Below, one piece after another: positions 1 through 64,000 of a stretch of 64,000 nucleotides of DNA. Where the stretch lies: NCBI GenBank assembly GCA_036522835.1, contig DATDFB010000057.1:3906-67905 (forward strand), read 5' to 3'. Each line of letters begins with the position of its first letter. Positions within the stretch are counted from its first letter, which is position 1. The DNA is from Thermoanaerobaculia bacterium. GTDB lineage: Bacteria > Acidobacteriota > Thermoanaerobaculia > Gp7-AA8. Position numbers and translations under genes: made by a program. The notes beneath the pieces are model-generated. The model did no database searches, was not told the origin of the DNA, and was given only the letters and a program-made list of their open reading frames with translations.

Positions 1-427
1 CCTGCGAGACGGTATTGAACACCGACTCCACTTCCTTCCGCTGCACGATCGTCCCCTGGTCGGCGTCGGTCGAGGTCTTGACCAGGCGGAGGTTCGAGTT
101 CACGGCGTTCTCGCGCGACTGCTTGTTGCGCATGAAGTCGATGGCCACGTTCGTCACCATGCGGTACAGCCAGGTGTCGAACGCGTATTGCGGATCGTAT
201 TTCTCGAGGTTCTCCCACAGCTTGATGAAGACGAGCTGGGAGATGTCCTTGGCGTCCTCGGAATTGCCGATGATGCGGTAGCAGAGGGAGTAGACCTTCG
301 ACGTTTTGCGCCGGACCAGCGCCTCGAACGCGTCGGGGTCGCCGCCCCGAATCGTTTCCACGAGCTGCCGGTCATCGGGTTCGACGGTCTCTTTGGTCGG
401 GATCATCAGGCGGAGTTCCGCTGCCAT
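1..427 (-). CDS. ECF-type sigma-70 family RNA polymerase sigma factor (partial; C-terminal part lies beyond window start)
   Basis: My own minus-strand translation from the ATG at complement 425-427 gives MAAELRLMIPTKETVEPDDRQLVETIRGGDPDAFEALVRRKTSKVYSLCYRIIGNSEDAKDISQLVFIKLWENLEKYDPQYAFDTWLYRMVTNVAIDFMRNKQSRE... This matches the sigma region 2 pattern. It is absent from the ORF track because it has no stop inside the window. Confidence 0.8.
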   Translation of the reverse strand, partial: MAAELRLMIPTKETVEPDDRQLVETIRGGDPDAFEALVRRKTSKVYSLCYRIIGNSEDAKDISQLVFIKLWENLEKYDPQYAFDTWLYRMVTNVAIDFMRNKQSRENAVNSNLRLVKTSTDADQGTIVQRKEVESVFNTVSQ

Positions 428-480
428 CGTAGACACAATTACGAGGGCCGTCGAGGAAACGTCTAGTCCGCCGCGAAACA

Positions 481-509
481 TTGCCGAAAATCGATTAGCC
501 CCTTAAAAT
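481..509 (+). promoter_or_regulatory. Candidate sigma-70-type promoter for purD (pattern match only)
   Basis: TTGCCG (481-486), 17-nt spacer, TAAAAT (504-509), ending 12 nt upstream of the purD ATG in the 94-bp divergent gap. It would give a very short leader that excludes the GAGG at 511-514, so it is uncertain. Confidence 0.25.
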
Positions 510-521
510 CGAGGCACTTTC

Positions 522-1829
522 ATGCGGGTACTCATCGTCGGGCAAGGCGCGCGCGAGCACGCGATCGCCTGGAAACTCAAGCAATCCCCTCTGGTCAAAG
601 AGCTTTACGCCGCCCCGGGGAACGCCGGCATCGCCCAGGTGGCGGACTGCGTCAACATCGGCGTGGCCGACATCATCGAGCTGGCGGACTTCGCCGAGGG
701 GCTGAAGATCGACCTCACGGTCGTCGGCCCCGAGCTCCCCCTCACCCTAGGCATCGTCGACGAGTTCCAAAAGCGCGGCCTGGCCTGCTTCGGCCCCACC
801 CGGCTCGCCTCCGAGCTCGAAGGCTCGAAGATCTTCTCCAAGGAATTCATGCGCAAGTATTCGATCCCGACCGCCGAGGCCGTCACCTGCGCCTCGATGG
901 ACGAGGCGAAGAGCGCGCTGAAAAAGATGGGCTATCCGGCCGTGCTGAAGGTCGACGGCCTCGCCGCCGGCAAGGGCGTGGTCATCGTCAAGAAGCCGTC
1001 CGACGCCGACGAGTTCCTGCACACGGTCTTCGGCGAGAAGAAGTTCGGCAACGCGGCCGACCGCATCCTCGTCGAGGAGTTTCTGACCGGCGACGAAGTC
1101 TCGTTCATGGCCATCACCGACGGAAAGCGCACCGTGCCCCTCGCCGCGGCAAAGGATTACAAGACCGCGCTCGACGGCGACCTCGGGCCGAACACCGGCG
1201 GCATGGGGGCGCACTCGCCCGCGGTCGTGTTGAGCGGCGACATGGCCGGCGAGGTGATGAAGACCATCATCCTGCCGACCGTGGCGGGCATGGCCACCGA
1301 GGGGCGGCCATACACCGGCGTGCTCTACGCGGGGCTGATGCTGACGCCGAACGGCCCGAAAGTGCTCGAGTACAACTGCCGCTTCGGCGATCCGGAGACG
1401 CAGGTGCAGATGCTGCGGCTCGAGGATGACCTCGCCGACGTCTGCCTCAAATCCGCCCGCGGCAACCTCGGGGACACGAAGCTGGCGTGGCGCAAGGAAG
1501 CGGCGGCGTGCGTCGTCATCGCCGTCGAGGGCTACCCCGACGAGTTCGCGAAGGGGCAGGAAGTGGCCATCGATCCGGTCGACGACGAGGCTGTCGTGAT
1601 CTTCCACGGAGGCACGATCCCGCGCGGCGGGAAGATGATCAACGTGGCCGGCCGCGTGGCCAGCGTCTGCGCCCGCGGCGCGACGCTCACGGAGGCGCTG
1701 GTCAAGGCCTATCAGAACGTGTCGAAGGTGCGATTCGAGGGAGCGCGCTACCGCCGCGACATCGGCTACCGCGCGCTCGAGAACCGCGCGCGCATCTACA
1801 GCGGTACGTTCCCGAGCGTGACGACGTGA
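522..1829 (+). CDS. purD: Phosphoribosylamine--glycine ligase
   Basis: 435-aa ORF. MRVLIVGQGAREHAIAWKL N-terminus, ATP-grasp core, GGMGAHSPA and LEYNCRFGDPETQ motifs typical of PurD. Confidence 0.95.
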   Translation: MRVLIVGQGAREHAIAWKLKQSPLVKELYAAPGNAGIAQVADCVNIGVADIIELADFAEGLKIDLTVVGPELPLTLGIVDEFQKRGLACFGPTRLASELEGSKIFSKEFMRKYSIPTAEAVTCASMDEAKSALKKMGYPAVLKVDGLAAGKGVVIVKKPSDADEFLHTVFGEKKFGNAADRILVEEFLTGDEVSFMAITDGKRTVPLAAAKDYKTALDGDLGPNTGGMGAHSPAVVLSGDMAGEVMKTIILPTVAGMATEGRPYTGVLYAGLMLTPNGPKVLEYNCRFGDPETQVQMLRLEDDLADVCLKSARGNLGDTKLAWRKEAAACVVIAVEGYPDEFAKGQEVAIDPVDDEAVVIFHGGTIPRGGKMINVAGRVASVCARGATLTEALVKAYQNVSKVRFEGARYRRDIGYRALENRARIYSGTFPSVTT

Positions 1830-2335
1830 CCGCGCCGTTCGTTTGCATCGTCATGGGCTCCGACTCCGACGCCGAGGTCATGGCGCAGGCGTGCGCGGCG
1901 CTCGACGAGCTGGGCGTCCAGTACGAGATGAAGGTGGCGTCGGCGCACCGTTCGCCGGAGCGGACGAAGCAGGTCATCGACGAGGCCGAGCGCGGCGGCG
2001 CGGCGGTCTTCATCGCCGGCGCCGGCATGGCCGCGCATCTGCCGGGCGTCGTGGCCAGCTTCACGACGAAGCCGGTCATCGGCGTGCCGCTCGCGGGAGG
2101 CGCGCTGCAGGGCTTCGACGCGCTGCTGGCGATCGTGCAGATGCCGCCGGGGATTCCGGTGGCGACGGTCGCGGTCGGCGGGGCGCGGAACGCGGGCGTG
2201 CTGGCGGCGCAGATCATGGCCGCGTCCGACGCGGCGCTGGCGGCGCGCTTGAAAGAACAGCGGGTCAAGATGGCCGAGGCGGTGGCGCAGAAGTCGAAGA
2301 AGGTGGAAAAGTCGACGCGTAGAGTGTCATCCTGA
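1826..2335 (+). CDS. purE: N5-carboxyaminoimidazole ribonucleotide mutase
   Basis: GTG at 1826 overlaps the purD stop (GTGA). CIVMGSDSDAEVM, ASAHRSPERT and AGAGMAAHLPGVVAS..T.PVIGVP match the PurE family. An alternative ATG lies at 1853. The last codons and the stop lie inside the palindromic repeat at 2324-2403. Confidence 0.92.
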   Translation: MTAPFVCIVMGSDSDAEVMAQACAALDELGVQYEMKVASAHRSPERTKQVIDEAERGGAAVFIAGAGMAAHLPGVVASFTTKPVIGVPLAGGALQGFDALLAIVQMPPGIPVATVAVGGARNAGVLAAQIMAASDAALAARLKEQRVKMAEAVAQKSKKVEKSTRRVSS

Positions 2336-2403
2336 GTCGCGCAGACGGCGAAGGATCCCCTCGGCGGGGGGTTCCTCACCGTCTGCGCGGCTCGGAATGA
2401 CAC
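2324..2403. repeat. REP-like palindrome, family GTGTCATYC...GRATGACAC
   Basis: ~36-bp arms: gtgtcatcctgagtcgcgcagacggcgaaggatcccc / ggggttcctcaccgtctgcgcggctcggaatgacac. Related copies at 18401-18479 and 45109-45213, with a half copy at 37755-37785. Confidence 0.85.
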
Positions 2404-3308
2404 ACGCACCGCACGCGCATGCCGACCTATCGCGCAAGCTCCTCATCGCCACGATCGCCACGGCCGTCTTCGTCGTCGTCGAGCTGATCGCCGGCATCGC
2501 CGCCAACTCCCTCGCGCTCATCGGCGACGCCTTCCACAACTTCACCGACTCGCTCGCGCTGGTCCTTGCGCTCGTGGCCGTGCGCATCGAGCGGCGGCCG
2601 GCAAACGCCACCAAGACCTACGGGTATCACCGCGCCGGCGTGCTCGCCGCGTTCATCAACTCCGGGACGCTCGTCGCCTTCACGATCTACATCTTCTACG
2701 AAGCGTGGCACCGGCTGCGCGTGCCGCACGCCGTCGACAGCCGGGCCATGCTCGTCGTCGCCGCGGTCGCGTTCGCGCTCAACGCCGCCATCACCTGGTG
2801 GCTGCACGACGAAGGGCGCGAAGACCTCAACGTCCGCAGCGCCGTGCTGCACATGCTCGGCGATGCGGCGTCGTCGGTCGGCATCGTCATCGCCGCGCTG
2901 CTCATCGCCCGCACCGGCCGGCCGTTCTGGGACCCGGCCATGTCGGTCTTGATCGGCATCCTGATTTTGTGGAGCAGCTTCGGCGTGCTGCGCGAGGCGG
3001 TGAATCTGTTGCTCGAAGGGACGCCGCCGGGCATCGATCCCGGCGCGGTCACGCGCGCCATCGAGTCGGTCGAGGGCATTCTCGGCGTGCACCACCTGCA
3101 CATCTGGGGGCTCGGCTCCGCGCGGCGCGCGCTCTCCGCGCACCTCATCGTCGGCGACGTGCCGCTCGCGGCCACGAGCCAGCTCCTCGGCCGCGTGAAC
3201 GCGCTGCTGCACGACCAGTACGGCATCGAGCACACCACCATTCAGTTCGAGCTCGCCGATTGCCCCGAGGAGGATCCGTACTGCTTGCCTATTTCGCGGG
3301 AGTCGTGA
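2397..3308 (+). CDS. Cation diffusion facilitator family metal efflux transporter (CzcD/ZitB-like)
   Basis: 303 aa. His-rich N-terminus (HAPHAHAD), six hydrophobic segments, IGDAFHNFTDS and LHMLGDAASSVG (TM2/TM5 metal-site HxxxD motifs), C-terminal cytoplasmic domain with HHLHIWGL. The ATG lies inside the right arm of the repeat. Confidence 0.9.
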   Translation: MTHAPHAHADLSRKLLIATIATAVFVVVELIAGIAANSLALIGDAFHNFTDSLALVLALVAVRIERRPANATKTYGYHRAGVLAAFINSGTLVAFTIYIFYEAWHRLRVPHAVDSRAMLVVAAVAFALNAAITWWLHDEGREDLNVRSAVLHMLGDAASSVGIVIAALLIARTGRPFWDPAMSVLIGILILWSSFGVLREAVNLLLEGTPPGIDPGAVTRAIESVEGILGVHHLHIWGLGSARRALSAHLIVGDVPLAATSQLLGRVNALLHDQYGIEHTTIQFELADCPEEDPYCLPISRES

Positions 3309-4806
3309 CCGTCACCTTCGTCACGCCGAACGGCAGCAGCATCGCGAAGTTCGGCGCGACGGCGTAGAACGGGCGGAGGTCGATCGGATTGCCGAGGAGC
3401 GCCGTGCCCGCTTTCGCACAGAGATCGCCCGTGCGGAGCATGTTCTCGATCGGGCGCTTCACGCGCATGGTCGGATAGAGCGCGTTCACCTCGTCGCGCA
3501 GGTTGCCTTGCGGCTTCTCTTTGTACTCCTTCGTGAACGACGTGACGGCGAGCTGATTGCCTTTCAGCTCCGCCTGCCAGGCCACGTGCGGCGCGCCCTC
3601 GGACGGGAAGCCGTCGTACCCGCCGTGGAAGAGAACCCCCGCCGGCGTCACCTCGGCGGCCATGTCGATGAGGTGTCCGCACGCGGCGGCGTTGACGTAT
3701 GACACATCCTGCCTGGCGATGCGATTCTGCGCGTCGTAGGTGTAGCGCGACGTGACGGCCTGCCCGTCGAGCACGAGCTCCTCGCGGTCGAGCAGCCACG
3801 CCTCGCCCGCTTTGTGCGCTCGGAAGTCGAGGAGGCCGGCGCGCTCGAGGTAGTCGGCGCCCTGCACGAGGCCCGGCCCGCTCAGGATCTCGCCGTCGTA
3901 CGTCCACCCCTCGCGCTTGCGCGCGTCCTGGATCTGCTTCTGCTTCACCGGCGTGTAGCGAAGGTCGTCGAACGGCACGCACGACAGCGTCTCGTTTCTG
4001 GCGACGCGGTCGTCGGCGTAGAACGACGTGCGCGTCGCGCCGTCGCTGCACGCGCGCGCATTCGCGTACGGCCCGTGCCAGCAGCGCGGGCACCACATCG
4101 CCCCCGTGGGGAGGCGGAGGCCGCAGAACGAGCAGACGATCTTCGTCTTCATGTCGTCGATCTCGCTCTCGAGCGCGAGGATGTGCGGCTCGATGTCCGC
4201 CTTTGACGCGGCGTCGAGGCCGGCGTAGCGGTGGAAGCGCTCCGCGGCCGTCGCCAAGTCGCCGCGCTTCTCGAAGATCACCGCCTCGTTGTAGACCGGC
4301 GCCGGGTCGTTCGGCCGCTTCTGCTCCGCGTCCTGAAAGAGCTTGAGCGCGGCGTCGTAGTCGCCCTTTTGGTAGAGGAAGCGGCCGCGCGTGAAGATCT
4401 CCGTGTACTCGTCCTCGGCCTGTTTCTTCTTCTGCAGCTCGCGCTGGAAGTCGAGCTCGAGCTGGAGCTTGGCGAGGTTCTCCTTTTCCGGTCCGGCCGG
4501 GTAGAGCTGGTTGTAGCGGTCGACTTTCTGCTGGGCCTCGGAGACGCGCCCGGCCTTGGCGAGCGTGAGGGCCATGTCGTACAGCACGCCGGCGACGTCG
4601 GGCTGCAACTGATCGGCCTTCGCGAACTGCGCGTAGGCCGCGGTGTAGTCCTTCATCGAATAGAACTTCTGGCCGAAGAAGACGGCCTTGGTGAACTCGT
4701 CCTCCGGCTGCTGCGCAAGACCGAATGCAGAATGCAGGATGCAGAATGCAGAAACGAGCAGCACCGCTCGCCATTCTGCATTTTGCATTCTGCATTCTGC
4801 ATTCAT
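3289..4806 (-). CDS. Exported TPR-repeat protein with internal zinc-ribbon (CSFCG...CPRC) and unknown C-terminal domain
   Basis: This is the C-terminal 505 codons of track ORF 3289..6636. The ATG at complement 4804-4806 overlaps the upstream gene's stop (ATGA). N-terminus MNAECRMQNAEWRAVLLVSAFCILHSAFGLAQQ is signal-peptide-like, followed by TPR-like helices (YTAAYAQFAKADQLQP..., YDAALKLFQDAEQKRPND...). No family recognised for the last ~280 aa. Confidence 0.7.
   Translation of the reverse strand: MNAECRMQNAEWRAVLLVSAFCILHSAFGLAQQPEDEFTKAVFFGQKFYSMKDYTAAYAQFAKADQLQPDVAGVLYDMALTLAKAGRVSEAQQKVDRYNQLYPAGPEKENLAKLQLELDFQRELQKKKQAEDEYTEIFTRGRFLYQKGDYDAALKLFQDAEQKRPNDPAPVYNEAVIFEKRGDLATAAERFHRYAGLDAASKADIEPHILALESEIDDMKTKIVCSFCGLRLPTGAMWCPRCWHGPYANARACSDGATRTSFYADDRVARNETLSCVPFDDLRYTPVKQKQIQDARKREGWTYDGEILSGPGLVQGADYLERAGLLDFRAHKAGEAWLLDREELVLDGQAVTSRYTYDAQNRIARQDVSYVNAAACGHLIDMAAEVTPAGVLFHGGYDGFPSEGAPHVAWQAELKGNQLAVTSFTKEYKEKPQGNLRDEVNALYPTMRVKRPIENMLRTGDLCAKAGTALLGNPIDLRPFYAVAPNFAMLLPFGVTKVTVTTPAK
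4722..4805. repeat. Hairpin repeat, GCAGAATGC family (diverged copy), inside the 5' end of a CDS
   Basis: gaatgcagaatgcaggatgcagaatgcagaa ... ccattctgcattttgcattctgcattctgcattc forms ~30-bp imperfect inverted arms. Related to 16330-16428 and 19813-19925. Confidence 0.75.
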
Positions 4807-5915
4807 TGCAGCAGCGCCTCCACCACCCCGCCCACCCAATCGTCGATCACCGGCGACGTTGCCAGATACGAGTAGAGTGCGTGGCGCTTCTGCTCCGACG
4901 GCGCGCTCGGGTTGCGCAGCACGCCCGCAGGATCGGGCATCAGGTCGACCACGACGTCGCGCGCGTCGCGCGGCGCCCAGTGCGAGGGCATGTCGCTGCC
5001 GAAGAGCTTCGACACGAGCGCAAGGCGGTCGCTTTCGCCGTGCGCGGCGCGCGCGGCGGCGGCGAGGCGGCCCTTCGAGCTCTCGATGAGCATGCGAAGA
5101 TTGGATAGCACCTGCAGCCGGCGCGTGCAGGCCTCGAGGATCTTGACGTCGGAGAGGGCCGTGCTGGCGGCGAGGATCTTCTGGATGCGGTCGGTCTCGA
5201 CGGAGATGAACGCGTCGGCCGGATCGTCGGCAGGGGGCGCCGGCTCGTCGACCTTCACCTCCGGCGTGGCCGGCGTGGCCACCGGCGCGGGCGGCATGGC
5301 CGGCGTCGGCACGATCTCGGCGAGCGGCAGATCGGAGATGGCCGGCGCATCGCCGATCTCGCTCTTCGGCATGCGCAGATCGGCCGGCTCGTTGGCGATC
5401 GCCGCCGGCGGCGGAGCGGGCGGCAGCGGCACGAGCTTCGCCGCACCGAACGGCGAGCCCGCCGGCGCGGCGGGGTCGCGCATCAAATCCGAATCCGTCG
5501 GCACTTCGGCGTCCATCAGCCGCTCGCGCACGCGCAGCCGCGTGTCGCCTGCCTGGCGCAGTTGAGCGTTGCGGGCCACGTCGTTGAGGTACGTCGCGCT
5601 CATGTCGCAGTGGCAGGGGCCGAAGTTGTCGGGCAGGTAGCGCTTGTCGTTGCGCTGGCGGTAGAAGTCGACGACCGCGGCGTTGTGGCGCATGGCCGCG
5701 TCGCGGGCGCGCTCGCAGGCGGCCTGCGAGGCGAACTGGTTGATGCCCGAAAACTCGTTGAAGCCGCGTAGTTCCGGGTTGTACATCTGCACGTGGTAGT
5801 GGAAGACGTCGCAGTGCGCCGGGGGCGTCGCAGAAGGCGGGCAGAGCAGCGCCTGCCCGAGGGCCGAGCCCGCCGTCACCGCCGCCACGAGAAAAACGCT
5901 TACGCGAAGCCGCAT
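4803..5915 (-). CDS. Exported hypothetical protein (Cys-containing N-domain, Pro-rich linker, helical C-domain)
   Basis: Track ORF 4803..5969. The best start is MRLRVSVFLVAAVTAGSALGQ (ATG at complement 5913-5915), because upstream codons are translation of a palindromic repeat. PPAPPPAA/PAMPPAPVATPATP linker. No family recognised. Confidence 0.65.
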   Translation of the reverse strand: MRLRVSVFLVAAVTAGSALGQALLCPPSATPPAHCDVFHYHVQMYNPELRGFNEFSGINQFASQAACERARDAAMRHNAAVVDFYRQRNDKRYLPDNFGPCHCDMSATYLNDVARNAQLRQAGDTRLRVRERLMDAEVPTDSDLMRDPAAPAGSPFGAAKLVPLPPAPPPAAIANEPADLRMPKSEIGDAPAISDLPLAEIVPTPAMPPAPVATPATPEVKVDEPAPPADDPADAFISVETDRIQKILAASTALSDVKILEACTRRLQVLSNLRMLIESSKGRLAAAARAAHGESDRLALVSKLFGSDMPSHWAPRDARDVVVDLMPDPAGVLRNPSAPSEQKRHALYSYLATSPVIDDWVGGVVEALLQ

Positions 5916-5975
5916 GTGGAGCGCGCCGGCCATGCCGGCGCCGTAAGAGCGGCGGCATGGCCGCCGCACTCCACA
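5916..5975. repeat. REP-like double palindrome, family TGGAGTGCGGCGGCCATGCCGCCGC
   Basis: gtggagcgcgccggccatgccggcgc-cgtaaga-gcggcggcatggccgccgcactccaca. Same architecture as 48434-48491 and 51917-51975. Confidence 0.85.
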
Positions 5976-6039
5976 GAATATACGACTTCAACACCGCGGC
6001 CCCTCTCGTCGTACCGCTGGCGACGAAAGGAGAACCTCC

Positions 6040-6507
6040 ATGAACAAGAAGCACCTCACCATCGCCGGAGTGATCGCGGCGCTCGTCCTCGTCGCGGCGC
6101 CCTTCGCGCTCGCCCAGCGGATGCACGGCGCGGCTCGCGGCGGCCCCGGCAGCGACCTCGGCGGCGTGATGTTCCTCGGGCACCTCCAGCGCGCCAAGCA
6201 CGCCCTCGGCCTCTCGGACCAGCAGGTCACCGACATCGAGACCATCTTCCGCGACCTGCGCACGCAGAACCAGACCTACCGCGACTCGCTTCACGGCGCG
6301 ATGGGCGAGATTGCCACCACGCTCATCAACAATCCGAACGATCTCGCGGCGGCGCAGGCGCTGCTCGACAAGCAGGAAGCGACCGAGCATCAGATGAAAG
6401 TCAACGCCCTGCAGGCGGCGTCGAAGGCGCTCAACGTCCTGACGCCCGATCAGCGCGCCAAGCTCGGCGACTTCATCAAGGAGCATCACGGCCCGATGGC
6501 GCGGTAA
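6040..6507 (+). CDS. Periplasmic Spy/CpxP/ZraP-like (LTxxQ-motif) stress or heavy-metal-resistance protein
   Basis: 155 aa. Strong SD (AAGGAG 6027-6032), signal peptide MNKKHLTIAGVIAALVLVAAPFALAQ, two LTxxQ-type motifs (LSDQQVTDI, LTPDQRAKL), all-helical composition. Confidence 0.8.
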   Translation: MNKKHLTIAGVIAALVLVAAPFALAQRMHGAARGGPGSDLGGVMFLGHLQRAKHALGLSDQQVTDIETIFRDLRTQNQTYRDSLHGAMGEIATTLINNPNDLAAAQALLDKQEATEHQMKVNALQAASKALNVLTPDQRAKLGDFIKEHHGPMAR

Positions 6508-6511
6508 GACG

Positions 6512-7153
6512 ATGGAACTGGCGGCTGTCAACGGAGCCCTGCTCCTCGATCGTCTAAGCTGGGTAGTGACGGCAGGATTCGAGACACTGCAACAGCCCGG
6601 CGACACCTTCGAGCAGCGCGCGATCGACGCGGTCAAACGCGGCGACGCATCGGCGTACGACTATCTCGTGTCAAAATACATGAAACGAGTGGTGTCGATC
6701 GCCTGGGGAATCGTGCGCAACGCGCACGACGCGGAAGACCTCGCGCAGGAGGCTTTCGTGAAGGCCTACCAGACCATCGGCCGCTTCAAGACGGGACAAC
6801 CTTTCGGTCCGTGGATCTATCGAATCGTGACGAACCTTTCATTGGACGTGGTCAAGCATCGCAAGCGCTTCCGCCACGAAGAGCTGCGCGACGTCGAGCC
6901 GGCGGCCCGCCGCGACGAGGCCGATCTGCCGGCGCGCGCGAACGAGCTGTCGGCGCGCATCGACGAGGCCATCGAGTCGCTGCCGGAGATGCAGCGCATC
7001 GTGGCCCGGCTCTACCTGGTCGAGGAGTTCAGCCACACCGAGATCGCGGAGATGACCAATCTGAGCGAGGGGACGGTGCGCTCGCACCTCTCCCTCGCGC
7101 GCGGAAAGCTCAAAGAGCGATTGAGCGATTTGTACGGAGAAGACCATGAGTGA
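6512..7153 (+). CDS. ECF-type RNA polymerase sigma factor
   Basis: DAEDLAQEAFVKAYQTIGRFK...FGPWIYRIVTNLSLDVVKHRKR (region 2) and MQRIVARLYLVEEFSHTEIAEMTNLSEGTVRSHLSLARGKLKERL (region 4 HTH). The start could instead be the GTG at 6566. Confidence 0.9.
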   Translation: MELAAVNGALLLDRLSWVVTAGFETLQQPGDTFEQRAIDAVKRGDASAYDYLVSKYMKRVVSIAWGIVRNAHDAEDLAQEAFVKAYQTIGRFKTGQPFGPWIYRIVTNLSLDVVKHRKRFRHEELRDVEPAARRDEADLPARANELSARIDEAIESLPEMQRIVARLYLVEEFSHTEIAEMTNLSEGTVRSHLSLARGKLKERLSDLYGEDHE

Positions 7154-7448
7154 CGACAACTTCCTGGAGCGCCTCCGCGGCGACGCGCGGCAGCTTCGCT
7201 ACGAGCCCGGCGACTTCGCCTTCGCGCGCCTGCAGGCGCGCGTGCGCGAGCGCCTCACCCAGCCGACCGCGGCCCAGTTTCTGGCGTCGTGGTTCCGGCC
7301 GCTCTCCGCGTCGCTGGCGGCGCTGTCGCTGGTAGCGGCCCTCGGCACGGCCTACTATGTCGACACGCGCGACCAGGTGACGATGGACTCCATGGCATCG
7401 AACTCCGTCGAGATCACGGTGGACGGGGCCACGTACAGTGTCGACTAG
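7146..7448 (+). CDS. Putative small single-pass anti-sigma factor
   Basis: 100 aa. Overlaps the sigma gene by 8 nt. One TM segment (LSASLAALSLVAALGTAYYV). The call rests on position and size, analogous to CnrY-type anti-sigmas; no conserved motif recognised. Confidence 0.55.
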   Translation: MSDDNFLERLRGDARQLRYEPGDFAFARLQARVRERLTQPTAAQFLASWFRPLSASLAALSLVAALGTAYYVDTRDQVTMDSMASNSVEITVDGATYSVD

Positions 7449-7854
7449 CCCCCGCGCCGTGGCGGCGCTGCTGATCGTGGCGGCGCTCATCGCCGGCATC
7501 GTCGTCGGCGTGGCCGGCGACCGCCTCTACATGATGCGGCGCGTGCCGCATCCGCCGCGATTCATGTCCGACCGGTTCGTCGAGCACCTCGATCGCGAGC
7601 TGCAGCTCACGCCGCAACAGCGCGACGCGGTCAAGCAGATCAGCGAGCGCCACCGCCAGCGCATCCAGGCGCTCTCCGACAGCATCCGTCCGCAGATGCG
7701 CCAGGAGCTCGACGCCATGAACGCGGAGATCGAGAACGTGCTGAACCCCGATCAGCAGAAGAAGTTCCGCGAGCTGTCGTCGCGGATGCACCGCCGGCGC
7801 GGCTCGCGCAGCGGCATGCCGCCCGCGGGTAGTCCGCCGCCGCCGCAGCCCTAA
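7438..7854 (+). CDS. Membrane-anchored periplasmic LTxxQ / heavy-metal-sensor-like protein
   Basis: 138 aa. N-terminal TM (AVAALLIVAALIAGIVVGVAG), LTPQQRDAVKQISERHRQRIQAL plus LNPDQQKKF motifs (Spy/CnrX/ZraP-like). Overlaps the upstream ORF by 11 nt. Confidence 0.7.
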   Translation: MSTSPRAVAALLIVAALIAGIVVGVAGDRLYMMRRVPHPPRFMSDRFVEHLDRELQLTPQQRDAVKQISERHRQRIQALSDSIRPQMRQELDAMNAEIENVLNPDQQKKFRELSSRMHRRRGSRSGMPPAGSPPPPQP

Positions 7855-9077
7855 CGCGCTGAGTCCGGCCGCACGCGCAAAAAGAACGTGCAGGCCTTCC
7901 CCGTCTTCGACTCCACCCACACCGAGCCGGAGTGGGCCACGGCGAATTCGCGCACTTTGAAGAGGCCGCGGCCGGTGCGCTCGGCGGCGTTCGGGTTCCA
8001 GACGAACGACGGCTCGAAGATCGCCGCGCGCAGATCCTCGGGGACGACCGGGCCGTTGTCCATCACGAAGAACAGCAGCAGCGGACGCCCCTTGTGCTCC
8101 ATCCAGCGCACGCCGACGACGACCTGCCCGCCCGCCGGCACGTAGTGCAGCGAGTTGTCCATCAGAATGCCGAGGGTGTCGGCGAGCTGGTCGTGGTTGC
8201 GGAAGCGCTCTTCGAGATCGGGAACGTCGACCTGCAGGTGGATCCCTTTGAGATCGGCGAACTGCTGGAAGCGGTTGGCGACGGTATGCACGACGTCGAC
8301 GACTTTCGGGATGCGCGTCTCCGGCGCCGGCTCCTCGACCTCGGGGGCCATCTCCAGCGACGAGAGGACCTGATCGATCGTCCCGGCGGCGTCGTCGAGC
8401 AGCGGATCGCTGTTGCGCTTGCGCGACGCGGCGATCATGGAGTCGCGCAGGAAGCGCATCGGCATCAGCACGGTCTCGCGCACGAAGGCGACGAAGGAAG
8501 CGTGCGATTCGCTGGCCGAGTCCGCCGGACGGAAGACGAGCACCGCGCCGCTCGCGCCGCCGGAGAGCGGGACGAGCGAGTAGATGATGTTCTGGTTGCC
8601 GATGTGCAGCGCCGAGGTGGCCGGCACGGAAAGCTCGCCGATGTGCAGCCCCGCCAGCGCCTCGATCTGCTTGACCGTGCCGAGGTCCGACTGCGCGACG
8701 CCGAAGAGCTTCTTGGCCTGCGACGTGACGAACTTCACGCCGCGGTCGGGCCCGAGGACGATCGAGGCGACGCCGGCGGCGATCAGCACGTTGGCGACGC
8801 TGGTGATCGCCAGCGAAGCCGACTCGACGGGGAAGGGAACGACGGGGGCTTTCGGGAACGCATCGGGAGCCACCGCCGGCGCGGTCGCTTGCGCCGCCGA
8901 TCCCTCGCCTCGCGAGGCGGGGAGAGGGTGGCGCGAAGCGCCGGGGGAGGGGCCGACGTTCGGCACCGCGGTCGTACCGCTCTCCGTCTTCGCTTTCGGT
9001 TTCCGCGGCTTATCGCATTTCTCGCAGAGAATGCCTTCCGAGATCGCCGCGCCGCACATGAAGCACTTGGAGGCCAT
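7851..9077 (-). CDS. Atypical histidine-kinase-like protein: N-terminal zinc ribbon, PAS-like region, degenerate DHp, HATPase_c
   Basis: 408 aa. CFMCGAAISEGILCEKC at the N-terminus. C-terminal ATPase boxes LGILMDNSLHYVP (N box), VMDNGPVVPED (G1-like), ERTGRGLFKV (G2-like). The H-box-like FVAFVRETVLMPM lacks His at the aligned position. Confidence 0.75.
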   Translation of the reverse strand: MASKCFMCGAAISEGILCEKCDKPRKPKAKTESGTTAVPNVGPSPGASRHPLPASRGEGSAAQATAPAVAPDAFPKAPVVPFPVESASLAITSVANVLIAAGVASIVLGPDRGVKFVTSQAKKLFGVAQSDLGTVKQIEALAGLHIGELSVPATSALHIGNQNIIYSLVPLSGGASGAVLVFRPADSASESHASFVAFVRETVLMPMRFLRDSMIAASRKRNSDPLLDDAAGTIDQVLSSLEMAPEVEEPAPETRIPKVVDVVHTVANRFQQFADLKGIHLQVDVPDLEERFRNHDQLADTLGILMDNSLHYVPAGGQVVVGVRWMEHKGRPLLLFFVMDNGPVVPEDLRAAIFEPSFVWNPNAAERTGRGLFKVREFAVAHSGSVWVESKTGKACTFFLRVRPDSAR

Positions 9078-9123
9078 TGAGGGTCACCGATCTTAGCAAA
9101 TCACGGTAGACTCCGCGCCCGCC

Positions 9124-9972
9124 ATGGAAAAAATCGTCGTCATCGGCGCCGGGACGATGGGCAACGGCATCGCCCACGTCGCCGCCGCCTCCGGGTTCCC
9201 CGTCACGCTCATCGACGTCGGCGACGAACTGCTCCGCCGCGCCGTCGACACCATCTCCGCAAACCTCCAGCGCGGCGTCGACAAAGGAAAAATGACCGCC
9301 GAGGAGAAGCAGGCGGTCCTAGGGCGGATCAACGCCGTCACCGGATTCGAGGCCGCCGCCGAGGCGGACATCGTCATCGAAGCCATCGTCGAGAACCTGG
9401 CCGCGAAAATCTCACTCTTCCAAAAGCTCGATAGCCTCGCCCCGCCGGAGTGCCTCCTGGCCTCGAACACGTCGTCGATCTCCATCACCAAGATCGCCGC
9501 GGCGACAAAGCGGCCGGAGAAGGTCATCGGCATGCACTTCATGAACCCGGTGCCGGTGATGACGCTCGTGGAGATCATCCGCGGCATCGCCACCTCGGAC
9601 GAGACCTACGCGAAAACCGAGGACCTCGCCAAGCGCATGGGGAAGACGCCGGTCGAAGCGAACGACTATCCCGGCTTCGTCTCCAACCGCGTCCTCATGC
9701 CGATGATCAACGAGGCCGTCTTCGCGCTGTACGAAGGCGTGGCCGGCAAGGAAGCGATCGACAGCGTGATGAAGCTGGGGATGAATCACCCGATGGGGCC
9801 GCTGACGCTCGCCGACTTCGTCGGCCTCGATGTCTGCCTGGCGGTCATGCGCGTGCTCGAGGAAGGCTTCGGCGATCCGAAATACCGCCCGTGCCCGTTA
9901 CTCGTAAAGATGGTGGATGCGGGGTGGCTGGGGAGGAAAACGGGAAGAGGGTTCTACGACTACCGAAAATGA
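9124..9972 (+). CDS. hbd: 3-hydroxybutyryl-CoA (3-hydroxyacyl-CoA) dehydrogenase
   Basis: 282 aa. [12 protein letters not shown] Rossmann motif, [24 protein letters not shown]-terminal dimerisation domain [12 protein letters not shown]. Confidence 0.92.
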
Positions 9973-10046
9973 CGGGAGGTCGATTTCTCGATTCTGAATT
10001 CGGAATTCCAAGTTTCGCAATTCCGGGGCCTGCCTCCCGTGTTTTA
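9971..10046 (+). terminator. Long hairpin with U-tract after hbd (possible terminator)
   Basis: ACGGGAGG (9972-9979) pairs with CCTCCCGT (10033-10040), followed by GTTTTAAT. There is an internal GAATTCGGAATTC palindrome. The loop is long, so function is uncertain. Confidence 0.35.
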
Positions 10047-10060
10047 ATCCGCACTCGAAC

Positions 10061-11929
10061 ATGCTCTGTCAATCCTGCAGCGCCTACAACGACGACGAAC
10101 GCGAGTTCTGCTACCGCTGCCAGAACAAGCTCATGGTCCTCTCCGGCGTCACCTCGTTCGAGGAAGACGAGATCGAGGACTACGAGGAAGAAGAGGATCT
10201 TTCCCTCGACGAGCACCTGCTCGAGCGCGTCTCGGCGATCGAGGAGATCGTCAAGCGCTCCGCCGAGACGCTGCGCACCGTCGTCGACGCCGTGCAGAAG
10301 CATGAGCGCGCCAACTTCATCAACCAAACGGGCCTGCTCTCGGTCAAGGAGCTCCTGGAGAAGAAGAACCTCGTCTCCTCCGACGAGCTCGTAGAGCTGT
10401 GGGAATCGAAGATGGGCGAGCAGATGCTCGCGCTGGAAAAGAAGCAGCGCTTCACCGAGCGCCGCGACCGCATGGTCTCGCTCTTCCGCAAGGGCGACAA
10501 GCGCGAGCGCTTCCTCCAGCACGTCGGCGAGGCCGCCGCGGCGTTCGACGGCTTCGATCCCGACCGCGGAATGAAGGCGCTCGAGGAGGCCTTCAAGCTC
10601 GACCGCGACAACTACGAGCTCTCCTTCTTCCTCGGCGAGATGTTCTTCAACGACGGCAACGTCGACCGCGCCAAGCACTACCTCGAGCGCACGCTCGAAG
10701 TGCAGCCCGACCACTTCGACGCCGCCGTCTTCTACGGCGTGCTGCTGCACGAACGGCAGGATCTCAAGGGCGCCGAGCGCTGGCTGCGCCGCGCCATCCA
10801 GATCTCCCAAGACTCGTTCCTCCCCTACTTCTCCCTCGGCGCGATCTACGCGCGCAAAGGAAAGCTGCTGCGCGCGCAGAAGTTCCTGGAGAAGGCCATC
10901 CAGATCGAGGCCATCCCGCAGGCCTACTTCCTCCTCGGTACGATCTTCTACGACAAGGGCCAGCTCGAGCGGGCCATCCGCTCGTTCCAGAACGCGCTGA
11001 AGCTCGATCCCGAGTACGAAGAGGCGATTTACCACCTCGGCCTCTGCTATCTCGACCGCAACTGGAACCGCAAGGCCATCCAGTGCTTCCAGGAGGCGCT
11101 GGAGCTCAATCCCAACAAGATGGAGTACCAGCAGGCGGTCAAGATCTACGAGGGGATCTCCGGCCACACGCCGCTCGAAGGGCCGGCCGCGACGGAGTTC
11201 GGCGAGGCGGAGACGCTGGTCACGCAGGGCAATTACATCGAGGCGCTCGATCATTACCGCCAGGCCGCGCAGGAAGAGCCGGAGAACGTCAACATCCTGA
11301 TGCCGTACGCGCTCCTCTGCTCGCACCTCGACATGAACGGCGAGGCCATCGCGGTGGCGCGGCGGATCCTCAAGCAGAAGCCGACCGAGGTCGTGGCCGC
11401 GGCCGCGTACACGACGCTCGTGGAAGCGCTGCGCGCCGAGGGGAATTACAAGGAAGCGAATCGAGCGCTCGAGGAGATGCTCGGCGAGTACACGTCGAAC
11501 TACGCGAAGTCGATCGCCTACTACGAGAAGGCTTACAACCTCGCCGAGATGGAAGAGAGCCTCGACGAAGCGCTGGAGAGCGCGCAACTGGCCCTGCGCT
11601 ACTCGCCGAAGGAGCTCAAACAGTTCCCCCTCGCCGCTCTCGGCTGGGTCTACTTCAAGCGCCGCGATTTCTCGAACGCCGTCGATTTCCTGACCAAGTC
11701 CGCTGACCTCGGTCCGACGGCGACGAATCTCATGCACCTCGGGATGGCGTTGCTCGAAAGCGGCCAGAAGGACCGCGCCCGCCAGGTCTTCCGCCGCGCC
11801 AAGAGCTTCAAGACGAAGGGCGCCGGCCTGGAGGAGAAGATCCTCGAGCAGGTGCGCTCGACGACGAAGCTGATCGACCGGTTGCACGCGCGGCGGCGGC
11901 GGGCGGCGGCGAAGCCGAGCGAGCGGTAA
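10061..11929 (+). CDS. TPR-repeat protein with N-terminal zinc ribbon
   Basis: 622 aa. MLCQSCSAYNDDEREFCYRCQNKL (CxxC...CxxC), acidic linker, coiled-coil region, then many TPR units (e.g. YFLLGTIFYDKGQLERAIRSFQNALKLDPEYEEAIYHLGLCY). Confidence 0.8.
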   Translation: MLCQSCSAYNDDEREFCYRCQNKLMVLSGVTSFEEDEIEDYEEEEDLSLDEHLLERVSAIEEIVKRSAETLRTVVDAVQKHERANFINQTGLLSVKELLEKKNLVSSDELVELWESKMGEQMLALEKKQRFTERRDRMVSLFRKGDKRERFLQHVGEAAAAFDGFDPDRGMKALEEAFKLDRDNYELSFFLGEMFFNDGNVDRAKHYLERTLEVQPDHFDAAVFYGVLLHERQDLKGAERWLRRAIQISQDSFLPYFSLGAIYARKGKLLRAQKFLEKAIQIEAIPQAYFLLGTIFYDKGQLERAIRSFQNALKLDPEYEEAIYHLGLCYLDRNWNRKAIQCFQEALELNPNKMEYQQAVKIYEGISGHTPLEGPAATEFGEAETLVTQGNYIEALDHYRQAAQEEPENVNILMPYALLCSHLDMNGEAIAVARRILKQKPTEVVAAAAYTTLVEALRAEGNYKEANRALEEMLGEYTSNYAKSIAYYEKAYNLAEMEESLDEALESAQLALRYSPKELKQFPLAALGWVYFKRRDFSNAVDFLTKSADLGPTATNLMHLGMALLESGQKDRARQVFRRAKSFKTKGAGLEEKILEQVRSTTKLIDRLHARRRRAAAKPSER

Positions 11930-11933
11930 GCCC

Positions 11934-11958
11934 TGGAGTGCGGCGGCCGCACTCCACA
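11934..11958. repeat. Minimal copy of the TGGAGTGCGGCGGCC...CACTCCA palindrome
   Basis: tggagtgcggcggccgcactccaca is a perfect hairpin. It lies between the convergent stops at 11929 and 11979 and is a possible bidirectional terminator. Confidence 0.75.
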
Positions 11959-11978
11959 AACCTTCGTCGTTCGCCGCG

Positions 11979-13505
11979 TCAGCGGTTCGACGAGAGCCGG
12001 ATCGTTCCCTCTTCCGCGTACAGCTCGAGCCTCTCGCCGCCGCCGTTGATCTTGCCGGTGGCGTGCACCTTCGTCCTCCCGCCAACCTGCTCCTTGCGGA
12101 TCTGCAGGCCGTTGAAGTCGGAGACGATCGGGTCGGCGTCGGCATCCGCGGTGAAGACCGTGGCGTCGACCTCGGCGCCGAAGCGCGAGGTGAGGTTGAG
12201 GATCACGTTGCCGCGCGCGGTGCGGGCGGTGATGCGCTGCGTGCGCTGCGTCGGGTCGGAGGTAATGGTGATGTCGCCCGAGCGCGTGTCGGCGTCGATC
12301 GGGCCGGCAGCCTGGCGGACGATGATGTCGCCGCCGAGCGATCTGAGCGTGGTCGGACCGCCGGTGTACTGCACCTCGACGATGCCGCCGTCGGTCGTGA
12401 TCGTGCCGCCGACGCGCGCGGCGCGCACGAGGATGCGCCCCACGCCGGTGTGCGCGGTCAGCCCCGCCATGGCCTCGGTGATGCTGATCGGGCCGCCGAC
12501 CGACGTGGCGTTCAGCTCCCCGTAGACCGTGCCGAGCTCGATCGCCCCCGCGCCGGTGAAGACGCGCAGCGCGCCGCGCGCTTCGCCGACCTGGATGTCG
12601 GCAACGCGCTGGGAGATCTCCATCGGCCCCTGCACGGTGGGGATCTGCACGCGCATCATCTGCGGGACCGCCGCCATCGGATCGCCGATCGTGCGCACCA
12701 GATCGCGCACCGAGCGCGCCGTCGACCCGTTCTCGCCGTTGGCCAGGATGGCCACACGGCCGAGCATCGTCCCCGTCACCAGGCGCGGCCCGCCGGGCGC
12801 GTTCACGCTGCCGTGGAAGACGCGTCCTTCCCAACGGCCGCGCAGCGGCAGCGTGGTCCAGAGGTCGCCGCGCAACGTGTCGGCAATCCAGTCGAAGTTC
12901 GAATCGAGCGGGAGATGCACCTCGATGTTGGCGTTGATGGCGTTGATCTGCGCGTGCGACACCGGCTTGGTCGTGTAGTTGTAGACGATGCGGCCGTTGG
13001 TCGAATCGACGATGGACGCGCCGGTGACGTTGTCGAACACGATCGTGCTGCTGAAGGCCTTCACCGTCACGTTGCCCATGATGTTGGAGACGTGGACCTG
13101 GTCGGCGCTCGTGGTCAGCACGCGCACGTGCACGGTCTTCGGCACGCGCACCGTGTATTTGACGCTGCTGCTCCAGCGCGGGCTGCGCAGCGGCGGCACG
13201 ACCGTCTTCACCACGCACTGGTGGGGGTTGTTGCAGTCGAAGTTGATGCTCGTGTTCTCGCGGGCCTCGTCGCGCGACTGGCGGTCGACGGCGATGATCG
13301 TCGTCACCGCGCTGATCGTCGCCTTGGCGCCGTCGACGCCGAAGATCTCGATCGTGCCGTCGGGATTGTCGATCCAGAACGTGCCGGCGATTTCGAGCGG
13401 ATACGTCTTGGTGACCGGGCCCTCGACGTACACATGGTTCGCGGCGCTGAGCGGGAGCGCGAGAGTCAGGAGCGCGGCGGCGAGTAGAGGGACCTGTCTC
13501 ATCAC
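11979..13505 (-). CDS. Exported DUF4097-like putative adhesin / beta-helical protein
   Basis: 508 aa. Signal peptide MMRQVPLLAAALLTLALPLSAANH. Repetitive G-x-I/V-x-V beta-strand units (GNVTVKAFSSTIVFDNVTGASIVDSTNGRIV, GDITITS, GNVILNL) as in YvlB/LiaG-type DUF4097 proteins. Start overlaps the anti-sigma stop. Confidence 0.7.
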   Translation of the reverse strand: MMRQVPLLAAALLTLALPLSAANHVYVEGPVTKTYPLEIAGTFWIDNPDGTIEIFGVDGAKATISAVTTIIAVDRQSRDEARENTSINFDCNNPHQCVVKTVVPPLRSPRWSSSVKYTVRVPKTVHVRVLTTSADQVHVSNIMGNVTVKAFSSTIVFDNVTGASIVDSTNGRIVYNYTTKPVSHAQINAINANIEVHLPLDSNFDWIADTLRGDLWTTLPLRGRWEGRVFHGSVNAPGGPRLVTGTMLGRVAILANGENGSTARSVRDLVRTIGDPMAAVPQMMRVQIPTVQGPMEISQRVADIQVGEARGALRVFTGAGAIELGTVYGELNATSVGGPISITEAMAGLTAHTGVGRILVRAARVGGTITTDGGIVEVQYTGGPTTLRSLGGDIIVRQAAGPIDADTRSGDITITSDPTQRTQRITARTARGNVILNLTSRFGAEVDATVFTADADADPIVSDFNGLQIRKEQVGGRTKVHATGKINGGGERLELYAEEGTIRLSSNR

Positions 13506-14542
13506 GGTTTGACGCTGCCGAGCGCCTCCGCCGCTTTGACTCGGACGTACATGTTCTCGTCGTCCTGCGCAGCCTTGGCGCGCAGCGTGTCGAGCGTGGC
13601 CGGGTCGGCCTGGCCGCCCTTCTTGAGCAGATTCGAGAGGGCCTCTACGGCTTTGAGGCGCACGGCGGGATTGGGATCGGTCTTCAGCGCCTGGATCAGC
13701 GCCTCCCGCGAGTCGCTCGTCGCGCCGCCCGCGGGCAGATTCGTCAGCGTCTCCACGGCCTTGATGCGCACGCCCTCGTGCGTGTCGTTGCGGAGGACGT
13801 TGGCCAGGGCGCGGGTGATCTCCGGATCGGCGTTGCCGGGCTGCGAGTACGTCGAGCGCACCCAGTCGATGGCCCGCGACTGCGACGGGGCCATGCGGTC
13901 CTCGTTCTCAAGGACGTAGCGCATCAGCCGCACCATGGTCTTGTCGGTTGGACGGCCGGTGACGGTCATGTGCGAGGTGATGTCGAACGAGACGCCGATC
14001 TGGTCGTCCGGCGCATTGAGCTGCGTGAAGCTCACGTTTTGGATGTCGGGACGCCCTTCGATCACCGGGCTGATGGAGTTGGCCGGCAGCACGCGCGATT
14101 CGGCGATGGAGAACGCGGCCGGCTGGTACGGCGTTGCGCTCGTGATCTTCGCCTCGGTCGTCGTCTGCGTTGCCGGCTTGTCGAAAACCGTCGTCGACGA
14201 CGTCGTCGTGCGATGTCCCGCCAAGTACGACCCGCCCGCGATCACGACGACCGCGGCGGCCTGCGCAAGCCAGCGGAACGCTGGCCGGCGACGAAACGGG
14301 ACGACGTCCGCCGATTCGACGGGAGGGTTCACGCGGTTGAGGAACTCCTGCTTCATGCGCGGCGGGACTTCGAGCTCGGGCAGTTGCTCGAGGAAGCTCC
14401 ACGTCTCGCGGTAGCCCGTCCACTCCTCGCCGCACGCCGCGCACTGCTCGATGTGCTGGTGCGTGGTCTCTCGCCGCACCGGGTCGAGCGACTCGGTCAA
14501 GAGCAGCGGCATCTGTTCGCGCATCAGAGTGCAGTCAGACAT
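13502..14542 (-). CDS. Anti-sigma factor: zf-HC2 N-terminus, one TM, periplasmic HEAT-repeat domain
   Basis: 346 aa. HQHIEQCAACGEEW (HxxxCxxC), TM WLAQAAAVVVIAGGSYLAG, three HEAT-like repeats (HEGVRIKAVETLTNL, NPAVRLKAVEALSNL, NMYVRVKAAEALGSV). Confidence 0.8.
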   Translation of the reverse strand: MSDCTLMREQMPLLLTESLDPVRRETTHQHIEQCAACGEEWTGYRETWSFLEQLPELEVPPRMKQEFLNRVNPPVESADVVPFRRRPAFRWLAQAAAVVVIAGGSYLAGHRTTTSSTTVFDKPATQTTTEAKITSATPYQPAAFSIAESRVLPANSISPVIEGRPDIQNVSFTQLNAPDDQIGVSFDITSHMTVTGRPTDKTMVRLMRYVLENEDRMAPSQSRAIDWVRSTYSQPGNADPEITRALANVLRNDTHEGVRIKAVETLTNLPAGGATSDSREALIQALKTDPNPAVRLKAVEALSNLLKKGGQADPATLDTLRAKAAQDDENMYVRVKAAEALGSVKP

Positions 14543-15135
14543 CGTTCACCTCCGCTCGCCTCGCCGGTGAGCGCTTTCTTCAACACTTCCATGGCCCGGA
14601 ACACGCGCGTCTTCACCGCCCCCTCCGAGCATCCTGCGATCTGCGCGATCTCCGCGTACGACAGCCCCTGGTAGCGCGAGAGCAGGATGGCTTCGCGCTG
14701 GTCCGGAGTCAGGAACTGCAGCGCTTTCTGGATCCTCAGTTGGTTCTCGCGCTGCTCGAGCCGGTGATGGGGCGACTCGGACTGGCTGGCCGGCAGCGTC
14801 ACCAGAGCATCGTCCGAGTCCTTCGGCTTGTTGTCCCCTTTGCGCAGGTAGTCGCGGCACCAATTGGCCGCGATGGAAAAGAGCCAGGTGGAGAGCTTTG
14901 CCTCTCCATTGAACTGGTTGGCGTGCTTGAGCATCTTGACAAAGACTTCCTGGGTCGCGTCTTCCGCTGCCTCGCTGTTCCGGAGGAAGCGGTAGGTGAA
15001 GTTGTAAATCCGGCCTGAATAACGGTCGTAGATCTCCGAGGCGGGGGAGAAGTCGCCCGCCTGAACGATGCGCATGAGCTCCTGATCGCTCAGGGACTTC
15101 ATCTCCCTCGGTTCTCTCTGCTTCGACGCGGACAT
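14524..15135 (-). CDS. ECF-type RNA polymerase sigma factor
   Basis: AAEDATQEVFVKMLKHANQF...LSTWLFSIAANWCRDYLRK (region 2) and LTPDQREAILLSRYQGLSYAEIAQIAGCSEGAVKTRVFRAMEVLKK (region 4). I prefer ATG 15135 (MSASKQ) because the track start at 15195 would overlap the upstream gene by 50 nt. Confidence 0.88.
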   Translation of the reverse strand: MSASKQREPREMKSLSDQELMRIVQAGDFSPASEIYDRYSGRIYNFTYRFLRNSEAAEDATQEVFVKMLKHANQFNGEAKLSTWLFSIAANWCRDYLRKGDNKPKDSDDALVTLPASQSESPHHRLEQRENQLRIQKALQFLTPDQREAILLSRYQGLSYAEIAQIAGCSEGAVKTRVFRAMEVLKKALTGEASGGERCLTAL

Positions 15136-15145
15136 GTCGGAAAGG

Positions 15146-16309
15146 TTACGGGCCGGCTGTTTGGAGTTGCGCAACAGCCGCCGGAGCGCCTTCATTGCGC
15201 TCGACCGAGGCGATCACCAGGGCGAAGAGGTCGAGCATGGCCAGAAAGACCTCGGTGTCGCCGAAGTTGAACTCGAACATCCCCGCGACGACGAGCCCGA
15301 CCGTAATGGCCACGCCGAGCTCGGCATATTTCGAGCCCCAGCCTCGGGCGCATTCCCTCAGAAAGAGCGCGATCAACACGACGTACGCGGCGAGCCCGAG
15401 AATGCCGCGCTCGGCCCAGAGCTGCACGAGGTTGTTGTGCAGGTGCGGGATGCGGAAGCGCGGCGCGTCGGGCTTGCGGTAGAGCGGATAGACCTCTTTC
15501 ATGTTGCCCGGGCCGACGCCGAGGACCGGAACGTCTTTGATGATCTCCACGCCGCCTTCGAACATGCGGATCCGGTCGAAGTTCGACGACTGCTTCGTGT
15601 CGAAGGCCGACAGGACCCGGGCGAAGTACGGCAGGGGGAGGAAAGTGATGACGAGGATGCCGGCCGGCACGGCCCAGGCAAGAAGGCGCGGCCGCTTCAG
15701 CGTGGCGAGCACGACGACGGCGACGAGCCAGCCGAGCCAGGCGCTGCGGGTGAAGGTCATGAGCAGCGTGAGCGTGGTCAGGATCGTGCCGCCCAGGAGC
15801 CAGAGGTTGCGGCGGTCGTGAATCCAGAGGACGAGGAAGATCAGCGCCACCGGCAGCATCAGCCCCGAATAGGTCATCACGTGCGCGGCCGGGCCGGTGA
15901 TGCGGTGCTCGAGATCGCGCTGGTGCAGTGCGAAATACTGCACAAAGCCGTAAAGCGAGGAGAAGACGCCGAAGGCGAGGAAGGTCTTCAGGGCCATCTC
16001 TTTGGTCCTCGGCACGTTCCTGAACAGGATGAGCGCGGCGGGAAAGAGCAGGCACTTCAACCACAGCGCGCTCTCGCCGAAGGCATGCTTCGACGCGCCG
16101 TTGGCGATGGAGGAGACCGAGGAGTCGAGCGCGTAGACGAAGAGCGGGAAGTAGAGGACGTGGAAGGAGGGTTTGATCTCGCCTTTCCAGATCAGCCAGG
16201 CGAGCGTGCCGATCATCAGAACGACGCCGAGCTCCGAGGAGGCGATCCAGCCGGCGCAGAAGATGTGGGCGAGGTAGAAGAAAGTCGCGAGTGCAACGCC
16301 GCGGGACAT
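15146..16309 (-). CDS. O-antigen ligase (Wzy_C/WaaL-like) family polytopic membrane protein
   Basis: 387 aa with about 10-12 hydrophobic segments. Central TFTRSAWLGWLVAVVVL plus loop FDRIRMFEGGVEIIKDVPVLGVGPGN and HLHNNLVQLWAERGILG, typical of O-antigen ligase/polymerase-like proteins. Confidence 0.8.
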   Translation of the reverse strand: MSRGVALATFFYLAHIFCAGWIASSELGVVLMIGTLAWLIWKGEIKPSFHVLYFPLFVYALDSSVSSIANGASKHAFGESALWLKCLLFPAALILFRNVPRTKEMALKTFLAFGVFSSLYGFVQYFALHQRDLEHRITGPAAHVMTYSGLMLPVALIFLVLWIHDRRNLWLLGGTILTTLTLLMTFTRSAWLGWLVAVVVLATLKRPRLLAWAVPAGILVITFLPLPYFARVLSAFDTKQSSNFDRIRMFEGGVEIIKDVPVLGVGPGNMKEVYPLYRKPDAPRFRIPHLHNNLVQLWAERGILGLAAYVVLIALFLRECARGWGSKYAELGVAITVGLVVAGMFEFNFGDTEVFLAMLDLFALVIASVERNEGAPAAVAQLQTAGP

Positions 16310-16329
16310 GGCGCGTTACGCCCGCATAC

Positions 16330-16428
16330 CACGGAAACTTAGAACGCAGAATGCGAATGCAGAATGAAGAAAGCTTCGCCGGCGATTTCTCAATTCTGCA
16401 TTCGCATTCTGCGTTCTGAATTTCCGTG
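16330..16428. repeat. ~100-bp hairpin repeat, AGAACGCAGAATGCGAATGCAGAATG family
   Basis: cacggaaacttagaacgcagaatgcgaatgcagaatgaagaaa ... tttctcaattctgcattcgcattctgcgttctgaatttccgtg. The arms are nearly identical to the copy at 19813-19925. Confidence 0.9.
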
Positions 16429-16446
16429 GGCCGAAAGCAGGCGAGC

Positions 16447-16686
16447 TCACATCTCCTCGAATGCCTCGTCCACCAGCATCACCGGGATGTCACTGACGAT
16501 CGGGTAGATCCGGTGGCACTTGACGCACTGCAGGCCCTGCTCGACGACGGGCTCCTCGCCGCGGAACTTCTCCCGGAACTTGTCGCGCACGGCCGCGCTC
16601 CGCTCCGCCGACAGCGGCACCATGCGCACCTCTTCCTTGCACAGCGGGCAGGCGAGGATCTCGAGCAGTTCCGTGTCGATGGCCAT
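16447..16686 (-). CDS. Trm112/YcaR (UPF0434) family small zinc-ribbon-like protein
   Basis: MAIDTELLEILACPLCKEEV...LQCVKCHRIYPIVSDIPVMLVDEA matches the Trm112 family pattern (LLxxLxCPxCK ... YPIxDGIPVML). Start taken at ATG 16686; the track start is 16707. Confidence 0.8.
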   Translation of the reverse strand: MAIDTELLEILACPLCKEEVRMVPLSAERSAAVRDKFREKFRGEEPVVEQGLQCVKCHRIYPIVSDIPVMLVDEAFEEM

Positions 16687-16717
16687 GGGCGGCGCGAAGT
16701 GTAGCATTCGCGGCGCA

Positions 16718-17776
16718 ATGCGAGTCCTGCACCTCGCCGCCGGAAACCGCTGGACCGGAGCCGCCGCGCCGGCGTTCGCCGAGGTGGCGGCGCTGCGCGA
16801 GGCGGGAGTCGATGCGCACTACGCCTACGTCGGCGGCTACAAGCTCGAGCAGAAGCTCGCCCACGTCGGCTTCGCCCACCCCGCGATCGCCAAGGCGCAG
16901 AATCCGCTGTCGTTCCTGCGCACAGCCACGAGGCTCGAGCACCTCATCGACCACCACGGCTTCGACGTCGTGCACGCGCACCTCACCTACGATCACGTGC
17001 TGGCGCGGTTCATCGCCAAGCGGGAGAAGGTGCGGATCGTGCGGACGTTCCACTCCCGGCGGGTGATCCGCGGCGACGTCTTCACGCGGGCGCTCGTCCG
17101 GCGCACCGACGCGATTTGCGTGATCAACGACGCGCTCGCCGAGGCGGCGCCGATCCGCGGCCGTTTCGCGCTCTACACACCGCCGCCGCTCGACACGCGG
17201 CAATTCACGCCCGAGGGGCCGGACTTGCGCGGGGCCTACGGCGTCGAGGGCGATGCGCTGCTCCTCGTCGCCATCGGCAAGCTCGATCCCGCGCGCGGCT
17301 TCGAGGACGTGCTGCGGACGTACGCACTGGTACGGCAGGCCATCGCCACGGCGCGGCTGATGATCATCGGCCACGGCCCGCACCGCCCGGCGCTCGAAGC
17401 GCTGGCGAGCTCGCTGCAAATCGAGCCGATCTGGGCCGGTTATCACGAGGACGATCTCGCCGAGCACTACCGCGCCGCCGACGTGCTGCTCTTCACCGCG
17501 CGCGGCTCCGACGAGGGCCACCGCGCCGTGATCGAGGCGATGGGCTGCGGCGTCGTGCCGGCGACGTATCGCCTCGACGGCATGCCCGCGATCCTCGGCG
17601 AGCTCGGCGCGGAGTCGCTGGCGGCGTCGCCGGCGCCGCAGGCGCTGGCCGAGCGCGTGATCGCCATCGCCCAAGGCGATCTCGCCGCATCGCGCCGCGC
17701 GGCGTTCGCACGGTCGGCGGAGTTTTCGTACGGGAAGGCCGCGGAGCGGCTGATGAAGCTGTACGAGTCGCTCTAA
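16718..17776 (+). CDS. Glycosyltransferase, GT-B fold (GT4-like)
   Basis: In-frame part of track ORF 16520..17776 starting MRVLHLAAGNRWTGAAAPAF. C-terminal half reads LMIIGHGPHRPALEALA...AADVLLFTARGSDEGHRAVIEAMGCGVVPA, typical of GT4 retaining transferases. Confidence 0.82.
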   Translation: MRVLHLAAGNRWTGAAAPAFAEVAALREAGVDAHYAYVGGYKLEQKLAHVGFAHPAIAKAQNPLSFLRTATRLEHLIDHHGFDVVHAHLTYDHVLARFIAKREKVRIVRTFHSRRVIRGDVFTRALVRRTDAICVINDALAEAAPIRGRFALYTPPPLDTRQFTPEGPDLRGAYGVEGDALLLVAIGKLDPARGFEDVLRTYALVRQAIATARLMIIGHGPHRPALEALASSLQIEPIWAGYHEDDLAEHYRAADVLLFTARGSDEGHRAVIEAMGCGVVPATYRLDGMPAILGELGAESLAASPAPQALAERVIAIAQGDLAASRRAAFARSAEFSYGKAAERLMKLYESL

Positions 17777-18396
17777 ATCGTTCGCAGCAGCGCCCGCACC
17801 GGACTGGCATCCCCACCCCGAATCCGCAGCGGCGCCGCGATCAGCTCGTACGCCCCCTCGGCCACGCCGTCGAGCACGAGCCCCTCGAGGTTGGCCATGT
17901 CGTGCTCCGCGAGCGCCTGGTGCGACTCCAGCGCCTTCGACTCGAACGGATCGACCGACGGCGTGTCGATGCCGACGAGGATCACGCCATGCTGGTGCAG
18001 CACGTCGATCACCGCGGGCGAGAGGCTGGCGAAATCGTCGTTCCAGTTGCGCGGATCGGGAAACGTGCCGGTGCGAAACAGCACGCGCGGCGCGGTGATG
18101 GCCTTGCCGGCGATGTGCATCGGGCGGATGCGGTCGCCGCGCTCGACGTTGACGTGCACGACGATGCACTGGCCGATGTAGTAATCGAGCGAGCGCGAGG
18201 CGATGTCGGCGCCGCCGGCGGCGTAATGGCTCGGCGCGTCGGCGTGCGCGCCGGCGTGGAGCGTGGTGCGGACGTCGGAGAGCGTCAGGTGCGCGCCGGC
18301 GTCGATGTCGAGGCTGACGTTGCGCGCGAACGGCGTGTCCCCGGGCCAGACTGCGACGCCCGCGTCGAGCACGGGCGAGATGTCGATGAGCGTCAT
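17773..18396 (-). CDS. kynB: Cyclase-family metallohydrolase, kynurenine (aryl)formamidase-like
   Basis: 207 aa. LHAGAHADAPSHY (HxGxHxDxPxH metal motif), VGIDTPSVDP, ESHQALAEH. Overall length and order match KynB-type arylformamidases. Confidence 0.8.
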   Translation of the reverse strand: MTLIDISPVLDAGVAVWPGDTPFARNVSLDIDAGAHLTLSDVRTTLHAGAHADAPSHYAAGGADIASRSLDYYIGQCIVVHVNVERGDRIRPMHIAGKAITAPRVLFRTGTFPDPRNWNDDFASLSPAVIDVLHQHGVILVGIDTPSVDPFESKALESHQALAEHDMANLEGLVLDGVAEGAYELIAAPLRIRGGDASPVRALLRTI

Positions 18397-18400
18397 ATGA

Positions 18401-18479
18401 GTGTCATTCCGAGCCGCGAAGACGGCGAAGAATCCCGTGCCTGCCGGCAGGGGGTCCCTCGCTCCGCTCGGGATGACAC
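18401..18479. repeat. REP-like palindrome, family GTGTCATYCCGAGC
   Basis: gtgtcattccgagccgcgaagacggcgaagaatccc...cctgccggcagg...gctcgggatgacac. It fills the gap between the kynB-like start and the upstream gene's stop. Confidence 0.85.
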
Positions 18480-18484
18480 GGCGG

Positions 18485-19816
18485 TCATGCCGAGGCGATC
18501 ACTTTCAACTCGACGAGGATCGGCGTCGGCAGGGAATCGACGCCGACCGTCGTCCGCGTCGGCTGGATCTTTCCGAGCGTCTCCGCGTAGACGCGGTTGA
18601 AGCGCTCGAAGTCGCGCTTCATGTCGGTGAGGTAGACGGTGACGTCGAGAACTTTGTCGAGCGAGCTGCCGGCCTCCTCGAGGATCGCCCTGACGTTCGC
18701 GATCGTCGCGCGCGTCTGCGTCTCGATGTCGGGCGCCGGCACCTCTCCCGTCCCCGGTTTGCGCGGGCCGACGCCGGAGAGGAAGAGGAGGTTGCCGACG
18801 CGGCGCGCGTGCGGGTATGGGCCGACCGGCGGCGGCGCCTTCGGCGTGACGAGCACCTCAGGCGTCTCTTCGCCGGGCGGCGGCGCGGCTGCGGCGAGAA
18901 CGTTGTGCGTCTCCAGTCCCGTGCCGCTCGACTGCGCGAAGGTGATCGGCGCCCCTTCGTCGAACTCCTTCTCCCACTCGATCTCTTTCTGCGGGTTCGG
19001 CGTCAGCTCGACGATGGCGTTGCCGGTGCCCCACACCGGCTGGTAGTCCCACACCTTGCCGTCGTAGCGGTTGTGCTCTCCCATCAGCGCGGCCAGCCAC
19101 CAGATGGCCTTGAAGCCCATGTCGGCGTTCGCTTCGCGGGCGAAGTCGCGCGCGACCTGGGCCACGTCCTCGAGCCGCCCCTCGCCGAGCATCTCCAGGA
19201 TCTTGCGGTTCCACTCGTCGTCCTTCGCCGAGGAGACGCGGTCGTGGGCCGGGTCGATGTCGCCGACTTCGTAGCGGTTGGAGAGGTTCGTGACGACGAC
19301 GACGACGGTTTTCTTGCCGTAGTGGTCGATGGCCGCGCGGCCGGCCATGCCGAGGGCGCGCGTCTCCTCGCGCTCCGCGTAGATGTTGCAGGACACGACG
19401 GAGGCGGGGACGGCGTTGTCCGGATTGAGGAGCTTCAGCGCCACGACGGTGCCGGTGTCGATCGGAAAGCCGTGATAGCTCACCTCCGCCGCCTGCATGC
19501 CGTTCTGTTTGCAGATCGCGCAGTAGAGTTTTCCGAATTCCGGATCGACGCGGAACTCGTAGGGGATCTCGCCGAACTGGTACCAGTTCTGATCGACGAG
19601 GATCCACTTCGGCGCGGGGTCGGTCTGGAAGAGGTGGCCGATGACGGAGAACCACTGCGTGGAGTAGACGAGGATCAGCTCCGCGCCCGACGCGGCGATC
19701 TCGCGGCCGACGGCCTCGTAGCTCGCACGCAGCGACGCCCAGCCGGGGCTCTTCTCCGGCGCGAGCAGGACGTGGGGTTGGCCGGGGACGAGATAAGCCT
19801 TCTGGATCATGGCCAC
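18485..19816 (-). CDS. Fusion protein: class III (LigB-type) extradiol dioxygenase-like domain + RidA/YjgF/UK114 enamine-imine deaminase domain
   Basis: 443 aa. N-terminal ~290 aa is LigB/AmnB-like (AYLVPGQPHVLL, LILVYSTQWFSVIGH, SYHGFPIDTGTVVAL). A PPPGEETPEV linker follows. C-terminal ~125 aa is an unmistakable RidA domain (PPVGPYPHARRVGNLLFLSGVGP...QTRATIANVRAILEEAGSSLDKVLDVTVYLTDM.DF..FN.VY...PTRTTVGV..LP....VELKVIA). An alternative ATG lies at 19810. Confidence 0.78.
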   Translation of the reverse strand: MAMIQKAYLVPGQPHVLLAPEKSPGWASLRASYEAVGREIAASGAELILVYSTQWFSVIGHLFQTDPAPKWILVDQNWYQFGEIPYEFRVDPEFGKLYCAICKQNGMQAAEVSYHGFPIDTGTVVALKLLNPDNAVPASVVSCNIYAEREETRALGMAGRAAIDHYGKKTVVVVVTNLSNRYEVGDIDPAHDRVSSAKDDEWNRKILEMLGEGRLEDVAQVARDFAREANADMGFKAIWWLAALMGEHNRYDGKVWDYQPVWGTGNAIVELTPNPQKEIEWEKEFDEGAPITFAQSSGTGLETHNVLAAAAPPPGEETPEVLVTPKAPPPVGPYPHARRVGNLLFLSGVGPRKPGTGEVPAPDIETQTRATIANVRAILEEAGSSLDKVLDVTVYLTDMKRDFERFNRVYAETLGKIQPTRTTVGVDSLPTPILVELKVIASA

Positions 19817-19925
19817 GGAAAATTAGAACGCAGAATGCGAATGCAGAATGAAGAAAACGGAGTCCGTTGGCCAAGGCGCTCCGGTTTTCTCAATTCTGCA
19901 TTCGCATTCTGCGTTCTGAATTTCC
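19813..19925. repeat. ~110-bp hairpin repeat, AGAACGCAGAATGCGAATGCAGAATG family
   Basis: ccacggaaaattagaacgcagaatgcgaatgcagaatgaagaaaacgg ... ccggttttctcaattctgcattcgcattctgcgttctgaatttcc. Near-identical arms to 16330-16428 with a larger loop. Confidence 0.9.
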
Positions 19926-19930
19926 TTGAT

Positions 19931-20611
19931 TTAGTGGACGTACGTCTCCCGCTCGACGACGTCTTTCCGCGACTGGATGATCGACGTCGCGAGCAGCGCG
20001 CGCCGGCCGATCTCGTCCCACTGCGCGGTGCGCACGAGGTCCGGTACGGCGAGCGACGAGCCGAGGTTGACGGCGACGCAGCCGGCGTCGAGGTAGGGCT
20101 CGATCATGTCGAGGGCCACGGGGCCGCCGGCGAGCATCTGCACGTCGCGGATGGGGCCGCGGATGGTGCGGATGTAATCGGGGCCGCCGAGGTGCGGTGC
20201 CGGGTAGACCTTGACGATGTCGGCGCCCGCTTCCCAGGCGCGGATGATCTCGGTCGGCGTGGCCGCGCCGGCGATGGAGAGGAGGTCGTTCTCCGTCGCG
20301 TACTCGATGATCTGGTAGTCGGTGTGCGGCGAGACGATCACGTGCGCGCCGGCGCGGCGGGCCAGCGCGGCGTCGTTGGCGCTGCGCACGGTGCCGGCGG
20401 CGATGACTACGTCGGCCGCGGCGTAGCGAGCGGCGAGCTTGGCGATGAGCTCGAAGGCGTCAGGCGTGGTGAGCGTGACCTCGATGATGCGCACGCCGTT
20501 GCGCGCGTACGCGTCCGCCACGGCCTCGGCCGCCTCGGCGGAGTTTTCACGGACGACGCCGATGATCTGCTCGGTGCGGGCTTTTTCGAAAAGTTCGGTG
20601 CGGAGGGACAT
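19931..20611 (-). CDS. KDPG / 4-hydroxy-2-oxoglutarate aldolase (Eda) family class I aldolase
   Basis: 226 aa. GVRIIEVTLTTPDA (E-x-T motif), AGTV, ADIVKVYPA (Schiff-base Lys context), LAGGPV. The start is 9 nt after the kinase stop. Confidence 0.85.
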   Translation of the reverse strand: MSLRTELFEKARTEQIIGVVRENSAEAAEAVADAYARNGVRIIEVTLTTPDAFELIAKLAARYAAADVVIAAGTVRSANDAALARRAGAHVIVSPHTDYQIIEYATENDLLSIAGAATPTEIIRAWEAGADIVKVYPAPHLGGPDYIRTIRGPIRDVQMLAGGPVALDMIEPYLDAGCVAVNLGSSLAVPDLVRTAQWDEIGRRALLATSIIQSRKDVVERETYVH

Positions 20612-20620
20612 GGCCGAATT

Positions 20621-22891
20621 CTAGTTCAACCGCGCGGCCAGGTCCCTGAACTCCGTCTCCTCCCGCAACACATCCAGCCGCGGATCGACCTCGATGAACA
20701 CCAGCCACGCGCTCCGGTCCTCGTACGCCTCCCGCAGCTTCGCCAGCGCGGCCGCCTTCTCGCCCAACCCCGCATAAATGATCGCGATGTCGTACGGCGA
20801 GATGTAGCGCGTCTTGGCCTGCTCCGAGAGCATCGTCAGGATCAGCTCCGCCTCCCGCCGCTGACCGGCAATGGCGCGGGTGTGGCCGAGCATGGCCAGC
20901 AAGATCGGCACGCGGTCCGTCTCCAGCGCGCGCTGGAACGACTGCAACGCCTCCTCGTAGCGGCCCTGCTGCCCCAAGGCCATGCCGCGCCAGGCCTGGG
21001 CGGGGATGAACTTCTCGTCGAGCTCCAGCGCCTTCTCGAAGCGGCCGATGGCGGACTCGTAATCGCGCGCGAAATAGAACGGCCAGCCGCTGTGCACGAA
21101 GATGATGCGCGACAGCGGATCGAGCTCCACCGCCTTCTTCACCTGCTCGAGCGACGCGTCGAAGCGGCCGCGCGCGCAGAGGAGCATGGCGTAGCCGTCG
21201 TGCGCCGTCGCGTAGTTCGGATTCAGCTTGATGGCGCTCGTGTACGCCGCCTCCGCCCCCTCCCAATCCCACTCGTACCACCACTTCACCGCCGCCAGCG
21301 ACGCCCACGCCTCCGCGAGCGACCCGTCGATCTTCAGCGCCTGCTCGGCCGCCGCCTTCGCCTTCGGCATGGCCTCGCGCGGCGGCAGCGGGATGTTCGT
21401 CGCCAGCGTCATGAGGCTGTCGGCCAGCCCGGCGTACGCGCCGGCGAACGACGGATCGCTCTCGATGGCCTCCTGGAAGTGGACGATCCCCTTCTTCAGA
21501 CTCTCCTCGGTGCGCTTGTTCCACTGATAGCGCCCCTTGAGATAGAGCTGGTACGCCTCCGTGTTTTTCGTCGACGTCTTGCGCAGCCGCTTCTTCTCCG
21601 CGCCGGTGAGGCGGATGCGCAGCGCTTCGGCGATCTCCTGCGACATCTCTTCCTGCAGCGTGACGAGGTCGGCGATCTGGCGGTTGTACTGCTCGCCCCA
21701 GAGGTGCGCGCCATCGAGGGAGTCGACCAGCTCGACGTTGATGACGATGCGGTCGCCGACGTGCTTCACCCGCCCGCTCAACACCGCGCGCACGCGCAGG
21801 TCGCGGCCGACGGCGCGCGGGTCGACTTCGCGGCCTTTGTAGCGGAACACGGTGCTGCGCGCCATCACCTTGAGCTTCGGCAGTTGCGAGAGCTTGTTGA
21901 TGACACCCTCGGTCACGCCGTCGGAGAGATAGTCGGTCTCGGCGTCGGCGCCGCCGTTCTGGAACGGCAGGACGGCGATGGAGTCGATGGCTTTCGACTT
22001 CCGCGTGCGCGGGCGCGGCAGCAGGTCGATGCGCGTCGTGGAGCTCGACGAGATCGCGCGCAGCGTCAGCGCCAGGTCGCGCGCGGACTGAAACCGCTGC
22101 AGCGGGTTCTTTTCCACGCACCCTTCGATGACGCGCTGGAACTCCGGCGGCACGGCCTCGGCCAGCTCGTCACGCGAGACGTCTTCCTTGAGAATGGCCG
22201 CGATCGTGGCCGCGCCGGAGCCGCGCTGGAACGGCTTCTTCGACGTGACCATCTCGTAGAGGATGCAGCCGAGGGAAAAGATGTCCGCAGTGCCGTCGAC
22301 CGCCTCGCCCTTGAGCTGTTCCGGCGCCATGTAGGCGAGCGTCCCCACGATCGTCCCCGGATCGGTGCGGAACTTCCGCGTCGGCAGGTTGCCGGTGTCC
22401 TCGCCGGTGAGGTACGGGTCGGTCTGGGCGAGGCCGAAGTCGAGGATCTTGATGCGCCCTTCGCGCGTGAGGAAGACGTTCTCCGGCTTGAGATCGCGGT
22501 GGACCACGGCGCGCGAGTGCGCCGCCGCCAGGCCTTCGGCGATCTCCGCGCCGATGTCGACCGCGGCGCGCCATTCGATGATCGCGTTCGCGAGCCGGGC
22601 GCGCAGCGTCTCCCCTTCGAGCAGCTCCGTGACGACGAAGAAGGTGCCGTCCTGGTCGCCGTAGTCGAAGATGGAGAGGACGTTCGGGTGCGACAGCGAC
22701 GCGATGGCGCGCGCCTCGCGCTCGAAGCGCGCCAGGGCATCGGCGTCGCGCGCGGAATCGGGCAGCAGCACCTTGATGGCCACGTCGCGGCCGAGGCGGG
22801 GGTCGCGGCCGCGGTAGACCGCACCCATCCCTCCCTCGCCGAGGAGCGTAAGAACTTCGTACGGACCGACGCGGGAGCCTGAAGCCAGCAT
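20621..22891 (-). CDS. Ser/Thr protein kinase with TolB-like N-terminal-type domain and C-terminal TPR repeats
   Basis: GPYEVLTLLGEGGMGAVYRGRD...AIKVL (VAIK), HRDLKPENVFL, DFGLA, APE. Then IAVLPFQNGGADAETDYLSDGVTEGVINKLS and TPR units. Start chosen at MLASGSRVGPYEV (22891); in-frame ATGs at 22933 and 22939 would overlap the divergent mglA-like gene. Confidence 0.9.
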   Translation of the reverse strand: MLASGSRVGPYEVLTLLGEGGMGAVYRGRDPRLGRDVAIKVLLPDSARDADALARFEREARAIASLSHPNVLSIFDYGDQDGTFFVVTELLEGETLRARLANAIIEWRAAVDIGAEIAEGLAAAHSRAVVHRDLKPENVFLTREGRIKILDFGLAQTDPYLTGEDTGNLPTRKFRTDPGTIVGTLAYMAPEQLKGEAVDGTADIFSLGCILYEMVTSKKPFQRGSGAATIAAILKEDVSRDELAEAVPPEFQRVIEGCVEKNPLQRFQSARDLALTLRAISSSSTTRIDLLPRPRTRKSKAIDSIAVLPFQNGGADAETDYLSDGVTEGVINKLSQLPKLKVMARSTVFRYKGREVDPRAVGRDLRVRAVLSGRVKHVGDRIVINVELVDSLDGAHLWGEQYNRQIADLVTLQEEMSQEIAEALRIRLTGAEKKRLRKTSTKNTEAYQLYLKGRYQWNKRTEESLKKGIVHFQEAIESDPSFAGAYAGLADSLMTLATNIPLPPREAMPKAKAAAEQALKIDGSLAEAWASLAAVKWWYEWDWEGAEAAYTSAIKLNPNYATAHDGYAMLLCARGRFDASLEQVKKAVELDPLSRIIFVHSGWPFYFARDYESAIGRFEKALELDEKFIPAQAWRGMALGQQGRYEEALQSFQRALETDRVPILLAMLGHTRAIAGQRREAELILTMLSEQAKTRYISPYDIAIIYAGLGEKAAALAKLREAYEDRSAWLVFIEVDPRLDVLREETEFRDLAARLN

Positions 22892-22922
22892 GCCGAGCGG
22901 TCCAATGCTAATCTTTTCCGCA

Positions 22923-23822
22923 ATGGTCCTCATTAACAAAGCGATTAACGAAGTGACGGTGAAGCTCGTCTATTACGGACCCGGTCTGTGCGGGAAGACG
23001 ACCAACCTGGAGAAGATCTACGGAAACCCGAAGCTCGAGAACAAAGGGAAGATGATCTCGATGTCGACGGAGACGGACCGAACGCTCTTTTTCGACTTCA
23101 TGCCGATGGAGCTCGGCACGATCGGCGGCCAGAAAGTGCGCGTGCAGCTCTACACCGTGCCGGGGCAGGTGTTCTACGACGCCACGCGCAAGCTCGTGCT
23201 GCGCGGCGCGGACGGCGTGGTCTTCGTGGCCGACTCGCAGTCGTCGATGCGGGAGTCGAACCTCCAATCGCTCGAGAACCTGATCACGAACCTGCGCCTC
23301 AACCGCATCGATCCGCAGAAAATCGCGCTCGTCTTTCAGTACAACAAGCGCGACCTGCCGAACGTCGACAGCGTCGAGGACATGAACGGATACCTGCATC
23401 CCGACGGCATTCCGGTCGTCGAGGCGGCGGCGATCAACGGCACCGGAGTGACGGCCACGCTGCGCACGGCGGTGGCGCGGATCCTCGACAACCTGAAGAA
23501 GGGCGTCGACACGACGCTGCACGAGGAGCCGGAGCTGGCGCCGCCGGACTTGAGCGTGGGGCTGTCGGGAAAACCTGTCGATCCGTTCGCACCAGTCGAC
23601 GAAGAGCCATTCGAGGCCGATGTCGCCGTGGCGGTGGCCGAGGAGGAGACGGAGGACCCGTTCGCGGCGCCGGCGGCGGAGATCCACGACACGGGCGCCG
23701 AGCGCGCCGAGCTCGAGGCCATGCTGGCGGGGGCGCGCGAGGTCGTGGCCTCGCTCGAAGCCGCGCTCGAGAAAGCGCGCCACCAGGAACGGCGGCTCGC
23801 GGATAAACTCGGCGCGCTTTGA
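22923..23822 (+). CDS. mglA: MglA-family Ras-like small GTPase with ~105-aa acidic C-terminal extension
   Basis: MVLINKAINEVTVKLVYYGPGLCGKTTN has the same N-terminal spacing as Myxococcus MglA. SMSTETDRTLFFDFMP, YTVPGQVFYDATRKL (MglA-specific TVPGQ), QYNKRDLP. The tail EEPELAPP...VDPFAP...EDPFAAP...AELEAMLAGAREVVASLEAALEKARHQERRLADKLGAL is not found in canonical MglA. Confidence 0.9.
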   Translation: MVLINKAINEVTVKLVYYGPGLCGKTTNLEKIYGNPKLENKGKMISMSTETDRTLFFDFMPMELGTIGGQKVRVQLYTVPGQVFYDATRKLVLRGADGVVFVADSQSSMRESNLQSLENLITNLRLNRIDPQKIALVFQYNKRDLPNVDSVEDMNGYLHPDGIPVVEAAAINGTGVTATLRTAVARILDNLKKGVDTTLHEEPELAPPDLSVGLSGKPVDPFAPVDEEPFEADVAVAVAEEETEDPFAAPAAEIHDTGAERAELEAMLAGAREVVASLEAALEKARHQERRLADKLGAL

Positions 23823-24520
23823 CCTGGTTCCACGAATGGTTCGGCGAGGAGTACCTCGCGCTCTACTCGCATCGTGACGACGACGAGGCGAGGCAGCAGG
23901 TCGTCTTCTTCAAAGAGCATTGCGGCGCCGTGCGCGGGCCGCTCCTCGACCTCGCCTGCGGCAAGGGGCGGCACATCGCCGAGCTGCGCGCCGCCGGCTA
24001 TGGCGCGGTCGGCTGCGACCTCTCCTTCACGCTGCTGCGCACCGGCCGCGCCGAGTACGGGCCGCTCCCGGTGGCGCGCGCGGACATGCGCGCGCTGCCG
24101 TTCTGCACGGCGGGCTTCGCCGGCCTGGTGAGCTTCTTCACCTCGTTCGGGTACTTCTCGGTTGAGGAGGAAAACGTGGCCGTCGTACGCGAGATGGCGC
24201 GCGTGCTGGAAAAGGGGGCGGTGTTCCTCTTCGACTACCTGAATCTGCACCGGGAGCTGGAGAAACTGGTGCAGCGCGAGACGCGCGGCGACGTCACGAT
24301 CGAGCGCTGGTTCGACTCGCAGGACCGCTCGTTCAACAAACGGATAACAATCGGACAAAAGCGCTACCTGGAGCGCGTTCGCGGATACGATCTCGACGAG
24401 ATCTCGATGATGTTCACGACGGCGGGCCTGACGATTCGCGCCGCGTTCGGCGATTTCCTCGGTGCGCCGTTCGAAATGAGCTCGCCGCGGCTGATCGTGC
24501 TGGGGACGAAGAATCGATGA
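23819..24520 (+). CDS. Class I SAM-dependent methyltransferase (candidate bacillithiol N-methyltransferase, NmbA-like by context)
   Basis: 233 aa. TTG start overlaps the mglA-like stop (TTGA). LLDLACGKGRHIAELRAAGYGAVGCDLS (motif I) and FAGLVSFFTSFGYF. The gene end overlaps the bshC start (ATGA). The NmbA assignment is contextual inference only. Confidence 0.8.
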   Translation: MTWFHEWFGEEYLALYSHRDDDEARQQVVFFKEHCGAVRGPLLDLACGKGRHIAELRAAGYGAVGCDLSFTLLRTGRAEYGPLPVARADMRALPFCTAGFAGLVSFFTSFGYFSVEEENVAVVREMARVLEKGAVFLFDYLNLHRELEKLVQRETRGDVTIERWFDSQDRSFNKRITIGQKRYLERVRGYDLDEISMMFTTAGLTIRAAFGDFLGAPFEMSSPRLIVLGTKNR

Positions 24521-26004
24521 CGATTCAGTTCCCGCTGGACTGTTATCCCGGGTTCAACCGATTCGTCCTCGACTGGCTCGGCGGCGATGCGAGGTTTCTT
24601 TGTCGCGGTGCCCACTCGGTAGGGGCGCACGGCGTGCGCCCGCGGCAACTTGCCGACGCGCTGATCGAATCCAACAAACGCTGGGGCCTCTTCGTCGACG
24701 ACGACGTCCGCCGCTGGCAACGCGGTGAAGGCATGACCGTCATCGCCGGCCAGCAAACCGGCTTCGCCGGCGGCCCTCTCTACACGCTCGTCAAGATCGC
24801 CACGCTCGTGCGGATGAAGCGCGACAACGAAGCGCGCGGCATCCCCACCACCGTCTTTTTCTGGCTGGCAACCGAGGATCACGACTTCGCCGAGGTGGCA
24901 AGCGTTGCCTTTCCAGCGGGCGACGCGCGCGCGCAGCGCGACCTCGTCTACCTCCGCGCCGCGCGCGCCGTGGAGACGCGCGACGTCGTCGGCCCGCAGC
25001 CCGTCCCGCCGGTGCTGATCGACGAGCTCCTTGCGTTTTTCAACATGCCGCGGCCGCCGTGGCTGCGCGAAGGGATCTCGTTCCGCGACTCCTTCGCGGA
25101 GCTGATCGCCGGCGTCTTTCCGCGCGACGTCGTGCTCGTCGATGCGCTGCTGCCGGAGCTGCGGCGCGCGGGAGCGCCGCTCTTCGCATCGATCGTGTCG
25201 ACGTGGGACGCGATTCAGAGCGCGCTCGCCACGCGCGCCGCCGAGCTGACCGCCGCCGGCTACACGCCGCAAGTCGCGCCGCGCGAGAACGGGCAGTACA
25301 CGCTGCTCTACGAGATCGGCGAGCGCGGCAACCGCGAAATCACCGACAAAGCGGCCGTGCCGGAATGGACATCCACGTCGGCGCTCACGCGGCCTTTGCT
25401 GCAGGACTCCGTGCTGCAACCTGACGTCTTCGTCGGCGGGCCGGCCGAGGTCGCGTACTACGCGCAGATCGCGCCGCTGCACGAAATGCTCGGCATTGCC
25501 ATGCCGCGCGTTGCGCTGCGCGCGCACGCGCTCATCGCGCCGAAGCGCATCGCCCGCGCGATCGAGCGCTACGACATCAAACCGGAGGACATCTTCACGA
25601 GCGCGGATGAACTGCTGGCCACGCGCGAGCCGGAAGGCGTCGCCACGATTCGCGAAGCGGCGGAAAAGGGCCGCAAAGAGCTGACGGACGTTTTCACGCA
25701 GATCGGCGACGTCGCATTTCCCGCCGATCACGCCATTGCCAGAAGAGTCAGCCGCTCCATCGGCCACATCGAGTACCACTTCGACAAGCTCGCCGAGCGG
25801 GCCACGCGCTCGCTCGTGCGCAAGGACCGCGAGCGCTACGCCGCGGTGCGCGAGCTCGTGGCCGCGCTCTTCCCCGACCGCCAGGTGCAGGACCGCGTCG
25901 CCGGCTGGTTTGCCTACTGGAGCGAATCCGGCAACCATCTCGTCGAGCGCTTGATCGAGGAGATCGAGCCGGACAGCGACGTCTGCAGGATCGTGACGCT
26001 ATGA
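24517..26004 (+). CDS. bshC: Bacillithiol biosynthesis cysteine-adding enzyme
   Basis: 495 aa. VIAGQQTGFAGGPLYTLVKIATLV matches the BshC hallmark (GGQQxGxxxGPLYTxxK). Length and position next to bshB/bshA also fit. Confidence 0.82.
   Translation: MTIQFPLDCYPGFNRFVLDWLGGDARFLCRGAHSVGAHGVRPRQLADALIESNKRWGLFVDDDVRRWQRGEGMTVIAGQQTGFAGGPLYTLVKIATLVRMKRDNEARGIPTTVFFWLATEDHDFAEVASVAFPAGDARAQRDLVYLRAARAVETRDVVGPQPVPPVLIDELLAFFNMPRPPWLREGISFRDSFAELIAGVFPRDVVLVDALLPELRRAGAPLFASIVSTWDAIQSALATRAAELTAAGYTPQVAPRENGQYTLLYEIGERGNREITDKAAVPEWTSTSALTRPLLQDSVLQPDVFVGGPAEVAYYAQIAPLHEMLGIAMPRVALRAHALIAPKRIARAIERYDIKPEDIFTSADELLATREPEGVATIREAAEKGRKELTDVFTQIGDVAFPADHAIARRVSRSIGHIEYHFDKLAERATRSLVRKDRERYAAVRELVAALFPDRQVQDRVAGWFAYWSESGNHLVERLIEEIEPDSDVCRIVTL
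24618..24641. repeat. Half copy of the GGTAGGGGCGCACGGCGTGCGCCC palindrome, in frame inside bshC
   Basis: ggtaggggcgcacggcgtgcgccc translates as VGAHGVRP in the BshC N-terminal region. Full copies lie at 32153-32209 and 53541-53589. Confidence 0.8.
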
Positions 26005-26720
26005 AACCCGTCGACGCCATCTTCTTCGACGCCCATCCCGACGACATCGAGCTCTCCTGCGGCGGCACGATCGTCGACTTCGTCAGCCGCGGCCTCAGGG
26101 TCGGCATCATTGACCTCACCAGCGGCGAGATGGGGACGCGCGGCACGCCCGAGACGCGCCGCCGCGAGGCCTCCGCCTCCGCCGAGATCCTCGGCGCGTC
26201 CTTCCGCGAGCAGCTCGACTTCGGCGACGGCGCCCTCCGCACCGGCCGCGAGGAAGAGCTGCAGATCATCGGCGTCATCCGCAAGTACCGCCCGAAAATC
26301 ATCTTCGCGCCGTGGCCCGACGAGCGCCATCCCGACCACGCCCGTGCCGGGCGCCTCATCACCGAGGCGTCGTTCTACGCGGGGCTGCGCGCGCTGGAGA
26401 CGGCGCTGCCCGCGCACCGCCCGCAGGTCACGATCTACTACCTGCAGAACTACCTTCCGCCGATCAGCTTCGTCGTCGACGTGTCGAAGGCGTGGCCGAC
26501 GAAGATGCGCGCCATCGGCGCCTTCGAGTCGCAGTTCTACAAACCGAATTCGACCGAGCCGGAGACGTTCATCGCCAAGAAGTCGTTTCTCGACATGATC
26601 GAGGCGCGCGGCCGCCACTTCGGCGCGCTCATCGGCGCGGAGTACGGCGAGGCCTACGTGACGAAGCAGCCGCCGAAGATCGAGGACGTGATCGCGGCGT
26701 ACAGCGGGAGGGAACCGTGA
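26001..26720 (+). CDS. bshB: N-acetyl-alpha-D-glucosaminyl L-malate deacetylase (PIG-L/LmbE family)
   Basis: 239 aa. FFDAHPDDIELSCGGTI (AHPDD...GG), DLTSGEMGTRG, ERHPDHARAG. ATGA overlap with bshC. Confidence 0.85.
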   Translation: MKPVDAIFFDAHPDDIELSCGGTIVDFVSRGLRVGIIDLTSGEMGTRGTPETRRREASASAEILGASFREQLDFGDGALRTGREEELQIIGVIRKYRPKIIFAPWPDERHPDHARAGRLITEASFYAGLRALETALPAHRPQVTIYYLQNYLPPISFVVDVSKAWPTKMRAIGAFESQFYKPNSTEPETFIAKKSFLDMIEARGRHFGALIGAEYGEAYVTKQPPKIEDVIAAYSGREP

Positions 26721-27841
26721 GAATCGGCATCACCTGCTACCCCACCTTCGGCGGCTCCGGCGTGGTAGCCACGGAGCTCGGCATCGCTCTGGCCAAGATG
26801 GGCGACGACGTCCACTTCATCAGCTACGCGCCGCCGTCGCGGCTCAACATCCTCCACGAGCGCGTGCGCTTCCACGAAGTCACGGTCACGCCGTATCCGC
26901 TCTTCGATCCGTTCCCGCCGTACACGCTGGCGCTGGCGACGAAGATGGCGGAGATCGCCGAGTACGAGCGCCTCGACGTGCTGCACGTGCACTACGCGAT
27001 CCCGCACGCCATCAGCGCCCACCTCGCCCGCGAGATCCTCGGCGACAAGATGCGCTTCGTCACCACCCTGCACGGCACCGACATCACCCTCGTCGGGCGC
27101 GACGCGTCGTATCTGCCGATCACGAAGTTCGGCATCGAAGTCTCCGACGGCGTCACGGCCGTGTCGCATTGGCTGCGCGACGAGACGGAGAAGAACTTCG
27201 GCACGAAGAAGGAGATCGCCGTCATCCCGAACTTCGTCGATCCGCTGCGCTTCCAGCGCCACGAGAGCGCGTTCTGCCACCTCTTCGGCGACGCCGGCGA
27301 CCGCCTCCTCTGCCACGTCTCGAACTTCCGTCCCGTGAAGCGGATCATGGACGTGCTGGCCGTCTTCGAGCGCGTGCTGCGCGTGATCCCGAGCCGCCTG
27401 GTGATGATCGGCGACGGCCCCGACCGTTCCAAGGCCGAGGCGTTCTGCCGTCAACATCATTTGAAGGACCGCGTCTTTTTCCTCGGCAATGTTCCGAATC
27501 TCGAAGAGATCGTCGGCGCCAGCGACGTGTTCCTCCTGCCCAGCGAGCACGAGTCGTTCGGCATGGCCGCGCTGGAGGCGATGGCCTCGGAAGTCCCGGT
27601 CATCGCCACGCGCGCGGGCGGACTGCCCGAGGTCGTGGTCGACGGCGAGACCGGATACCTCCTGCCGGTCGGCGACGTCGACGCCATGGCCGAGCGCGCC
27701 ATCGCCATCCTCACCGACAAGGTCCTGCAGCGCCGCCTCGGGCGCGCCGGACGCGCGCTGGCGGAGGAGCAGTTCAACGTGAACCGCGTCGTGCCGATGT
27801 ACCGCGAGTTCTATGAGAAGTTCCTGGTTCTTCGTTCTTAG
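26717..27841 (+). CDS. bshA: N-acetyl-alpha-D-glucosaminyl L-malate synthase (GT4)
   Basis: GTG start overlapping the bshB stop (GTGA). VRIGITCYPTFGGSGVVATELG, LHVHYAIPHA, TTLHGTDITLVG, HVSNFRPVKR, ESFGMAALEAMASEVPVIATRAGGLPEVV closely parallel Bacillus BshA. Confidence 0.88.
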   Translation: MRIGITCYPTFGGSGVVATELGIALAKMGDDVHFISYAPPSRLNILHERVRFHEVTVTPYPLFDPFPPYTLALATKMAEIAEYERLDVLHVHYAIPHAISAHLAREILGDKMRFVTTLHGTDITLVGRDASYLPITKFGIEVSDGVTAVSHWLRDETEKNFGTKKEIAVIPNFVDPLRFQRHESAFCHLFGDAGDRLLCHVSNFRPVKRIMDVLAVFERVLRVIPSRLVMIGDGPDRSKAEAFCRQHHLKDRVFFLGNVPNLEEIVGASDVFLLPSEHESFGMAALEAMASEVPVIATRAGGLPEVVVDGETGYLLPVGDVDAMAERAIAILTDKVLQRRLGRAGRALAEEQFNVNRVVPMYREFYEKFLVLRS

Positions 27842-27852
27842 TTCTTGGTTGG
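27821..27852. repeat. GTTCTT-rich half element at a convergent gene junction
   Basis: ttcctggttcttcgttcttagttcttggttgg. Related to the arms at 30363-30440. It encodes the last codons and stops of both bshA (+) and the transglycosylase (-). Confidence 0.65.
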
Positions 27853-29892
27853 TCGGGCGTAGATCTCCGCGTAGTTCTCGTACGAATTCAGCACCTTGCG
27901 CACGTAGTCCTTCGTCTCGTCGAAGCTGACGGCGGTGAGGAAGAAGTCGTCGCCGGGGCCGGCGGCGAGGCGCGACCAGAGCGCGGCCTGCTTCGGGCCG
28001 GCGTTGTAGGCGGCGGCGATCTTGTAGCGGTCGCCGCCGAGCTCTTTCGACAGCGTGGCCACGTACTTCGCGCCCAGGCGGATGACGACGCGCGGGTCGT
28101 AGAGATCGTCTTCGTCGACGTCGACGAGGCCGATGTCGCGGCCGATCTGCCGCGCCGTGGTGATGATGAGCTGCAGGAGACCTCGCGCCGCCGCCTCCGA
28201 CTTCGCGCGCGGATCGAAGCGCGACTCCTCGCGCATGATGGCGAAAAGCAGCGTCGGATCGGCGCTGTAGCTCTTCGCGTCGGCCTCGATGAAGCTCGCG
28301 AAGTAGCGCGGATAGAGCAGCTCGCGGACGACGCGCGGGAGGAGCTGCGGGACGAAGTCGTCGGGCACGCCGTTCATCACCGTCTCGATGGCGCGGATCG
28401 ACTCGTGCGAGGCATTGCCGAGGTTCAGGGCGAGCGATTGCGTGAGGCCGCTCTGCATGGGGTGCAGCGGCCAGATCTTCGGGATGTCGTCGGCCGCCTC
28501 GTCGAAGAGGCCCATGGCCATGAGCTGTTCGGCGCGCGAGGCATCGGGCGGGAGAGGGACGTGCGGGAAGGGGAGCGGCTTCAGGTCGAGGACGGCCTTG
28601 TACGGCGGCTTCTGTTGGTAGCTCGCGGCAATTTGCTTCAGGTCCGGCTGGAAATGCAGCCGCTGCCGCGCGAAGTAGGCGAAGTGCGTCGGCACGGTGG
28701 CGTGGATGACCCGGAGATAGGCCTCGCGCGACGCCTGCGGATTCGACGACTCCAGCGCGCGGCCGCGCCAGTAGTCGATCTCGTACGGATCGAATTTGTC
28801 GAGCAGGTTCCGCGGGATGGCGTTCAGCGTGACGACGCACGCGCCGGCGTTCCCCGCGCCGAGCATGCCGACGGCGTAGGCGAGCGAGGCGTCGACGAGC
28901 GCGCGGTCCTTCGGGAAGAGCTTGCGCATCGCCGCCAGATCCGCCGCCGCATCGGCAAAGCGCCGCTGCTTAAGGCGCGTGCGCAAACGCTGCGTCAACG
29001 CGGCGGCGGTCGAGGCCGTGCGCGCCGGCACGGCGATGGCCTGCGTCATGAGCTGCTCCGCGCCGGCGTCATTCCCCTGCAGTTGCGCGGCGCGCGCGGC
29101 ATGCCAGAGGAAGGTAATCTTCATTGCCGCGCTCTTCGTCTGCTGCGCGCCGCGGAGGTACGTCGCCTGCGCCTGCGCAAACTTTTCGTCGCCGTAGTAG
29201 GCGCGGCCGATCGAAAAGGTGATGTCGTCGCTCGGCGGCACGGAACCGAGCAGCGCCACGGCGCGGTCGAAGTGGCGGTGGTTGAGCATGGCCGTGCCGA
29301 GGAGAATTCTCTGTGGCGGCGTGAGCCGCGCGCGCAGCTCCGCCGTGTCGAGAGCGCGCGCGACGTGCTCCGCGGCGTCGTCCATCGTGCCGCCGGCGAG
29401 GATGGCCAGACACGCCGCGCCGTTCCGCGACGCTTCGGCGAGGCGCGCCTGAATGTCGCGTGACGGCGGAAGCCGCTGCGCGAACGCCGACAGCCGCTGC
29501 GGGTCCTTCATGAGGTATTCGACTTCGTCCTCGATGGCTTGCTGGCGATAGAACGCGTGCGGGTACTCGAAGATCAGCGTTTGCCGGTCGCGGCTCGCCG
29601 CCTCGCCGTCCTCGATCTCGGCCTTGTGGTAGAGCGCAAGGTCGCGGAAGGGATTCCCCGGCGCGAGGAACGGCGCCAGCTCTTTCGCCGCGGCAGCGCG
29701 CTCATTGCGGTCGACGAGAAGCCGGGCACGGAGGTACGAGGGCGCCGGCGCAGCCGGCAGCGCCGTCCTCTCGACACGAAAGACCCGCCGGCGCGCCACG
29801 CGCTGCCGCGCGGCGACGATCCCGAGAATGACGACGATCAGGATGAGGGCAGCAAGGGCGGAAAGGAGAAGGACGAGTCGTTTCTTCGTCAA
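27838..29892 (-). CDS. Soluble-lytic-transglycosylase-like (Slt70-type) murein transglycosylase with N-terminal anchor
   Basis: 684 aa. TTG start in TTGA overlap with the upstream ORF. N-terminal TM LVLLLSALAALILIVVILGIV, a long superhelical repeat region, and a C-terminal SLT domain LFAIMREESRFDPRAKSEAAARGLLQLI...AAYNAGP. Confidence 0.88.
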   Translation of the reverse strand: MTKKRLVLLLSALAALILIVVILGIVAARQRVARRRVFRVERTALPAAPAPSYLRARLLVDRNERAAAAKELAPFLAPGNPFRDLALYHKAEIEDGEAASRDRQTLIFEYPHAFYRQQAIEDEVEYLMKDPQRLSAFAQRLPPSRDIQARLAEASRNGAACLAILAGGTMDDAAEHVARALDTAELRARLTPPQRILLGTAMLNHRHFDRAVALLGSVPPSDDITFSIGRAYYGDEKFAQAQATYLRGAQQTKSAAMKITFLWHAARAAQLQGNDAGAEQLMTQAIAVPARTASTAAALTQRLRTRLKQRRFADAAADLAAMRKLFPKDRALVDASLAYAVGMLGAGNAGACVVTLNAIPRNLLDKFDPYEIDYWRGRALESSNPQASREAYLRVIHATVPTHFAYFARQRLHFQPDLKQIAASYQQKPPYKAVLDLKPLPFPHVPLPPDASRAEQLMAMGLFDEAADDIPKIWPLHPMQSGLTQSLALNLGNASHESIRAIETVMNGVPDDFVPQLLPRVVRELLYPRYFASFIEADAKSYSADPTLLFAIMREESRFDPRAKSEAAARGLLQLIITTARQIGRDIGLVDVDEDDLYDPRVVIRLGAKYVATLSKELGGDRYKIAAAYNAGPKQAALWSRLAAGPGDDFFLTAVSFDETKDYVRKVLNSYENYAEIYARPTKN

Positions 29893-30338
29893 ACGTCATC
29901 TCGGGCCAGCGTTCCCGACAGAACTGCGTGCGGGGCGCGCCTGAGAATCTCGTTCTTAGCAATCGCGTAGCCAAGGATCGCGTCGACCAGCACCCGCCGC
30001 CCGTCCGCGGAGAGCAGCACCAGAATCTTCCGCTTGATCTCGCGGATCTCCACGATCTCCTCCCAGCGCAGCCACCGCCCCGGCTTCCCGAGCCACGACA
30101 GCACGCGGTTCTCGTACATCACGCCGTCGTCGCTGAAATAGATGTGGTCGCCGTACTGCACCGCCGCCGCGGCGAGCGTGCCGAGGAAGAGGAGCACCAG
30201 CACCGTCAGCGTGAACGGCTCGATCTCCTTCGCGCCGTGCGAGAGGTAGTCGAACACCAGCGCCGCCGAGGCGAACGTCGCCGCGCAGGAGATGAGCCGC
30301 GCGATGGGCGTTCGGTCGAAGCGGAGGATACGGTTCAT
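29889..30338 (-). CDS. Small membrane protein (two TM segments plus PH-like soluble domain), unknown function
   Basis: 149 aa. Hydrophobic segments LISCAATFASAALVF and FTLTVLVLLFLGTLAAAAV. Translationally coupled to the transglycosylase gene. No family firmly recognised. Confidence 0.6.
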   Translation of the reverse strand: MNRILRFDRTPIARLISCAATFASAALVFDYLSHGAKEIEPFTLTVLVLLFLGTLAAAAVQYGDHIYFSDDGVMYENRVLSWLGKPGRWLRWEEIVEIREIKRKILVLLSADGRRVLVDAILGYAIAKNEILRRAPHAVLSGTLARDDV

Positions 30339-30362
30339 GTATGGCGTAGAACGAATTGTGCG

Positions 30363-30440
30363 GGGTTCTTAGTTCTTAGTTCTTGGTTCTTAAGTTTTGC
30401 CGAAACCCAAGAACCTAACAACATAAGAACCTAAGAACCA
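30363..30440. repeat. Low-complexity hairpin (TTCTTAG repeats / CTAAGAA repeats)
   Basis: ggttcttagttcttagttcttggttcttaagtttt-gccgaaa-cccaagaacctaacaacataagaacctaagaacc. It occupies most of the 118-bp divergent gap upstream of proS. Confidence 0.8.
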
Positions 30441-30456
30441 CTACAATCCCCCGCCC

Positions 30457-32157
30457 ATGCGCTGGAGCCAGTCCTTCATTCACACCCTGCGCGAAGTTCC
30501 GGCCGACGCGGACGTCGTCAGCCAGAGACTGATGATGCGCGCCGGCATGATCCGCAAAGTAGCCGCCGGAATTTACACCTATCTCCCCCTCGGCCTCCGT
30601 TCGATGCAGAAGCTCGAGGCCATCATCCGCGAGGAGATGAACCGCGCCGGCGCGGTGGAGCTCCTCGGGCCGACCATCCACCCGGGCGAGTTGTGGATGG
30701 AGTCGGGACGCTGGCAGCGCTACGGCAAGGAGCTCCTGCGCATCAAAGACCGCCACGAGCGCGACTTCGTCTACGGCCCCACGGCCGAGGAGGTCGTGAC
30801 CGACGCCGTGCGGAACACGCTCAACTCCTATCGACAGCTCCCGATCAACCTCTATCAGATCCAGACCAAGTTTCGCGACGAAGTGCGGCCCCGCTTCGGC
30901 CTCATGCGCGGGCGCGAGTTCACCATGAAGGACGCGTACTCCTTCCACGCCACGGCATCGTCGCTCGACGAGACGTACGAGAAGATGCGCGACGCCTACA
31001 GCGCCATCTTCCGCCGCTGCGCGCTCGACCACGTGCCGGTCGAGGCCGACACCGGCAACATCGGCGGCAGCGCCTCGCACGAGTTCATGGTGCTGGCGCA
31101 GTCGGGCGAGGACGCGGTCGTGTCGTGCCCCAACTGCCGCTACGGCGCGAACGTGGAGAAGGCCACGTCGAAGTTCTTCCTCGACGAGCCGGAGCCCGCG
31201 CCGATGGAAGCGATGGCCGAATTGCACACGCCGGGAACGCAGACGATCGACGACGTCGGCCGCTTCCTCGGCAAGCCGACCTCGCAGCTCGTCAAGACCC
31301 TCGTCTTCGACACCGACAAAGGGTGTCTGATGGTCCTCGTGCGCGGCGACCGCGAGGGGAACGAGGTCAAGATCAAGAACGTCTCCGGCGCCGAGTGGAT
31401 GGAGATGATGCCCGACGCGCGCTTCGAGGAGGCCACGGGCGGCCCGGTCGGCTATTGCGGTCCGGTCGGGACGAAGGCGGCACGCGTGATCGCCGACGTA
31501 TCGCTCAAAGGCCACGTCAACTGGATCGTCGGTGGCAATAAGAAGGACTACCACCTCGGCGGCGCGAATCCCGGCCGCGACTTCCCCGAGCCGGAGTACG
31601 CCGACGTCACGACCGTCTTCGCCGGCGATCCCTGTCCGCGCTGCGGCACGCCGCTGGAGATCAACCGCGGCATCGAGGTCGGCCATGTGTTCAAGCTCGG
31701 AACGAAGTACTCCGAGCCGATGGGCTGCACGTTCCTCGATGAGAACGGCGAGCGCAAGCCGATGATCATGGGCTGCTACGGCTTGGGCGTCGGCCGCACG
31801 GTCGCCGCCGCGGTGGAGCAGAGCCACGACGACGACGGCATCATCTGGCCGATCCCGATCGCGCCGTACACCGTCGTCGTGACCGCGCTCGGCAAAGAGG
31901 AGAGCGTGCGCGCGACGGCCGAGGAGGTCTACGCGAAGCTCCTGGCCGCCGGCGTCGACGTGCTCTTCGACGACCGCGACGAGCGCCCCGGCGTGAAGTT
32001 CAAGGACGCGGATCTGATCGGTTTTCCGCTGCGCATCGCCGTCGGCGCGAAGAGCCTGGCGAACGGCGTCATCGAGTGGAGCTGGCGCAAGGATCGCGCG
32101 AAGCAGCTCGGGCCGCCGGGCGAGGTGGTGGAGACGGTCATAACGGCCGCTCGGTAG
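30457..32157 (+). CDS. proS: Proline--tRNA ligase (bacterial type with editing domain)
   Basis: 566 aa. MRWSQSFIHTLREVPADADVVSQRLMMRAGMIRKVAAGIYTYLPLG, class II motifs FRDEVRPRFGLMRGREFTMKDAYSF and GCYGLGVGR, anticodon-binding C-terminus. The stop TAG lies inside a palindromic repeat. Confidence 0.97.
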   Translation: MRWSQSFIHTLREVPADADVVSQRLMMRAGMIRKVAAGIYTYLPLGLRSMQKLEAIIREEMNRAGAVELLGPTIHPGELWMESGRWQRYGKELLRIKDRHERDFVYGPTAEEVVTDAVRNTLNSYRQLPINLYQIQTKFRDEVRPRFGLMRGREFTMKDAYSFHATASSLDETYEKMRDAYSAIFRRCALDHVPVEADTGNIGGSASHEFMVLAQSGEDAVVSCPNCRYGANVEKATSKFFLDEPEPAPMEAMAELHTPGTQTIDDVGRFLGKPTSQLVKTLVFDTDKGCLMVLVRGDREGNEVKIKNVSGAEWMEMMPDARFEEATGGPVGYCGPVGTKAARVIADVSLKGHVNWIVGGNKKDYHLGGANPGRDFPEPEYADVTTVFAGDPCPRCGTPLEINRGIEVGHVFKLGTKYSEPMGCTFLDENGERKPMIMGCYGLGVGRTVAAAVEQSHDDDGIIWPIPIAPYTVVVTALGKEESVRATAEEVYAKLLAAGVDVLFDDRDERPGVKFKDADLIGFPLRIAVGAKSLANGVIEWSWRKDRAKQLGPPGEVVETVITAAR

Positions 32158-32209
32158 GGGCGCACGGCGTGCGCCCTCAGCGTCCGGGCGCACGCCGTGC
32201 GCCCCTACC
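32153..32209. repeat. REP-like palindrome, family GGTAGGGGCGCACGGCGTGCGCCC
   Basis: Perfect 24-bp inverted arms ggtaggggcgcacggcgtgcgccc / gggcgcacgccgtgcgcccctacc separated by 9 nt. It contains the proS stop codon. Confidence 0.9.
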
Positions 32210-32224
32210 TGTTATCCTTTTCCT

Positions 32225-33607
32225 ATGCGCAAGACCTTTCTTTTGCTCGCGTTAACTGCGGCTCTGCCCGCCTTTGCCCAGAACACCGACATCGAGTCCC
32301 TCTCCGGCCTGCAATTCAATTTCGGCAACCCCGGCGCCCGCTCCCTCGGCATGGGCGGCGCGTTCCTCGGCCTCGCCGACGACGCCTCGGCCGCCGAGGC
32401 GAACCCGGCCGGGCTCACCATCCTGCGCAAGCCCGAGGTCTCCATCGAGATCCGCAACTACGTCGAGCAGCAGACCTTCACCACCACCGGCACCTATCCG
32501 GACATCAGCCGCACCGACTTCAACCATTACAGCCAGCGCGTCCCCATCACCTTCGCCAGCGCGGTTTACCCGTACAAGAACGCCACCTTCGGCCTCTACT
32601 ACCACGAGGCGCTGCGCAATCAAGGCTCGGGGCAGGTCATCCCCATCCGCAACGAATTCAGCGGCGCGGTGACGGCCGACGTCCCGAACTTCTACCTCGC
32701 CAAGGGCGGGACCGCTCCGGTCACGCGCGATCAGTGCATCGCCATCAACGTCGCGGCGAAGGACGACTTCGCCTGCCTGCAGTACACCATCCTTCCGTTC
32801 CTCAGCGCGCTCGACGTCACCGAGCGCACGTTCGGCCTGGCCGGCGCGTACAAGATCGGCAAGTTCTCCTTCGGCGGCACCGTGCGCTACCAGCGCTTCA
32901 ACGAGACCGCGTTCACCTTCCGCGTCACGCCGGACTTCGATTTCTCGTCGATCTCCGTGCAGGCCACGAGTGACATCCGTGAGAACAGCGACAAGGCGAA
33001 GGACGTCAGCGACGTCACCTTCACCGCGGGCGTGAAGTGGACGCCGAACGACCGCTTCAGCGCCGGCGCGGTCTACAAGCAGGGGGCGCGCTACAAGGCC
33101 CCCACCTTCGCCGCGAACGAGGATACAAACTTCGACTTCGTCAAAGTCTCCGACACGACCTTCCACATCCCCGACATCTTCGGCGCCGGCGTTTCCGTCC
33201 GGCCCATCCCGGTGCTGACGGTCAACGTCGACGCCGTGCGGGTGAAGTACTCGAACCTCGTCGACAACTTCGTCTCCATCAACGAGTCGGTGCGCGAGAT
33301 CGACCAAGCCTACAAGGCTCCCGACGTCACGGAGCTCCACGCCGGCGCGGAGTACTTCTTCGCGACGAAGATTCCGCTGGCGCTGCGCGTCGGCTGGTGG
33401 CACGACCCGGCGCACTCGATCGAATACCGCGGACCGCTGAGCACGCCCGACCGCGTCGCCGCGGCGATCCTCTACCCGCGCGGCGAGTCGCAGAACCACC
33501 GCTCCATCGGCGCGGGATTAGCGTGGCCGCGATTCCAGGTTGATGCCGCGTATGACACCTCACCGCACTACAAGGTCGCCTCGGTTTCGATGGTTGCTCG
33601 TTTCTAG
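32225..33607 (+). CDS. Outer-membrane beta-barrel protein, FadL/TodX (OMPP1)-like
   Basis: 460 aa. Signal peptide MRKTFLLLALTAALPAFAQ, GARSLGMGGAFLGLADDASAAEANPAGL (FadL-family N-terminal motif), alternating beta-strand pattern, C-terminal ...SMVARF. Confidence 0.72.
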   Translation: MRKTFLLLALTAALPAFAQNTDIESLSGLQFNFGNPGARSLGMGGAFLGLADDASAAEANPAGLTILRKPEVSIEIRNYVEQQTFTTTGTYPDISRTDFNHYSQRVPITFASAVYPYKNATFGLYYHEALRNQGSGQVIPIRNEFSGAVTADVPNFYLAKGGTAPVTRDQCIAINVAAKDDFACLQYTILPFLSALDVTERTFGLAGAYKIGKFSFGGTVRYQRFNETAFTFRVTPDFDFSSISVQATSDIRENSDKAKDVSDVTFTAGVKWTPNDRFSAGAVYKQGARYKAPTFAANEDTNFDFVKVSDTTFHIPDIFGAGVSVRPIPVLTVNVDAVRVKYSNLVDNFVSINESVREIDQAYKAPDVTELHAGAEYFFATKIPLALRVGWWHDPAHSIEYRGPLSTPDRVAAAILYPRGESQNHRSIGAGLAWPRFQVDAAYDTSPHYKVASVSMVARF

Positions 33608-35519
33608 CGCGCTGCTCGTCTGCGCGCTCGCGGCGAGCGCGCAGGTGCAGGAATCGATCACCGTCAACCTCATCGAAGTGCCGGTGACGGTCGTCGACTC
33701 GAGCGGCAACCCGGTCCGCGGGCTCACCGCCGCGAACTTCAAGCTCTACGACCAGGGGAAAGAGGTCGCCGTCAGCTCGGTCGACACAATCGACTTCGCC
33801 TCGAAGGAGTCGATGAGCGCGGTCTCGCCGCTGAATCCGGCGGCGCGGCGCAAGTTCCTCGTCCTCTTCGATCTTTCCTTCTCGAAGCCGTCGTCGCTGG
33901 CGCGCGCGCAGGAGGCGGCGCGGGCGTTCGTGACCAAGTCGGTGCAGCCGCGCGACCTCGTCGGCGTCGGCACGGTCGACAAGCGCGGCTTCCGCCTCGT
34001 TGCCTCGTTCACCACGGACCGCAAGCTCGTCGCCGACGCGATCGCCAATCCGGCGCAGATGAAGACGGACGATCCGCTGCACCTCGGCCGCAGCGGCATC
34101 GCCTTCGAGCTCTCCGACCATTCGAGCGAGACCGGGAAAGGGAGAGCGGCGATGGGCGACGAGAACGTCGCCGCGCTCATGGCCGACTCCATGCGCCAGA
34201 ACCGCGAGACCGCGCGCGCCGAGGCCGAGAAGGAGATGGACTTCCTCGGCGACCTGGCCAAAACGCTGCGCAGCATCCCGGGGAAGAAGCAGGTCGTCTT
34301 CCTCTCCGAGGGCTTCGACCCGCGCTTCATTTCCGGAAGCGACGCGCGCGAGGACCTCACCTACCAGGCCAGCGTCTTCGATACGAGCGACGACAAACGC
34401 TTCGGCTCGAACAGCGCCTCCACGACACTGCGGCGGATGGCCGACGCCTTCCGCGGCTCCGACGTCGTTCTGCACGCGCTCGACATCCAGGGTCTGCGCG
34501 TCGACAACAGCATCGAGGGCGGCTTCGTCAACAGCAACGACTCGCTGCGCCTCCTGGCCCAGCCGACCGGCGGCATGGTCTTCAAGAACGCGAACAAGAT
34601 CGAGACCGACTTCGAGCGCCTCATGAAGACGGAGGAAGTCGTCTACGTGCTGTCGTTTCAGGCGCCGGCGTCGAAGCCCGGCAAGTTCCACGACCTGAAG
34701 GTGAAGCTCGTCAACGTCCCGGGCGGCGCGAAGGCCTTCGCGCGCGCCGGCTACTACGAGAGCGGCAGCGAGACGCAGCAGGAGCGCACGATGACGAATG
34801 CCGAGATCGTGATGAACGACGTGGAGCAGAAGGACTTCCGCACCGCGTCGCTCGCCGCGGCGTTCCCGACGATGACGGATGCGGCGCAGGTGCCGGTCAT
34901 CGTCGAGATCAGCGGCACCGACCTCGAGAAACAGAACGCCGTCGACTTCTACGTCTACGCATTCGATGAAGAGGGGACGGTGCGCGACCGCCTCTACCAG
35001 CGCGTGACGCTCGACCTAGGCAAGGTCGGCGCGAAGCTGCGCGCGAACGGCCTGAAGTACTGGGCCACGCTGTCGCTGCCGCCGGGCAAGTACGCGGTGA
35101 AGACGCTCGTCCTGGCCGGAGCGAAGAAAGGCTTCGCGCGCGCCGACGTCGTCGTCCCCGCGTCCAACCAGCTCACCGCCGCGCCGATCTTCGTCGACGA
35201 CAGCTCGGCCAATTGGGTGCTGGTGAAGGGAACGTCGCACGCGCAGGCGGCGGCGTATCCGTTCGACCTCAGCGGCGAGCATTTCATCCCCGCCGCCACG
35301 GCGCGCACGAAGCGCTTCGCCGTCTTCGTGCCGAACGCGAAGCCGGAGGACGTCACCTTCGAGACGACGCCGAAGGTGAAGTTCCTCGGCGCGGCAAAGA
35401 GCGGGGGGGCGACGGCGCTGGTGATGGAGCTCGACCAGGCGGTAAAGGACGTGGAGCTGACGATCCGCAAGAAGGGCGTGGCCACGCCGGAGAAGATTCC
35501 GCTGCACATCGTGCAGTAA
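33540..35519 (+). CDS. Exported VWA-domain protein (VWFA-related acidobacterial-type domain)
   Basis: 659 aa. Signal peptide ...WLLVSSALLVCALAASAQ. ITVNLIEVPVTVVDSSGNPVRGLTAANFKLYDQGKEV followed by KFLVLFDLSFS (DxSxS MIDAS-like), typical of this family. The start is ambiguous (33540-33552) and overlaps the upstream OMP gene. Confidence 0.78.
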   Translation: MMPRMTPHRTTRSPRFRWLLVSSALLVCALAASAQVQESITVNLIEVPVTVVDSSGNPVRGLTAANFKLYDQGKEVAVSSVDTIDFASKESMSAVSPLNPAARRKFLVLFDLSFSKPSSLARAQEAARAFVTKSVQPRDLVGVGTVDKRGFRLVASFTTDRKLVADAIANPAQMKTDDPLHLGRSGIAFELSDHSSETGKGRAAMGDENVAALMADSMRQNRETARAEAEKEMDFLGDLAKTLRSIPGKKQVVFLSEGFDPRFISGSDAREDLTYQASVFDTSDDKRFGSNSASTTLRRMADAFRGSDVVLHALDIQGLRVDNSIEGGFVNSNDSLRLLAQPTGGMVFKNANKIETDFERLMKTEEVVYVLSFQAPASKPGKFHDLKVKLVNVPGGAKAFARAGYYESGSETQQERTMTNAEIVMNDVEQKDFRTASLAAAFPTMTDAAQVPVIVEISGTDLEKQNAVDFYVYAFDEEGTVRDRLYQRVTLDLGKVGAKLRANGLKYWATLSLPPGKYAVKTLVLAGAKKGFARADVVVPASNQLTAAPIFVDDSSANWVLVKGTSHAQAAAYPFDLSGEHFIPAATARTKRFAVFVPNAKPEDVTFETTPKVKFLGAAKSGGATALVMELDQAVKDVELTIRKKGVATPEKIPLHIVQ

Positions 35520-35521
35520 CG

Positions 35522-36145
35522 TCACCGTGCGGCGGCGAGCGAATCCAGCGGAACGTCGAGGAGCTCGAATTTCTCCCAACCCTTGAAGTCGTAGTGCCAC
35601 CACTCCGACGGCAACGGCTCGAAGCCGTGTCGCGTCATGACCTCGCGCAACCTGGCGCGGTTGGCGATGGCCTCGGCGGGGAGATCGTTGAAGTCGTTCC
35701 GCGCGCGCGGCGTGAAGTCGTCGAAGCCGGTCGGCATCAGGAGCTCCTTGCCGGTCTCGAGGTCGATGAGCGTCAGATCGACGGCCGCGCCGCGGTTGTG
35801 CCGCGAGCCCTTCTTCGGGTCGGCGACATAGTCGGGATTCTTGATCGGCTCCCACATCGCCACCGTCACGCGGTAGGGGCGGTAGGCGTCCCAGACTTTC
35901 AGCCCGAGGCGTTGCGGCGCGAGCTCGCGCTCGACATCGGCGAGCGCCGCGGCCACCGGCGCGCGGAGGTAGGCCTTCGCCACCGGATACAGCTGCGTGT
36001 GCATGAAGTTGTTCGTCGTGGCGTAGCGGAGGTCGAGGGCGACGCCGGTGGTGGAAAGGTCGATCATCTCCCGCGGGTCGACGCTGCGCGCCACGCGCGG
36101 GCCGGTGGCGCAGGCGATCAGCAGGAGCAGCAGAAGCCGCTTCAT
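35522..36145 (-). CDS. D-alanyl-D-alanine dipeptidase (VanX/DdpX, peptidase M15D), lipoprotein form
   Basis: 207 aa. Lipobox MKRLLLLLLIAC, WDAYRPY, SRHNRGAAVDLTL (Zn ligands), EWWHYD. Confidence 0.88.
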   Translation of the reverse strand: MKRLLLLLLIACATGPRVARSVDPREMIDLSTTGVALDLRYATTNNFMHTQLYPVAKAYLRAPVAAALADVERELAPQRLGLKVWDAYRPYRVTVAMWEPIKNPDYVADPKKGSRHNRGAAVDLTLIDLETGKELLMPTGFDDFTPRARNDFNDLPAEAIANRARLREVMTRHGFEPLPSEWWHYDFKGWEKFELLDVPLDSLAAAR

Positions 36146-36165
36146 TCGAAGACATAATACCGGCC

Positions 36166-37332
36166 GTGGAATTCGACATCTTCTTCTCGATCTGCCAGAC
36201 GGAGGTCGACGGGTATCTGCCCGACGAGCGAACGATGTTCGCGAATTTCTTCGAGCAGGTCGAGCTCGCCGACCGTCTCGGCTTCGGCACGGCGTGGGTG
36301 GCGGAGAGCCATCTTTCGACCGAGGTGCAGAAGACCAATCCCGGCGCGGTCATTCCGCACTTCGTCGGGGAGATCGGGCTCAACACCGACATCCTGCAGC
36401 TCGCGCACCGCGTCTTCGCGCGCACGAAGCGGATCGGCGTCGGCTCAGCGATCCTGAACATCCTCTGCAACGGCGGGCCGATTGCGCATGCGGAGCGGAT
36501 CAAGACGTTCCTGGCTTTGCACGGGCTCGACCCCGAGGAGCGGCGCACGCTGACGATCGGCTTCGCCTCGGGGCGCTTCCCGTTCATCAACGTGCCGTAC
36601 GGCGTCGTGCCGCGGAATCCGGTCGAGAGCGCGGCGTGGCCCGTGGTCAAGAACAAGATTTTCGAAGAGGCGACGGAGATTTTTCTCCGCCTGCTCAAAG
36701 GGGAGACGCTCAACTCGACGATGATCGCCCCGCGCGTGCTGCGGCGCGGCGACTTCCGCTCCGAGGAGGACTGGCAGCGCGTGCTCGAAGCGCACGGGCA
36801 GTACGTCGACGACGTGCCGCTCGCGCCACGCTGGACGTTCCCGAACCTGAAGATCGTTCCGCAGGAGTCGCGCATGGACCTCCTGCGACTCTCCATCGGG
36901 TCGCACGACCCGGCGCTGCAGGCGTTCGCGAACACGTTCCTGCCGGTCGGCGTCTTCAATCTCTCCATCACGCCGGGAAAAGAGATCGAGGAGACGAACC
37001 GTCGGATGCTGACGCAGTACCACGGCGGCGGATGGGAGCGGCGCCTCATGCCGCGCACGGTGCTCGTTTTTCCGAACGAGGCGGAGGCGACGACGGCGCT
37101 CTCGAACTACTGGCGCGCGCTGGAGGGGACGCTCGACGAGGAAAAGGTGCGCCGGGCCACGAACAACGCGCTCGTCGGCGACGCCGGGACGATCGCGCGG
37201 CAGATGCGGGAACGCTTCGATCCCGCGGACCGTTTGATGCTCTGGTTCGACTTCAACAACCACGACTCCAAGCGCGTGATGCAGAGCATGGACGACTTCA
37301 TGACCAAGGTGGCGCCGAGCTTCGCCGGATGA
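36166..37332 (+). CDS. LLM-class (luciferase-like) flavin-dependent oxidoreductase
   Basis: 388 aa. GTG start. FFEQVELADRLGFGTAWVAESH and the overall TIM-barrel LLM pattern. Substrate unknown. Confidence 0.8.
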   Translation: MEFDIFFSICQTEVDGYLPDERTMFANFFEQVELADRLGFGTAWVAESHLSTEVQKTNPGAVIPHFVGEIGLNTDILQLAHRVFARTKRIGVGSAILNILCNGGPIAHAERIKTFLALHGLDPEERRTLTIGFASGRFPFINVPYGVVPRNPVESAAWPVVKNKIFEEATEIFLRLLKGETLNSTMIAPRVLRRGDFRSEEDWQRVLEAHGQYVDDVPLAPRWTFPNLKIVPQESRMDLLRLSIGSHDPALQAFANTFLPVGVFNLSITPGKEIEETNRRMLTQYHGGGWERRLMPRTVLVFPNEAEATTALSNYWRALEGTLDEEKVRRATNNALVGDAGTIARQMRERFDPADRLMLWFDFNNHDSKRVMQSMDDFMTKVAPSFAG

Positions 37333-39167
37333 TCCGCCGCACGCTGCTGCTCTTCGCCGCCAATCTCGTGCTCTTCACGCTGCTGCGGGTGGCGTTTCTC
37401 CTGGTCTTCGGCCATCGCCTGGCCGGGAACGATCTTCTGCGCGCCTTTTACCTCGGATTGAAATTCGACGCGCGGCTGGCGGCGCTGGTCGTCGCGCCGA
37501 TCGCGATTTTCGGCACGCGCCGCGCGGCGACGATCGTCTTCGCAATCTTCGAGCTCATCGTCCTCCTCTGCTACGCCATCGACTTCGGCTCGTACGCGTA
37601 CGTCCACCAGCGCGTGAACGCCAGCGAGCTGGAGTTCCTCCGCAATCCGCTGATCTCGCTGCACATGGTGTGGGAGTCGTACCACGTCGTCTGGTTCGGG
37701 CTGGGCATCCTGCTGTTCCTCGCGGCGCTCGTGTTCGCGCTGCGCGGCGGCGACGTGTCATCCCGAGCGCAGCGAGGGATCCCCCGCGACCCGCTCTGGC
37801 AGCGCATCGCCCTCATCGTCTTTCTTCTGGCGTGCATCTACGGCAAGGCCTCGCGCTACCCGCTGCGCTGGAGCGACGCCTACGTCGCACGCGATCCCTT
37901 CGCCGCGGAGCTCGCGCTCAACCCGCCGCAGTTCCTCTTCGAGACGATGCGCGAGGAGCCGGTGAAGCTCGACGAGAACCGCGTGCGGCGGCTCTACCCG
38001 GTCATGGCCGCGTATGCCGGAGTCGATCGCCCCGATCCGAAATCGCTGTCGCTGGCGCGCACGCCGAGGCTCTTTCCGCAGACCACCGGGGCGCCCAACG
38101 TCGTCGTCATCCAGCTCGAGTCCTTCGCGGCGTTCAAGAGCGGCGCGTTCGGCAACCGCGCCAACGGCTGCCCGAACGTCGACCGCCTGGCGCGCGAGGG
38201 GCTGCTCTTCACGAACTACTACTCCCCCTCGGAGAAGACCGCGCGCGCGCTCTATGCCGCCGTCTTCGGCATGGCCGACGTGAGCCCGTGGCAGGCCGCC
38301 GGCAACAACCCCATGGCGGTCGACCAGTACACGATCATCAACGCCTTCCGCGGCTACGAGAAGTATTTCTTCCTCGGCGGGAGCGCGAACTGGTCGAACA
38401 TCCGCGGGATGCTCGCGCACAATATCGACGGACTGAAGATCTTCGAGGAAGGCTCGTACAAAGCGAAGCCGGTCGACGTCTGGGGCGTGACGGACGAAGA
38501 GGTGTTCCTCACGGCGAGCGACGAGCTCTCGAAACAGCGCAAGCCATTCTTCGCGCTGATCCTGACCTCCGGCAATCACCGCCCCTACACCGTGCCGAAG
38601 GAGACGCACGGCTACGCGCGCGAGATCCTGTCGAACGAAGACCTGCGCGCGAACGGCTTCGAGTCGAACGACGAGTACAACTCCTTCCGCTACCTCGACC
38701 ACGCCGTCGGCCTCTTTTTCGAGAAGGCCGAGAAGGAGCCGTGGTTCAAGAACACCGTCTTTGTTCTCTACGGCGACCACGGCACGCGCACCGGCGCGCC
38801 CGGCGAAGCGCTCACGCTCGGCGACCTCTCGCTCATCGTCTACCACGTGCCGATGATCATCTACGCGCCCGGCTTCAACGTGCCGCCGCGCAGGATCGAC
38901 ATCGCCGCGAGCCACATGGACCTGATGCCGACGATCGCGAGCTTTTGCGGAGTGCCGTACCGCAATCAGACGCTGGGCATCGATCTCTTCGATCCGAATT
39001 CCGCCGGACACTCGGCAGCGTTCGTTTTTACAACGTTTCGCCAGCCGCCCACCCTCGGCCTGGTCGAAGGCGCGCGCTACACGATCGTAAAATCGGGGAC
39101 GAGCAACACCCTTCCGGAAGCGTTTTATGAGTTTTCTCGTTGGCTGATGCTGCACAATAAACCGTAA
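37329..39167 (+). CDS. LTA-synthase / phosphoglycerol-transferase family membrane sulfatase-fold protein
   Basis: In-frame part of track ORF 36048..39167 from MIRRTLLLFAANLVLFTLL (ATGA overlap with the LLM gene). About 5 N-terminal TM segments, then a sulfatase domain: VVVIQLESFAAF, LILTSGNHRPYTVP, VLYGDHGTR. Confidence 0.85.
   Translation: MIRRTLLLFAANLVLFTLLRVAFLLVFGHRLAGNDLLRAFYLGLKFDARLAALVVAPIAIFGTRRAATIVFAIFELIVLLCYAIDFGSYAYVHQRVNASELEFLRNPLISLHMVWESYHVVWFGLGILLFLAALVFALRGGDVSSRAQRGIPRDPLWQRIALIVFLLACIYGKASRYPLRWSDAYVARDPFAAELALNPPQFLFETMREEPVKLDENRVRRLYPVMAAYAGVDRPDPKSLSLARTPRLFPQTTGAPNVVVIQLESFAAFKSGAFGNRANGCPNVDRLAREGLLFTNYYSPSEKTARALYAAVFGMADVSPWQAAGNNPMAVDQYTIINAFRGYEKYFFLGGSANWSNIRGMLAHNIDGLKIFEEGSYKAKPVDVWGVTDEEVFLTASDELSKQRKPFFALILTSGNHRPYTVPKETHGYAREILSNEDLRANGFESNDEYNSFRYLDHAVGLFFEKAEKEPWFKNTVFVLYGDHGTRTGAPGEALTLGDLSLIVYHVPMIIYAPGFNVPPRRIDIAASHMDLMPTIASFCGVPYRNQTLGIDLFDPNSAGHSAAFVFTTFRQPPTLGLVEGARYTIVKSGTSNTLPEAFYEFSRWLMLHNKP
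37755..37785. repeat. Half copy of the GTGTCATCCCGAGC palindrome, in frame in a CDS
   Basis: gtgtcatcccgagcgcagcgagggatcccc translates as VSSRAQRGIP in a loop between TM segments of the LTA-synthase-like protein. Confidence 0.75.
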
Positions 39168-39176
39168 TCGCAAACG

Positions 39177-39206
39177 ACAGCGGCGGCATGGCCGCCGCAC
39201 TCCACA
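39177..39206. repeat. Half copy of the GCGGCGGCATGGCCGCCGCACTCCACA palindrome abutting the hflX ATG
   Basis: acagcggcggcatggccgccgcactccaca is followed immediately by the ATG at 39207. Confidence 0.85.
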
Positions 39207-40460
39207 ATGCCTGAAACTGCCATCGCCGTAGGACTTCTCCTGCCGGACACATCGCGTACCGTCGCCGACGAGCACCTCGACGAGCTCGAGAAACTGATCG
39301 AGACGGCCGGCGGCAACGTCGTCGCCAAAATGCTGGCCCGCCGCCCCGCGCCCGATCCCGCCACCTTCGTCGGCAAGGGGAAGGCGGAAGAGATCAAGGT
39401 CATCGCCGAGAATCACGGCGCGCAGCTCGTGGTCTTCGACGACGACTTGAGCCCCGCGCAGGTGCGCAACCTCGAGAAGATCACGGGCGTCAAGGTCATC
39501 GACCGCAGCGGCCTCATTCTCGACATCTTCGCCGGCCGCGCGCGCAGCCGCGAGGCGCGCACGCAGGTGGAGCTGGCGCAGCTCGAGTACACGCTGCCGC
39601 GCCTCACCCGCGCCTGGACGCACCTGGAGCGGCAGGCCGGCGGCATCGGCACGCGCGGCGTCGGCGAGACGCAGATCGAGCTCGACCGCCGCATCATCCG
39701 CAACCGCATCGCCCACCTCAAAGAAGAGCTGCGCAAGATCGAGCGGACGCGCGTCACGCAGCGCAAGGCGCGCAGCAGCGCCTTCACCGTCGCGCTGGTC
39801 GGCTACACGAATGCCGGGAAGTCGACGCTCTTCAACCAGCTCACGCGCGGCGGCGCCGAGGCGGTCGACAAGCTGTTCGCCACGCTCGATGCGAAGTCGC
39901 AGCGCGCCGCGTTCGAGATGCCGCGCGAGACCGTCGTCATCGACACCGTCGGCTTCATCCGCAAGCTGCCGCACAACCTCGTGGCCTCGTTCCGCTCGAC
40001 GATGGAGGAGGCGGTCGCCGCCGACCTCGTGCTGCACGTCATCGATGTGAGCCATCCACAGTACGAAGAGCAGCGCACCGTCGCCGAGGAAGTGTTGAAA
40101 GAGCTCGGCGTGCCGGCGGAGCGGGTCATGGAGGTCTACAACAAAGTCGACCGCGCCGAGACCATGATCCGCCGCAAGGGCGCCGTCGGCGTGTCCGCGC
40201 TGACGGGGCGGAACATCGACAAGCTGGTCGATGCCATCCGGCAGCGCGAGCTCGAAGGCGGCGAGGTCGTGCAGCTCGAGATCCCGCACTCCGAGCCGAA
40301 GCTCCTGGCGGAGCTGCACGAGACCGCGGTGGTGTACGCGCAGACGGCATCCGACGACATCACGGCCGTCACGGCGTGGCTGCCGTTCGAGGTCCTGCCG
40401 CGATTCACCGAGTACCGGCGGCCCGACGTGGCCGCCGCCGCGCGCGCGACGCTCAGGTGA
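39207..40460 (+). CDS. hflX: GTPase HflX
   Basis: 417 aa. N-terminal HflX domain (FVGKGKAEEIK), GYTNAGKSTLFNQLT (G1), DTVGFIRKLPH (G3), NKVD (G4). Confidence 0.93.
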   Translation: MPETAIAVGLLLPDTSRTVADEHLDELEKLIETAGGNVVAKMLARRPAPDPATFVGKGKAEEIKVIAENHGAQLVVFDDDLSPAQVRNLEKITGVKVIDRSGLILDIFAGRARSREARTQVELAQLEYTLPRLTRAWTHLERQAGGIGTRGVGETQIELDRRIIRNRIAHLKEELRKIERTRVTQRKARSSAFTVALVGYTNAGKSTLFNQLTRGGAEAVDKLFATLDAKSQRAAFEMPRETVVIDTVGFIRKLPHNLVASFRSTMEEAVAADLVLHVIDVSHPQYEEQRTVAEEVLKELGVPAERVMEVYNKVDRAETMIRRKGAVGVSALTGRNIDKLVDAIRQRELEGGEVVQLEIPHSEPKLLAELHETAVVYAQTASDDITAVTAWLPFEVLPRFTEYRRPDVAAAARATLR

Positions 40461-41532
40461 TCGTGCGCAAGCGGTCGTTGATGACGCGCGTCCGCCCGCC
40501 GGCGTTGATGCGCAGCTCGAGACCCGGCTTGCCGTCCAGATCGGACGCGCCGAGGTACGTCCATGCCGCGCCGGCCGTGTAGGTGAAGCTCGATCCGTCG
40601 GCATCGTGGTAGATGTCGATGGCGCTTCCCACGTTGAACACGAGATCGTTGCCGGGCCGCCCATCGGTGTCGACGGCGTCGACCAGCGTCCACCCTTTCG
40701 TGCTGACGAGGTGGCTCGTCACGGTGCCGCCGGCGTCGTGAATGATGCGAACGGCCGATCCGATGTTGAGAATCAGCTCCGCGCCCGCCTTGCCGTCGAG
40801 ATCGGCGGCGCGCATGAACTTCCACGAGCTGCCGCCGTCGTAGTCCCTCGACGCGCCCGTGCCGGCGTGAACGATCCGGATTTTGGAGCCGAGATTCAGC
40901 ACCAACTCCGCGCCCGGCAGTCCGTCGAGCTCCGCCGAGGTGACCAACGCCCACGCCGGCCCGAGAGCCGGAAAATCGACGACGCTGTTGCTGCCGTCGC
41001 GGATCACGCGGAGCGTCGATCCGAGATTCACCGCCAGCTCGGCGCCCGGCTTCCCGTCGAGCTCCGCGATCGTGACGACCGTCCAGACCGGGCCGAGATT
41101 CGCAGTATCGCTCGAGGTGCCGGCCGCGTCGTGAATGATGCGGATCGTCGAGCCGAGGTTCAGCACGAGCTCCGCGCCGGCTTTGCCGTCGGTATCCACC
41201 GTGGCGATCAGCTTCCACGCCGCCGCCGCGTTGTAGTCCTGCATCTTGCCGGTCGCGTCGCGGATCACGCGGATCTTCGCGCCGAGATTGAGCACGAGCT
41301 CCAGGCCGGGTCGGCCGTCGAGATCGGCCGCGCCCGCGAAGGCCCACCCGGCGCCGGCGGCGTACGTGTTCGACGTTCCGTTCGCGCGCTGCACGCGGAT
41401 CGTGGCGCCCTCGTTGAAGACCTTCTCGGCCGCACCGTCGCCGTTCGTGTCCCAACTGCCCATCAGGATGCTGCCGGCAGCCATGGCATCCGAGGCGAGG
41501 AGAAAGAGGGTCAGGAGCCGGAGAAACCGCAT
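40453..41532 (-). CDS. Exported beta-propeller protein with about eight FG-GAP-like DxDGxxGxE repeats
   Basis: Start at MRFLRLLTLFLLASDAMAAG (complement 41530-41532). Seven full ~42-aa repeats plus one partial, e.g. DLDGRPGLELVLNLGAKIRVIRDATGKMQDYNAAAAWKLIATV. The 3' end overlaps the hflX stop by 8 nt. Confidence 0.75.
   Translation of the reverse strand: MRFLRLLTLFLLASDAMAAGSILMGSWDTNGDGAAEKVFNEGATIRVQRANGTSNTYAAGAGWAFAGAADLDGRPGLELVLNLGAKIRVIRDATGKMQDYNAAAAWKLIATVDTDGKAGAELVLNLGSTIRIIHDAAGTSSDTANLGPVWTVVTIAELDGKPGAELAVNLGSTLRVIRDGSNSVVDFPALGPAWALVTSAELDGLPGAELVLNLGSKIRIVHAGTGASRDYDGGSSWKFMRAADLDGKAGAELILNIGSAVRIIHDAGGTVTSHLVSTKGWTLVDAVDTDGRPGNDLVFNVGSAIDIYHDADGSSFTYTAGAAWTYLGASDLDGKPGLELRINAGGRTRVINDRLRTIT
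40456..41454 (-). repeat. Internal ~126-bp coding tandem repeats (propeller blades)
   Basis: The repeated peptide pattern D-[LT]-D-G-[KR]-[PA]-G-x-E-L-V-L-N-L-G-S-x-I-R-[IV]-I recurs at about 42-aa spacing through the ORF. Confidence 0.8.
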
Positions 41533-41599
41533 CGAAACTCCTGTCGTTTCGTACAGATGACGTCGCGCGCGGCCCAAACGTGATAGGAATCAGGAAGCG

Positions 41600-42088
41600 A
41601 TGAAAATCCGTCCAGCCGAGGCGAAGGACCGCCCGCGCATCCGCGAGATCCTCGTTGCCACGGCGCGATTCACGGACGACGAGATCCGCGCCGCGGTCGA
41701 GCTCGTCGACCACTACCTCGACCATCCCGCCCGCTCCGAATACCTCACCTTCGTTCTCGAGTCGCCCGAGAGCGGCCCCAGCCGCCAGGTGCAGGGCTAC
41801 GTCACTTACGGCGCTACGCCGAAGACCGAGGGCGTGTTCGATCTCTACTGGATCGCCGTCGACCCGCGGCACCAGGGGCAGGGCTTCGGACAGCTTCTTC
41901 TACGCTTCGTAGAGAACGAAGTGCGCCGGCACCGAGGCAGAATGTTGCTCATCGAGACCTCGTCGAAGGAAAGTTATTCGTCGACGTTGCGCTTTTACCA
42001 ACGCAGCGGTTACGACGAGATCTCGCGAATTAAAGACTTCTACCGCATCGAGTGCGACAAAATCGTCTTCTGTAAGAAATTCGCATGA
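41600..42088 (+). CDS. GNAT family N-acetyltransferase
   Basis: 162 aa. YWIAVDPRHQGQGFGQLLLRFVE (Q/RxxGxG acetyl-CoA motif), ...TLRFYQRSGY. Confidence 0.85.
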   Translation: MKIRPAEAKDRPRIREILVATARFTDDEIRAAVELVDHYLDHPARSEYLTFVLESPESGPSRQVQGYVTYGATPKTEGVFDLYWIAVDPRHQGQGFGQLLLRFVENEVRRHRGRMLLIETSSKESYSSTLRFYQRSGYDEISRIKDFYRIECDKIVFCKKFA

Positions 42089-42873
42089 GCCCGAACCTGA
42101 CCCTTTACGCCGCACTCGGCCTCTACGCCGCCGGCACGCTGATGGCCTTGGCGTCGCTGTTCGGGCGGCGTTTGCAGACGCCGGCGCTGGTGCTGATGCT
42201 GGCCGGGTTCGTCAGCCACACGGTCTGGATCGGGACGATTTGCGTGCGCACGCACCACCCGCCGCTCACGAACCTGCCGGAGATCGCGGCGTTCCTGTCG
42301 TGGACGGTGTTCGTCGTGGAGCTGGTGCTGCTGTTCAAGTACCGCGTGCACGCGGCGTCGTTCTTCGTCTACCCGCTCGTGCTGATGCTCCTGACCGTCT
42401 CGGCCGTCGTGCACGAGCCGTTCGCGCTGGCCGGCCCGACGGCGCAGTCGAAGCTCTTCACGACGCACATCCTCCTCTCGACGGTCGGCGTGGCCGCACT
42501 GCTCATCGGCGTCGCGTTCAATGCGCTGGCCTGGATGCAAGACCGGTCGCTCAAGTCGAAGCACCGCGGGCGGACGTGGGAGTGGATCCCGAGCCTCAAC
42601 GTCTGCAAGACGCTGAGTTACCGGGCGCTGGCCGTCGGCTTCAGCATCTACACGCTCGGGATTCTGACGGGGATTCTCTGGTCCTACCGCACGACTTCGG
42701 AGCTGCTCGACCTGCGCGTCAAGCAGGTCGGCGCGATCGTGGCGTGGGTGCTCTTCGCAACGCTCCTGCAGTCGTACGTCAGCGGCGCGTATCGCGCGCG
42801 GAGGGCCATGGTGATCTCGGCCTGCGCGCTCGTGGCGGTGCTCGTGGCCATTTTGGGGATCCGGCATGTCTGA
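42085..42873 (+). CDS. Cytochrome c assembly protein family (CcsA/HemX-like) membrane protein
   Basis: 262 aa with 7-8 TM segments. W-rich region LGILTGILWSY...VAWVLFATLLQ as in CcsA/HemX proteins that accompany hemA. ATGA overlap with the GNAT gene. Confidence 0.75.
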   Translation: MSPNLTLYAALGLYAAGTLMALASLFGRRLQTPALVLMLAGFVSHTVWIGTICVRTHHPPLTNLPEIAAFLSWTVFVVELVLLFKYRVHAASFFVYPLVLMLLTVSAVVHEPFALAGPTAQSKLFTTHILLSTVGVAALLIGVAFNALAWMQDRSLKSKHRGRTWEWIPSLNVCKTLSYRALAVGFSIYTLGILTGILWSYRTTSELLDLRVKQVGAIVAWVLFATLLQSYVSGAYRARRAMVISACALVAVLVAILGIRHV

Positions 42874-43079
42874 GCAGAACGCTCGCACTCTGCCAACGCT
42901 CGGGAGAACGACCGGGAGGCCTCCGGCGGGCGGGCACGGCCCGCAGCGTTTGTTGGCGCGCAAATCATGTTTCCTGCGAAACCCGTACGTTCGGCCGGAG
43001 GCAACCAGCGCTGCGGGCCGCGCCCGCCCGCCGGAGGCCCTTCGTCGTCCCCTGCGTTGGCAGAGTGCGAGCGTTCTGC
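42874..43079. repeat. 206-bp nested palindrome (MITE-like or structured-RNA-like) between the ccsA-like gene and hemA
   Basis: Outer arms form a perfect 26-bp inverted repeat: gcagaacgctcgcactctgccaacgc (42874-42899) / gcgttggcagagtgcgagcgttctgc (43054-43079). Inner arms 42914-42948 / 43009-43040 are about 32 bp with 1-2 mismatches. About 60-nt central region. Confidence 0.85.
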
Positions 43080-43092
43080 ACGGGAGGGCGAC

Positions 43093-44355
43093 ATGGCCCT
43101 GATCGCCATCGGCCTCAACCACCGCACTGCCCCCGTGGACGTGCGCGAGCGGCTCAGCGTGGCCGAGTCGAAGCTGCCGGAGTTGATCGCGAGCCTCACG
43201 GCCATGAGCGGCGTCGACGGCGGCGCCATCGTCTCGACCTGCAACCGCGTCGAGACCTACGTCTCCGCCTCGAGCGAAGACATCATCGAAGCGGTCGTCG
43301 ACTGGCTCGCCGAGCGCGCCGGCGCCGACCGGGCCGAGATCGAGAAGCACCTCTACATCCTTCGCCACGGCGACGTGGTCAAGCACCTCTTCCGCGTGGC
43401 CGCGGGGCTCGACTCGATGATTGTCGGCGAGCCGCAGATCCACGGCCAGGTGCGCGCGGCGTTCCTGGAGTCGCAGCGCTGCGGCGCGCTCGACGCACTG
43501 CTGATGCACGTCTTCGAGCAGACCATGCGCGTGGCCAAGAAGATCCGCACCGACACCGGCATCGGCGAGCACGCCGTCTCCGTGCCGTACGCCGCGGTGG
43601 AGCTGGCGAAGAAGATCTTCGGCGAGCTCGACGGCCTGCAGGCGCTGCTCCTCGGCGCGGGCGACATCGGCGAGCTAACGGCGGAGCACCTCGCGGGCTC
43701 GGGTGTGCGCCAGATCTTCGTGGCCAACCGCGCCTACGAGCGCGGCGTGCAGCTCGCCGAGCGCTTCGGCGGCGCGGCCATCCAGTTCAGCGCTGTCGAG
43801 CCGTACCTGGCCACGTGCGACATCGTCATCGCCTCGACCGCAGCGCCGCACTTCGTCATCGAGCGCGGCCAGGTCGCGCGCGCGCTGGAGTCGCGGAAGA
43901 TGAAGAACCTCTTCCTCATCGACCTGAGCGTGCCGCGCAACATCGACCCGGCCATCGCCAAGGTCGAGGGCGCCTATCTCTACAACATCGACGACCTCCA
44001 GCTCGTGGCCGAGTCGAACCGCGAGCTGCGCATGAAGAAGGCCCAGCAGGCGGAGGAGATCGTGGCGCGCGAGGTGGAGTCGTTCCGCCGCCGCATCGCC
44101 GCCATGGACGCGGTGCCGACGATCGTCGAGCTGCAGCAGCGCCTCGAGGAGATCCGCGCCACGGAGCTGGAACGGTGCCTCCGCCGCGTCGGCCCGATCA
44201 CCGCCGAGCAGCGCGAGGCCATCGAGATGATGACCACGCAGATGGTCAACAAGATCCTCCACTACCCGATCCTCCAGCTCAAGGAAGCCGACGAGCCGCA
44301 GGAGCAGCGCGAGTCGCTCCGCAAGACGATTCGAAAGATCTTCGGGCTGCGATGA
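43093..44355 (+). CDS. hemA: Glutamyl-tRNA reductase
   Basis: In-frame part of track ORF 42967..44355 from MALIAIGLNHRTAPVDVRERLSV. SD GGGAGGG at 43082-43088. STCNRVE catalytic Cys motif and LLGAGDIGELTAEHL NADPH site. Confidence 0.95.
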   Translation: MALIAIGLNHRTAPVDVRERLSVAESKLPELIASLTAMSGVDGGAIVSTCNRVETYVSASSEDIIEAVVDWLAERAGADRAEIEKHLYILRHGDVVKHLFRVAAGLDSMIVGEPQIHGQVRAAFLESQRCGALDALLMHVFEQTMRVAKKIRTDTGIGEHAVSVPYAAVELAKKIFGELDGLQALLLGAGDIGELTAEHLAGSGVRQIFVANRAYERGVQLAERFGGAAIQFSAVEPYLATCDIVIASTAAPHFVIERGQVARALESRKMKNLFLIDLSVPRNIDPAIAKVEGAYLYNIDDLQLVAESNRELRMKKAQQAEEIVAREVESFRRRIAAMDAVPTIVELQQRLEEIRATELERCLRRVGPITAEQREAIEMMTTQMVNKILHYPILQLKEADEPQEQRESLRKTIRKIFGLR

Positions 44356-45356
44356 GCGAGACAATCCGCATCGGCACGCGCGGCAGCCAACTCGCGCTCT
44401 GGCAAGCCAACGAAGTGTCGAACCGGCTCAGCGAAATCGGCTACCGGCCGGAGATCGCGGTCATCAAGACGACGGGCGACAAGCGCACCGACGTGCCGCT
44501 GTCGTCGGTCGGCGGCAAGGGCCTCTTCATCAAGGAGCTCGAGGAGGCGCTGGCGCGGCGCGAGATCGATGTGGCCGTGCACTCGCTCAAGGACGTGCCG
44601 TCGCTCGTCCCCGAGCCGTTCGTGCTGGCCGGCTTCCTCGAGCGCGCCGACGCCCGCGACGCCTGGGTGCAGCTCGACGGCACGCGCATCGAGGAGCTGG
44701 CTGCAGGCGCGGTCGTCGGCACGAGCGCGCCGCGGCGGCGCGCGCAACTGCGGCTGCTCTTTCCGTCGCTCACGCTCGAGGAGATGCGCGGCAACGTCGA
44801 CACGCGCATCAATAAACTGCGCGCCGGCTTGTACGACGGCGCGGTGCTGGCGTCGGCCGGACTCATTCGACTCGGCCGTTCCAGCGAGATCACCGCGCAG
44901 TTCGACGTCGACCAGATGGTGCCGGCCGCGGGGCAGGGCATCGTCACGATCGAGTGCAACAAAGACGACGATCGCGCGCGCCAGGCCGCCGCGGCGATCA
45001 ACCACCATCCCAGCGAGGCCGCGGCGCGCGCCGAGCGCGGCGTGCTGCAGAAGTTCGGCGAGGCGCTCGACTGCTACTCCGCCGTGGCCGTGCATGCGAC
45101 GTGGGCCCGTGTCATTCCGCGTCGCGAAGACGGCGAGGAGTCCCGTGCACACGACGACGGCGATGCTCCGTCGGCAGGAGATCCTTCGCCGTCTTCGCGG
45201 CTCGGGATGACACGTCTCAAGATCCGCGCGTTCTTCGGCGAGCTCGAAGGCGAGCGCCATTTGCACGTCACGCGCGAAGGCGACGAGGCCGACGCCGTCG
45301 TGCAGCAAGTCTTCGACGAGCTCGTCGACCGCGGAGCCATGGAGCTGCTCAAGTGA
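44352..45356 (+). CDS. hemC: Hydroxymethylbilane synthase (porphobilinogen deaminase) with in-frame repeat-derived insertion
   Basis: Last 335 codons of track ORF 42240..45356. ATGA overlap with hemA. IRIGTRGSQLALWQA, HSLKDVP, RGNVDTRINKL, and the cofactor Cys in EALDCYSAV. Contains a 35-codon insert, (R)VIPRREDGEESRAHDDGDAPSAGDPSPSSRLGMTR. Confidence 0.93.
   Translation: MSETIRIGTRGSQLALWQANEVSNRLSEIGYRPEIAVIKTTGDKRTDVPLSSVGGKGLFIKELEEALARREIDVAVHSLKDVPSLVPEPFVLAGFLERADARDAWVQLDGTRIEELAAGAVVGTSAPRRRAQLRLLFPSLTLEEMRGNVDTRINKLRAGLYDGAVLASAGLIRLGRSSEITAQFDVDQMVPAAGQGIVTIECNKDDDRARQAAAAINHHPSEAAARAERGVLQKFGEALDCYSAVAVHATWARVIPRREDGEESRAHDDGDAPSAGDPSPSSRLGMTRLKIRAFFGELEGERHLHVTREGDEADAVVQQVFDELVDRGAMELLK
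45109..45213. repeat. REP-like palindrome (GTGTCATTCC...GGGATGACAC), 105 bp, in frame inside hemC
   Basis: gtgtcattccgcgtcgcgaagacggcgaggagtccc ... ggagatccttcgccgtcttcgcggctcgggatgacac. About 36-bp arms, about 33-nt loop. Length 105 = 35 codons. Confidence 0.88.
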
Positions 45357-46810
45357 AGAGCGGAAAAGTCTTTCTCACCGGCGCCGGCCCGGGCGATCCG
45401 GGGCTCCTGACGACGCTCGCCGCGCAGTTGATCGCGACGGCCGATCTCATCGCCACCGACGCGCTGGTCTCGCGCGAGATCGTGGCGCTCTTTCCGAAAA
45501 CGGCGCAGGTCGTCTACGTCGGCAAACGCGCCAGCGCGCACACGCTGCCGCAGGACCAGATCAATCAGCTCCTCATCGACGAGGCGAAGAAGGGGAAGCG
45601 CGTCGTGCGGCTCAAGGGCGGCGATCCGTTCGTCTTCGGCCGCGGCGGGGAGGAGGCGGAGGAGCTCGCCGCCGCCGGCGTGGAGTTCGAGATCGTCCCC
45701 GGCATCTCCTCGGCGATCGCCGGCCCCGCCTACGCCGGCATTCCGGTCACGCACCGCGCCCACGCCACGTCGGTGACGCTCGTGACCGGCCACGAATCGG
45801 AAGAGTCGACGGGAATCCAATGGGCCGCGCTCGCGCAGCTCAACGGCACGATCGTCTTCATGATGGGTCTCGCCAATCTGCCGCTCATCGCGCGCAAGCT
45901 GCGCGAGCACGGCGTTCCCGGCACGCGCCGCGCCGCGGTGATCTCGCACGCTACGCGTCCCGAGCAGCGCACCGTGGCCGGCACGCTCGACGACATCGAG
46001 TCGCGCGCGGCGGAGGCGAAGATCGAGCCGCCGGCGCTCATCGTGGTGGGCGAGGTCGTGCAGCTCCACGACACGATCGATTGGTTCGAGTCGAAGCCGC
46101 TCTTCGGCCGCCGCGTCGTCGTCACGCGCGCCCGCGAGCAAGCCTCGGATCTGAAGCGCCTCTTCGAGGAGAGCGGCGCGCAGGTCGTGCAGTTTCCGAC
46201 GATCGAGATCGTGCCGCCGGAGTCGTGGGATTCGCTCGACCGCGCCGTCGACGAGGCGTGGGACTGGCTGATCTTCACCTCGACGAACGGCGTGGGCGCC
46301 TTCTTCGAGCGCCTCTTCGCCCGCGGCAAAGACGTGCGGGCGATTGCGCCGAAGATCGCCGCCGTCGGCGAGGCTACGGCCGCGTCGCTGCGCGCGCGCG
46401 GCATCGCGCCCGACGTCGTTCCCGACAAGTTCCTGTCCTCCGCCCTGATTCCGTTGCTGCCCGAGAATCCCGGCCGCACGGCGATCGTCCGCGCGCAGGA
46501 AGGGCGCGACGATCTCCTCGACGCGCTGCGCGGGCGCGGCGCCGAGGTGCATCTGGCGGTGGCGTACCGCAACGTTCCAGTCGTGCACGACAAGGACGAG
46601 CTTCACGACATCGACGTCGTCACGTTCACCAGCGCCTCGACCGTCGACAACTTCTTCGCCAGCGGCGGCAACGCCAACGGCGCGCTCGTGGCCTCGATCG
46701 GCCCGATCACCAGCGAGGCGATCCGGAAGCACGGGCGCGCCGTCGACGTCGAGGCGCCGGCGGCGACGATTCAGGCGCTGCACGACGCGGTGGTGGCGCG
46801 GCTGCGCTAG
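45353..46810 (+). CDS. cobA: Bifunctional uroporphyrinogen-III C-methyltransferase / uroporphyrinogen-III synthase
   Basis: GTG start in GTGA overlap with hemC. GKVFLTGAGPGDPGLLT, RLKGGDPFVFGRGGEE, VPGISSAIAGPAYAGIPVTHR (SUMT). The C-terminal ~235 aa (LFGRRVVVTRAREQASDL...) is HemD-like. Confidence 0.9.
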   Translation: MKSGKVFLTGAGPGDPGLLTTLAAQLIATADLIATDALVSREIVALFPKTAQVVYVGKRASAHTLPQDQINQLLIDEAKKGKRVVRLKGGDPFVFGRGGEEAEELAAAGVEFEIVPGISSAIAGPAYAGIPVTHRAHATSVTLVTGHESEESTGIQWAALAQLNGTIVFMMGLANLPLIARKLREHGVPGTRRAAVISHATRPEQRTVAGTLDDIESRAAEAKIEPPALIVVGEVVQLHDTIDWFESKPLFGRRVVVTRAREQASDLKRLFEESGAQVVQFPTIEIVPPESWDSLDRAVDEAWDWLIFTSTNGVGAFFERLFARGKDVRAIAPKIAAVGEATAASLRARGIAPDVVPDKFLSSALIPLLPENPGRTAIVRAQEGRDDLLDALRGRGAEVHLAVAYRNVPVVHDKDELHDIDVVTFTSASTVDNFFASGGNANGALVASIGPITSEAIRKHGRAVDVEAPAATIQALHDAVVARLR

Positions 46811-47062
46811 CGCCTCGTCAGCCGCAGTACGGCGGGCACTCGCCAGAGGTTGCGCAGCAGCAACAGACCGCGCAGTGAATGTGCTGATGCTCGCACGTAA
46901 ATCGTCACCGTTGTAGTGCGACTCGCACTCGCTCCGTCCCGGTCTCGTTCCAGGTGCCGAACGCGAAGGCAAAACCGGCGCGCCCGTTCAACTTCGCCAA
47001 GGACGGCCGGCGACGCATGGACACATCAGCGGCGCGGCCGCCTGCGCGGTTGGCGGTGTGGC

Positions 47063-50000
47063 ATGCCATACGAATGCCAGTCAGGCTTGGACGCCGCCGC
47101 CCTCAGCTACACTCCGCGCGTGCCGCGCGTCCTCAAAGCCTCGCTCTGGCTGGCCGCCTTCTTTTTCGCCTGCGGTATTTTCCTCGGCACGACGCAACTG
47201 CTTCGGGCCGTGCCGCCGACGCCGCACGTGGCCGTGGGGCGGGTGACGGTCGAGAACGCGTCGAAGCTGCGCGAGTACCTCACGGCGCTCCTCTTTTTCG
47301 TCCTCGTCCCGCCGCTGACGATCGGCCTCTATCGGCTCGGCTCCCGGCAGCTCGAGCGGTTTCCCGGCACCCTTCCCTCGGCACTCTTCGTCGCGCCATT
47401 TTTCCTCGCGCCGTTCCTTTATCTGACGACGTTCAAGTGGGGCTGGCCGCTCATCATCCCGCTCGCGGCGTCGCAGCTCGGCCCGCGCGCGCTGCTGCTC
47501 TTCCGGCGCACGCGCTGGCTGCGACAGCTCCTGGCGATGAAAGCGTTCAACGCCCTCATCGCCGCCGAGGCGCTGGCGTGGATCCTCTTCTTCTACATCG
47601 GCACGTGGCACCGCATCGCCCACATCGCCACGCTCTTTCTCGAGATCGTCTTCGTCGGCTTCTTCATCGCCCTCTTCTGGTGCGCCTTCGCCCTGATCGC
47701 GCGGATCGCCTCGTTCACCGGCGGCATCGACATCGAGGTCGCGTTCCAGAGAGTCGCCGCCGGCGCGCTGCCGCTGATCATCCTGCCGGCGCTCGGCCTT
47801 CGCTTCGTCCCGGCGCACATCGCCATCTCCACGGTCATGGCCGTGACGTTCGCGACGATCGCGATGGTTCTGCAAGGCAAGGAGCCGGTCGATGCGAGGC
47901 GCGTCCGCAACGTCACCGCGTACGTCATCTTCCCGCTCCTCCTCTATTGCGTCAGCTACGCCTCGACCGCGGCGCTCTCGCAGTGGATCGACCTCTTCCA
48001 CCGCGGCGAGTCGCTCGGCCCAGCCTTCGACTACCTCCGCGGCAAAGTCCCGTACCGCGACGTCTTCGTCCTGCACGGCCTGCTCGAGGACGGCCAGCTC
48101 GACGCCTGGCTCTTCCAGCTCTTCGGCCGCAATGCCGGCATCGCCCTGGCGCGGCCCGTGATCCTAGGCTCGTTCGCCGTGCCGGCGCTCTGGTACGTCG
48201 GCATGGCCATCTTCGACTCGATCCCGCTCGCGGCGCTGGTGATGCTCCTCGGGGCCGTGACAACGGTCGACAACGAGCGCGAGTTGTGGGAGATCCTCGT
48301 CCTGGCGCTGCTCCTCGGCGCGCTGCGGCGGAAATCGAAAATGCTCTATGTCCTCAGCGGCGTCGCCGCCGGCGTCACGCTCTTCTTCAGCTTCGACATC
48401 GGCCTCTACTCGATCGCCGGCGGCTTGATCGTTTGTGGAGTGCGGTGGCCACGCCACCGCTCTGACAGCGGCGGCATGGCCGCCGCACTCCAGATCTTCG
48501 GCATCGCGATCGGCACCGCACCGTTCATCGCATATCTGGCGAGCAAAGGTGCCGTTAAAGCCTTCTTCGAAACCTCCTTCGTCACGATCCCGCGAATCAT
48601 CGACGCCGTCTGGTCGCTCCCCTTTCCCGACCTCACCTCCACGTTCCGCAGCAAGAATCTCAACCTCCACACACTCTCCGACTTTTTCCTCTACGAGCAC
48701 TTCCGCTACATCCTCAATCCGCTCGTCATCTGCCTGGCCATTCTGGTGCTGCTGTGGCGGCGCAAGCGGTGGGAGTGGATCGACACCGCCCTCTTCGCGC
48801 TCACGATCTTCGCCGTCCTCACCCAGCGCAGCGCGTTGGGCCGCGCCGACTTCCCGCATCAATACTTCTCCGCGTTTCTCATCGGCCCGATGATCCTCAT
48901 CCTCCTCGTGCTTCTCGCGCGGGCGGGGCAGTGGTCGGTGGCGCTGCTCGTGCCGCTGCTCGCCGTCGTGCTGTGGGTGCCGGACATCGCCAACGGCCGC
49001 ATCGACGACACCTGCCACTACCAGGGCCGCGTCAGCGGCACCATTCGCGACCCGAAGGCGGAGGAGGTGCGCAACCGCATCGACGCCGTGCGCTACTGGG
49101 TCTGGCAGCACAGCAAGCCGAATCAGCCGATCTTCGACTTCTCGAACCAGCCGGCGCTCTACTTCTTCTGCGAGCGGCCGAATCCGACGCGCTTCTACCA
49201 GGTGCCGATCCTCTCGCCGCCGGCGCTGCAGCGCGAGACGATTCTGGCGCTCGAGCGCGCGAAGCCGCCCGTCGTCATCCGGCGCTCGCCGCAGGAGTTC
49301 GACGTCTTCGACGGCATCGACAACGCCATCCGCGCGCAGGCCGTGGCCGCGTATCTCGACGACTTCTACGTCTTCGCCCACACCACGCGCGGCGTCGAGG
49401 TGTGGGTGCGCAAGGCGCCGGCGCCGCAGCTCAATCTCGCCGGTTACATGCGCCGCTACCGCATCCCCACGCTCGAGGAGCTCGGCACGATCGGCGGGCG
49501 CTCGCGCGTCGTCTTCCCGACCGTCGGCACCGTGCCGGGCGTCGGCGGTGCGTACTGGCGCTCCGATTTGATGCTGCACAACCCGTGGAAGGAGACGATC
49601 TCGCTCGACCTCCGTTACGTCGCCGGCGACGTCCGCGCGCACCGCAACGTCATCCTAGGCGCCGGGCAGAGCATCGTCTGGCCCGACGTCGTACGCACGT
49701 TCTTCGGCGCGCCGGAGAGCCGCGGGGTGCTGTGGATCGAGTACCGCGGCACGAACGCGCCCGTCGCGCGGGTGAAGACGTCCGATGTCGCGCACGAGGC
49801 GAAGGCGACGATCGACGCGCCGCTGACGCTCGCCGGCTCCGCGACGGCCGGGACGCCGAGCGACGACCTGACGATTTTCGGCCTCCCCTCGACGAAGGAC
49901 CGGCGGATCAACATCGGCATCGTGAACGTCGGCGCGATTCCGGCCACGTTCCGCATCACGGCGCGCTCGCGCACCGGGCAGCCGATCGGCAGGCCGATCG

Positions 50001-50188
50001 AGGAAGGGCTGGCCGAGGACGAGTCGTACACGCTGACCGACCTCGAGTCGCAGTTGCGCGCGCGGCTCGATGAGACGACGAGCGTGCACGTCGGCGTCGT
50101 GGCCGGGACGTGCATCGCCTACGCGACGGTCGTCGACATCAACGGCGACACGCAGTTCATCGCCGCGCTGCCGTCGCAGCAGCCATGA
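47063..50188 (+). CDS. Large (~1040 aa) polytopic membrane protein with C-terminal soluble beta-rich domain; function unknown
   Basis: Track ORF 46916..50188. The first 49 codons are Arg-rich junk, so the start is taken at ATG 47063 (alternative GTG 47120). More than 15 hydrophobic segments over ~650 aa. The soluble tail has GGAYWRSDLMLHNPWKETISLDLRYV... Contains an in-frame palindromic repeat at 48434-48491. Confidence 0.7.
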   Translation: MPYECQSGLDAAALSYTPRVPRVLKASLWLAAFFFACGIFLGTTQLLRAVPPTPHVAVGRVTVENASKLREYLTALLFFVLVPPLTIGLYRLGSRQLERFPGTLPSALFVAPFFLAPFLYLTTFKWGWPLIIPLAASQLGPRALLLFRRTRWLRQLLAMKAFNALIAAEALAWILFFYIGTWHRIAHIATLFLEIVFVGFFIALFWCAFALIARIASFTGGIDIEVAFQRVAAGALPLIILPALGLRFVPAHIAISTVMAVTFATIAMVLQGKEPVDARRVRNVTAYVIFPLLLYCVSYASTAALSQWIDLFHRGESLGPAFDYLRGKVPYRDVFVLHGLLEDGQLDAWLFQLFGRNAGIALARPVILGSFAVPALWYVGMAIFDSIPLAALVMLLGAVTTVDNERELWEILVLALLLGALRRKSKMLYVLSGVAAGVTLFFSFDIGLYSIAGGLIVCGVRWPRHRSDSGGMAAALQIFGIAIGTAPFIAYLASKGAVKAFFETSFVTIPRIIDAVWSLPFPDLTSTFRSKNLNLHTLSDFFLYEHFRYILNPLVICLAILVLLWRRKRWEWIDTALFALTIFAVLTQRSALGRADFPHQYFSAFLIGPMILILLVLLARAGQWSVALLVPLLAVVLWVPDIANGRIDDTCHYQGRVSGTIRDPKAEEVRNRIDAVRYWVWQHSKPNQPIFDFSNQPALYFFCERPNPTRFYQVPILSPPALQRETILALERAKPPVVIRRSPQEFDVFDGIDNAIRAQAVAAYLDDFYVFAHTTRGVEVWVRKAPAPQLNLAGYMRRYRIPTLEELGTIGGRSRVVFPTVGTVPGVGGAYWRSDLMLHNPWKETISLDLRYVAGDVRAHRNVILGAGQSIVWPDVVRTFFGAPESRGVLWIEYRGTNAPVARVKTSDVAHEAKATIDAPLTLAGSATAGTPSDDLTIFGLPSTKDRRINIGIVNVGAIPATFRITARSRTGQPIGRPIEEGLAEDESYTLTDLESQLRARLDETTSVHVGVVAGTCIAYATVVDINGDTQFIAALPSQQP
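48434..48491. repeat. REP-like double palindrome (TGGAGTGCGG...CCGCACTCCA) in frame inside the large membrane protein gene
   Basis: tgtggagtgcggtggccacgccaccgc-tctgaca-gcggcggcatggccgccgcactcca translates as CGVRWPRHRSDSGGMAAALQ. Confidence 0.85.
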
Positions 50189-50736
50189 TCGAGCTCGCGT
50201 TGCCCTGGGGCGATCGCGCCATCGCCATCCGCGACGTCGACGATCCGGAATCGTGGCTGCGCGGAGACGAGCTCGCGGTCGCGCGCGCCTTCCCGCGCGA
50301 GAAGCGCAGACAGGAGTGGATGCTCGCCCGCGCCGCTGCGAAAGTGCTCGCGCGCCGCCGCGGCCTCGGCGACATCGCCGTCGAGCGCCCGCTCGTGTCG
50401 GTCTCGCACTCAGGCCCGTGGGCCGCGGCGGCGATCGACACGATGCCGGTCGGCATCGACATCGAAGTCGTGCGCGACGTCAGCGAGCGCGCCGCGCGGC
50501 ACTTCCTTACCGAGGAGCAGATCGCGCAGATGGAGTCATGCACGATTCCGCATCGCCTGCTGCACTTCTGGTGCGCAAAGGAGGCGGCATGGAAGCGGCT
50601 GTGCGGCTCGATTCCGTTTCTGAAAGGCGTCCCGCTGACGCTTCTGGAGTGCGGCGGCCATGCCGCCGCTTTCGATTCCGTGGAGACGATCGAGCTCGGC
50701 GGCGTCGTCGTCGCCCTCACGCGCCCCACTTCTTGA
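50185..50736 (+). CDS. 4'-phosphopantetheinyl transferase superfamily protein (Sfp/EntD-like)
   Basis: In-frame part of track ORF 50110..50736 from MIELALPWGD (ATGA overlap with the upstream gene). SVSHSGPWAAAA, PVGIDIEVV, FWCAKEAAWK (W/FxxKEAxxK). Confidence 0.8.
   Translation: MIELALPWGDRAIAIRDVDDPESWLRGDELAVARAFPREKRRQEWMLARAAAKVLARRRGLGDIAVERPLVSVSHSGPWAAAAIDTMPVGIDIEVVRDVSERAARHFLTEEQIAQMESCTIPHRLLHFWCAKEAAWKRLCGSIPFLKGVPLTLLECGGHAAAFDSVETIELGGVVVALTRPTS
50645..50670. repeat. Half copy of the TGGAGTGCGGCGGCCATGCCGCCGCT palindrome in frame in the PPTase gene
   Basis: tggagtgcggcggccatgccgccgct translates as LECGGHAAA near the PPTase C-terminus. Confidence 0.8.
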
Positions 50737-51571
50737 GCAGCGCCCGCGCGTCGTCCACCGCCGCGGCGTTCTCCACCTCGAACTCCGGCGGGTTCGGCGC
50801 GGCGATGGTCTCCTTCAGCATCTGCACCGCCTGCGGCCCAGTGTGGCTGTCGTTGCTCACCATCGCCTCCGCCAGGAACACCTTCGTGATCTTGTTCGTC
50901 GGGTCGACTTTCAGCGACTCGTTGAGAAACCGCACCGCCTCCTTCGACGACGCCCAGCCGGTGAGGAAGGGGATGCGCGGCGTCTGATCGTGCAGGCGGC
51001 CCAGGACGCGCTGGGGAGAGCCGCCGTCCATCCGCGGATCGACGAGCATCGCGATCGTCGCCTCCCGTTTGATGCGGTCGGCGGCGCCCTCGCGCGCGGC
51101 GGCCATCTTGCCGTAGGCAAGCGCCCACTCGCCCCAGTTGATCGCGTCCCAGAGGAACGTTTCGCCGGCGCCGGGGATGGTGCGCGCGACGTCGGCGACG
51201 CGCTTCTCCGTCGCCTTCGCCACCGAGGTCACGCCTTTCGCTTTCAGCAGATTGTCGACAACGGCGAGCGCGCCTTCGCCGGCCTTCTTCGCGTCACCGT
51301 AAATTTTCTTCTTCTCGTCGTTCGACGCGGCGACGTACGCGCCCTTGAAGCGGTACGCGCGCAGCAGCTTCCAGCGCGCCTCGACGTCGTTCGGGCTCGC
51401 GGCGACGGCGCGCTGGTACGCGGCGATGGCGGCATCGATCTGCGCCGCCTTGGCCCTCCCGCCCACGTGCCCCTCGGCGCGCGCATTCCAATGCTGGTCG
51501 CCCTCCGCAACCTGCGCCAGCGCGGCGACGGGCATCGTGAGAGCGAGGAGCGCGATGAAGATGTTTCGCAT
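50717..51571 (-). CDS. Exported helical-repeat (TPR-like, TatT-family-like) protein
   Basis: In-frame part of track ORF 50717..52021 from MRNIFIALLALTMPVAALAQ (ATG at complement 51569-51571). Helical repeats. FLWDAINWGEWALAYGK and GSPQRVLGRLH resemble TatT-type TPR proteins. Weak family call. Confidence 0.6.
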   Translation of the reverse strand: MRNIFIALLALTMPVAALAQVAEGDQHWNARAEGHVGGRAKAAQIDAAIAAYQRAVAASPNDVEARWKLLRAYRFKGAYVAASNDEKKKIYGDAKKAGEGALAVVDNLLKAKGVTSVAKATEKRVADVARTIPGAGETFLWDAINWGEWALAYGKMAAAREGAADRIKREATIAMLVDPRMDGGSPQRVLGRLHDQTPRIPFLTGWASSKEAVRFLNESLKVDPTNKITKVFLAEAMVSNDSHTGPQAVQMLKETIAAPNPPEFEVENAAAVDDARALLKKWGA

Positions 51572-51612
51572 ACGTGCGATTTTATGGCACACCGCTTGAA
51601 CCGGCTTCAGCC

Positions 51613-51915
51613 ATGCGCAGCATTGTTTGTCTCGCCGCCGTCCTCGCACTCGCGGCTTGCCGCGGCGAGAAGATTCCGCGCGACTACCAGAACAACCCGC
51701 CGGCGATGACGCACCCGGTGACGAAGTCGTCCGATACGCCGACCGCGCACGGCATGCCCGGCCCGGCGCCGGAGCCGAGCAAGGGCGCCGAGGGGAAGAA
51801 CGTGAGCCGGCAGCCGACGTCGCCGACCTCGACAACGTACACCCTCGGCGATCAGGCGCCGACGCAGACGACCAGCACCTCCGCGACGGGGACGCAGTTG
51901 AAGGTGAAGCCATAA
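51613..51915 (+). CDS. Small lipoprotein, Pro/Thr/Ser-rich, unknown function
   Basis: MRSIVCLAAVLALAAC lipobox at the start chosen within track ORF 51574..51915. Low-complexity remainder. Coding status is moderate. Confidence 0.5.
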   Translation: MRSIVCLAAVLALAACRGEKIPRDYQNNPPAMTHPVTKSSDTPTAHGMPGPAPEPSKGAEGKNVSRQPTSPTSTTYTLGDQAPTQTTSTSATGTQLKVKP

Positions 51916-51916
51916 T

Positions 51917-51975
51917 GCGGAGTGCGGCGGCCATGCCGCCGCTGTAACAGCGCCGGCATGGCCGGCGCACTCCAC
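51917..51975. repeat. REP-like double palindrome abutting the fmt ATG
   Basis: gcggagtgcggcggccatgccgccgc-tgtaaca-gcgccggcatggccggcgcactccac is followed directly by the ATG at 51976. Confidence 0.88.
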
Positions 51976-52836
51976 ATGCGCCTGCTTTTTTTCGGAACCC
52001 CGCAATTCGCCGTGCCGACACTCGAGGCCATCGCGCGCGAGCACGAGGTCGTGCTCGTCGTCGCGCAGCCCGACAAGCCCGCGGGCCGCGGCATGCATCT
52101 GCAGGCTCCCGCGGTGGTCGTGCGCGCGCGCGAGCTTGGGCTGCCGGTGGCGCAGCCGCCGAAGATCCGCGACTTCGCGCCGCCCGCGGCCGAGGCGGCG
52201 ATCGTCGTCGCGTACGGAAAGATCCTGCCGGCGGCGCTGCTCGCCACGATGCCGTTCTACAACGTGCACGCGTCGCTGCTGCCGAAGTACCGCGGCGCGG
52301 CGCCGATCCAGCGTTCCATCGAGCACGGCGAAGCGGAAACGGGCGTGACGATCATGCGCATCGACGAGCAGCTCGATCATGGGCCGACGCTGCTGGCTGC
52401 GTCGACGGCAATCGACCCCGATGAGCATTCGCCGGGGCTCGGCTCCCGGCTTTCGGCTCTCGGCGCGGATTTGATGCGGCGGGTGCTGCGCGAGCGGCCG
52501 GCCGAGGTCGAGCAGGACCACGCGCGGGCCACGCTCGCGCCGAAGATCGACAAGGAGGAGGGACTCGTCGACTGGAGCGCCCCGGCGCGGGCGATCTACG
52601 ACAAGTTCCGCGCCTTCGATCCATGGCCCGGGATTTTCACGGACACGATGAAGTTGATCGACGTCGCGCCGGCTTCCGGCCAGGGCGCGCCGGAAAGCAT
52701 CCTCGCCATCGACGACGGCGTCGTCGTCGCTTGCGGCGAGGGCGCGCTGCGCGTGCGCACGATCCAGCGCGCGGGAAAGCCGCGCGTGAACGCCGCCGAC
52801 GTGGCGCGCGCGGAACGCTGGCGCGTCTTCCCATGA
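51976..52836 (+). CDS. fmt: Methionyl-tRNA formyltransferase
   Basis: In-frame part of track ORF 51922..52836 from MRLLFFGTPQFAVPTL. AQPDKPAGRG and NVHASLLPKYRGAAPIQRSI. Confidence 0.93.
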   Translation: MRLLFFGTPQFAVPTLEAIAREHEVVLVVAQPDKPAGRGMHLQAPAVVVRARELGLPVAQPPKIRDFAPPAAEAAIVVAYGKILPAALLATMPFYNVHASLLPKYRGAAPIQRSIEHGEAETGVTIMRIDEQLDHGPTLLAASTAIDPDEHSPGLGSRLSALGADLMRRVLRERPAEVEQDHARATLAPKIDKEEGLVDWSAPARAIYDKFRAFDPWPGIFTDTMKLIDVAPASGQGAPESILAIDDGVVVACGEGALRVRTIQRAGKPRVNAADVARAERWRVFP

Positions 52837-53984
52837 ACGAGCGCCAGCGCGCGCTGCACCTCCTCCGCCGCATCGAGCGCGAGCAGGCGTTTGCCGCGCC
52901 GCTTCTGGCCCAGGAATCCGGCTTCGTCCGCACGCTCGTCCTCGGCGTGCTGCGCTGGCGCTCGCGTCTCGACTTCGCCGTGTCGGCACACGCGAAACGA
53001 AAAATCGACGATCAAGTCCTCGATGTCCTCCGCCTCGGCGCGTACCAACTGCTCTTCATGGACATCGCCAAGTACGCCGCCGTCGCGGAGACAGTGGAGC
53101 TCGCGCCAAAGCATGCGCGCGGCTTCGTCAACGCGATGCTGCGGCGCGTGACGGACGTCGAGCCCAAAGATCTCGCCACCCGCACCGCCCACCCCCCCTG
53201 GCTGATCGCGCGCTGGGTGCGCCACTACGGCGAGGAGCGCGCCGCGCGCATCGCCGCCGCGAATCAGGAGCTGTCGTATCCGGACGTGATCGCGAACGAG
53301 CCGCCGCCCGAGGCCACGCCGTCCGAGCTCGTCCCCGGCATGTGGAAGCTGCATGGATCCTCCGCCGACGTCGAAGGCATCGTTCTCGACGAAGGAAGCG
53401 CGGTCATCGGCGACCTCGCCGCGGCGACGTCAAACGACATTCTCGACCTCGCCGCCGCGCCGGGCGGGAAGAGCATCGTCGCGGCGCTGCGCGGGGCGCA
53501 TGTGGTGAGCAACGATGTCTCGATTGGACGGCTGCTCGGCGGGCGCATGCTATGCGCCCCTACCGGTAGGGGCGCACGGCGTGCGCCCCTCGTTGTCTCC
53601 GACGCGCGGCAACCGCCGTTCCGAAGAACGTTCGACACCGTCCTCCTCGATGCGCCGTGCAGTGCCACCGGCACGATCCGCAAGAATCCGGAGCTGAAGT
53701 GGCGTCTGCGCGAGGAGGACCTGCCGTCGTTCGCGAAACTGCAGCGCGAGATGCTGGAAAGCGCCGTGCGCCTCGCAAAACGCTACGTCGTCTACTCCAC
53801 CTGCTCTCTCGAGCCCGAAGAAAACGACGAAGTCGTGAACGGATTCGAACGGGAAGACGCGGCGGGCTTCGTCAACGATAACGTCCGCCGCTGGGTCGAA
53901 GACGGCGTGCTCCGCCTCACGCCCGAGTCGGGCGCGGACGGCTTCACCGCGTTTGTGCTAAGAATTCCGCCCCATGCCGCGTGA
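52833..53984 (+). CDS. rsmB: 16S rRNA (cytosine-C5)-methyltransferase RsmB/Sun family
   Basis: ATGA overlap with fmt. N-terminal NusB-like MNERQRALHLLRRIEREQAFA, ILDLAAAPGGKS, LLDAPCSATGTIRKNPE, YSTCSLEPEEN. Contains an in-frame palindromic repeat. Confidence 0.9.
   Translation: MNERQRALHLLRRIEREQAFAAPLLAQESGFVRTLVLGVLRWRSRLDFAVSAHAKRKIDDQVLDVLRLGAYQLLFMDIAKYAAVAETVELAPKHARGFVNAMLRRVTDVEPKDLATRTAHPPWLIARWVRHYGEERAARIAAANQELSYPDVIANEPPPEATPSELVPGMWKLHGSSADVEGIVLDEGSAVIGDLAAATSNDILDLAAAPGGKSIVAALRGAHVVSNDVSIGRLLGGRMLCAPTGRGARRAPLVVSDARQPPFRRTFDTVLLDAPCSATGTIRKNPELKWRLREEDLPSFAKLQREMLESAVRLAKRYVVYSTCSLEPEENDEVVNGFEREDAAGFVNDNVRRWVEDGVLRLTPESGADGFTAFVLRIPPHAA
53541..53589. repeat. REP-like palindrome (GGGCGCA...TACCGGTAGGGGCGCACGGCGTGCGCCC) in frame inside rsmB
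   Basis: gggcgcatgctatgcgcccctaccggtaggggcgcacggcgtgcgcccc translates as GRMLCAPTGRGARRAP within the methyltransferase domain. Confidence 0.85.
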
Positions 53985-56016
53985 CATCCCTGTTGGCAAC
54001 GGCTCGTTGCTCGTTGCCTTCGATGCCAAGTACCGCCTCGCCGACATCTACTTCCCCCATGTCGGCCACGAGAACCACAGCGGCGCGCGCTTCCGCTTCG
54101 GCATCTTCGCCGACGGCGTTTGCAGTTGGATCGAGGACGACCGCTGGCAGCGCACGCTCGGGTACCTGCGCGACACGATCGTCAGCGACGTGGTGGCCGA
54201 GAACGCCGAGCTGGGCCTGCGCCTGCGCTGCCACGACGCCGTCGATGCCGACGCCAACGTCTACGTCCGCAAAATCGTGGTGCGCAACACGCGCGACGAC
54301 GCCCGCACGGTGAAGTTCTTCTTCCACCACGACTTCAACCTCTACGGCAACCCGAACGGCGACACGGCCATGTTCGATCCCGACTCGGCGAGCGTCATCC
54401 ACTACAAGATGAAGCGCTACTTCCTCGTCAGCGCCGGCACGGATGCGCGCAGCGGCATCGACGAGTACGCATGCGGGCGGAGCGGCATCGGCGGCGAGGA
54501 GGGGACGTGGCGCGACGCCGAGGATGGCGCGCTGTCGATGAATGCCATTCAGCAGGGGTCGGTCGACTCGACGATCGCCATCAGCGTCGACATCGAAGCG
54601 CACGGCAGCGCCACCGTCTACTACTGGATCTGCGCCGGCGCGCGCTACGGCGAAGTGCGCGAGCTCGACCGCTACGTGCGCGAGGAGACGCCGGCGCGCA
54701 TCATCGCCCGCACCGCGTCGCTTTGGTACACGTGGGTCAACAAGAACGGCGAGGATCTCTCCGACCTGCCCGAGGAGATCGGCGATCTCTACCGGCGCTC
54801 GCTCCTGGTCGTGCAGACGCAGTGCGACCACGAGGGCGGCATCACCGCCGCGAACGACTCCGACATCGAGTGGAGCCACAACGATCACTACTCGTACGTC
54901 TGGCCGCGCGACGGCGCCTTCGTCGCCGACGCCATGGACCGCGCCGGCTTCCACGCCCTGGCGCGGCGCTTCCTACAGTTCGCGCACGACTCGATCTCCA
55001 GCGAAGGCTACTTCCTGCACAAGTACGCGCCCGACGGCTCGGTGGCGTCGGCGTGGAACCCGTGGGTACGCCGCGGCAAGAAACAACTCCCCATTCAGGA
55101 AGACGAGACCGCGCTGATCCTCTGGCTCGTGGCGCGGCACTACGAGCGGACGCGCGACCTCGAGTTCGTCCGGGCCGTCTACCGGCGCCTGGTCGTGCAG
55201 CCGGCGGAGTTCATGATCGACTTCCGCGATCCGCTCACGCATCTGCCGCAGCCGTCGTTCGACATCTGGGAGGAGCGGCAGGGCGTCTTCACCTTCACCT
55301 GCGCCGCGGTCTCCGCGGGGTTGCGCGCCGCCTCGGAGCTCGCCAACCTGTTCAACGAGCAGGAGCGGCGCAACCGCTACGCGCGCGCGGCGGCCGAGGT
55401 GCGCGATGCCATCGTGCGGCATCTGTGGCTCGAACAGGAGGGGCGCTTCGCGCGCGGCCTGGCGCTGCGCGACGACGACACGCTCGAGCTCGACGCCACG
55501 ATCGACGCCTCGGCGTTCGGTACGTTCTACCTCGACGTCTTTCCGGCGGAGAGCGCCATGGTGGAGGGCACGATGCGCGCCGTGCGCGAGGCGCTGTGGA
55601 TCTCGACGGAGACCGGCGGCGTGGCCCGTTACGAGCGCGACCGCTACCAGCGCACGAGCAACGATGACGAGAGCATCGCCGGGAACCCGTGGCTGATCTG
55701 CACGCTCTGGCTGGCCGAGCACGCCGTGGCGCGGGCGACGTCCGTGGCGGAGCTGCAATCGGCGCTCGACCTGGTGCGCTGGGCGCGCTCGAAGGCGCGG
55801 CCGTCGCTGGTGTTGCCCGAGCAGATCGATCCGTCGACGGGCGCGCCGCTCTCCGTCGCGCCGTTCACGTGGAGTCACGCGCAGGTGATCTCGGTCGTGC
55901 GCGGCTACCTCGACGCGCTTCGTTTTCTGCGCCGCGAATCGCGCGACAACGCCGCGCGCGGCGAGGAAAAAATCGCGCGCGATCATCCCGTTGACAAACC
56001 GAAATGGTTTCCATAG
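53974..56016 (+). CDS. Glycoside hydrolase family 15 protein (glucoamylase / trehalase-related)
   Basis: 680 aa. N-terminal beta-sandwich (GNGSLLVAFDAKYRLADIYFPHVG) plus (alpha/alpha)6 catalytic domain with YSYVWPRDGAFVADAM, IWEER and NPWLICTLWLAEH. Confidence 0.88.
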   Translation: MPRDIPVGNGSLLVAFDAKYRLADIYFPHVGHENHSGARFRFGIFADGVCSWIEDDRWQRTLGYLRDTIVSDVVAENAELGLRLRCHDAVDADANVYVRKIVVRNTRDDARTVKFFFHHDFNLYGNPNGDTAMFDPDSASVIHYKMKRYFLVSAGTDARSGIDEYACGRSGIGGEEGTWRDAEDGALSMNAIQQGSVDSTIAISVDIEAHGSATVYYWICAGARYGEVRELDRYVREETPARIIARTASLWYTWVNKNGEDLSDLPEEIGDLYRRSLLVVQTQCDHEGGITAANDSDIEWSHNDHYSYVWPRDGAFVADAMDRAGFHALARRFLQFAHDSISSEGYFLHKYAPDGSVASAWNPWVRRGKKQLPIQEDETALILWLVARHYERTRDLEFVRAVYRRLVVQPAEFMIDFRDPLTHLPQPSFDIWEERQGVFTFTCAAVSAGLRAASELANLFNEQERRNRYARAAAEVRDAIVRHLWLEQEGRFARGLALRDDDTLELDATIDASAFGTFYLDVFPAESAMVEGTMRAVREALWISTETGGVARYERDRYQRTSNDDESIAGNPWLICTLWLAEHAVARATSVAELQSALDLVRWARSKARPSLVLPEQIDPSTGAPLSVAPFTWSHAQVISVVRGYLDALRFLRRESRDNAARGEEKIARDHPVDKPKWFP

Positions 56017-56067
56017 ATTGTCGAAACCGGCTTAAAACAAGGGGTTTCGCACAGGAGGAAGGCGTAT

Positions 56068-56373
56068 ATGGCAGGAAAAGGTGACGTCATCAACGAGATC
56101 GCCGACCAGGCTGGGATCTCGAAGAAGGAAGCGGCCGCAGCGTTCGACGCATTCGTCAGCTACATCTCCGGCTCGTGCCAGCGAGGCGAGCGCTGCTCGA
56201 TCCCAGGGCTCGGCAGCTTCTCCGTCTCGCAGCGCAAGGCGCGCGAGGGCCGCAACCCCCGCACGAACGAAAAGATCACCATCCCGGCATCGAAGAACGT
56301 CCGCTTCAAGGCCGGCAAGGACCTCAAGGACGCCGTAAACGTTTCCGGTAAGCGGGGGTCGAAGAAGAAGTAG
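56068..56373 (+). CDS. hup: HU/IHF family nucleoid-associated DNA-binding protein with Lys-rich tail
   Basis: 101 aa. Strong SD AGGAGG (56053-56058). ISKKEAAAAFDAF, IPGLGSFSVSQRKAREGRNPRTNEKITIPASKNVRFKAGKDLK, C-terminal GKRGSKKK. Confidence 0.92.
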   Translation: MAGKGDVINEIADQAGISKKEAAAAFDAFVSYISGSCQRGERCSIPGLGSFSVSQRKAREGRNPRTNEKITIPASKNVRFKAGKDLKDAVNVSGKRGSKKK

Positions 56374-56404
56374 CCCGTCACCTGCCAGAAGCCTGCGATG
56401 AACG

Positions 56405-56436
56405 AGCGCTCCGGGAAGCCGGAGCGTTTTTCGTTT
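56405..56436 (+). terminator. Rho-independent terminator downstream of hup
   Basis: 8-bp GC stem CGCTCCGG (56407-56414), GAAG loop, CCGGAGCG (56419-56426), followed by TTTTTCGTTT. Confidence 0.75.
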
Positions 56437-56470
56437 AAGTTGTTAGGTTCGCAGGTTGTTACGTTCTTCA

Positions 56471-56687
56471 CCGATCGAAGAGCGCACGCTTCCGATCGAA
56501 GAACGAACGCTTCAATCGGAATCGTGCGCTCTTCGATTTTAATCGTACGCTCTTCGATCTTTATCGCGCGCTCTTCGATCTTTATCGCGCGCTCTTCGAT
56601 CGGAATCGCGCGCTCTTCGATCGGAATGGCGCACTCTTCGATCGGAATCGTGCGTTCTTCGGTTGCAAGCGTGCGTTCTTCGAAAAC
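56471..56687. repeat. Array of ten 21-bp units (2 inverted + 8 direct), consensus AATCGCGCGCTCTTCGATCGG
   Basis: Direct units start at 56520, 56541, 56562, 56583, 56604, 56625, 56646 and 56667. Inverted units are at 56471-56491 and 56492-56512 (ccgatcgaagagcgcacgctt is the exact reverse complement of aagcgtgcgctcttcgatcgg). The array is flanked by GTTGTTAGG / CCTAAGAAC-type inverted sequences at 56437-56470 and 56688-56716. Confidence 0.9.
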
Positions 56688-56723
56688 AACCTAAGAACTC
56701 AACAACTTAACAACCGGATCACC

Positions 56724-57749
56724 TCAAACCCACGCCCGCGGTACGAACAACGTCTCATACAACTTGATCGCGTACCGATCCGTCATCCCGGCCACGAAGT
56801 CGATGGCCAGCCGCTCGGTCGTCTCTTCGCTGTTCACCGGCAGGTACTCCTCGGGGTGGGCGACGACGTACTCGAAGAGCGCGGTGACGATGCGCTTCGC
56901 TTTTTCCAATTCGTCGCGCACGGCGGGGATGAGGTACATGTGCTCGAACATGTAGCGGCGTAGCTCTTCGAGCGCCTCCAGCACCTCGGCCGACATGCGG
57001 ATCGCCTCGTAGCCGCAGGCGAGCGTCTGGGCGACGACGTCGCGCACCATGCGGTCGATGCGCTGGCTGCCGGTGGGGCCGAGCGTGTCGCGGATCGCCT
57101 TCGGGATGTCGTCCTCGGTCAAGAGGCCGGCGCGGATGCCGTCGTCGATGTCGTGGTTCACGTAGGCGACGATGTCGGAGATGCGCACGATGTCGCCCTC
57201 GAGCGTGAGCGCCCGGGAGCGCGGCCGCGAGCGCAGCAACTCTCCCTTCTCGCCCTTCGAATGTTTGAGGATGCCGTCGCGCACTTCGATCGTGAGGTTG
57301 AGGCCGCGGCCGTCGTTCTCCAGCACCTCCACGACGCGCACCGACTGCCGGTAGTGATCGAAGCCGCCGCGCACGAGCTTATTGAGCGCCGCCTCGCCGG
57401 CGTGCCCGAACGCGGAGTGCCCGAGGTCGTGGCCGAGACCGATGGCCTCGGTGAGCACTTCGTTGAGGCGCAGCGACTTCGCGATCGTGCGCGCGATCTG
57501 CGTCACCTCCAGCACGTGCGTCAGGCGCGTGCGGTAGTGGTCGCCCTCGGGTGCGAGGAACACCTGCGTCTTGTGCTTGAGGCGCCGGAAGGCCTTGCAG
57601 TGAATGATGCGGTCGCGGTCGCGCTGGTAGGAGGGGCGGAGGTCGTCCTCCGGCTCGGCGCGGTCGCGGCCGCGCGTGCCGGCGCTCTTCGCGGCGCGCG
57701 GGTGAAACGTCTCGGCTTCGATTTGCTCGAGGGTCTCGCGGATCGTCAC
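56724..57749 (-). CDS. dgt: dGTP triphosphohydrolase-like HD-domain protein
   Basis: 341 aa. RDRDRIIHCKAFRRLKHKTQVF, RTRLTHVLEVTQIARTIA, GLGHDLGHSAFGHAGE. Confidence 0.9.
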   Translation of the reverse strand: MTIRETLEQIEAETFHPRAAKSAGTRGRDRAEPEDDLRPSYQRDRDRIIHCKAFRRLKHKTQVFLAPEGDHYRTRLTHVLEVTQIARTIAKSLRLNEVLTEAIGLGHDLGHSAFGHAGEAALNKLVRGGFDHYRQSVRVVEVLENDGRGLNLTIEVRDGILKHSKGEKGELLRSRPRSRALTLEGDIVRISDIVAYVNHDIDDGIRAGLLTEDDIPKAIRDTLGPTGSQRIDRMVRDVVAQTLACGYEAIRMSAEVLEALEELRRYMFEHMYLIPAVRDELEKAKRIVTALFEYVVAHPEEYLPVNSEETTERLAIDFVAGMTDRYAIKLYETLFVPRAWV

Positions 57750-57762
57750 CGCGGCAATCGTA

Positions 57763-59337
57763 TCAGTGCCGCGCCGCGCGGCGGCGCACGTTCGGCGCCG
57801 GCGGGATCACCAGCAGCGTCACGCTCTTCGCCGGCAGCGTGAGCGAGAGCGCGCCGCCGCTGACGGCGACGTCGGCTAGGCGCGCGACGTGAGTGCCGGA
57901 GGCGAGCTGCCACCGCTGCGCGTTCGCGGCGGCGTTGAAGTTCGACAACTTGACGGCTGCCGCCGTCGTGCCGCTGAGGACTTTCACGATCATCACCGTG
58001 AGCGCGTTGTCGGACGAGCGCTGCGCGGCGAAGACGGCGACATCGTCCGGATTCGGGCCGCCGGCGCCGACCGAGGTGTCGCCGAACGCCGACTTCGCGC
58101 CGTCGTAGTTGCGATAGATCTTGATCGCGTCGTACGCCGGCGAGCCGGCAGCGGGCGTCGTCCAGCGCGCGGCGAGGTCGAGGCCCTCGCGGCCGAAGAT
58201 GCCGAGGACGTCCGCCTGCGCCGTGGCGCCGTTCATGTTCCCCTCGGCGCCCCAGTTGTACTCGGTGATCCCGATCGGCAGTCCCGCCGCCCACTCGCGC
58301 ATGCGCGGAATCAGCCGCACCGTGTCGCCGATCCACGACTCATCGACGTACTTCGGGTCCCACAGCGAGCGCGTGGAGCGGTTGCGGCGGAGCTGCATGG
58401 CCGTGGAGAGGTCGTCGCTGAGCTCGCCGCTTTGCGGGTAATAGTGCACGGTGACGACGTCGAGCAGCCCGCGCAACTGCGAGACGAGCCACGGCACGGA
58501 CTCCGCGCCGCCGTGCGCCGTGCGGTCGGGAAAGCTCGACCAGTCGTGCGCCGCGGCCCACTGCTGGTCGTAGCCGCTGTAGAAGTACCCGGCCCAGCCC
58601 CACTCCTCGGGGCCGCAGATCAGCGCATTCGGGTCGGTGGCGCGGATGCGCTGGGCGTGATCGCGCATCTTCGCCAGCACTTCGTCCATCGTTGCGCCGG
58701 CCGGGTGCACGTCGCGGTGCGTGGCGTGCCAGATCGACGGCTCGTTGTCGAGCAGGTACCAGCGCACGCCGCCCCACTGCGTGACGAGATGTTGCACCCA
58801 GGCCTGCTGGAAGAGCGCGTCGACCGGCATGTTCGCGTCGTTTGGATCGTTGCCGCCGATCTCGCTGCCGTTCGCGCGCACGCCGTTGCCGGCGTCAGGC
58901 ATGTATGGGTCGGTGGACTGCTGCGCGCCGTACTTCGCCACGGAGAAGCTCGCCAGCTTGGCGCGGTTCGGACCGAGCTTCGCCGTCCAGCCGATCATGG
59001 GGATGGTGATCATCGGCTGCGCGCCGGCCGACTTCGTGTCGCGGATGAACGCGTCGGCGCTCTCGCCGGCGAGCGCGCTGGTCTCGCCGATCGACTCGTA
59101 GAACCAGTCGGCGGCGCGGTTGGCGGCGTTGAGCTGCCAGTTGTAGCGCGTCGCGGCGTTGCCGCCGGAGCGGTTCAGCGGGACGTTGAGGTCGGCCAGT
59201 TGCGCCGCCGTGGCGAAGGCGACCCCGTAGACGTTCGGATTGATCGGATGGCGATTCGCGGCCGCGTCGACGTTGATGGCGATCTGCGCGAAAAGCGCCG
59301 GCGCGAAGAAGAGCGCGGCGAGCACACTCCAGCCCAA
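57763..59337 (-). CDS. Secreted glycoside hydrolase family 44 (endoglucanase/xyloglucanase-like)
   Basis: 524 aa. TTG start, signal peptide MGWSVLAALFFAPALFAQ. PLNRSGGNAATRYNW, WYLLDNEPSIWHATHRDVHP, GITEYNWG. Confidence 0.85.
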   Translation of the reverse strand: MGWSVLAALFFAPALFAQIAINVDAAANRHPINPNVYGVAFATAAQLADLNVPLNRSGGNAATRYNWQLNAANRAADWFYESIGETSALAGESADAFIRDTKSAGAQPMITIPMIGWTAKLGPNRAKLASFSVAKYGAQQSTDPYMPDAGNGVRANGSEIGGNDPNDANMPVDALFQQAWVQHLVTQWGGVRWYLLDNEPSIWHATHRDVHPAGATMDEVLAKMRDHAQRIRATDPNALICGPEEWGWAGYFYSGYDQQWAAAHDWSSFPDRTAHGGAESVPWLVSQLRGLLDVVTVHYYPQSGELSDDLSTAMQLRRNRSTRSLWDPKYVDESWIGDTVRLIPRMREWAAGLPIGITEYNWGAEGNMNGATAQADVLGIFGREGLDLAARWTTPAAGSPAYDAIKIYRNYDGAKSAFGDTSVGAGGPNPDDVAVFAAQRSSDNALTVMIVKVLSGTTAAAVKLSNFNAAANAQRWQLASGTHVARLADVAVSGGALSLTLPAKSVTLLVIPPAPNVRRRAARH

Positions 59338-59423
59338 GTACGCCGGCCAGTGCGTGTGAGCGTTCGCGCCGTGAAGGATTGGGGCAATCTAGGCTTCCGT
59401 CGCTGGAGAAGAGGTGAGCCAGC

Positions 59424-59855
59424 TCACAAACGGAGCTCCAGGAAGCGCGAGCCCTCGACGGGATTGAAGCGATACGGCGCGATGTCGGTGAAGCCGAGCT
59501 CCTCGTACAGCGCCATGGCCGCGCGCATCTGCGGCAGCGTATCGAGGCGCATCCGCTCGTAGCCGCGGCGCCGCGCCTCGGCGATGACGGCCTCCGCCAG
59601 CGCGCGGCCGAGGCCGCGGCCGCGGGCGGTGGGGCGGACGTAGAGGCGCTTCATCTCGCAGATGCGCTCGTCAATCCGGCGCAGCGCCACACAGCCGCCG
59701 GCGTCGCCGGCGACGAAGATGCACTCGTAAAACTCGCCGAGATGCGCGAGCTCGTCGTCGAAGTTCTGGAATCCGAGGTCGACGCCGAGCGACGCCGCGT
59801 ACTCGAGGAAGAGCTCGCGGACGACGCCGAGATCGCGCGCGGGAGCGATGGTCAT
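59424..59855 (-). CDS. GNAT family N-acetyltransferase
   Basis: C-terminal 143 codons of track ORF 59424..60752 from [33 protein letters not shown] and ALYEELGF. Confidence 0.85.
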
Positions 59856-59864
59856 TCGCCGATA

Positions 59865-60854
59865 ATGCGCAGCGCTTCGATGCGACGCAAGCTGATGGAG
59901 ATCCTCGCGGAGCCCGGCACGGGCGCGCCGCTGCGGCTGGAGGTGACGCGCGGCTCCGGCGACGTCGTCGAGGAAGGCGCGCTCGTCTCCGAGACGAAGC
60001 GCTATCCGATCGCCGGCGGCATTCCGCGCTTCGTCGAGCCCGACAACTACGCGGCGTCGTTCGGCCAGCAGTGGAACGCCTTCCGCGAAGTGCAGCTCGA
60101 CTCGGCGAACGGCGCGTCGTATTCGCGGCGGCGCTTCGACGCCGAGGTTGGGTGGGCGGAGGATGAGCTGCGCGGGAAGTGGCTGCTCGACGCCGGCTGC
60201 GGCGCCGGACGCTTCGCCGAGGTGAGCGCGGCGCGCGGGGCGAACCTCGTCGCGCTCGATCTCTCCTCGGCCGTCGATGCCGCGGCCAAAACGCTCGCGC
60301 GCTTTCCGAACGCCGACGTCGTGCAGGGGAGCATCCTCGATCCGCCGTTCCGCCGCGGCGCGTTCGACTTCTGCTATTGCATCGGCGTCATCCAGCACAC
60401 CCCCGACCCGCCGCGGGCCATCCGCACGCTCGCCGGCGCCGTGCGCCCCGGCGGAAAGTTCGCGTTCACGATGTACGGGCGGCGCTGGTACACGAAGCTC
60501 TATGCGAAGTACCTGGTGCGCCCGCTGACGAAGCGGATGCGGCCGGCCACGCTGCTGGCGGCGATCGAGACGACGATGCCGTTCTTCTTCCCGCTGACCG
60601 ACGCCTTGTTCCGCGCGCCGCTCATCGGAAAGCTCGCCGGCTTCACCATTCCGATCGCGAACGATCCGTCGATGACGGAGCTCACGCGCGAGCAGCGCTA
60701 CCGCCTGGCCATCCTCGACACCTTCGACATGCTCGCGCCGCAGCACGACCACCCGATGACGTGGCAGGAGATGGAGCGCGAGCTGCGCGCGGCGGGAGCG
60801 GCGCGGTGGGAGTTCAGGAGCCGGGTGCCGGTGGTCGTGTCAGGAGTCCGCTAG
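59865..60854 (+). CDS. Class I SAM-dependent methyltransferase with N-terminal Trm112-like segment
   Basis: In-frame part of track ORF 59742..60854. [11 protein letters not shown] (Trm112-like), [14 protein letters not shown] (motif I), VRPGGKFAF. The start is ambiguous (59865, 59880 or 59895). Confidence 0.8.
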
Positions 60855-61631
60855 CTCGCCCCGCAGCGTCGTCACCGCCTGGCCGCCGAGCTTGACCCGG
60901 TCGCCGGCGAGCCGCACGCGCAGCTCGCCGCCGCGCCGGGAAACCTGCAGCGCGCGCATTTCCGTCTTGCCGAGACGCGCGGACCAGAACGGCGCGAGGC
61001 AGCAGTGCGCGCTGCCGGTGACCGGATCCTCGGGGACGCCGGCGGCTGGGGCGAAGAAGCGCGAGACGAAGTCGGCGCCGTCCGTCGACGCCTTGCTCGT
61101 CACCATCACGCCGCGCGCCTGGATCTGCGCCAGCCGCGCGAAGTCGGGCTGCAGGGCACGCACCTCGTCCTCGGAATCGACTTCGACGAGGTAGTCGAGC
61201 TCGTTGCGGCCGACGTAGGCCGCGCGTTGCACGCCGAGCGACGGCAGCAGGCCATCCGGCGGCGCGGTCTCTCGTTCCCTCAACGCGGGGAAGTCGAGCT
61301 CGATCCACTCCCCGTCGCGCGATGCCGTCAACGCGCCGCTCAGCGTGTAGAAGCGCGCAACGTCGTTCGCGCCGAGCCGCCCCTCCTCCCACAGCGCGTG
61401 CGCGCTGCCGAGCGTGGCGTGGCCGCAGAGCTTCACCTCGACCGAGGGGGTGAACCAGCGCAGCGACCAGCCGTCGCCGCGCGGGAGGAGGAACGCCGTC
61501 TCGGAGAGATTCATCTCCGCGGCGACGTTCCTCATCCACTCATCGCCGCGCTCGCGGTCGAGAAAGCAGACCGCCGCGGGGTTGCCGCGGAACGGCTCGG
61601 ACGTGAACGCGTCGACCTGGATCAGGCGCAT
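60840..61631 (-). CDS. PhzF family isomerase-like protein
   Basis: 263 aa. MRLIQVDAFTSEPFRGNPAAVCF, ETAFLLP, LCGHATLGSAHAL, DPVTGSAHCCLAPFW. Confidence 0.88.
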   Translation of the reverse strand: MRLIQVDAFTSEPFRGNPAAVCFLDRERGDEWMRNVAAEMNLSETAFLLPRGDGWSLRWFTPSVEVKLCGHATLGSAHALWEEGRLGANDVARFYTLSGALTASRDGEWIELDFPALRERETAPPDGLLPSLGVQRAAYVGRNELDYLVEVDSEDEVRALQPDFARLAQIQARGVMVTSKASTDGADFVSRFFAPAAGVPEDPVTGSAHCCLAPFWSARLGKTEMRALQVSRRGGELRVRLAGDRVKLGGQAVTTLRGELADS

Positions 61632-62420
61632 CTAGAACCCCGGAACCTTCGCCGCTTTCTTGTACAGCAGCCAGACCACGAAAAAGCCGAGAACGATCAC
61701 GCCGGCGGCGTATGCGTCGCGCGCGGCATTGCTGAACATCGGGAAGTAGTGGTTGCTGAGCATGAACAGCACCAGCGGCACCGACATGTACGTGTTGTGC
61801 CGCGAGCGCAGCCCGGCGATCTTCACCTCGGCCGAGTCGGCCGGCAGCGGCGTCCCCGCCTTCGTCGCGGCGATGATCTTTTTCTGGTACGGCCAGATCA
61901 GCATCCAGACATTGAGCGCCATCGTCGTGCCGAAGGTCATGCCGCCGTGGATGTAGAGCGCGCGGCCGCCGTAATGGCCGACGCACTCCAGGAGAGCCCA
62001 AACGCCGGCATAGAGCACCAGACAGATCGCCGCGCCGACGACCTTGTTCGGAAGCGCCTTCATGATCGCGTTGTAGACCACGAAGCCGACGGCGAGCGTG
62101 ACCAGGTAGATGGCCAGCCAGAGCCAGGGGTTGTTGTCGGCGTGGTTGTCGTCGAAGAGCTGCTTCCGTTCGGAGTAGTAGACAAGTCCAGCCAGGACGA
62201 AGCCGGTGATCCAGGTCCAGGCCGCGCCCCAGCGGAACCAGAACAGCGCGCGCGGCATTAGCTCGGGGTTGACGGCGCGCTTGGTCGGGCCGTCGATCTT
62301 GCCCTGGAACGGGCCGTTGACCCAGTTGAAGAACCAGAGATGGCCGATCCAGGCGATGGCGGCGATCACGTGAGCCCAGCGAAAGAAGAGGTTGAGTAGC
62401 GTGTTCAGCGGTTCATTCAT
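61632..62420 (-). CDS. Polytopic membrane protein resembling the membrane domain of urate hydroxylase PuuD (no cytochrome c domain)
   Basis: 262 aa. LNLFFRWAHVIAAIAWIGHLWFFNWVN resembles the PuuD N-terminus as I remember it. No CxxCH motif is present. Its stop directly abuts the PhzF start. The family call is from memory. Confidence 0.45.
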   Translation of the reverse strand: MNEPLNTLLNLFFRWAHVIAAIAWIGHLWFFNWVNGPFQGKIDGPTKRAVNPELMPRALFWFRWGAAWTWITGFVLAGLVYYSERKQLFDDNHADNNPWLWLAIYLVTLAVGFVVYNAIMKALPNKVVGAAICLVLYAGVWALLECVGHYGGRALYIHGGMTFGTTMALNVWMLIWPYQKKIIAATKAGTPLPADSAEVKIAGLRSRHNTYMSVPLVLFMLSNHYFPMFSNAARDAYAAGVIVLGFFVVWLLYKKAAKVPGF

Positions 62421-62468
62421 GCGCCCTCCTCAAAGATCTGTCGTTTGGAGTAGCCTGCCGCCGATTAT

Positions 62469-63158
62469 ATGGAATTCCAAGAACGCATCGCCGTCATCAC
62501 CGGCGCGTCGAGCGGCATCGGCGCCAGTTGCGCGCGGAAACTCGCCGAGCGCGGCGCCCGCGTCGTCCTCTTCGCCCGCTCGCTCGACAAGCTGCGCGAG
62601 ATCGCCGCGCGGCACGAAGACCGCATGCTCGCCGTCTCCGGCGACGTGGCCGAGGAAGCCGACATCGAGCGTCTCTTCGCGGAGACGGAGTCGCGCTTCG
62701 GCGCGTGCGACCTCCTGATCAACAACGCCGGCATGATCGATCCGAAGCCGATGGAAGCGACGAGCGCGGACGACTGGGACCGCATGTTCGCGGTGAACGT
62801 CCGCGGCGCGTTCCTCTGCGCGCGGCGCGCGCTGCGGGCGATGCCGGGCGGCGCGGCGATCGTCAACGTCGCCTCGATCTCCGGCGTGGCCGGCCCGGAG
62901 AAGTTCCCCGGCTGGATCTCCTACTGCGCGAGCAAGGGGGCGGTGATCTCCATGACCGAGGCGATGGCGGTGGAGCTGAAGGGGCGTGGCGTGCGCGTGA
63001 ACTGCGTGAGCCCCGGCTCGGTCGACACGAAGATGTGGGCGGAGGCGAGCGGAGGCGCGCCCGCGGACATGACGCCGGACGAGGTCGCGGAAACGATTCT
63101 CTTTCTGGCCTCGGAGCGCTCGCGGCCGATGAACGGACAGAACGTCAATGTGTGGTGA
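62469..63158 (+). CDS. Short-chain dehydrogenase/reductase (SDR)
   Basis: 229 aa. ITGASSGIG (TGxxxGxG), NNAG, S...YCASK catalytic set. Confidence 0.9.
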   Translation: MEFQERIAVITGASSGIGASCARKLAERGARVVLFARSLDKLREIAARHEDRMLAVSGDVAEEADIERLFAETESRFGACDLLINNAGMIDPKPMEATSADDWDRMFAVNVRGAFLCARRALRAMPGGAAIVNVASISGVAGPEKFPGWISYCASKGAVISMTEAMAVELKGRGVRVNCVSPGSVDTKMWAEASGGAPADMTPDEVAETILFLASERSRPMNGQNVNVW

Positions 63159-63170
63159 CGGGCGCAGATC

Positions 63171-64000
63171 GTGACGTCGCAAGAACACCACCTGCGCCCG
63201 ACCTGGGCCGAGGTCGACCTCGGCGCGTTCCGCCGCAACGTCGACGCCGTCGCGCGCATGCTGCCGGAGCGCTCGCGCCTCATCGCCGTGCTGAAGGCAA
63301 ACGCGTACGGCCACGGCGCGGTGGAGGTGGCGCGCGCGTGCCACCACGACCGCGTGGCCATGATCGCCGTGGCGTTGCTCGAGGAGGCGCTACAGCTGCG
63401 CGCCGCCGGCATCGCGCTGCCGATCCTCGTGCTCGGAGCGCTGACGCGCGAGCAGATCGCCGTGGCCACGGACAAGAGCATTGTCCCCGGCGTCATCGGC
63501 CCCGAGGAGCTCGCCTACGCGTGCGACGTGGCGCGGGACCGCGACGTCACCGTGCACCTCAAGCTCGACAGCGGCATGGGGCGGATGGGGATTCTCGAAG
63601 CGGAGCTCCCGCGGGCGATCGAGATGATCCGCTCCGCGCCGCGGCTGCGCATCGACGCGATCTACACCCACTACGCGAACGCGGACGATCCGCTCGACGC
63701 ATTCACGCAGACGCAGACGGAGAATTTTCAGCGCCTGCTGGCCAAGCTGCGCGAGGCGGGCATCGACGCGCCGGCGCACCACGCCGCGAACAGCGCGGCC
63801 ACGATGCGGGGATTGGTCGCGCCGGGAGACTACGCGCGAACGGGAATCGTGCTGTACGGCGTCAAGCCGCTGGAGCCTGTCCTCCGCTGGCGCACGGAGA
63901 TCGTGCGCTTGAAAACGCTCCCCCCCGGCTACGCCATCGGCTACGGCACGACCTTCCACACCGCGCGCGAAAGCCGCATCGCCACGCTGCCCGTCGGTTA
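63171..64000 (+). CDS. alr: Alanine racemase (partial; continues beyond window end)
   Basis: My own translation from GTG 63171 gives VTSQEHHLRPTWAEVDLGAFRRNVDAVARMLPERSRLIAVLKANAYGHGAVEVA... (PLP-Lys motif AVLKANAYGHG) and KLDSGMGRMG. Not in the ORF track because there is no stop in the window. Confidence 0.9.
   Translation, partial: MTSQEHHLRPTWAEVDLGAFRRNVDAVARMLPERSRLIAVLKANAYGHGAVEVARACHHDRVAMIAVALLEEALQLRAAGIALPILVLGALTREQIAVATDKSIVPGVIGPEELAYACDVARDRDVTVHLKLDSGMGRMGILEAELPRAIEMIRSAPRLRIDAIYTHYANADDPLDAFTQTQTENFQRLLAKLREAGIDAPAHHAANSAATMRGLVAPGDYARTGIVLYGVKPLEPVLRWRTEIVRLKTLPPGYAIGYGTTFHTARESRIATLPVG

Follow-up and report, generated by a model that had tools for sequence, protein, structure and literature searches.

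What are the roughly 20 small hairpin-forming repeats that run across this stretch of DNA, and how do eight of them come to lie in frame inside genes? The window (the whole stretch of 64,000 nt that was analysed) belongs to an uncultured soil bacterium of the class Thermoanaerobaculia (Acidobacteriota). In all, the elements amount to 1575 nt, or 2.5% of the window, and take up 42% of its intergenic DNA (2696 nt). We believe, with a probability of about 0.75, that in this lineage several families of small hairpin-forming repeats exist side by side, none of them autonomous, and that copies come and go over the time in which species diverge.

All of the copies that the first-pass annotation had listed are present at the positions given for them, with core motifs far above chance, and the twelve that were folded as DNA all form strong hairpins (z −4.2 to −12.6, with none of 200 shuffles folding as well). 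Its division into at least five GC-rich families is correct as to the repetition, but the families differ in nature, and two of them, iv and v, are not GC-rich: the gaps holding them have a GC content of 0.45–0.53 vs. 0.67 for the window. The five families are three kinds: REP/REPIN units (families ii and iii), long hairpins (family i and a 206-nt palindrome), and tandem-repeat hairpins (families iv and v).

Families ii and iii are classic REP/REPIN-type repeats, in which each unit has an unpaired 5′ tag (GTGG in ii, GTAG in iii), an 8-bp GC stem and a 3-nt loop, and the units occur as singlets and as inverted doublets (REPINs). Their copies are as follows, the strand being given here and below where one was assigned:

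5916–5975: REPIN-like family ii REP doublet within the 5′ leader of the minus-strand gene 4803–5915, abutting its ATG
11934–11958: short hairpin derived from family ii, TGGAGTGCGGC/GCCGCACTCCA, in the spacer of a convergent gene pair
24618–24641, plus strand: family iii REP singlet, GGTAG tag and 8-bp stem, inside bshC
32153–32209: family iii REP doublet after proS (z −11.1)
39177–39206, minus strand: family ii REP singlet in the gap from the sulfatase stop to the hflX ATG
48434–48491: family ii REP doublet, CGVRWPRHRSDSGGMAAALQ, in frame in a 1033-aa membrane protein, net +14 aa
50645–50670, plus strand: family ii REP singlet inside the PPTase gene
51917–51975: family ii REP doublet abutting the fmt ATG at 51976, missing in L015
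53541–53589: family iii REP doublet, tag-to-tag, in frame in rsmB, net +15 aa

With up to three mismatches, the family ii 24-mer matches the window eight times (0.02 expected); the family iii 24-mer has five matches (0.00 expected). The family ii stem is kept by compensatory changes: among 19 distinct variants, 97.4% of cells pair, with 13 double changes at five of the eight pairs, and none of 500 shuffles reaches the observed score. The exact family ii 24-mer also occurs on more than 120 soil-metagenome contigs (GC 0.58–0.72), where 74 tail-to-tail doublets and 72 singlets were counted; of the 99 copies that could be evaluated, 12 lie in frame within coding sequence. Its constancy across contigs of such different GC exceeds the usual constancy of REPs between species, a point that counts against our reading.

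The 5916 copy is missing in L207 and L208, and the 39177 site carries a 43-nt insertion that is missing in L015. Inside the PPTase, 8 aa are swapped with no change in length (ECGGHAAA for DERADALR). The bshC copy, which codes VGAHGVRP (8 aa) in a variable linker, is older: it is common to the nearest relatives and missing from the next ones. In the AF2 model of bshC, the REP-coded residues 34–42 fall within a stretch without secondary structure (residues 22–42), and the 10-residue block 31–40 has a mean pLDDT of 61. At the site after proS, relatives carry different elements.

At 60–206 bp, the hairpins of family i and the 206-nt palindrome are longer, and family i is a member of a widespread superfamily of 60–150-bp hairpins. 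With up to two mismatches, the family i 14-mer matches the window eight times vs. 1.8 expected. These elements are:

2324–2403: family i long hairpin in the spacer separating purE from a cation-efflux gene (z −8.6)
18401–18479: family i long hairpin separating two genes which in relatives share a 4-nt overlap
37755–37785, plus strand: one arm of a hairpin of the family i superfamily, GTCATCCCGAGCGCAGCGAGGGATC, within a sulfatase-type membrane protein
42874–43079: nested palindrome of 206 nt, a sixth repeat family, between a ccsA-like stop and the hemA start
45109–45213: family i long hairpin, in frame within hemC at a beta-turn of domain 3

On its right, the 2324 hairpin runs into the start of the next gene downstream, ATGACAC. 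The hairpin is missing in L207, where the two genes overlap, and present in L208; the arms of the copy common to L208 have diverged, which points to decay of older copies, as expected for selfish DNA. The empty 18401 site in L204 and L206 reads GAGCGTCATGCGCC. In hemC the element spans 105 nt (35 aa) at a site where about 17 orthologues with a spanning alignment have 4–5 aa: 12 nt are replaced by 7 nt plus the element, a net gain of 102 nt or 34 aa. The arm at 37755 codes VSSRAQRGIPR, for a net gain of 4 aa. The 206-nt palindrome had been called unique; it is in fact present in L015 and missing from L004, and copies of its core lie in both L016 and L092.

The hairpin arms of families iv and v are built of tandem 7- or 8-nt repeats, and the family iv 21-mer has four matches in the window vs. 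0.00 expected. The elements of this kind, together with two features formerly assigned to family v, are:

4722–4805, minus strand: GAATGCA-heptad hairpin (family iv) at the 5′ end of the minus-strand TPR gene 3289–4806
9973–10060: remnant of an iv-like element with one arm, new to this analysis
16330–16428: family iv hairpin 20 nt upstream of the start of a Wzy-like gene (z −12.6)
19813–19925: family iv hairpin abutting the start codon of a LigB/RidA gene
27821–27852, plus strand: GTTCTT repeats that make up the conserved 3′ end of bshA and the bshA/slt stops, which overlap
30363–30440: family v hairpin of GTTCTTAG octamers in the divergent spacer upstream of proS (z −6.7)
56437–56716: 280-nt palindromic insertion after the HU gene terminator

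The 4722 hairpin encodes the TPR signal peptide, MNAECRMQNAEWRAVLLVSAFCILHSAFG, where a 95% identical orthologue has an ordinary one, and 45 nt of signal-peptide coding DNA have given way to 90 nt. About 27% of the orthologues of the TPR protein have a heptad hairpin at the gene start that encodes the signal peptide, with perfect hairpins of unrelated heptads occupying this site in different lineages; this is the most original point of our analysis. At the 9973 site L207 has the full hairpin, starting CCACGGAA. The 16330 hairpin is missing in L204 and present in L206, the 19813 hairpin is missing in both, and at 30363 L206 has the left arm only and L204 nothing. The repeats at 27821–27852 form no hairpin and are the conserved 3′ coding end of bshA (FLVLRS and stop), present in relatives too; the TTAG shared by the bshA and slt stops is real, and its source is this conserved end. 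The 56437–56716 segment bears only a loose likeness to family v, being a separate insertion with eight 21-nt tandem units at 56510–56683 that is missing in L015.

Comparison of orthologous sites and of orthologue proteins supports the view, put forward in the first-pass annotation, that these are REP/MITE-like, lineage-specific insertions, often fused in frame to genes. Across Thermoanaerobaculia genomes of 81–92% nucleotide identity, presence varies between lineages for at least 14 copies; those at 16330, 18401, 19813, 39177, 45109, 48434, 51917, 53541 and 56437 are missing in L015/L204 (≈90% identity). The seven copies reported within ORFs (hemC, rsmB, bshC, the large membrane protein, the PPTase, the TPR N-terminus, and the LTA-synthase-like gene, here the sulfatase-type protein) are all real, each having been compared with 5–20 orthologues and with L015/L204. 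Element-coded residues are missing in the relatives' hemC, rsmB, large membrane protein and sulfatase-type protein, and the size differences are whole codons (+34, +15, +14 and +4 aa, respectively); a search of orthologues for the same peptides without a palindrome had an outcome that favours insertion. The in-frame copies sit in variable loops, linkers and a signal peptide. Elements also supply stops and border starts, as had been noticed: read from the window sequence, the 2324 hairpin gives purE its last codons and its stop (the TGA inside GTCATCCTGAG), the GTAG tag of the 32153 doublet gives proS its stop (the TAG of GGTAGGGG), and family ii copies lie directly against the ATG of three genes.

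Several copies replace target sequence and are thus not clean insertions. Copying seeded by homology could account for this with no transposase, and we regard it as possible, if unlikely: an existing copy would act as template, by gene conversion or replication template switching, and overwrite the target tract, while slippage and hairpin-templated repair would let the iv and v hairpins lengthen and become uniform where they stand. The replacements in the PPTase, in bshC (the same length as in relatives, give or take one codon) and in the TPR signal peptide, all of equal or near-equal length, suit such copying, as do the unrelated-heptad perfect hairpins at the TPR 5′ site across lineages. The empty targets at 2324 (ATGACAC), 18401 (GTCAT), 45109 and 53541 (GCGTGCCCG) seem to resemble the element's end, which a simple cut-and-insert model does not predict; short GC-rich matches are, however, common by chance at 67% GC, and the clean insertions of 43–280 nt at 39177, at 56437 and at the 206-nt palindrome lie at sites without such resemblance. 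No target-site duplication was found at the family i copies compared and no clear one at the empty sites, the short matches there (GTCAT at 18401, ACAT at 16330) being read as similarity to the element's end; RAYT-type transposition likewise leaves no duplication, and a replacement could not be told from an insertion with a later compensating deletion. Homology-seeded copying would also agree with the transposase search: as first reported, the window has no RAYT or other transposase among the called genes scanned directly or through precomputed Pfam annotation of identical copies, and none was found in the several hundred kb of fetched loci scanned for motifs or in any fetched locus queried by tblastn with IS200 and RayT sequences. 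Not seeing one is equally what would be expected if a ≈5–6 Mb genome encodes a single copy.

That the hairpins are host signals under selection (terminators, mRNA stabilisers, RNase III sites or protein-binding sites) and not mobile or selfish DNA appears improbable to us. Most intergenic copies do stand directly after stops, between operon genes or against starts, REPs elsewhere affect mRNA stability and termination (PMC3733652), and both the compensatory changes in family ii and the frequency of the TPR hairpin could be taken as selection; individual copies may have been co-opted in this way. As a general account, it is at odds with the absence of at least 14 copies from the same site in 81–92% identical genomes, with the eight copies inside coding sequence, with different families occupying the same site in different lineages, and with the decaying arms of an older copy; moreover, the GC hairpins are not followed by T-tracts, and no Rfam match was obtained. 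An origin of the repeats, or of their in-frame positions, in metagenome assembly errors or chimeras is scarcely credible. The sequence does come from a metagenome assembly, the 206-nt palindrome is a break point in other assemblies, and L206 has a suspicious poly-G run at one element site, but three independent soil assemblies agree over 20.4–42.2 kb (21.7 kb) at 99.9% identity with no indels, four contigs from three samples encode precisely this HemC protein, insertion included, and the host ORFs are all intact, with indels of whole codons.

For mobile, non-autonomous repeats, analogy with other GTAG REPs suggests copying through a single-stranded hairpin intermediate by a tyrosine HUH transposase (RAYT or IS200/IS605-like), which would be encoded once elsewhere in the genome; a RAYT as the mobilising enzyme is our guess. 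Such a single-strand mechanism would leave no target-site duplication. The pattern of positions suggests that harmful copies are purged by selection, the survivors being those just after stops, between operon genes, against starts, or in frame in tolerant loops, linkers and signal peptides, which would accept any sequence without stop codons. What the analysis shows directly is the repetition, the hairpin folding, the variable occupancy of orthologous sites, the in-frame position within intact genes and the compensatory upkeep of the REP stem; the transposase, the single-strand route and any effect on RNA or protein are inferred.

The element type is already known in other bacteria, while its density and variety here are unusual, and we found no description of such repeats in Thermoanaerobaculia in the literature. 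For REPs, GTAG/GTGG tags, inverted dimers, several co-resident families, intragenic copies and RAYT association have all been described (PMC3733652; for GTAG-tagged REPs/REPINs, see also Bertels and Rainey 2011, PMC3116915). Families ii and iii share with them the 24–30 nt units with an unpaired 5′ tag, ≈8 bp stem and short loop, the mix of singlets and inverted dimers, the several families per genome, and the preference for the 3′ side of ORFs. Closest among them are the GTAG-17 to -20 REPs found within genes of Opitutus terrae (Di Nocera et al. 2013, PMC3733652): in-frame copies documented there code 7–8 aa (singlets) or 20–30 aa (dimers), the O. terrae peptide VGPALAAG comparing with VGAHGVRP in bshC. 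The differences are the Thermoanaerobaculia host, the lack of a cognate RAYT in the loci searched, the almost exclusively tail-to-tail family ii dimers (head-to-head predominates in PMC3733652), an exact 24-mer common to contigs of widely differing GC, and the replacement by some copies of target sequence of equal length.

The Rickettsia palindromic elements (RPE; Ogata et al. 2000, 2002), as summarised in PMC10969869, are likewise palindromes of ≈100–150 bp in frame in unrelated housekeeping genes that are not destroyed, and nearly half of the copies of some RPE families are intragenic, vs. ≈40% here. Their closest analogue is the family i copy in hemC. The termini differ (GTCATCCYGAGC here vs. 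the reported CGTC tag), several unrelated families take part here, and the host, a free-living soil bacterium of high GC and large genome, contrasts with the reduced intracellular parasite that carries RPEs. With classical bacterial MITEs (such as Correia/NEMIS, ERIC, Nezha) the elements have in common terminal inverted repeats, a size of 60–300 bp, non-coding character, insertion polymorphism and occasional in-frame fusions, and the effects on RNA processing occasionally seen for MITEs may be shared; unlike MITEs, they show no target-site duplications at the compared sites, and we found no parent insertion sequence with matching ends.

Finally, the STRR heptanucleotide repeats of heterocystous cyanobacteria are reportedly tandem 7-nt units found in many intergenic regions, one genome having several different heptamers. 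The heptad arrays here seem to resemble them in being dispersed tandem 7-nt units of several heptamers. In contrast to STRRs, the arrays described here are perfect inverted pairs forming 30–45-bp hairpins, and they lie at or across start codons, where they can encode signal peptides.

The palindromic copies in the window are repeated, form hairpins, vary in presence between lineages and are tolerated in frame within genes. Every copy listed by the first-pass annotation is indeed present in the sequence, and the core motifs recur far above chance, with 8 matches against 0.02 expected for family ii, 5 against 0 for family iii, 8 against 1.8 for family i and 4 against 0 for family iv; all 12 copies that were folded form hairpins (z −4.2 to −12.6). 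The elements total 1575 nt, equal to 42% of the intergenic DNA of the window, and 8 of the 20 listed copies lie wholly within coding sequence. Parts of the original description had to be amended: the GC-richness ascribed to all families fails for iv and v, which are AT-richer than the genome; the presumed hairpin at 27821–27852 is the conserved 3′ end of bshA; the 206-nt palindrome, thought to be unique, has further occurrences in other loci; and an additional iv-like remnant is found at 9973–10060. The features discussed here are:

2324, 18401, 45109 (in hemC) and 37755 (one arm): family i, long hairpins
5916, 11934, 39177, 48434, 50645–50670 (in the PPTase gene) and 51917: family ii, REP units
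24618–24641 (in bshC), 32153 and 53541: family iii, REP units
16330 and 19813: family iv, tandem-repeat hairpins
3289–4806 (−): TPR gene, with a GAATGCA-heptad hairpin at its 5′ end (4722–4805)
42874–43079: 206-nt palindrome between the stop of a ccsA-like gene and the start of hemA, counted as a sixth family
56437: 280-nt element

The window has a GC content of 67%, and a codon-model gene call gives 59 genes separated by very short spacers, with purD, purE, cation-efflux, bshC, bshB, bshA, slt, proS, hflX, hemA, hemC, cobA-hemD, fmt, rsmB and HU genes among those identified by Pfam. A 94-nt tRNA-Cys called by ARAGORN at 17605–17698 lies within a glycosyltransferase gene (16718–17776) and is probably false. 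When species-representative genomes were scanned with the CobA-HemD protein, the window was placed in Acidobacteriota, class Thermoanaerobaculia; in this protein the nearest genomes are 90–92% identical and about twenty further ones 65–73%.

In their tag, 8-bp stem, 3-nt loop, dimers and intragenic copies, families ii and iii correspond to GTAG-type REPs as defined in the literature. Such REPs carry an unpaired GTAG tag, with GTGG variants accepted, form inverted dimers, occur as several families per genome and, where intragenic, code for 7–8 or 20–30 aa (PMC3733652). Both families are built on the REP plan of a 20–40 nt unit with an imperfect palindrome, a stem of 5–13 bp and a loop of 2–20 nt: the family ii unit is GCGGCGGC-CAT-GCCGCCGC and the family iii unit GGGCGCAC-GGC-GTGCGCCC, with 8 and 5 units, respectively, in the 64-kb window. 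The unpaired tag is GGTAG in all five family iii units and (T)GTGGAG in five of the eight full-length family ii units, of which the remaining three have CTGGAG or GCGGAG; the short copy at 11934 likewise has (T)GTGGAG. Inverted dimers, the REPIN arrangement, are formed by the doublets at 5916, 48434, 51917, 32153 and 53541.

The family ii 24-mer is found exactly in more than 120 soil metagenome contigs (GC 0.58–0.72), and is without a match in viral contigs. In this metagenome sample, 72 singlets and 74 tail-to-tail doublets were counted; of 99 copies that could be evaluated, 12 lie in frame inside a coding sequence. Covariation keeps the stem: over 19 variants, 97.4% of cells pair, compensatory double changes occur at five of the eight stem pairs, and the covariation score is matched by none of 500 shuffles. 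Three family ii copies finish exactly at an ATG (CTCCAC followed by ATG at 5913–5915, 39207–39209 and 51976–51978), and the fmt start in L015 is GTG rather than ATG. Abutment to start codons is no general rule, however, being seen for 3/8 units in the window but only 4/174 in the metagenome sample. Searching the whole window against Rfam at gathering thresholds matched no known RNA family and no repeat family, and at E up to 1 gave only sub-threshold matches to eukaryotic miRNA and snoRNA hairpins; a literature search with GTCATTCCGAG, GGAGTGCGGC and similar strings returned unrelated primer matches only.

Terminal inverted repeats, a classical feature of MITEs, are present in family i (GTGTCATYCCGAGC/GCTCGGRATGACAC), family iv (CCACGGAAA/TTTCCGTGG) and the 206-nt palindrome (CAGAACGCTCGCAC/GTGCGAGCGTTCTG). 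Family i is a member of a widespread superfamily of 60–150 bp, GTCATCCYGAGC...GCTCRGGATGAC, in which two arm types are seen. The target-site duplication that is also classical for MITEs is not found consistently, either between empty and filled sites at 18401, 19813, 39177, 42874, 45109, 56437 and 16330 or in the flanks of family i copies in other loci, and the fetched loci contain no parent IS with matching ends.

Alignment with orthologous loci of 81–92% nucleotide identity (L015 and L204 from one MAG, L004, L206, L207 and L208) reveals that relatives are without many of the copies at orthologous sites. Together with the orthologue alignments of the host proteins, this supports the original reading of REP/MITE-like, lineage-specific and in part in-frame insertions.

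Presence and absence of window elements at orthologous sites
Family i in hemC: missing from L015/L204 (115 nt vs 13 nt)
Family i at 18401: missing from L015/L204; the flanking genes overlap by 4 nt in relatives
Family i at 2324: found in L208, missing from L207
Family ii at 39177, 48434 and 51917: missing from L015/L204
Family ii at 5916: missing from both L207 and L208
Family iii doublet in rsmB: missing from L015/L204
Family iv at 19813: missing from L015/L204
Family iv at 16330: missing from L015/L204, found in L206, so that three lineages differ
206-nt palindrome: found in L015, missing from L004 (empty site TGAGGTGATGCCATG)
280-nt element at 56437: missing as a whole from L015/L204

The relatives have elements of their own, such as a 120-nt family i-like element at L204:3329–3451 (GTTTATCCCTCGCGAAGACGAGGGATCA...), a position that is empty both in L206 and in the window; a remnant that is family ii-like lies in L015. 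Three different elements occupy the proS spacer, depending on the lineage, and the occupancy of the hemD spacer also varies by lineage; L206 shows a long stretch of poly-G in the proS spacer, which may be an artefact. In hemC, the β-turn occupied by family i in the window has received a family ii-like REPIN (TTTGGAGTGCGGTGGC...GCTACCGCACTCCAAA) independently in another Acidobacteriota MAG (L014:9514–9640). The iv-like remnant at 9973–10060, in the spacer that follows the 3-hydroxyacyl-CoA dehydrogenase gene, is one arm of an element whose full hairpin counterpart, beginning CCACGGAA, lies at about 17277–17370 on the reverse strand of L207. The 280-nt insertion, just after the HU gene terminator, contains, at 56510–56683, eight 21-nt units in tandem (CTTCGATCGGAATCGCGCGCT), all of which have a TCGATCGA-like core, preceded by two inverted units; no other copy of this array was found, and its arrangement resembles that of iterons or of a series of protein-binding sites.

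Larger differences in gene content were also seen. A 359-aa gene of no clear family with about six internal 129–132-nt tandem repeats (40453–41532, −) is missing from L015, where the interval measures only 75 nt and includes a family ii-like REP remnant. Conversely, L204 (13335–14914) and L206 (13460–15033) have, between bshA and slt, a 1.58-kb gene of 522–538 aa without a Pfam match that is missing from the window, where the stop codons overlap (TTAG) at 27851–27861. The 300-nt spacer between cobA-hemD and the membrane-protein gene (46811–47113) has no second copy in any fetched locus; it is 4 nt long in L015, and a CAGAAGT-heptad hairpin takes its place in L004.

Within genes, protein alignments with up to 20 orthologues per gene place the element-coded peptides where relatives are short and variable.

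Element-coded peptides and the corresponding segments of orthologues
HemC: window WARVIPRREDGEESRAHDDGDAPSAGDPSPSSRLGMTRL; relatives INGHV; +34 aa
Membrane protein: window CGVRWPRHRSDSGGMAAALQ; relatives short; +14 aa
RsmB: window GGRMLCAPTGRGARRAPL; relatives short; +15 aa
Sulfatase-type protein: window VSSRAQRGIPR; relatives short; +4 aa
PPTase: window ECGGHAAA; relatives DERADALR; 0

The family iii singlet in bshC codes for VGAHGVRP, which is common to the nearest relatives and is replaced in the next ones by unrelated residues of equal length. AlphaFold models BshC with a mean pLDDT of 85.9 and places these residues in a stretch without secondary structure; the 10-residue block to which most of them belong has a confidence of 61, the lowest of the N-terminal part.

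A different kind of in-frame residence is found in the TPR gene, whose ATG start overlaps the upstream stop (ATGA) and whose reading frame crosses the GAATGCA-heptad hairpin, giving MNAECRMQNAEWRAVLLVSAFCILHSAFG followed by LAQQ. At the same position, an orthologue of 95% identity encodes an ordinary signal peptide, VKRFLIVFFVAAAALAQQ; in the window, 90 nt take the place of 45 nt of this DNA. Judging by the N-termini listed, we count about 33 among 120 orthologues of this secreted TPR protein (52–100% identical) that begin with a polar arm and then a hydrophobic arm. Five cases checked at the DNA level have perfect 30–45-bp hairpins that start from the exact ATGA/GTGA start/stop overlap, and four unrelated heptads are used (GAATGCA, GCAGACG, GGCAGAA and GCAAAAA); the comparison covered the window and the loci L208, L213, L214, L215 and L216. 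The arms are reverse complements, and therefore one codes for a charged or polar stretch (KAEGRRQKAE, NAECRMQNAE), the predicted n-region, and the other for hydrophobic residues (SAFCLLPSAF, FCILHSAF), the predicted h-region; the two together would have the architecture of a signal peptide. We tentatively suggest, as a possibility that falls short of an even chance, that family iv-type tandem-repeat hairpins form a separate class of element, not described so far, which targets gene starts or is selected there and is read as a signal peptide. If true, either hairpins that build signal peptides would be captured repeatedly and site-specifically, or selection would favour an RNA hairpin that gates translational coupling. 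Of the seven heptad hairpins, four continue in frame into downstream ORFs, a test that we judge non-discriminating because the heptads have no stop codon in any frame. An alternative 517-aa ORF in the frame 3289–4795 is not conserved, its protein search giving no match.

As to how the copies spread, we believe that a Y1/HUH transposase would act on single-stranded hairpins and mobilise them in trans, which agrees with the GTAG tag, the dimers, the lack of target duplications and published work. The enzyme itself would be encoded elsewhere: as the first-pass annotation had stated, the window has no transposase domain, either in the genes scanned or in those with an identical copy carrying precomputed Pfam annotation. 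Scans for HUH and Y..NP motifs, which covered 24 related genome loci and 120 metagenome loci as well as the window, gave no credible transposase, and neither the window nor the fetched loci probed have a RAYT gene flanked by REPs. With IS200 TnpA and E. coli RayT sequences as queries, tblastn over all fetched loci gave no credible Thermoanaerobaculia or metagenome match, the only marginal one (E = 0.015) being to a Verrucomicrobiales locus.

Spread by homology-seeded templated copying rather than transposition is improbable, but we give it some weight because of replacements of similar length and of empty targets resembling element ends. Several insertions coincide with the loss of a similar length of target DNA, which speaks against a simple insertion model, and the empty sites at 2397, 18397, 45102 and 53541 often appear similar to the end of the resident element (ATGACAC, GTCAT, GGGCAC followed by GTC, and GCGTGCCCG). 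Mobilisation by a transposase remains our preferred reading. The copies are unlikely to be purely regulatory motifs; they reside in frame in intact, unrelated genes, namely those for the HemC, RsmB, BshC, PPTase, sulfatase-type, membrane and TPR proteins. Assembly artefacts are likewise unlikely: 21.7 kb of the window recur at 99.9% identity without indels in three independent soil metagenome assemblies, and an exact copy of the HemC protein with its insertion is encoded in three samples. The repeats do seem to fragment metagenome assemblies, as suggested by two independent assemblies (L210 and L211) that start or end within the 206-nt palindrome, at about 42935 and 42973 of the window.

These observations have practical consequences, as the repeats give spurious “hypothetical proteins” and move predicted start and stop codons, which is relevant to the annotation of many Acidobacteriota MAGs. 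The many pairs of empty and filled sites among close MAGs are also material for studying how such elements insert, with the hairpin-encoded signal peptides and the replacement-type events most deserving of further work.

We found no earlier description of such repeats in Thermoanaerobaculia in the literature. The host is a free-living, high-GC soil bacterium of a barely studied class, and about 40% of the copies are translated within housekeeping proteins such as HemC, RsmB, BshC and PPTase. Rickettsia and Opitutus are the best-known cases of in-frame palindrome insertion; because it is also found in this soil bacterium, our results suggest that it is a general route to new loops, linkers and even signal peptides in bacterial proteins. 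The window is an unusually dense and varied instance of something already known, namely REP/REPIN and MITE-like repeats that reside in frame in intact, unrelated genes as Rickettsia palindromic elements do. This likeness, drawn from descriptions of the Rickettsia elements, is one of behaviour, as their reported tag is CGTC, whereas the termini in the window are GTCATCC, GTAG and GTGG.

Follow-up and report, generated by a model that had tools for sequence, protein, structure and literature searches.

Gene content of the locus

The window (the whole 64-kb stretch of DNA analysed here) carries four consecutive minus-strand genes, encoding a Ser/Thr kinase, an aldolase, a 443-residue fusion protein and a KynB-like protein (Table 1). 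ORF calls agree with the coordinates given for these genes in the earlier note on this DNA, and the sequence likewise bears out its 9-nt gap between kinase and aldolase and its palindromes in the other two gaps, which were detected as an inverted repeat and a weaker hairpin. In L166 and L167, two metagenome contigs that are independent of each other, the same genes and gaps recur, excluding an assembly artefact for the locus; gene callers in both picked ATG 19810 as the start of the fusion gene.

Table 1 Features of the locus, in positions of the window
Feature	Position	Strand	Basis or remark
Ser/Thr kinase gene	20621-22891	-	start ATG 22891 retains Gly-rich loop; TTG 22939 also open
Spacer between kinase stop and aldolase ATG, 9 nt, AATTCGGCC	20612-20620	-	sequence read
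Predicted Eda-type aldolase gene	19931-20611	-	ORF and HMM
Dispersed palindromic repeat (REP/MITE-like) in the aldolase/fusion gap (19817-19930)	19814..19928	.	inverted repeat
Fusion gene (443 aa)	18485-19816	-	start GTG 19816 or ATG 19810
Predicted AmnA/CnbCa-type alpha-subunit domain (LigB fold), fusion residues 1-271	19004..19816	-	PDB, Foldseek, ligand positions
Conserved extension past the end of stand-alone AmnA (EKEFDEG...GTGLETHNV), fusion residues 272-306	18899..19003	-	
Variable Ala/Pro-rich linker, fusion residues 307-326	18839..18898	-	identity drop, length variation
RidA-family domain, putative 2-aminomuconate-deaminase type, fusion residues 327-443 and stop	18485..18838	-	
Second dispersed palindromic repeat, in the fusion/kynB gap	18397..18484	.	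hairpin
KynB-like gene	17773-18396	-	ORF and HMM

The repeat between the aldolase and fusion genes has 45-nt arms that are 89% complementary, with a fold energy of -66.8 kcal/mol (z = -11.2) and a second copy at 16341-16417. The hairpin between the fusion and kynB genes is weaker (-46.5 kcal/mol, z = -2.8) and has a related copy at 37757-37779. Neither palindrome is present in L005, a relative of about 92% nucleotide identity, in which the aldolase/fusion junction reads TAGATG and the fusion and kynB genes overlap by ATGA. By their insertion, the two hairpins may have come to interfere with co-expression in the window's strain.

The kinase is a Hanks-type Ser/Thr kinase (Pkinase, 1.2e-51) with HRDLKPEN, DFG and APE motifs, a TolB-N-like segment and C-terminal TPRs that match TPR families, and about 31 bp separate its gene from a divergently oriented Ras/MglA-like GTPase gene. 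The aldolase gene product is predicted to be an Eda-type class I (KDPG/KHG) aldolase, as it matches PF01081 (4e-36) and the T. maritima KDPG aldolase 1wa3 (1e-31) and scores 164.5 bits against TIGR01182, over the cut-off of 156.05. The Schiff-base Lys, in its IVKVYP motif, lines up with the ILKLFP segment of T. maritima Eda. The KynB-like product appears to be a KynB-type arylformamidase of the kynurenine formamidase family, with 221.7 bits against TIGR03035 (just under the cut-off of 223.05), matches to the kynurenine formamidases 4cob (2.7e-50, full length) and 4cog (1.6e-48), and a retained HAGAHADAPSH metal motif.

Domains of the fusion protein

The LigB::RidA fusion is real, with matches to PF02900 (1.9e-19) and PF01042 (1.1e-29, 103 bits) on one polypeptide, and both motifs read by eye in the earlier note are present, VVTNLSNRY at residues 174-182 and PTRTT at residues 419-423. 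In phmmer searches of the PDB, the N-terminal domain matched alpha chains (7txy_A, 1.2e-58; 3vsg_A, 3.7e-52; 8ihg_B, 2e-50) far ahead of beta chains, which reached only 1e-22 to 1e-19, and alpha chains took Foldseek ranks 1-5 with TM-scores normalised to the target of 0.84-0.86. These chains belong to AmnAB/CnbCaCb 2-aminophenol (2-amino-5-chlorophenol) 1,6-dioxygenase (PDB 3vsg-3vsj, 8ihg and 7txy), the alpha subunit of which is 35-37% identical to the fusion domain and has likewise lost the iron ligands and the catalytic His.

In the alignment, G12, Q54, D232 and N180 of the fusion stand at the positions of CnbCb H13, H62, E251 and H195, which are reported as the ligands and base of CnbCb (Li et al. 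2013) and were checked here by conservation in the alignment. The equivalent residues are G, Q, D and G in crystallised CnbCa and G, Q, D and S in the AmnA of the ARO system. Among the fusions, G12, Q54 and N180 are invariant across all 85, and D232 is invariant across 55 homologues. These matches and replacements indicate that the N-terminal domain is an AmnA/CnbCa-type, non-catalytic alpha subunit. The earlier note had rightly read Asn at the place of the catalytic His, since N180 aligns with the catalytic His of beta subunits, and its fallback of a non-canonical or AmnA-like LigB half was correct. The check that it proposed for a metal triad and catalytic His found, at the level of sequence, all of them replaced, a loss of metal ligands that the note had itself listed among its grounds for refutation, so that ring cleavage cannot be assigned to this domain and the polypeptide would hold one of the two chemistries first attributed to it. 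A self-contained four-gene pathway, with a ring-cleaving if non-canonical LigB half fused to the deaminase and the kinase heading or regulating the genes, is favoured by the single strand, the short kinase/aldolase gap and the two domain matches on one polypeptide, but the residues that it calls for, a catalytic His and three metal ligands, are replaced as in alpha subunits proven to be non-catalytic.

Beyond the end of stand-alone AmnA, the extension has 15 invariant residues among 55 homologues and AlphaFold2 pLDDT values below 50, and an EFDEE motif is found in divergent relatives too. Across residues 272-319, linker included, mean pairwise identity is 0.65-0.73, against 0.80-0.87 in both domains, and homologue lengths differ in the linker region.

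The C-terminal domain scores 105.8 bits against TIGR00004, just under the cut-off of 106.25, and its S347, G348, R421 and K438 are invariant. It matches the 2-aminomuconate deaminase AmnD/AmnE of Pseudomonas sp. AP-3 (PDB 6izh) at 8e-24, having in common with it the Rid fold, the conserved Ser-Gly of the ligand cleft, the Arg of P-x-R-T-T-V, and a Lys in E-x-K-V that replaces the Glu of ordinary RidA. RTTV and E-L-K-V of the fusion agree with 6izh (ARTTV and EIKV) and not with 2dyy or RidA, the ordinary proteins reading ARS.VEV or ARVAVEV and E-I-E at these positions, yet PH0854 (2dyy) scores higher overall. The combination of RTTV and E-x-K-V may be diagnostic of 2-aminomuconate deaminase as opposed to housekeeping RidA. 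In the alignment, the fusion shows gaps in place of the long Lp2 loop that is inserted in AmnE, and known 2-aminomuconate deaminases, which in known clusters serve the same pathway as AmnAB, are free-standing trimers or hexamers of 14-16 kDa, whereas this one is fused to AmnA.

Gene arrangements in relatives

In total, 85 Thermoanaerobaculia loci were compared, of which 77 could be classified by the gene upstream of the fusion. In 49 of these (class A), amnC-(membrane protein)-amnB stands immediately before the fusion, and in 27, the window among them (class B), the Eda-type aldolase does; no class-A locus contains the aldolase. The class-A amnB encodes a true AmnB orthologue, matching CnbCb (3vsg_B) over residues 3-290 at 3.7e-130 with roughly 70% identity by eye, and TIGR03216 (564 bits) assigns the class-A dehydrogenase to the 2-hydroxymuconic-semialdehyde-dehydrogenase type. 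The order of known clusters, amnB then amnA, is thereby found in two thirds of the relatives, and because the most divergent fusions (L081, L083 and L084) also show it, the amnB-fusion order is probably ancestral. The aldolase-fusion arrangement recurs in 27 species-level lineages, mostly with KynB next, and most class-B loci have translationally coupled aldolase/fusion gaps of -21 to +22 nt.

Neither amnB nor amnC was found in the 64-kb window, and in relatives they are found either just ahead of the fusion or at another chromosomal site, so the four genes are not the compact, self-contained unit that had been proposed. None of the 27 class-B loci has amnB within 10 kb. Among 66 informative metagenome amnB loci, 28 are not followed by the fusion ("solo" amnB) and have GC content like that of class-B loci, and on a 290-kb contig (Ga0247666_1000002) some 58 kb lie between a class-B locus and amnB. 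We assume that amnB likewise occupies a separate locus in the window's own genome.

Another reading is that class-B fusions act without AmnB, the RidA domain serving as a general enamine/imine deaminase for the aldolase or KynB and the alpha domain as a scaffold or in some other role. Consistent with this are the distance or absence of amnB, the coupling of aldolase and fusion genes, and a locus (L070) that keeps amnC and the fusion with no amnB between them. However, the alpha domain, with a mean pairwise identity of 0.866 in class B (0.833 in class A) and 60% invariant columns, outconserves the class-B RidA domain (0.815). The share of solo amnB (42%) is also close to that of class B (35%), as expected if amnB is kept, amnB does share a contig with a class-B locus, and alpha and beta subunits proved insoluble on being expressed singly, alpha without beta in the case of M. 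rosaria (PMC10470539). We consider a class-B fusion without AmnB unlikely.

The operon had been described as kinase-headed, but a kinase precedes the aldolase in just 6 of the 20 class-B loci with enough upstream sequence and occurs in no class-A locus, and in L002 four unrelated small genes intervene between kinase and aldolase. The kinase is thus a neighbour and no conserved part of the unit. This distribution, the ligand loss in the alpha domain and the bona fide amnB adjoining the fusion in relatives contradict the self-contained four-gene pathway, which we regard as highly improbable.

The LLM gene, which lies ahead of the amn genes in class A, is 16 kb away and inverted in the window, which shows that a rearrangement has occurred. 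As the flanking GT-Trm112-Wzy-sigma-HEAT region is syntenic across the whole class, conserved adjacency alone is a weak sign of a functional link. Of the 78 loci whose downstream sequence is long enough, 46 have KynB after the fusion; in class B this is so for 23 of 26 loci, and in class A 29 of 44 loci lack KynB. Since it is found after the fusion in both arrangements, its link to the fusion predates the rearrangement. The aldolase, KynB or both could nevertheless be functionally unrelated neighbours that a rearrangement joined to the fusion and that a low rearrangement rate has retained there, with Eda acting in the metabolism of sugar acids or hydroxy-oxoglutarate and KynB in the ordinary breakdown of tryptophan. 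The displaced LLM gene, the equal synteny of flanking housekeeping genes, the fit of the aldolase to a generic eda model and its absence from all class-A loci favour this, as does the canonical amn pathway, in which the aldolase is DmpG-type and not Eda-type (PMC10470539), whereas the age of the KynB link and the survival of aldolase/fusion/kynB stop/start overlaps through about 70% protein divergence speak against it. Such a relationship, which would be compatible with the role proposed below for the fusion, is a possibility that we hold only tentatively.

Proposed role in 2-aminophenol-type meta-cleavage

The 443-residue protein is, in our judgement, quite likely an AmnA::AmnD fusion partnered by AmnB from another locus in 2-aminophenol-type meta-cleavage. 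The amino-aromatic (2-aminophenol/kynurenine-type) context first suggested for these genes was correct. Of the undescribed pathway suggested with it, what is undescribed is the fusion together with the splitting of the genes between loci; the amn/cnb "modified meta-cleavage" pathway type was already known. The locus does not encode a self-contained new pathway; it represents the known system of 2-aminophenol meta-cleavage in a fused version.

In the proposed mechanism, the alpha domain would pair with the iron-containing AmnB beta subunit, encoded at another locus in the class-B lineage, and the resulting alpha-beta heteromer would cleave a 2-aminophenol-type ring. An AmnC-type dehydrogenase would then oxidise the semialdehyde, and the tethered deaminase would convert 2-aminomuconate, an unstable enamine, to 4-oxalocrotonate and ammonia. 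Because the AmnC step falls between those of dioxygenase and deaminase, simple two-step channelling is inapplicable; the tether, made up of the conserved 35-residue extension and the variable linker, may hold the deaminase at the dioxygenase so that labile intermediates are not lost. The instability of 2-aminomuconate is such that it needs to be generated in situ for assay (PMC6742747), and alpha subunits take the outer position in an alpha-beta-beta-alpha tetramer (PMC10470539). The Eda-type aldolase, co-transcribed in the class-B lineage, may split a 4-hydroxy-2-oxo acid downstream, and this is the weakest link of the scheme.

Compared with AmnAB/CnbCaCb, the fusion differs in bearing the extension and the C-terminal deaminase domain, and in the window it stands without an adjacent amnB. 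Full amn/cnb clusters combine amnB, amnA, amnC and the deaminase with genes for a decarboxylase, a hydratase and a DmpG/DmpF-type aldolase and dehydrogenase. Of this content, the window has amnA::deaminase alone, relatives add amnC and amnB, and lower-pathway genes for a FAH-type decarboxylase/hydratase and DmpFG were not seen in the window or flanks. The actinobacterial ARO microcompartment locus also shows a lineage-specific grouping of AmnAB, AmnC and the deaminase, with later pathway genes at satellite loci (PMC10470539), but there a protein shell encloses the enzymes, whereas here there is a covalent fusion and there are no shell genes. With the bacterial kynurenine pathway (KynB, PDB 4cob/4cog), the locus shares a KynB orthologue directly downstream of the fusion, and 2-aminomuconate is a late intermediate of that pathway as well; kynA, kynU, cupin-type 3-hydroxyanthranilate dioxygenase and ACMS decarboxylase were found neither in the window nor in the 10-kb flanks of relatives.

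The previously undescribed fusion variant is widespread in soil Acidobacteriota. Of the neighbours, KynB is retained most widely; it probably frees the aromatic amine by deformylation, and if it does supply this amine, the system would sit in tryptophan/kynurenine or N-formyl-aminophenol catabolism.

The two halves of the fusion protein

All four minus-strand genes described in the earlier note were recovered from the ORF list and the sequence, with Pfam and NCBIfam matches backing each, as were the 9 nt between the kinase stop codon and the aldolase ATG and the PTRTT and VVTNLSNRY motifs of the fusion. The same genes with the same gaps occur on two independent metagenome contigs (L166 and L167), and the locus is therefore not an assembly artefact. 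Exact-protein look-ups led from KynB to contigs of 56 kb and 24 kb, neither of which extends beyond the window, and returned no record for the purD product.

Genes and dispersed repeats at the fusion locus
Feature	Position in the window	Strand	Basis
Hanks-type Ser/Thr kinase with TPRs	20621-22891	-	ORF list, sequence, Pfam and NCBIfam
Eda-type aldolase	19931-20611	-	ORF list, sequence, Pfam and NCBIfam
LigB::RidA fusion, 443 aa	18485-19816	-	ORF list, sequence, Pfam and NCBIfam
KynB-like arylformamidase	17773-18396	-	ORF list, sequence, Pfam and NCBIfam
Repeat family 1, dispersed palindrome (REP/MITE-like)	16341-16417 and 19825-19917		
Repeat family 2, dispersed palindrome (REP/MITE-like)	18455-18477 and 37757-37779		

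Compared with PDB sequences, the N-terminal 270 residues of the fusion match the alpha (AmnA-type) subunits of 2-aminophenol 1,6-dioxygenases (7txy_A, 1.2e-58; 3vsg_A, 3.7e-52; 8ihg_B, 2e-50), whereas matches to the catalytic beta subunits are far weaker (~1e-20). Foldseek ranked the chains as the sequence search did, with TM-scores normalised to the target (TMt) of 0.84-0.86 for alpha chains versus 0.73-0.78 for beta chains; the AlphaFold2 model used, built from an alignment of little diversity, has only a modest mean pLDDT of 66.7 as a result and served for the fold search alone; neither domain packing nor the linker was read from it. Beta subunits (CnbCb and two Thermoanaerobaculia AmnB sequences) were then aligned with alpha subunits. 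Residues H13, H62 and E251, the iron ligands, and H195, the catalytic base (numbering after Li et al. 2013), are kept in every beta sequence aligned. At these positions the window fusion has G12, Q54, D232 and N180; in the crystallised alpha subunits they are G/Q/D/G and G/Q/D/S. All 85 fusions have G12, Q54 and N180, and D232 is invariant in 55 homologues. Together, the sequence and structure searches advised in the earlier note and this alignment recovered the LigB fold with neither the metal ligands nor the catalytic His. As the ligand and base positions are replaced in the manner of crystallised alpha subunits, and the best matches are alpha chains, the attractive reading of this half as a fused ring-cleaving dioxygenase is wrong, and the note's fallback, "AmnA-like", was right: judged by its sequence, the domain is an AmnA-like alpha subunit and not a dioxygenase.

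Residues 327-443 form a Rid domain that retains the ligand-cleft Ser-Gly and Arg (cleft residues from PMC6742747). In the alignment it has P-x-R-T-T-V and E-x-K-V in common with 2-aminomuconate deaminase 6izh, in positions where ordinary RidA proteins carry ARS/A-VEV and E-I-E. The stretch that joins the two domains includes a 35-residue segment (residues 272-306, window 18899-19003), with 15 invariant positions across 55 homologues (EKEFDEG...GTGLETHNV), a low-confidence structure prediction and no counterpart in stand-alone or crystallised AmnA, which may be a docking motif. Variable-linker behaviour is confined to residues 307-326. Databases name the fusion "dioxygenase alpha subunit" or "Rid family hydrolase", each of which describes half of the protein.

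Gene order in relatives and the location of amnB

Every one of the 120 best matches to the fusion carries both domains, at 75-94% identity (alignment-based); their sources are soil metagenomes and Thermoanaerobaculia MAGs. In the GTDB species genomes, 503 related stretches were confirmed by tblastn; the best 80 of the 503 are all from Thermoanaerobaculia or Acidobacteriota, and some of the remainder may be RidA-only matches. A metagenome protein collection holds at least about 240 clusters with both domains among the clusters listed. Clustering at 50% identity leaves only four or five full-length fusion clusters, and stand-alone AmnA-like proteins are common. Three large proteins (P0270, P0273 and P0281; 680-1030 aa) have an AmnA-like domain at residues ~405-730, so that other alpha-subunit fusion architectures exist in metagenomes.

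Neighbours mapped by tblastn at 85 loci show two arrangements. Class A (49 loci) runs from an LLM oxidoreductase through an asparaginase-II-like protein, an aldehyde dehydrogenase, an optional 400-aa membrane protein, a 300-aa LigB protein and an optional small PF05635 protein to the fusion, with KynB following in 15 of 44. Class B (27 loci, including the window and its relatives L005 and L002) consists of a Ras-like GTPase on the opposite strand, an optional kinase, the Eda aldolase and the fusion, with KynB following in 23 of 26. Downstream, both classes share GT4(-), Trm112, Wzy_C, ECF sigma, HEAT anti-sigma and DUF4097 genes. The class-A dehydrogenase is of the 2-hydroxymuconic-semialdehyde-dehydrogenase (AmnC) type (TIGR03216, 564 bits), and the 300-aa LigB protein is a genuine AmnB (3vsg_B, 3.7e-130; 8ihg_A, 1e-124; all ligands present). 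Class A therefore reads amnC-amnB-amnA::amnD(-kynB), which is the content of the upper part of the known 2-aminophenol modified meta-cleavage pathway (PMC10470539, PMC3790839). Extreme conservation and an NCBI tRNA-modification name had raised the possibility that this beta protein is a different, housekeeping LigB protein, a reading rejected because CnbCb/AmnB match at 1e-125 to 1e-130 with no ligand missing. The AmnB orthologues (P0121, P0130, P0145 and others) are extremely conserved: 1469 members fall into one of the 90%-identity clusters, and the orthologues are ~70% identical to proteins of Planctomycetota, Bdellovibrionota and Sericytochromatia; given the CnbCb match, the NCBI name "tRNA U-34 ... 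biosynthesis protein" looks like a mis-annotation.

The class-A order is probably ancestral, since the most divergent fusions (L081, L083 and L084) show it. A neighbour-joining tree placed the window group inside the class-A crown although its gene order is class B, a placement not relied on because the distances to class A and class B are nearly equal. The small PF05635 gene ("23S rRNA intervening sequence protein") lies between amnB and the fusion in about half of the class-A loci (for example L003, 9657-10001). In locus L070 (7978-9956), the order is asparaginase-II-like gene, amnC, PF05635 gene, fusion and kynB with no amnB between, which may be an intermediate or deletion state.

Both amnB and amnC are absent from the 64-kb window: tblastn with the fusion N-domain and the L003 proteins as queries found no amnB paralogue or other amn gene in it, and Pfam searches of nearly all other window ORFs revealed housekeeping genes and no further aromatic-catabolic genes. 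In class A, the asparaginase-II-like gene, amnC and amnB come immediately after a block of genes for ProRS, a Toluene_X porin, peptidase M15(-) and the LLM oxidoreductase. The window counterpart of this block (ProRS to LLM, 30427-37332) is inverted relative to the fusion and 16 kb from it, with the asparaginase-II-like gene, amnC and amnB missing beside it, indicating that a rearrangement separated the genes. A scan of 80 metagenome AmnB loci found the fusion after amnB in 38 and not in 28 ("solo"), with 14 too short to tell. Solo contexts are often ThiF-amnB-BNR(-)-GalU or DUF255-membrane protein-amnB, and the solo share (42%) and GC (0.60-0.68) match the expectation if class-B genomes keep amnB elsewhere. 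Direct evidence that a class-B genome keeps an unlinked amnB comes from the 289,704-bp contig Ga0247666_1000002, which carries fusion P0478 in the order GTPase(-)-aldolase-fusion-GT(-)-Trm112 at ~269-270 kb (L165) and a solo amnB at ~211 kb (L143), ~58 kb away. The mean pairwise identity of the alpha domain is 0.866 in class B versus 0.833 in class A, and within class B it exceeds that of the Rid domain (0.815). As the alpha domain stays conserved in class B and both subunits are reported to be insoluble alone (PMC10470539), this comparison supports a class-B fusion that still serves an unlinked AmnB. The stop codon of solo amnB is overlapped by a conserved gene for a ~155-165-aa secreted or membrane protein in two unrelated contexts (L143, 8903-9370; L133, 6403-6900).

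Junctions and neighbouring genes

The palindromes reported in the other two gaps are present, as an inverted repeat with 45-nt arms between aldolase and fusion (fold energy -66.8 kcal/mol, z = -11) and a weaker palindrome between fusion and kynB (z = -2.8). Both belong to the dispersed repeat families of the table, copies of which were inserted into three intergenic junctions of the syntenic block, and L005 (DATELQ010000110.1), with ~92% nucleotide identity to the window and identical gene order, is without them at those junctions. In L005 the aldolase stop codon runs straight into the start codon of the fusion (TAGATG), and kynB overlaps the fusion gene by ATGA; gaps in most class-B loci are -21 to +22 nt. 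Tight coupling is thus the ancestral state of the aldolase-fusion-kynB trio, and the window strain has gained two hairpin insertions. A scan for sigma-70 promoters and terminators yielded nothing above shuffles.

Among the 20 class-B loci that extend far enough upstream, only 6 have a kinase ahead of the aldolase; L002 has four small toxin-antitoxin-like genes between kinase and aldolase, and in other loci the aldolase directly faces the GTPase gene. The locus is neither the kinase-headed operon nor the new compact pathway proposed in the earlier note; it is a known system in a fused variant and split-locus arrangement. The Ras/MglA-like small GTPase gene (~22923-23822, plus strand) is divergent from the kinase gene, with ~31 bp between starts, and is kept beside the aldolase even in loci without the kinase; GTPase and kinase may together make up a signalling module that has nothing to do with the catabolic genes. 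Elsewhere, the window holds a bacillithiol biosynthesis cluster (bshC, bshB/PIG-L and GT4 bshA-like; 24517-27841) in this acidobacterial MAG lineage and, 40 kb from the fusion, a PhzF-family isomerase gene beside a urate-oxidase-N-like membrane protein gene (60840-62429, minus strand).

Proposed route, assembly and significance

In the route that the evidence best supports, AmnB encoded at another locus would join the fusion alpha domain to form the dioxygenase, AmnC would oxidise the ring-cleavage product, the tethered Rid domain would deaminate 2-aminomuconate, and KynB would probably supply the free amine; substrate identity, heteromer formation and channelling are what we infer. KynB is truly orthologous to kynurenine formamidases of known crystal structure (4cob, 2.7e-50). 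The Eda aldolase (TIGR01182 above cut-off; 1wa3 at 1e-31) is found in class B only and differs from the aldolase type of canonical amn clusters, and its functional link is uncertain, since synteny extends over the entire region throughout the class.

As alpha is peripheral in the alpha-beta-beta-alpha tetramer (PMC10470539) and Rid domains form trimers or hexamers (PMC6742747), higher-order assemblies of the fusion complex are conceivable. Joining a two-fold symmetric unit to a usually trimeric or hexameric domain could build a large lattice or cage, in which the 272-306 segment might dock AmnC. Such an assembly might act in a route, shared across Thermoanaerobaculia, that handles aminophenols derived from tryptophan/kynurenine with an AmnAB-type and not a cupin-type dioxygenase. 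Taken jointly, as a lattice that docks AmnC and confines intermediates in this route, the reading is improbable. If true, the lattice would do without a shell what the ARO microcompartment does in actinobacteria, and would keep in the unstable intermediates that arise when aminophenol is cleaved and that cyclise on their own.

In the full-text literature searched, neither an AmnA-Rid fusion nor the presence of amn genes in Thermoanaerobaculia is described, and the AmnA::deaminase architecture is near-universal in soil members of this abundant, uncultured class. For enzymologists, it offers a natural example in which a paralogous subunit that has lost catalysis now tethers a downstream enzyme. 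The identity of the fusion is useful for annotating this soil lineage, and its architecture suggests that Thermoanaerobaculia routinely carry out 2-aminophenol-type degradation, with tryptophan or plant benzoxazinoids as possible sources.

Follow-up and report, generated by a model that had tools for sequence, protein, structure and literature searches.

The locus at 22923-27841 raises the question of whether an MglA-like GTPase gene at the head of a bacillithiol cassette belongs functionally to thiol biosynthesis or is a mere neighbour of it. The window, i.e. the whole stretch of 64,000 nucleotides that was analysed, comes from an uncultured acidobacterium and has a GC content of 67%. Five same-strand ORFs without internal stops follow each other at this position (Table 1), with a GC3 of 0.87-0.95 that matches the other real genes of the window. 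According to the earlier note, neighbouring ORFs share exactly 4 nt at all four junctions; both the coordinates and the tetramers (TTGA 23819-23822, ATGA 24517-24520, ATGA 26001-26004 and GTGA 26717-26720) could be reproduced. Since further -4 overlaps are found elsewhere in the window (13502/13505 and 42085/42088), this run of four is real but unexceptional, and reflects a normal tight operon of a high-GC genome. The arrangement is likely to comprise two adjoining units, an MglA GTPase gene followed by nmbA-bshCBA for N-methyl-bacillithiol.

Table 1 Features of the GTPase-nmbA-bshCBA region and its flanks, in window coordinates
Feature	Position	Strand	Basis or remark
KDPG/KHG aldolase	19931-20611	-	Pfam Aldolase 4.1e-36
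Ser/Thr protein kinase with C-terminal TPR repeats	20621-22891	-	Pkinase 176 bits, TPR families
Extended -10-like element TGCTAATCT	22906-22914	+	8 nt 5' of GTPase ATG
Group 1 MglA-family small GTPase with C-terminal extension	22923-23822	+	299 aa; 5ymx, 3t12, motifs
GTPase G domain	residues 1-195 (22923-23507)	+
GTPase linker, acidic, DPF-rich, disordered	residues 196-256 (23508-23690)	+	AF2 pLDDT <50
GTPase long terminal helix, conserved	residues 257-298 (23691-23816)	+	AF2 pLDDT 89-96
-10-like hexamer TAAACT, candidate internal promoter	23804-23809	+	comparative
nmbA candidate, class I SAM-dependent N-methyltransferase, NmbA (N-methyl-bacillithiol synthase) family	23819-24520	+	233 aa, TTG start
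bshC, putative cysteine-adding enzyme	24517-26004	+	495 aa; Pfam, TIGR03998, 4wbd
bshB, GlcNAc-malate deacetylase, BshB1 type	26001-26720	+	239 aa; TIGR04001, PIG-L domain
bshA, GT4 N-acetyl-alpha-D-glucosaminyl L-malate synthase	26717-27841	+	374 aa, GTG start; TIGR03999
SLT-domain lytic transglycosylase	27838-29892	-	SLT 88.7 bits; convergent

The assignment of the last three genes as bshC, bshB and bshA, in reverse pathway order, was borne out by Pfam, the TIGR models and the 4wbd match, and the motifs quoted for them (GQQTGFAGGPLYTLVK, AHPDD/HPDH, GITCYPTFGGSG and HGTDIT) are all present. BshA matches TIGR03999 over its full length with 510.9 bits (cut-off 273.7), its GTG start being preceded by GGGAGGG, and BshB reaches 272.3 bits against TIGR04001 (cut-off 182.5) and contains a PIG-L domain. 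BshC scores over the cut-off for both Pfam Rossmann-like_BshC (129.7 bits) and CC_BshC (53.1 bits), with B. subtilis BshC (4wbd, 9.2e-24) as its sole PDB match. At 236.1 bits it stays under the curated cut-off of TIGR03998 (265.8) and is thus a clear family member, yet divergent and short. The stop of bshA overlaps that of the lytic transglycosylase gene, marking the 3' end of the unit.

The methyltransferase had been put forward as an NmbA candidate, to be checked by BLAST or profile against C. tepidum NmbA (CtNmbA), and every sequence and context test run agrees with this. Its best PDB match is CtNmbA 9ri2 (E 4.6e-24, residues 2-229 against 15-259), followed by a second-best match of only 5e-9. 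With the NmbA family profile, 9ri2 is found at 2.4e-68 and the runner-up at 1.5e-27, a lead over other solved methyltransferases of 15 orders of magnitude for the sequence and 40 for the profile. BLASTP against CtNmbA gives 2e-31 at 32% identity (about 32-34% overall), and identity and coverage lie within the limits published for NmbA orthologues. Six of the seven named pocket or SAM-site residues of CtNmbA, for which the published numbers agree with the 9ri2 chain, are retained (W3, W7, R51, Y112, F113 and K174 for W16, W20, R70, Y134, F135 and K198), while H31 is replaced by Ser. Within the family, position 17 is variable, whereas the six other named residues vary little or not at all. Each of the 150 family representatives that a search with the window methyltransferase brought up is also matched by CtNmbA, and 21 of them are closer to the C. 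tepidum enzyme than to the search sequence. For the AF2 model (pLDDT 91.9), 9ri2 is within the top three folds and is labelled in the fold library as 'bacillithiol methyltransferase NmbA from Chlorobaculum tepidum'.

Genomic context points the same way. A 4-nt overlap joins the methyltransferase gene to bshC in 37 of 42 related genomes, and two methyltransferase-BshC fusion proteins were found (P0251 and P0369). Five family members (L163-L167) that share 35-45% identity and come from other, distant lineages, Calditrichia among them, also lie directly 5' of bshC, which is followed by a PIG-L gene in three of them and by a GT4 gene as well in two. It is very unlikely, given this context, the lead of NmbA over any other solved methyltransferase and the published orthologue limits, that the protein is a class I look-alike with some other amine or small molecule as its substrate, in an operon that yields plain bacillithiol (BSH). 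Such an enzyme would fit the modest identity to CtNmbA, the exchange of H31 (at a position not conserved in the family), and the fold-level scores of CypM and CcbJ, which equal that of NmbA. It would also fit NCBIfam, where a curated NmbA model was not found and the best named model is an unrelated, weak match, and the absence of NmbA from most BSH-positive Acidobacteriota (bioRxiv 10.1101/2025.07.06.663066). The methyltransferase belongs to the NmbA family, and its methylating activity is predicted from this membership.

The first gene encodes a bona fide MglA, as its description as MglA-like had implied. It matches M. xanthus MglA 5ymx over residues 2-198 (E 7.4e-67) and T. thermophilus MglA 3t12 (1.4e-52), and carries GPGLCGKT, DRT (with the arginine finger beside the G2 Thr), TVPGQ and NKRD, according to the Group 1 motif criteria of PMC4316618. 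Its C-terminal tail of about 100 residues is conserved. The start at 22923 was chosen over the ATG at 22890 because the N-terminus MVLINKAINE is invariant across homologues and the conserved TGCTAATCT lies between both ATGs. As no Roadblock/MglB gene was found among its Pfam-scanned neighbours, the window GTPase can be considered an 'orphan' MglA. Its role is most likely that of a polarity or motility switch, as for other MglA proteins, and not a step of thiol synthesis.

A neighbourhood survey of bshCBA in Acidobacteriota, as proposed in the earlier note, places the GTPase immediately 5' of (nmbA-)bshCBA on the same strand in 51 of 66 informative species-level genome loci. This adjacency outlasts the synteny around it. 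Where relatives are most divergent (about 40% BshC identity), neither the kinase gene nor the SLT and ProS genes on the downstream side are present, and beside the bsh genes just the GTPase and, in some loci, the aldolase recur. Such persistence despite differing flanks would be expected if the five genes were one functional unit in which the tailed GTPase joins in or controls bacillithiol synthesis. The GTPase might serve BshC, whose reaction was never reconstituted and may call for a further protein, as a nucleotide-dependent partner or as a scaffold, or could be a switch tying thiol synthesis to cellular state. Long coiled-coil-type helices in both BshC and the GTPase tail fit this reading, as do the overlap and TTG start in the window and the tight spacing in loci that lack the methyltransferase, where the GTPase stop lies -4 to +3 nt from the bshC start in five of six genome loci.

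Nevertheless, one functional unit is unlikely. In a sister clade, the GTPase and nmbA-bshCBA both persist about 255 kb apart (contig Ga0157376_10000002), and the GTPase and its tail are as well conserved in copies unlinked from bsh. No bsh genes adjoin the more distant tailed MglA homologues (L075, L076, L078), and the nmbA-bshC cassettes outside the window's lineage (L163-L167) lack the GTPase and follow SseB-like, NAD-dependent epimerase, HAD hydrolase or small unknown genes instead. The divergent aldolase gene is as conserved, so frozen synteny occurs here without obvious functional reason. The BSH producers studied in most depth, Bacillus among them, are not known to have MglA. The GTPase-bsh link is therefore probably one of synteny and not of function, the GTPase being a habitual neighbour in this lineage rather than a demonstrable part of the pathway.

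The junction between the GTPase and nmbA also speaks against a single unit, being the only loose one among relatives. The gap has a median of about 94.5 nt, is zero or negative in 6 of 46 cases and exceeds 100 nt in 23; the 4-nt overlap is seen in six loci, window included. Strong hairpins are frequent in the spacers, of which 19 out of 31 reach a folding z < -2, among them that of the closest relative (L081) at -72 kcal/mol. In the window, TAAACT sits in the final GTPase codons (GAT AAA CTC), 9 nt 5' of the nmbA TTG, and may act as an internal promoter. Related loci have TAGACT, TACACT or TACAGT 6-13 nt before the methyltransferase start in 29 of 60 cases, against a -10-like hexamer in 1 of 60 for a control window. 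Such hexamers precede bshC in 0/69, bshB in 1/69 and bshA in 2/66 loci, and the one before nmbA is kept where the upstream gene is mprF-like and not the GTPase. A consensus scan detected neither promoter nor terminator, so the case for an internal promoter is a comparative one. As for the GTPase itself, TAnnnT hexamers occur 5-40 nt 5' of its start in 86 of 88 loci (TAAGCT 50, TAATCT 9, TAACAT 9, and others), suggesting a promoter function for TGCTAATCT, and no Shine-Dalgarno sequence was found between this element and the ATG, a leaderless-type start. Thus, of the five-gene unit claimed earlier, the overlaps in the window stand, but the single functional unit is weakened by the loose junction, the hairpins, the -10-like element, the 255 kb split and the GTPase-less cassettes. 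Of the two findings that the earlier note held to count against the linkage, restriction to this genome is contradicted by the survey, while an internal promoter is suggested by sequence comparison.

On the 5' side, the kinase ORF extends to 22939, its probable start being the ATG at 22891, and the gene is a divergent neighbour outside the operon. In M. xanthus, the kinase MasK is an interaction partner of MglA, whose effectors include TPR proteins. A signalling pair of kinase and GTPase that regulates the thiol operon, with bsh as an output of the polarity module, would match this precedent and the presence of a divergent kinase-TPR gene beside the GTPase gene in 29 of 80 genome loci. Such regulation is highly improbable, however, as the divergent group keeps GTPase-nmbA-bshCBA without the kinase, and a DNA-binding component is absent. 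Because the kinase is missing in both the divergent group and the unlinked clade, it is regarded as having been inserted later, between the genes for aldolase and GTPase. The aldolase, directly 5' of the GTPase in L056, L062, L063, L071, L001, L161 and L162, is the ancestral divergent neighbour.

According to the preferred reading of two units, the first would comprise the Group 1 MglA-type Ras-like GTPase with a tail typical of the lineage, with an extended -10-type promoter of its own that would give a leaderless or nearly leaderless mRNA. The second (23819-27841) would lead to N-methyl-bacillithiol: BshA would join UDP-GlcNAc and L-malate, BshB take off the acetyl group, BshC add cysteine to give bacillithiol, and the NmbA-family enzyme methylate its cysteine amine in a SAM-dependent manner, as predicted from the characterised families. 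The ATGA and GTGA overlaps would couple translation of nmbA-bshC-bshB-bshA, keeping synthesis in step. In the window genome, the spacer between the units would have shrunk to the 4-nt overlap. The nmbA start codon is TTG and lacks a Shine-Dalgarno sequence, which speaks for a real coupling to GTPase translation here. Given the collapsed spacer and this weak start, nmbA-bshCBA is therefore probably expressed by two routes, i.e. read-through and coupling from the GTPase gene, with presumed co-transcription, and TAAACT inside the GTPase 3' end.

Among known systems, the cassettes L163-L167 and the fusions P0251 and P0369 share with the window the order methyltransferase, bshC, PIG-L deacetylase and GT4 at tight spacing, but none has the GTPase upstream. 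In B. subtilis, bshA and bshB1 are in an operon with mgsA, while bshC lies apart with panE and is transcribed from a promoter of its own as well as by read-through of the gene upstream (PMC5790435). There too, homologous BshA, BshB1 and BshC genes share operons with neighbours of unrelated or loosely related function; in contrast to the window, NmbA and a GTPase neighbour are lacking and the three bsh genes are not in one operon. Members of MglA Group 1 have been reported from Acidobacteria, and their gene neighbourhoods vary widely (Wuichet and Sogaard-Andersen 2014, PMC4316618). Across 197 residues, the window G domain shares about 60% identity with M. xanthus MglA, and it has the Group 1 motifs TVPGQ (G3) and NKRD (G4) as well as the intrinsic arginine finger by the G2 threonine. 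However, the M. xanthus protein (195 residues) has no extension, whereas that of the window carries its tail, a DPF-rich linker and 42-residue helix, and, unlike the Group 1 reference, neighbours a thiol-biosynthesis cassette. The N-methyl-bacillithiol pathway of C. tepidum (BshA CT0548, BshB CT1419, BshC CT1558 and NmbA CT1040; Hiras et al. 2018, PMC6282198), with the CtNmbA crystal structure by Hammerstad et al. (2025, bioRxiv 10.1101/2025.07.06.663066), shares all four enzyme families with the window, whose methyltransferase is a full-length CtNmbA homologue. The window differs in its NmbA identity of about 33%, the exchange of H31 for Ser and a short BshC under the cut-off. The C. tepidum genes are evidently unclustered, as their locus tags are far apart, whereas those of the window overlap one another in a single cassette that runs in reverse pathway order. 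The pathway is thus a known one, already predicted in some Acidobacteria (PMC6282198; bioRxiv 10.1101/2025.07.06.663066), which here takes the form of a tidy operon with a lineage-specific neighbour.

The earlier note described five co-directional ORFs, each overlapping the next by 4 nt, at 22923-27841, and this layout is borne out: none contains an internal stop, and GC3 values range from 0.87 to 0.95 in a window with a GC content of 64-70% along its whole length. The junction tetramers are, in order, TTGA (23819-23822), ATGA (24517-24520), ATGA (26001-26004) and GTGA (26717-26720). The first gene probably does not begin with the ATG at 22890, as the N-terminus MVLINKAINE is invariant among homologues and a conserved extended -10-like element, TGCTAATCT (22906-22914), is located between this ATG and the one at 22923. 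At the other end, bshA (stop TAG, 27839-27841) and a convergent SLT lytic transglycosylase gene (stop 27838-27840, minus strand) have overlapping stop codons, leaving no intergenic room for a terminator. Upstream, a 1493-aa ORF at 18401-22882 on the plus strand lies opposite the aldolase and kinase genes; it is not a gene but a shadow ORF, as is typical of DNA with 67% GC.

Coordinates of the five overlapping genes in the window
Feature	Position	Strand	Product and start
GTPase ORF	22923-23822	+	299 aa
Methyltransferase, MT (nmbA candidate)	23819-24520	+	233 aa, TTG start
bshC	24517-26004	+	495 aa
bshB	26001-26720	+	239 aa
bshA	26717-27841	+	374 aa, GTG start

The MT had been put forward as a counterpart of Chlorobaculum tepidum NmbA (CtNmbA, 266 aa), and a direct comparison supports this. 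Pairwise BLASTP gives an E-value of 2e-31 and 32% identity with 97% of the window protein covered, the identity ranging from 32 to 34% over that length. The published criteria for NmbA orthologues are a BLAST E-value of at most 1e-20, a coverage above 80%, an identity above 25% and a similar length; the MT falls within all of these, with E-values that here do not come from a RefSeq-sized database. In a phmmer search of the PDB, the best match is 9ri2 (4.6e-24 over residues 2-229 of 233, versus 5e-9 for the runner-up), whose label in the fold library is 'bacillithiol methyltransferase NmbA from Chlorobaculum tepidum'. The class I SAM core, described for CtNmbA as motif I, (V/I/L)(L/V)(D/E)(V/I), followed by AxGxG, is present as LLDLACGKGRH (VLDIACGAGRH in CtNmbA), both Methyltransf_25 and Methyltransf_11 score above the Pfam cut-off, and AF2 models the protein as a Rossmann fold of seven strands (pLDDT 91.9). 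According to the 2025 preprint of Hammerstad et al., residues W16, W20, H31, R70, Y134, F135 and K198 serve the SAM site, substrate binding and entry in CtNmbA; their numbers fit the 9ri2 chain exactly. Six of these seven are kept in the MT (W3, W7, R51, Y112, F113 and K174 for W16, W20, R70, Y134, F135 and K198), while H31 is replaced by a serine (S17). Across 68 diverse members of the family, the six kept residues are either invariant or conserved to at least 90%, position 17 being variable, and a profile from 68 diverse members matches 9ri2 with an E-value of 2.4e-68, versus 1.5e-27 for the next structure.

A single-sequence search with the MT reached only relatives of 70-100% identity, without informative names, and profile and representative searches reached other lineages. 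An exhaustive search identified 312 clusters (50% identity) at E <= 1e-30. CtNmbA matches all 150 family representatives among the matches listed, 21 of which are nearer to it than they are to the window MT. No NmbA model was found in NCBIfam. A Foldseek search with the AF2 model as input ranks 9ri2 third (1.6e-18), level with CypM and CcbJ. This is expected, since the CtNmbA crystal has an unusual Cap-domain strand topology forming a narrow basket that AlphaFold models do not reproduce (Hammerstad 2025 preprint).

The three remaining products belong to the bacillithiol (BSH) pathway. BshA scores 510.9 bits against the NCBIfam equivalog TIGR03999 (cut-off 273.7) over residues 1-370 of 374, and BshB1 scores 272.3 bits against TIGR04001 (cut-off 182.5), with a PIG-L fold and the metal-binding AHPDD/HPDH motifs. 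The bshC product reaches 236.1 bits against TIGR03998, below the equivalog cut-off of 265.8, and is about 35-45 residues shorter than a typical BshC. It contains the BshC-specific N-terminal Rossmann-like domain PF10079 (129.7 bits) and the C-terminal coiled-coil PF24850 (53.1 bits), both above 27, as well as the GQQxGxxGGPLYTxxK motif, and its sole PDB relative is Bacillus subtilis BshC (4wbd, 9.2e-24). On these sequence features, it is classified as a divergent, somewhat short BshC. More distant bshC genes (26-32% identity) have no nearby bshA, bshB, MT or GTPase gene detectable with the window's proteins.

Context evidence for METHYLTRANSFERASE comes from 42 related genome loci, 37 of which have a 4-nt overlap between the stop of the MT and the start of bshC; in the window, bshA, bshB and bshC all lie downstream of the MT in the same overlapping operon. 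Five MT-family members from other lineages (35-45% identity), one of them labelled Calditrichia, were examined, and each is encoded directly upstream of a gene with both BshC Pfam domains, continued by a PIG-L deacetylase gene in three loci and also a GT4 transferase gene in two. Moreover, the representative set contains two MT-BshC fusion proteins: P0251 has 807 aa, and its BshC part scores 264.8 bits; P0369 has 670 aa. The position of the MT before bshC in distant lineages, together with these fusions, indicates that the nmbA-bshC(-bshB-bshA) cassette is a widespread unit. The near-universal overlap with bshC, the adjacency in distant lineages and the fusions are independent context evidence for the NmbA family as a bacillithiol enzyme; the words 'operon' and 'gene neighbo(u)rhood' are absent from the 2025 NmbA structure preprint (Hammerstad). 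Given the characterised biochemistry of the families (Hiras 2018, PMC6282198; Hammerstad 2025 preprint), N-methyl-bacillithiol (N-Me-BSH) is predicted as the most likely product of nmbA-bshCBA. Another natural fusion, P0363 (486 aa), joins the MT family to an N-terminal VTT/DedA-type membrane domain.

Residues 2-198 of the GTPase align to MglA of Myxococcus xanthus (E-value 7.4e-67) and Thermus thermophilus (1.4e-52). Group 1 MglA proteins carry TVPGQ in G3 instead of DxxGQ, and an intrinsic arginine finger beside the G2 threonine (PMC4316618); the GTPase has the corresponding T78-V-P-G-Q82 and R53-T54, which do not vary across 41 homologues. With its 299 aa, the protein is longer than the single-domain MglA of about 195 residues. 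Residues 196-299 form an extension that is lacking in the M. xanthus MglA structures and is found in all close homologues, which are 281-387 aa long. In this tail (23508-23816), acidic repeats of the (E/D)DPF or NPF-like type precede a conserved helix of 42 residues, LLxxAxxVVxxLExALExARxxE (pLDDT 89-96). GTPase copies with and without bsh linkage both retain the tail (3' regions of loci L001-L075), and it is still recognisable in the distant L073 and L075. In the AF2 model (41 close homologues, a shallow alignment) the G domain has a mean pLDDT of 57.6, the linker is disordered and the terminal helix alone is confident, so docking of the tail on the G domain is not readable from the model. 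No Roadblock/MglB protein was found among 25 window proteins scanned (6040-41577) or in the 6 kb around the GTPase gene of the homologous loci L161 and L162, and among the scanned neighbours the GTPase gene is not coupled to an MglB gene. Orphan Group 1 members are known (PMC4316618), and the GTPase is a tailed, locally orphan Group 1 MglA. Such tailed, MglB-less MglA proteins of Acidobacteriota are a separate small lead for research on bacterial polarity GTPases.

The same 25 proteins include no further BSH-related genes. Elsewhere in the window, two ECF sigma factor clusters were observed (6040-7854 and 13502-15195), one with LTXXQ/Metal_resist periplasmic proteins and the other with HEAT-repeat and DUF4097 proteins downstream. 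A 659-aa protein with a signal-peptide-like N-terminus (33540-35519, plus strand) has no Pfam match at E <= 1e-4.

The GTPase was surveyed with one genome per species, resulting in 80 loci, all from Acidobacteriota and mostly from Thermoanaerobaculia MAGs. The order GTPase-MT-bshC on one strand is found in 46, with bshB and bshA next wherever the contig continues (it ends first in three), and five have GTPase-bshC-bshB-bshA without the MT. One contig ends past the MT, and 13 loci are uninformative due to a contig end. A linkage unique to this genome, which the earlier note listed together with an internal promoter as counting against its reading, is clearly not what was found, since 46 plus 5 of the 80 loci share the adjacency. 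In the other 15 loci, 2.5 kb or more of sequence follows the GTPase gene without bsh genes; these loci contain no runs of N, so this absence is real and not due to masking. Among the most divergent relatives, whose BshC is about 40% identical, GTPase-MT-bshCBA is retained without the kinase, SLT and ProS neighbours; a divergent KDPG/KHG aldolase gene upstream is also kept in several of these. The GTPase-bsh linkage thus outlasts the other flanks. In three divergent relatives, a Fur-family regulator gene directly follows bshA on the same strand (L053 15630-18202, L065 15112-15630, L068 15245-15781), with feoB next in L053, which may link the thiol with iron or peroxide regulation.

Several observations speak for a loose link between the GTPase gene and the cassette. 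A BshC-centred metagenome scan identified nine loci with MT-bshC-bshB-bshA and no adjacent GTPase gene; in eight of them, none was found in at least 5 kb of upstream sequence. Contig Ga0157376_10000002 (684,532 bp) has the cassette at about 111-115 kb and a tailed GTPase of 73% identity at about 369 kb, the latter in the order aldolase (minus), GTPase (plus), cation-efflux (minus). This context recurs in locus L001 and its relatives, a clade of 14 loci that is sister to the window GTPase in a neighbour-joining tree. The unlinked GTPases were considered as a second paralogue; this was rejected, as the upstream synteny (cyclase, LigB, aldolase) is common to both. The shared synteny indicates that the unlinked copies hold the ancestral GTPase position and that it is the bsh block which sits elsewhere. 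More distant tailed MglA homologues, e.g., in a Vicinamibacteria locus, have no bsh neighbours.

The junction between the GTPase gene and the MT differs in spacing from the other three. The gap has a median of 94.5 nt and a maximum of 1188 nt, being zero or less in 6 of 46 loci and above 100 nt in 23 of 46; the other junctions have medians of -4, -1 and -1. Of 31 spacers of 40-600 nt, 19 form unusually stable hairpins (z < -2), and that of the closest relative, L081, reaches -72 kcal/mol. Six spacers (L044 11018-11167, L054, L082, L089, L038 and L081) contain near-perfect palindromes of great length, with values as low as -100 kcal/mol over 150 nt, and several palindromic spacers are composed of short repeats such as GATGAAGG/CCTTCATC. 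These palindromes could be U-less terminators or REP/MITE-like insertions. In addition, 29 of 60 loci have a -10-like hexamer (TAGACT in 18 loci, TACACT in 5, TACAGT in 3) whose end lies 6-13 nt ahead of the MT start, versus 1 of 60 in a control window and 0 of 69, 1 of 69 and 2 of 66 at the bshC, bshB and bshA starts. Several of the loci without an adjacent GTPase gene have an MprF-type lysyl-phosphatidylglycerol synthase gene upstream, followed by the same ATAGACT element; in L085 (4699-7248; also L086-L088 and L102), where the GTPase is unlinked, the MprF-type gene ends 15 nt before nmbA, then ATAGACT follows.

In the window, this junction is reduced to the 4-nt overlap, without a hairpin. 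TAAACT (23804-23809) occupies the matching position and arises from the AT-ending codons GAT AAA CTC in a gene with a GC3 of 88%. Both the GTPase gene and the MT lack a Shine-Dalgarno sequence and start 8-9 nt past a -10-like hexamer (22906-22925 and 23804-23821). The hexamer and the missing Shine-Dalgarno sequence suggest a leaderless-type promoter at the MT, and the sequence suggests leaderless-type mRNAs for both genes. Among relatives, the GTPase gene alternates between a leaderless-like form and a leadered form with GGAGG. A consensus promoter and terminator scan of 22300-28300 retrieved no promoter-like site, and terminator-like sites at chance level; as the sigma-70 consensus is uninformative in a 67% GC acidobacterium, comparative conservation was used instead. 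Rfam models gave no match in 20000-31000.

An improbable alternative is that, in this Thermoanaerobaculia lineage, the tailed GTPase acts as a working partner of the bacillithiol machinery, either as an extra protein suspected to be required by BshC (GTP-dependent delivery or activation via the long C-terminal helix) or as a redox-linked switch tied to the N-Me-BSH supply. Such a role would explain why the GTPase stays next to bshC even with nmbA lost: in five of six genome loci without the MT, the GTPase stop lies -4 to +3 nt from the bshC start. The 4-nt GTPase/MT overlap occurs in six loci, the window among them, and the TTG start of the window MT has no ribosome-binding site, suggesting that its translation here depends on ribosomes finishing the GTPase gene. 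Furthermore, according to a review (PMC5790435), the reaction of BshC has so far resisted reconstitution, and a missing cofactor, substrate or protein may be the reason; any conserved protein partner therefore deserves a direct test. A literature search found no later reconstitution. However, the GTPase and bsh genes tolerate separation, and well-studied BSH producers are not known to have MglA, which makes a partner role improbable. The GTPase link would matter only if it proved to be functional, and the evidence points to neighbourhood, not partnership. The MglA adjacency is best read as lineage-specific synteny. It is not described in the searchable literature, where a search for MglA and bacillithiol gave only a Francisella paper on an unrelated 'MglA'.

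In the favoured model, the region consists of two units, an MglA-type gene with its own predicted promoter and the nmbA-bshC-bshB-bshA cassette, which probably makes N-Me-BSH and is coupled internally through its overlaps. In this genome, the GTPase-MT spacer has collapsed, and expression of the cassette probably depends on the GTPase gene, by read-through and coupling, with the -10-like element embedded there as a possible second source. The gene for the kinase with TPR repeats is, in this model, a later insertion between the aldolase and GTPase genes.

According to Hiras et al. (PMC6282198), nmbA occurs in 33% of BSH-positive Acidobacteria, and according to the preprint of Hammerstad et al. 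(2025), most Acidobacteriota with the pathway lack NmbA and some have it. The presence of N-Me-BSH synthesis genes in Acidobacteria has thus already been predicted. The cassette represents a compact, clonable four-gene predicted source of N-Me-BSH from a phylum in which no such thiol has been measured. Its genes are arranged more compactly than those of the model organisms.
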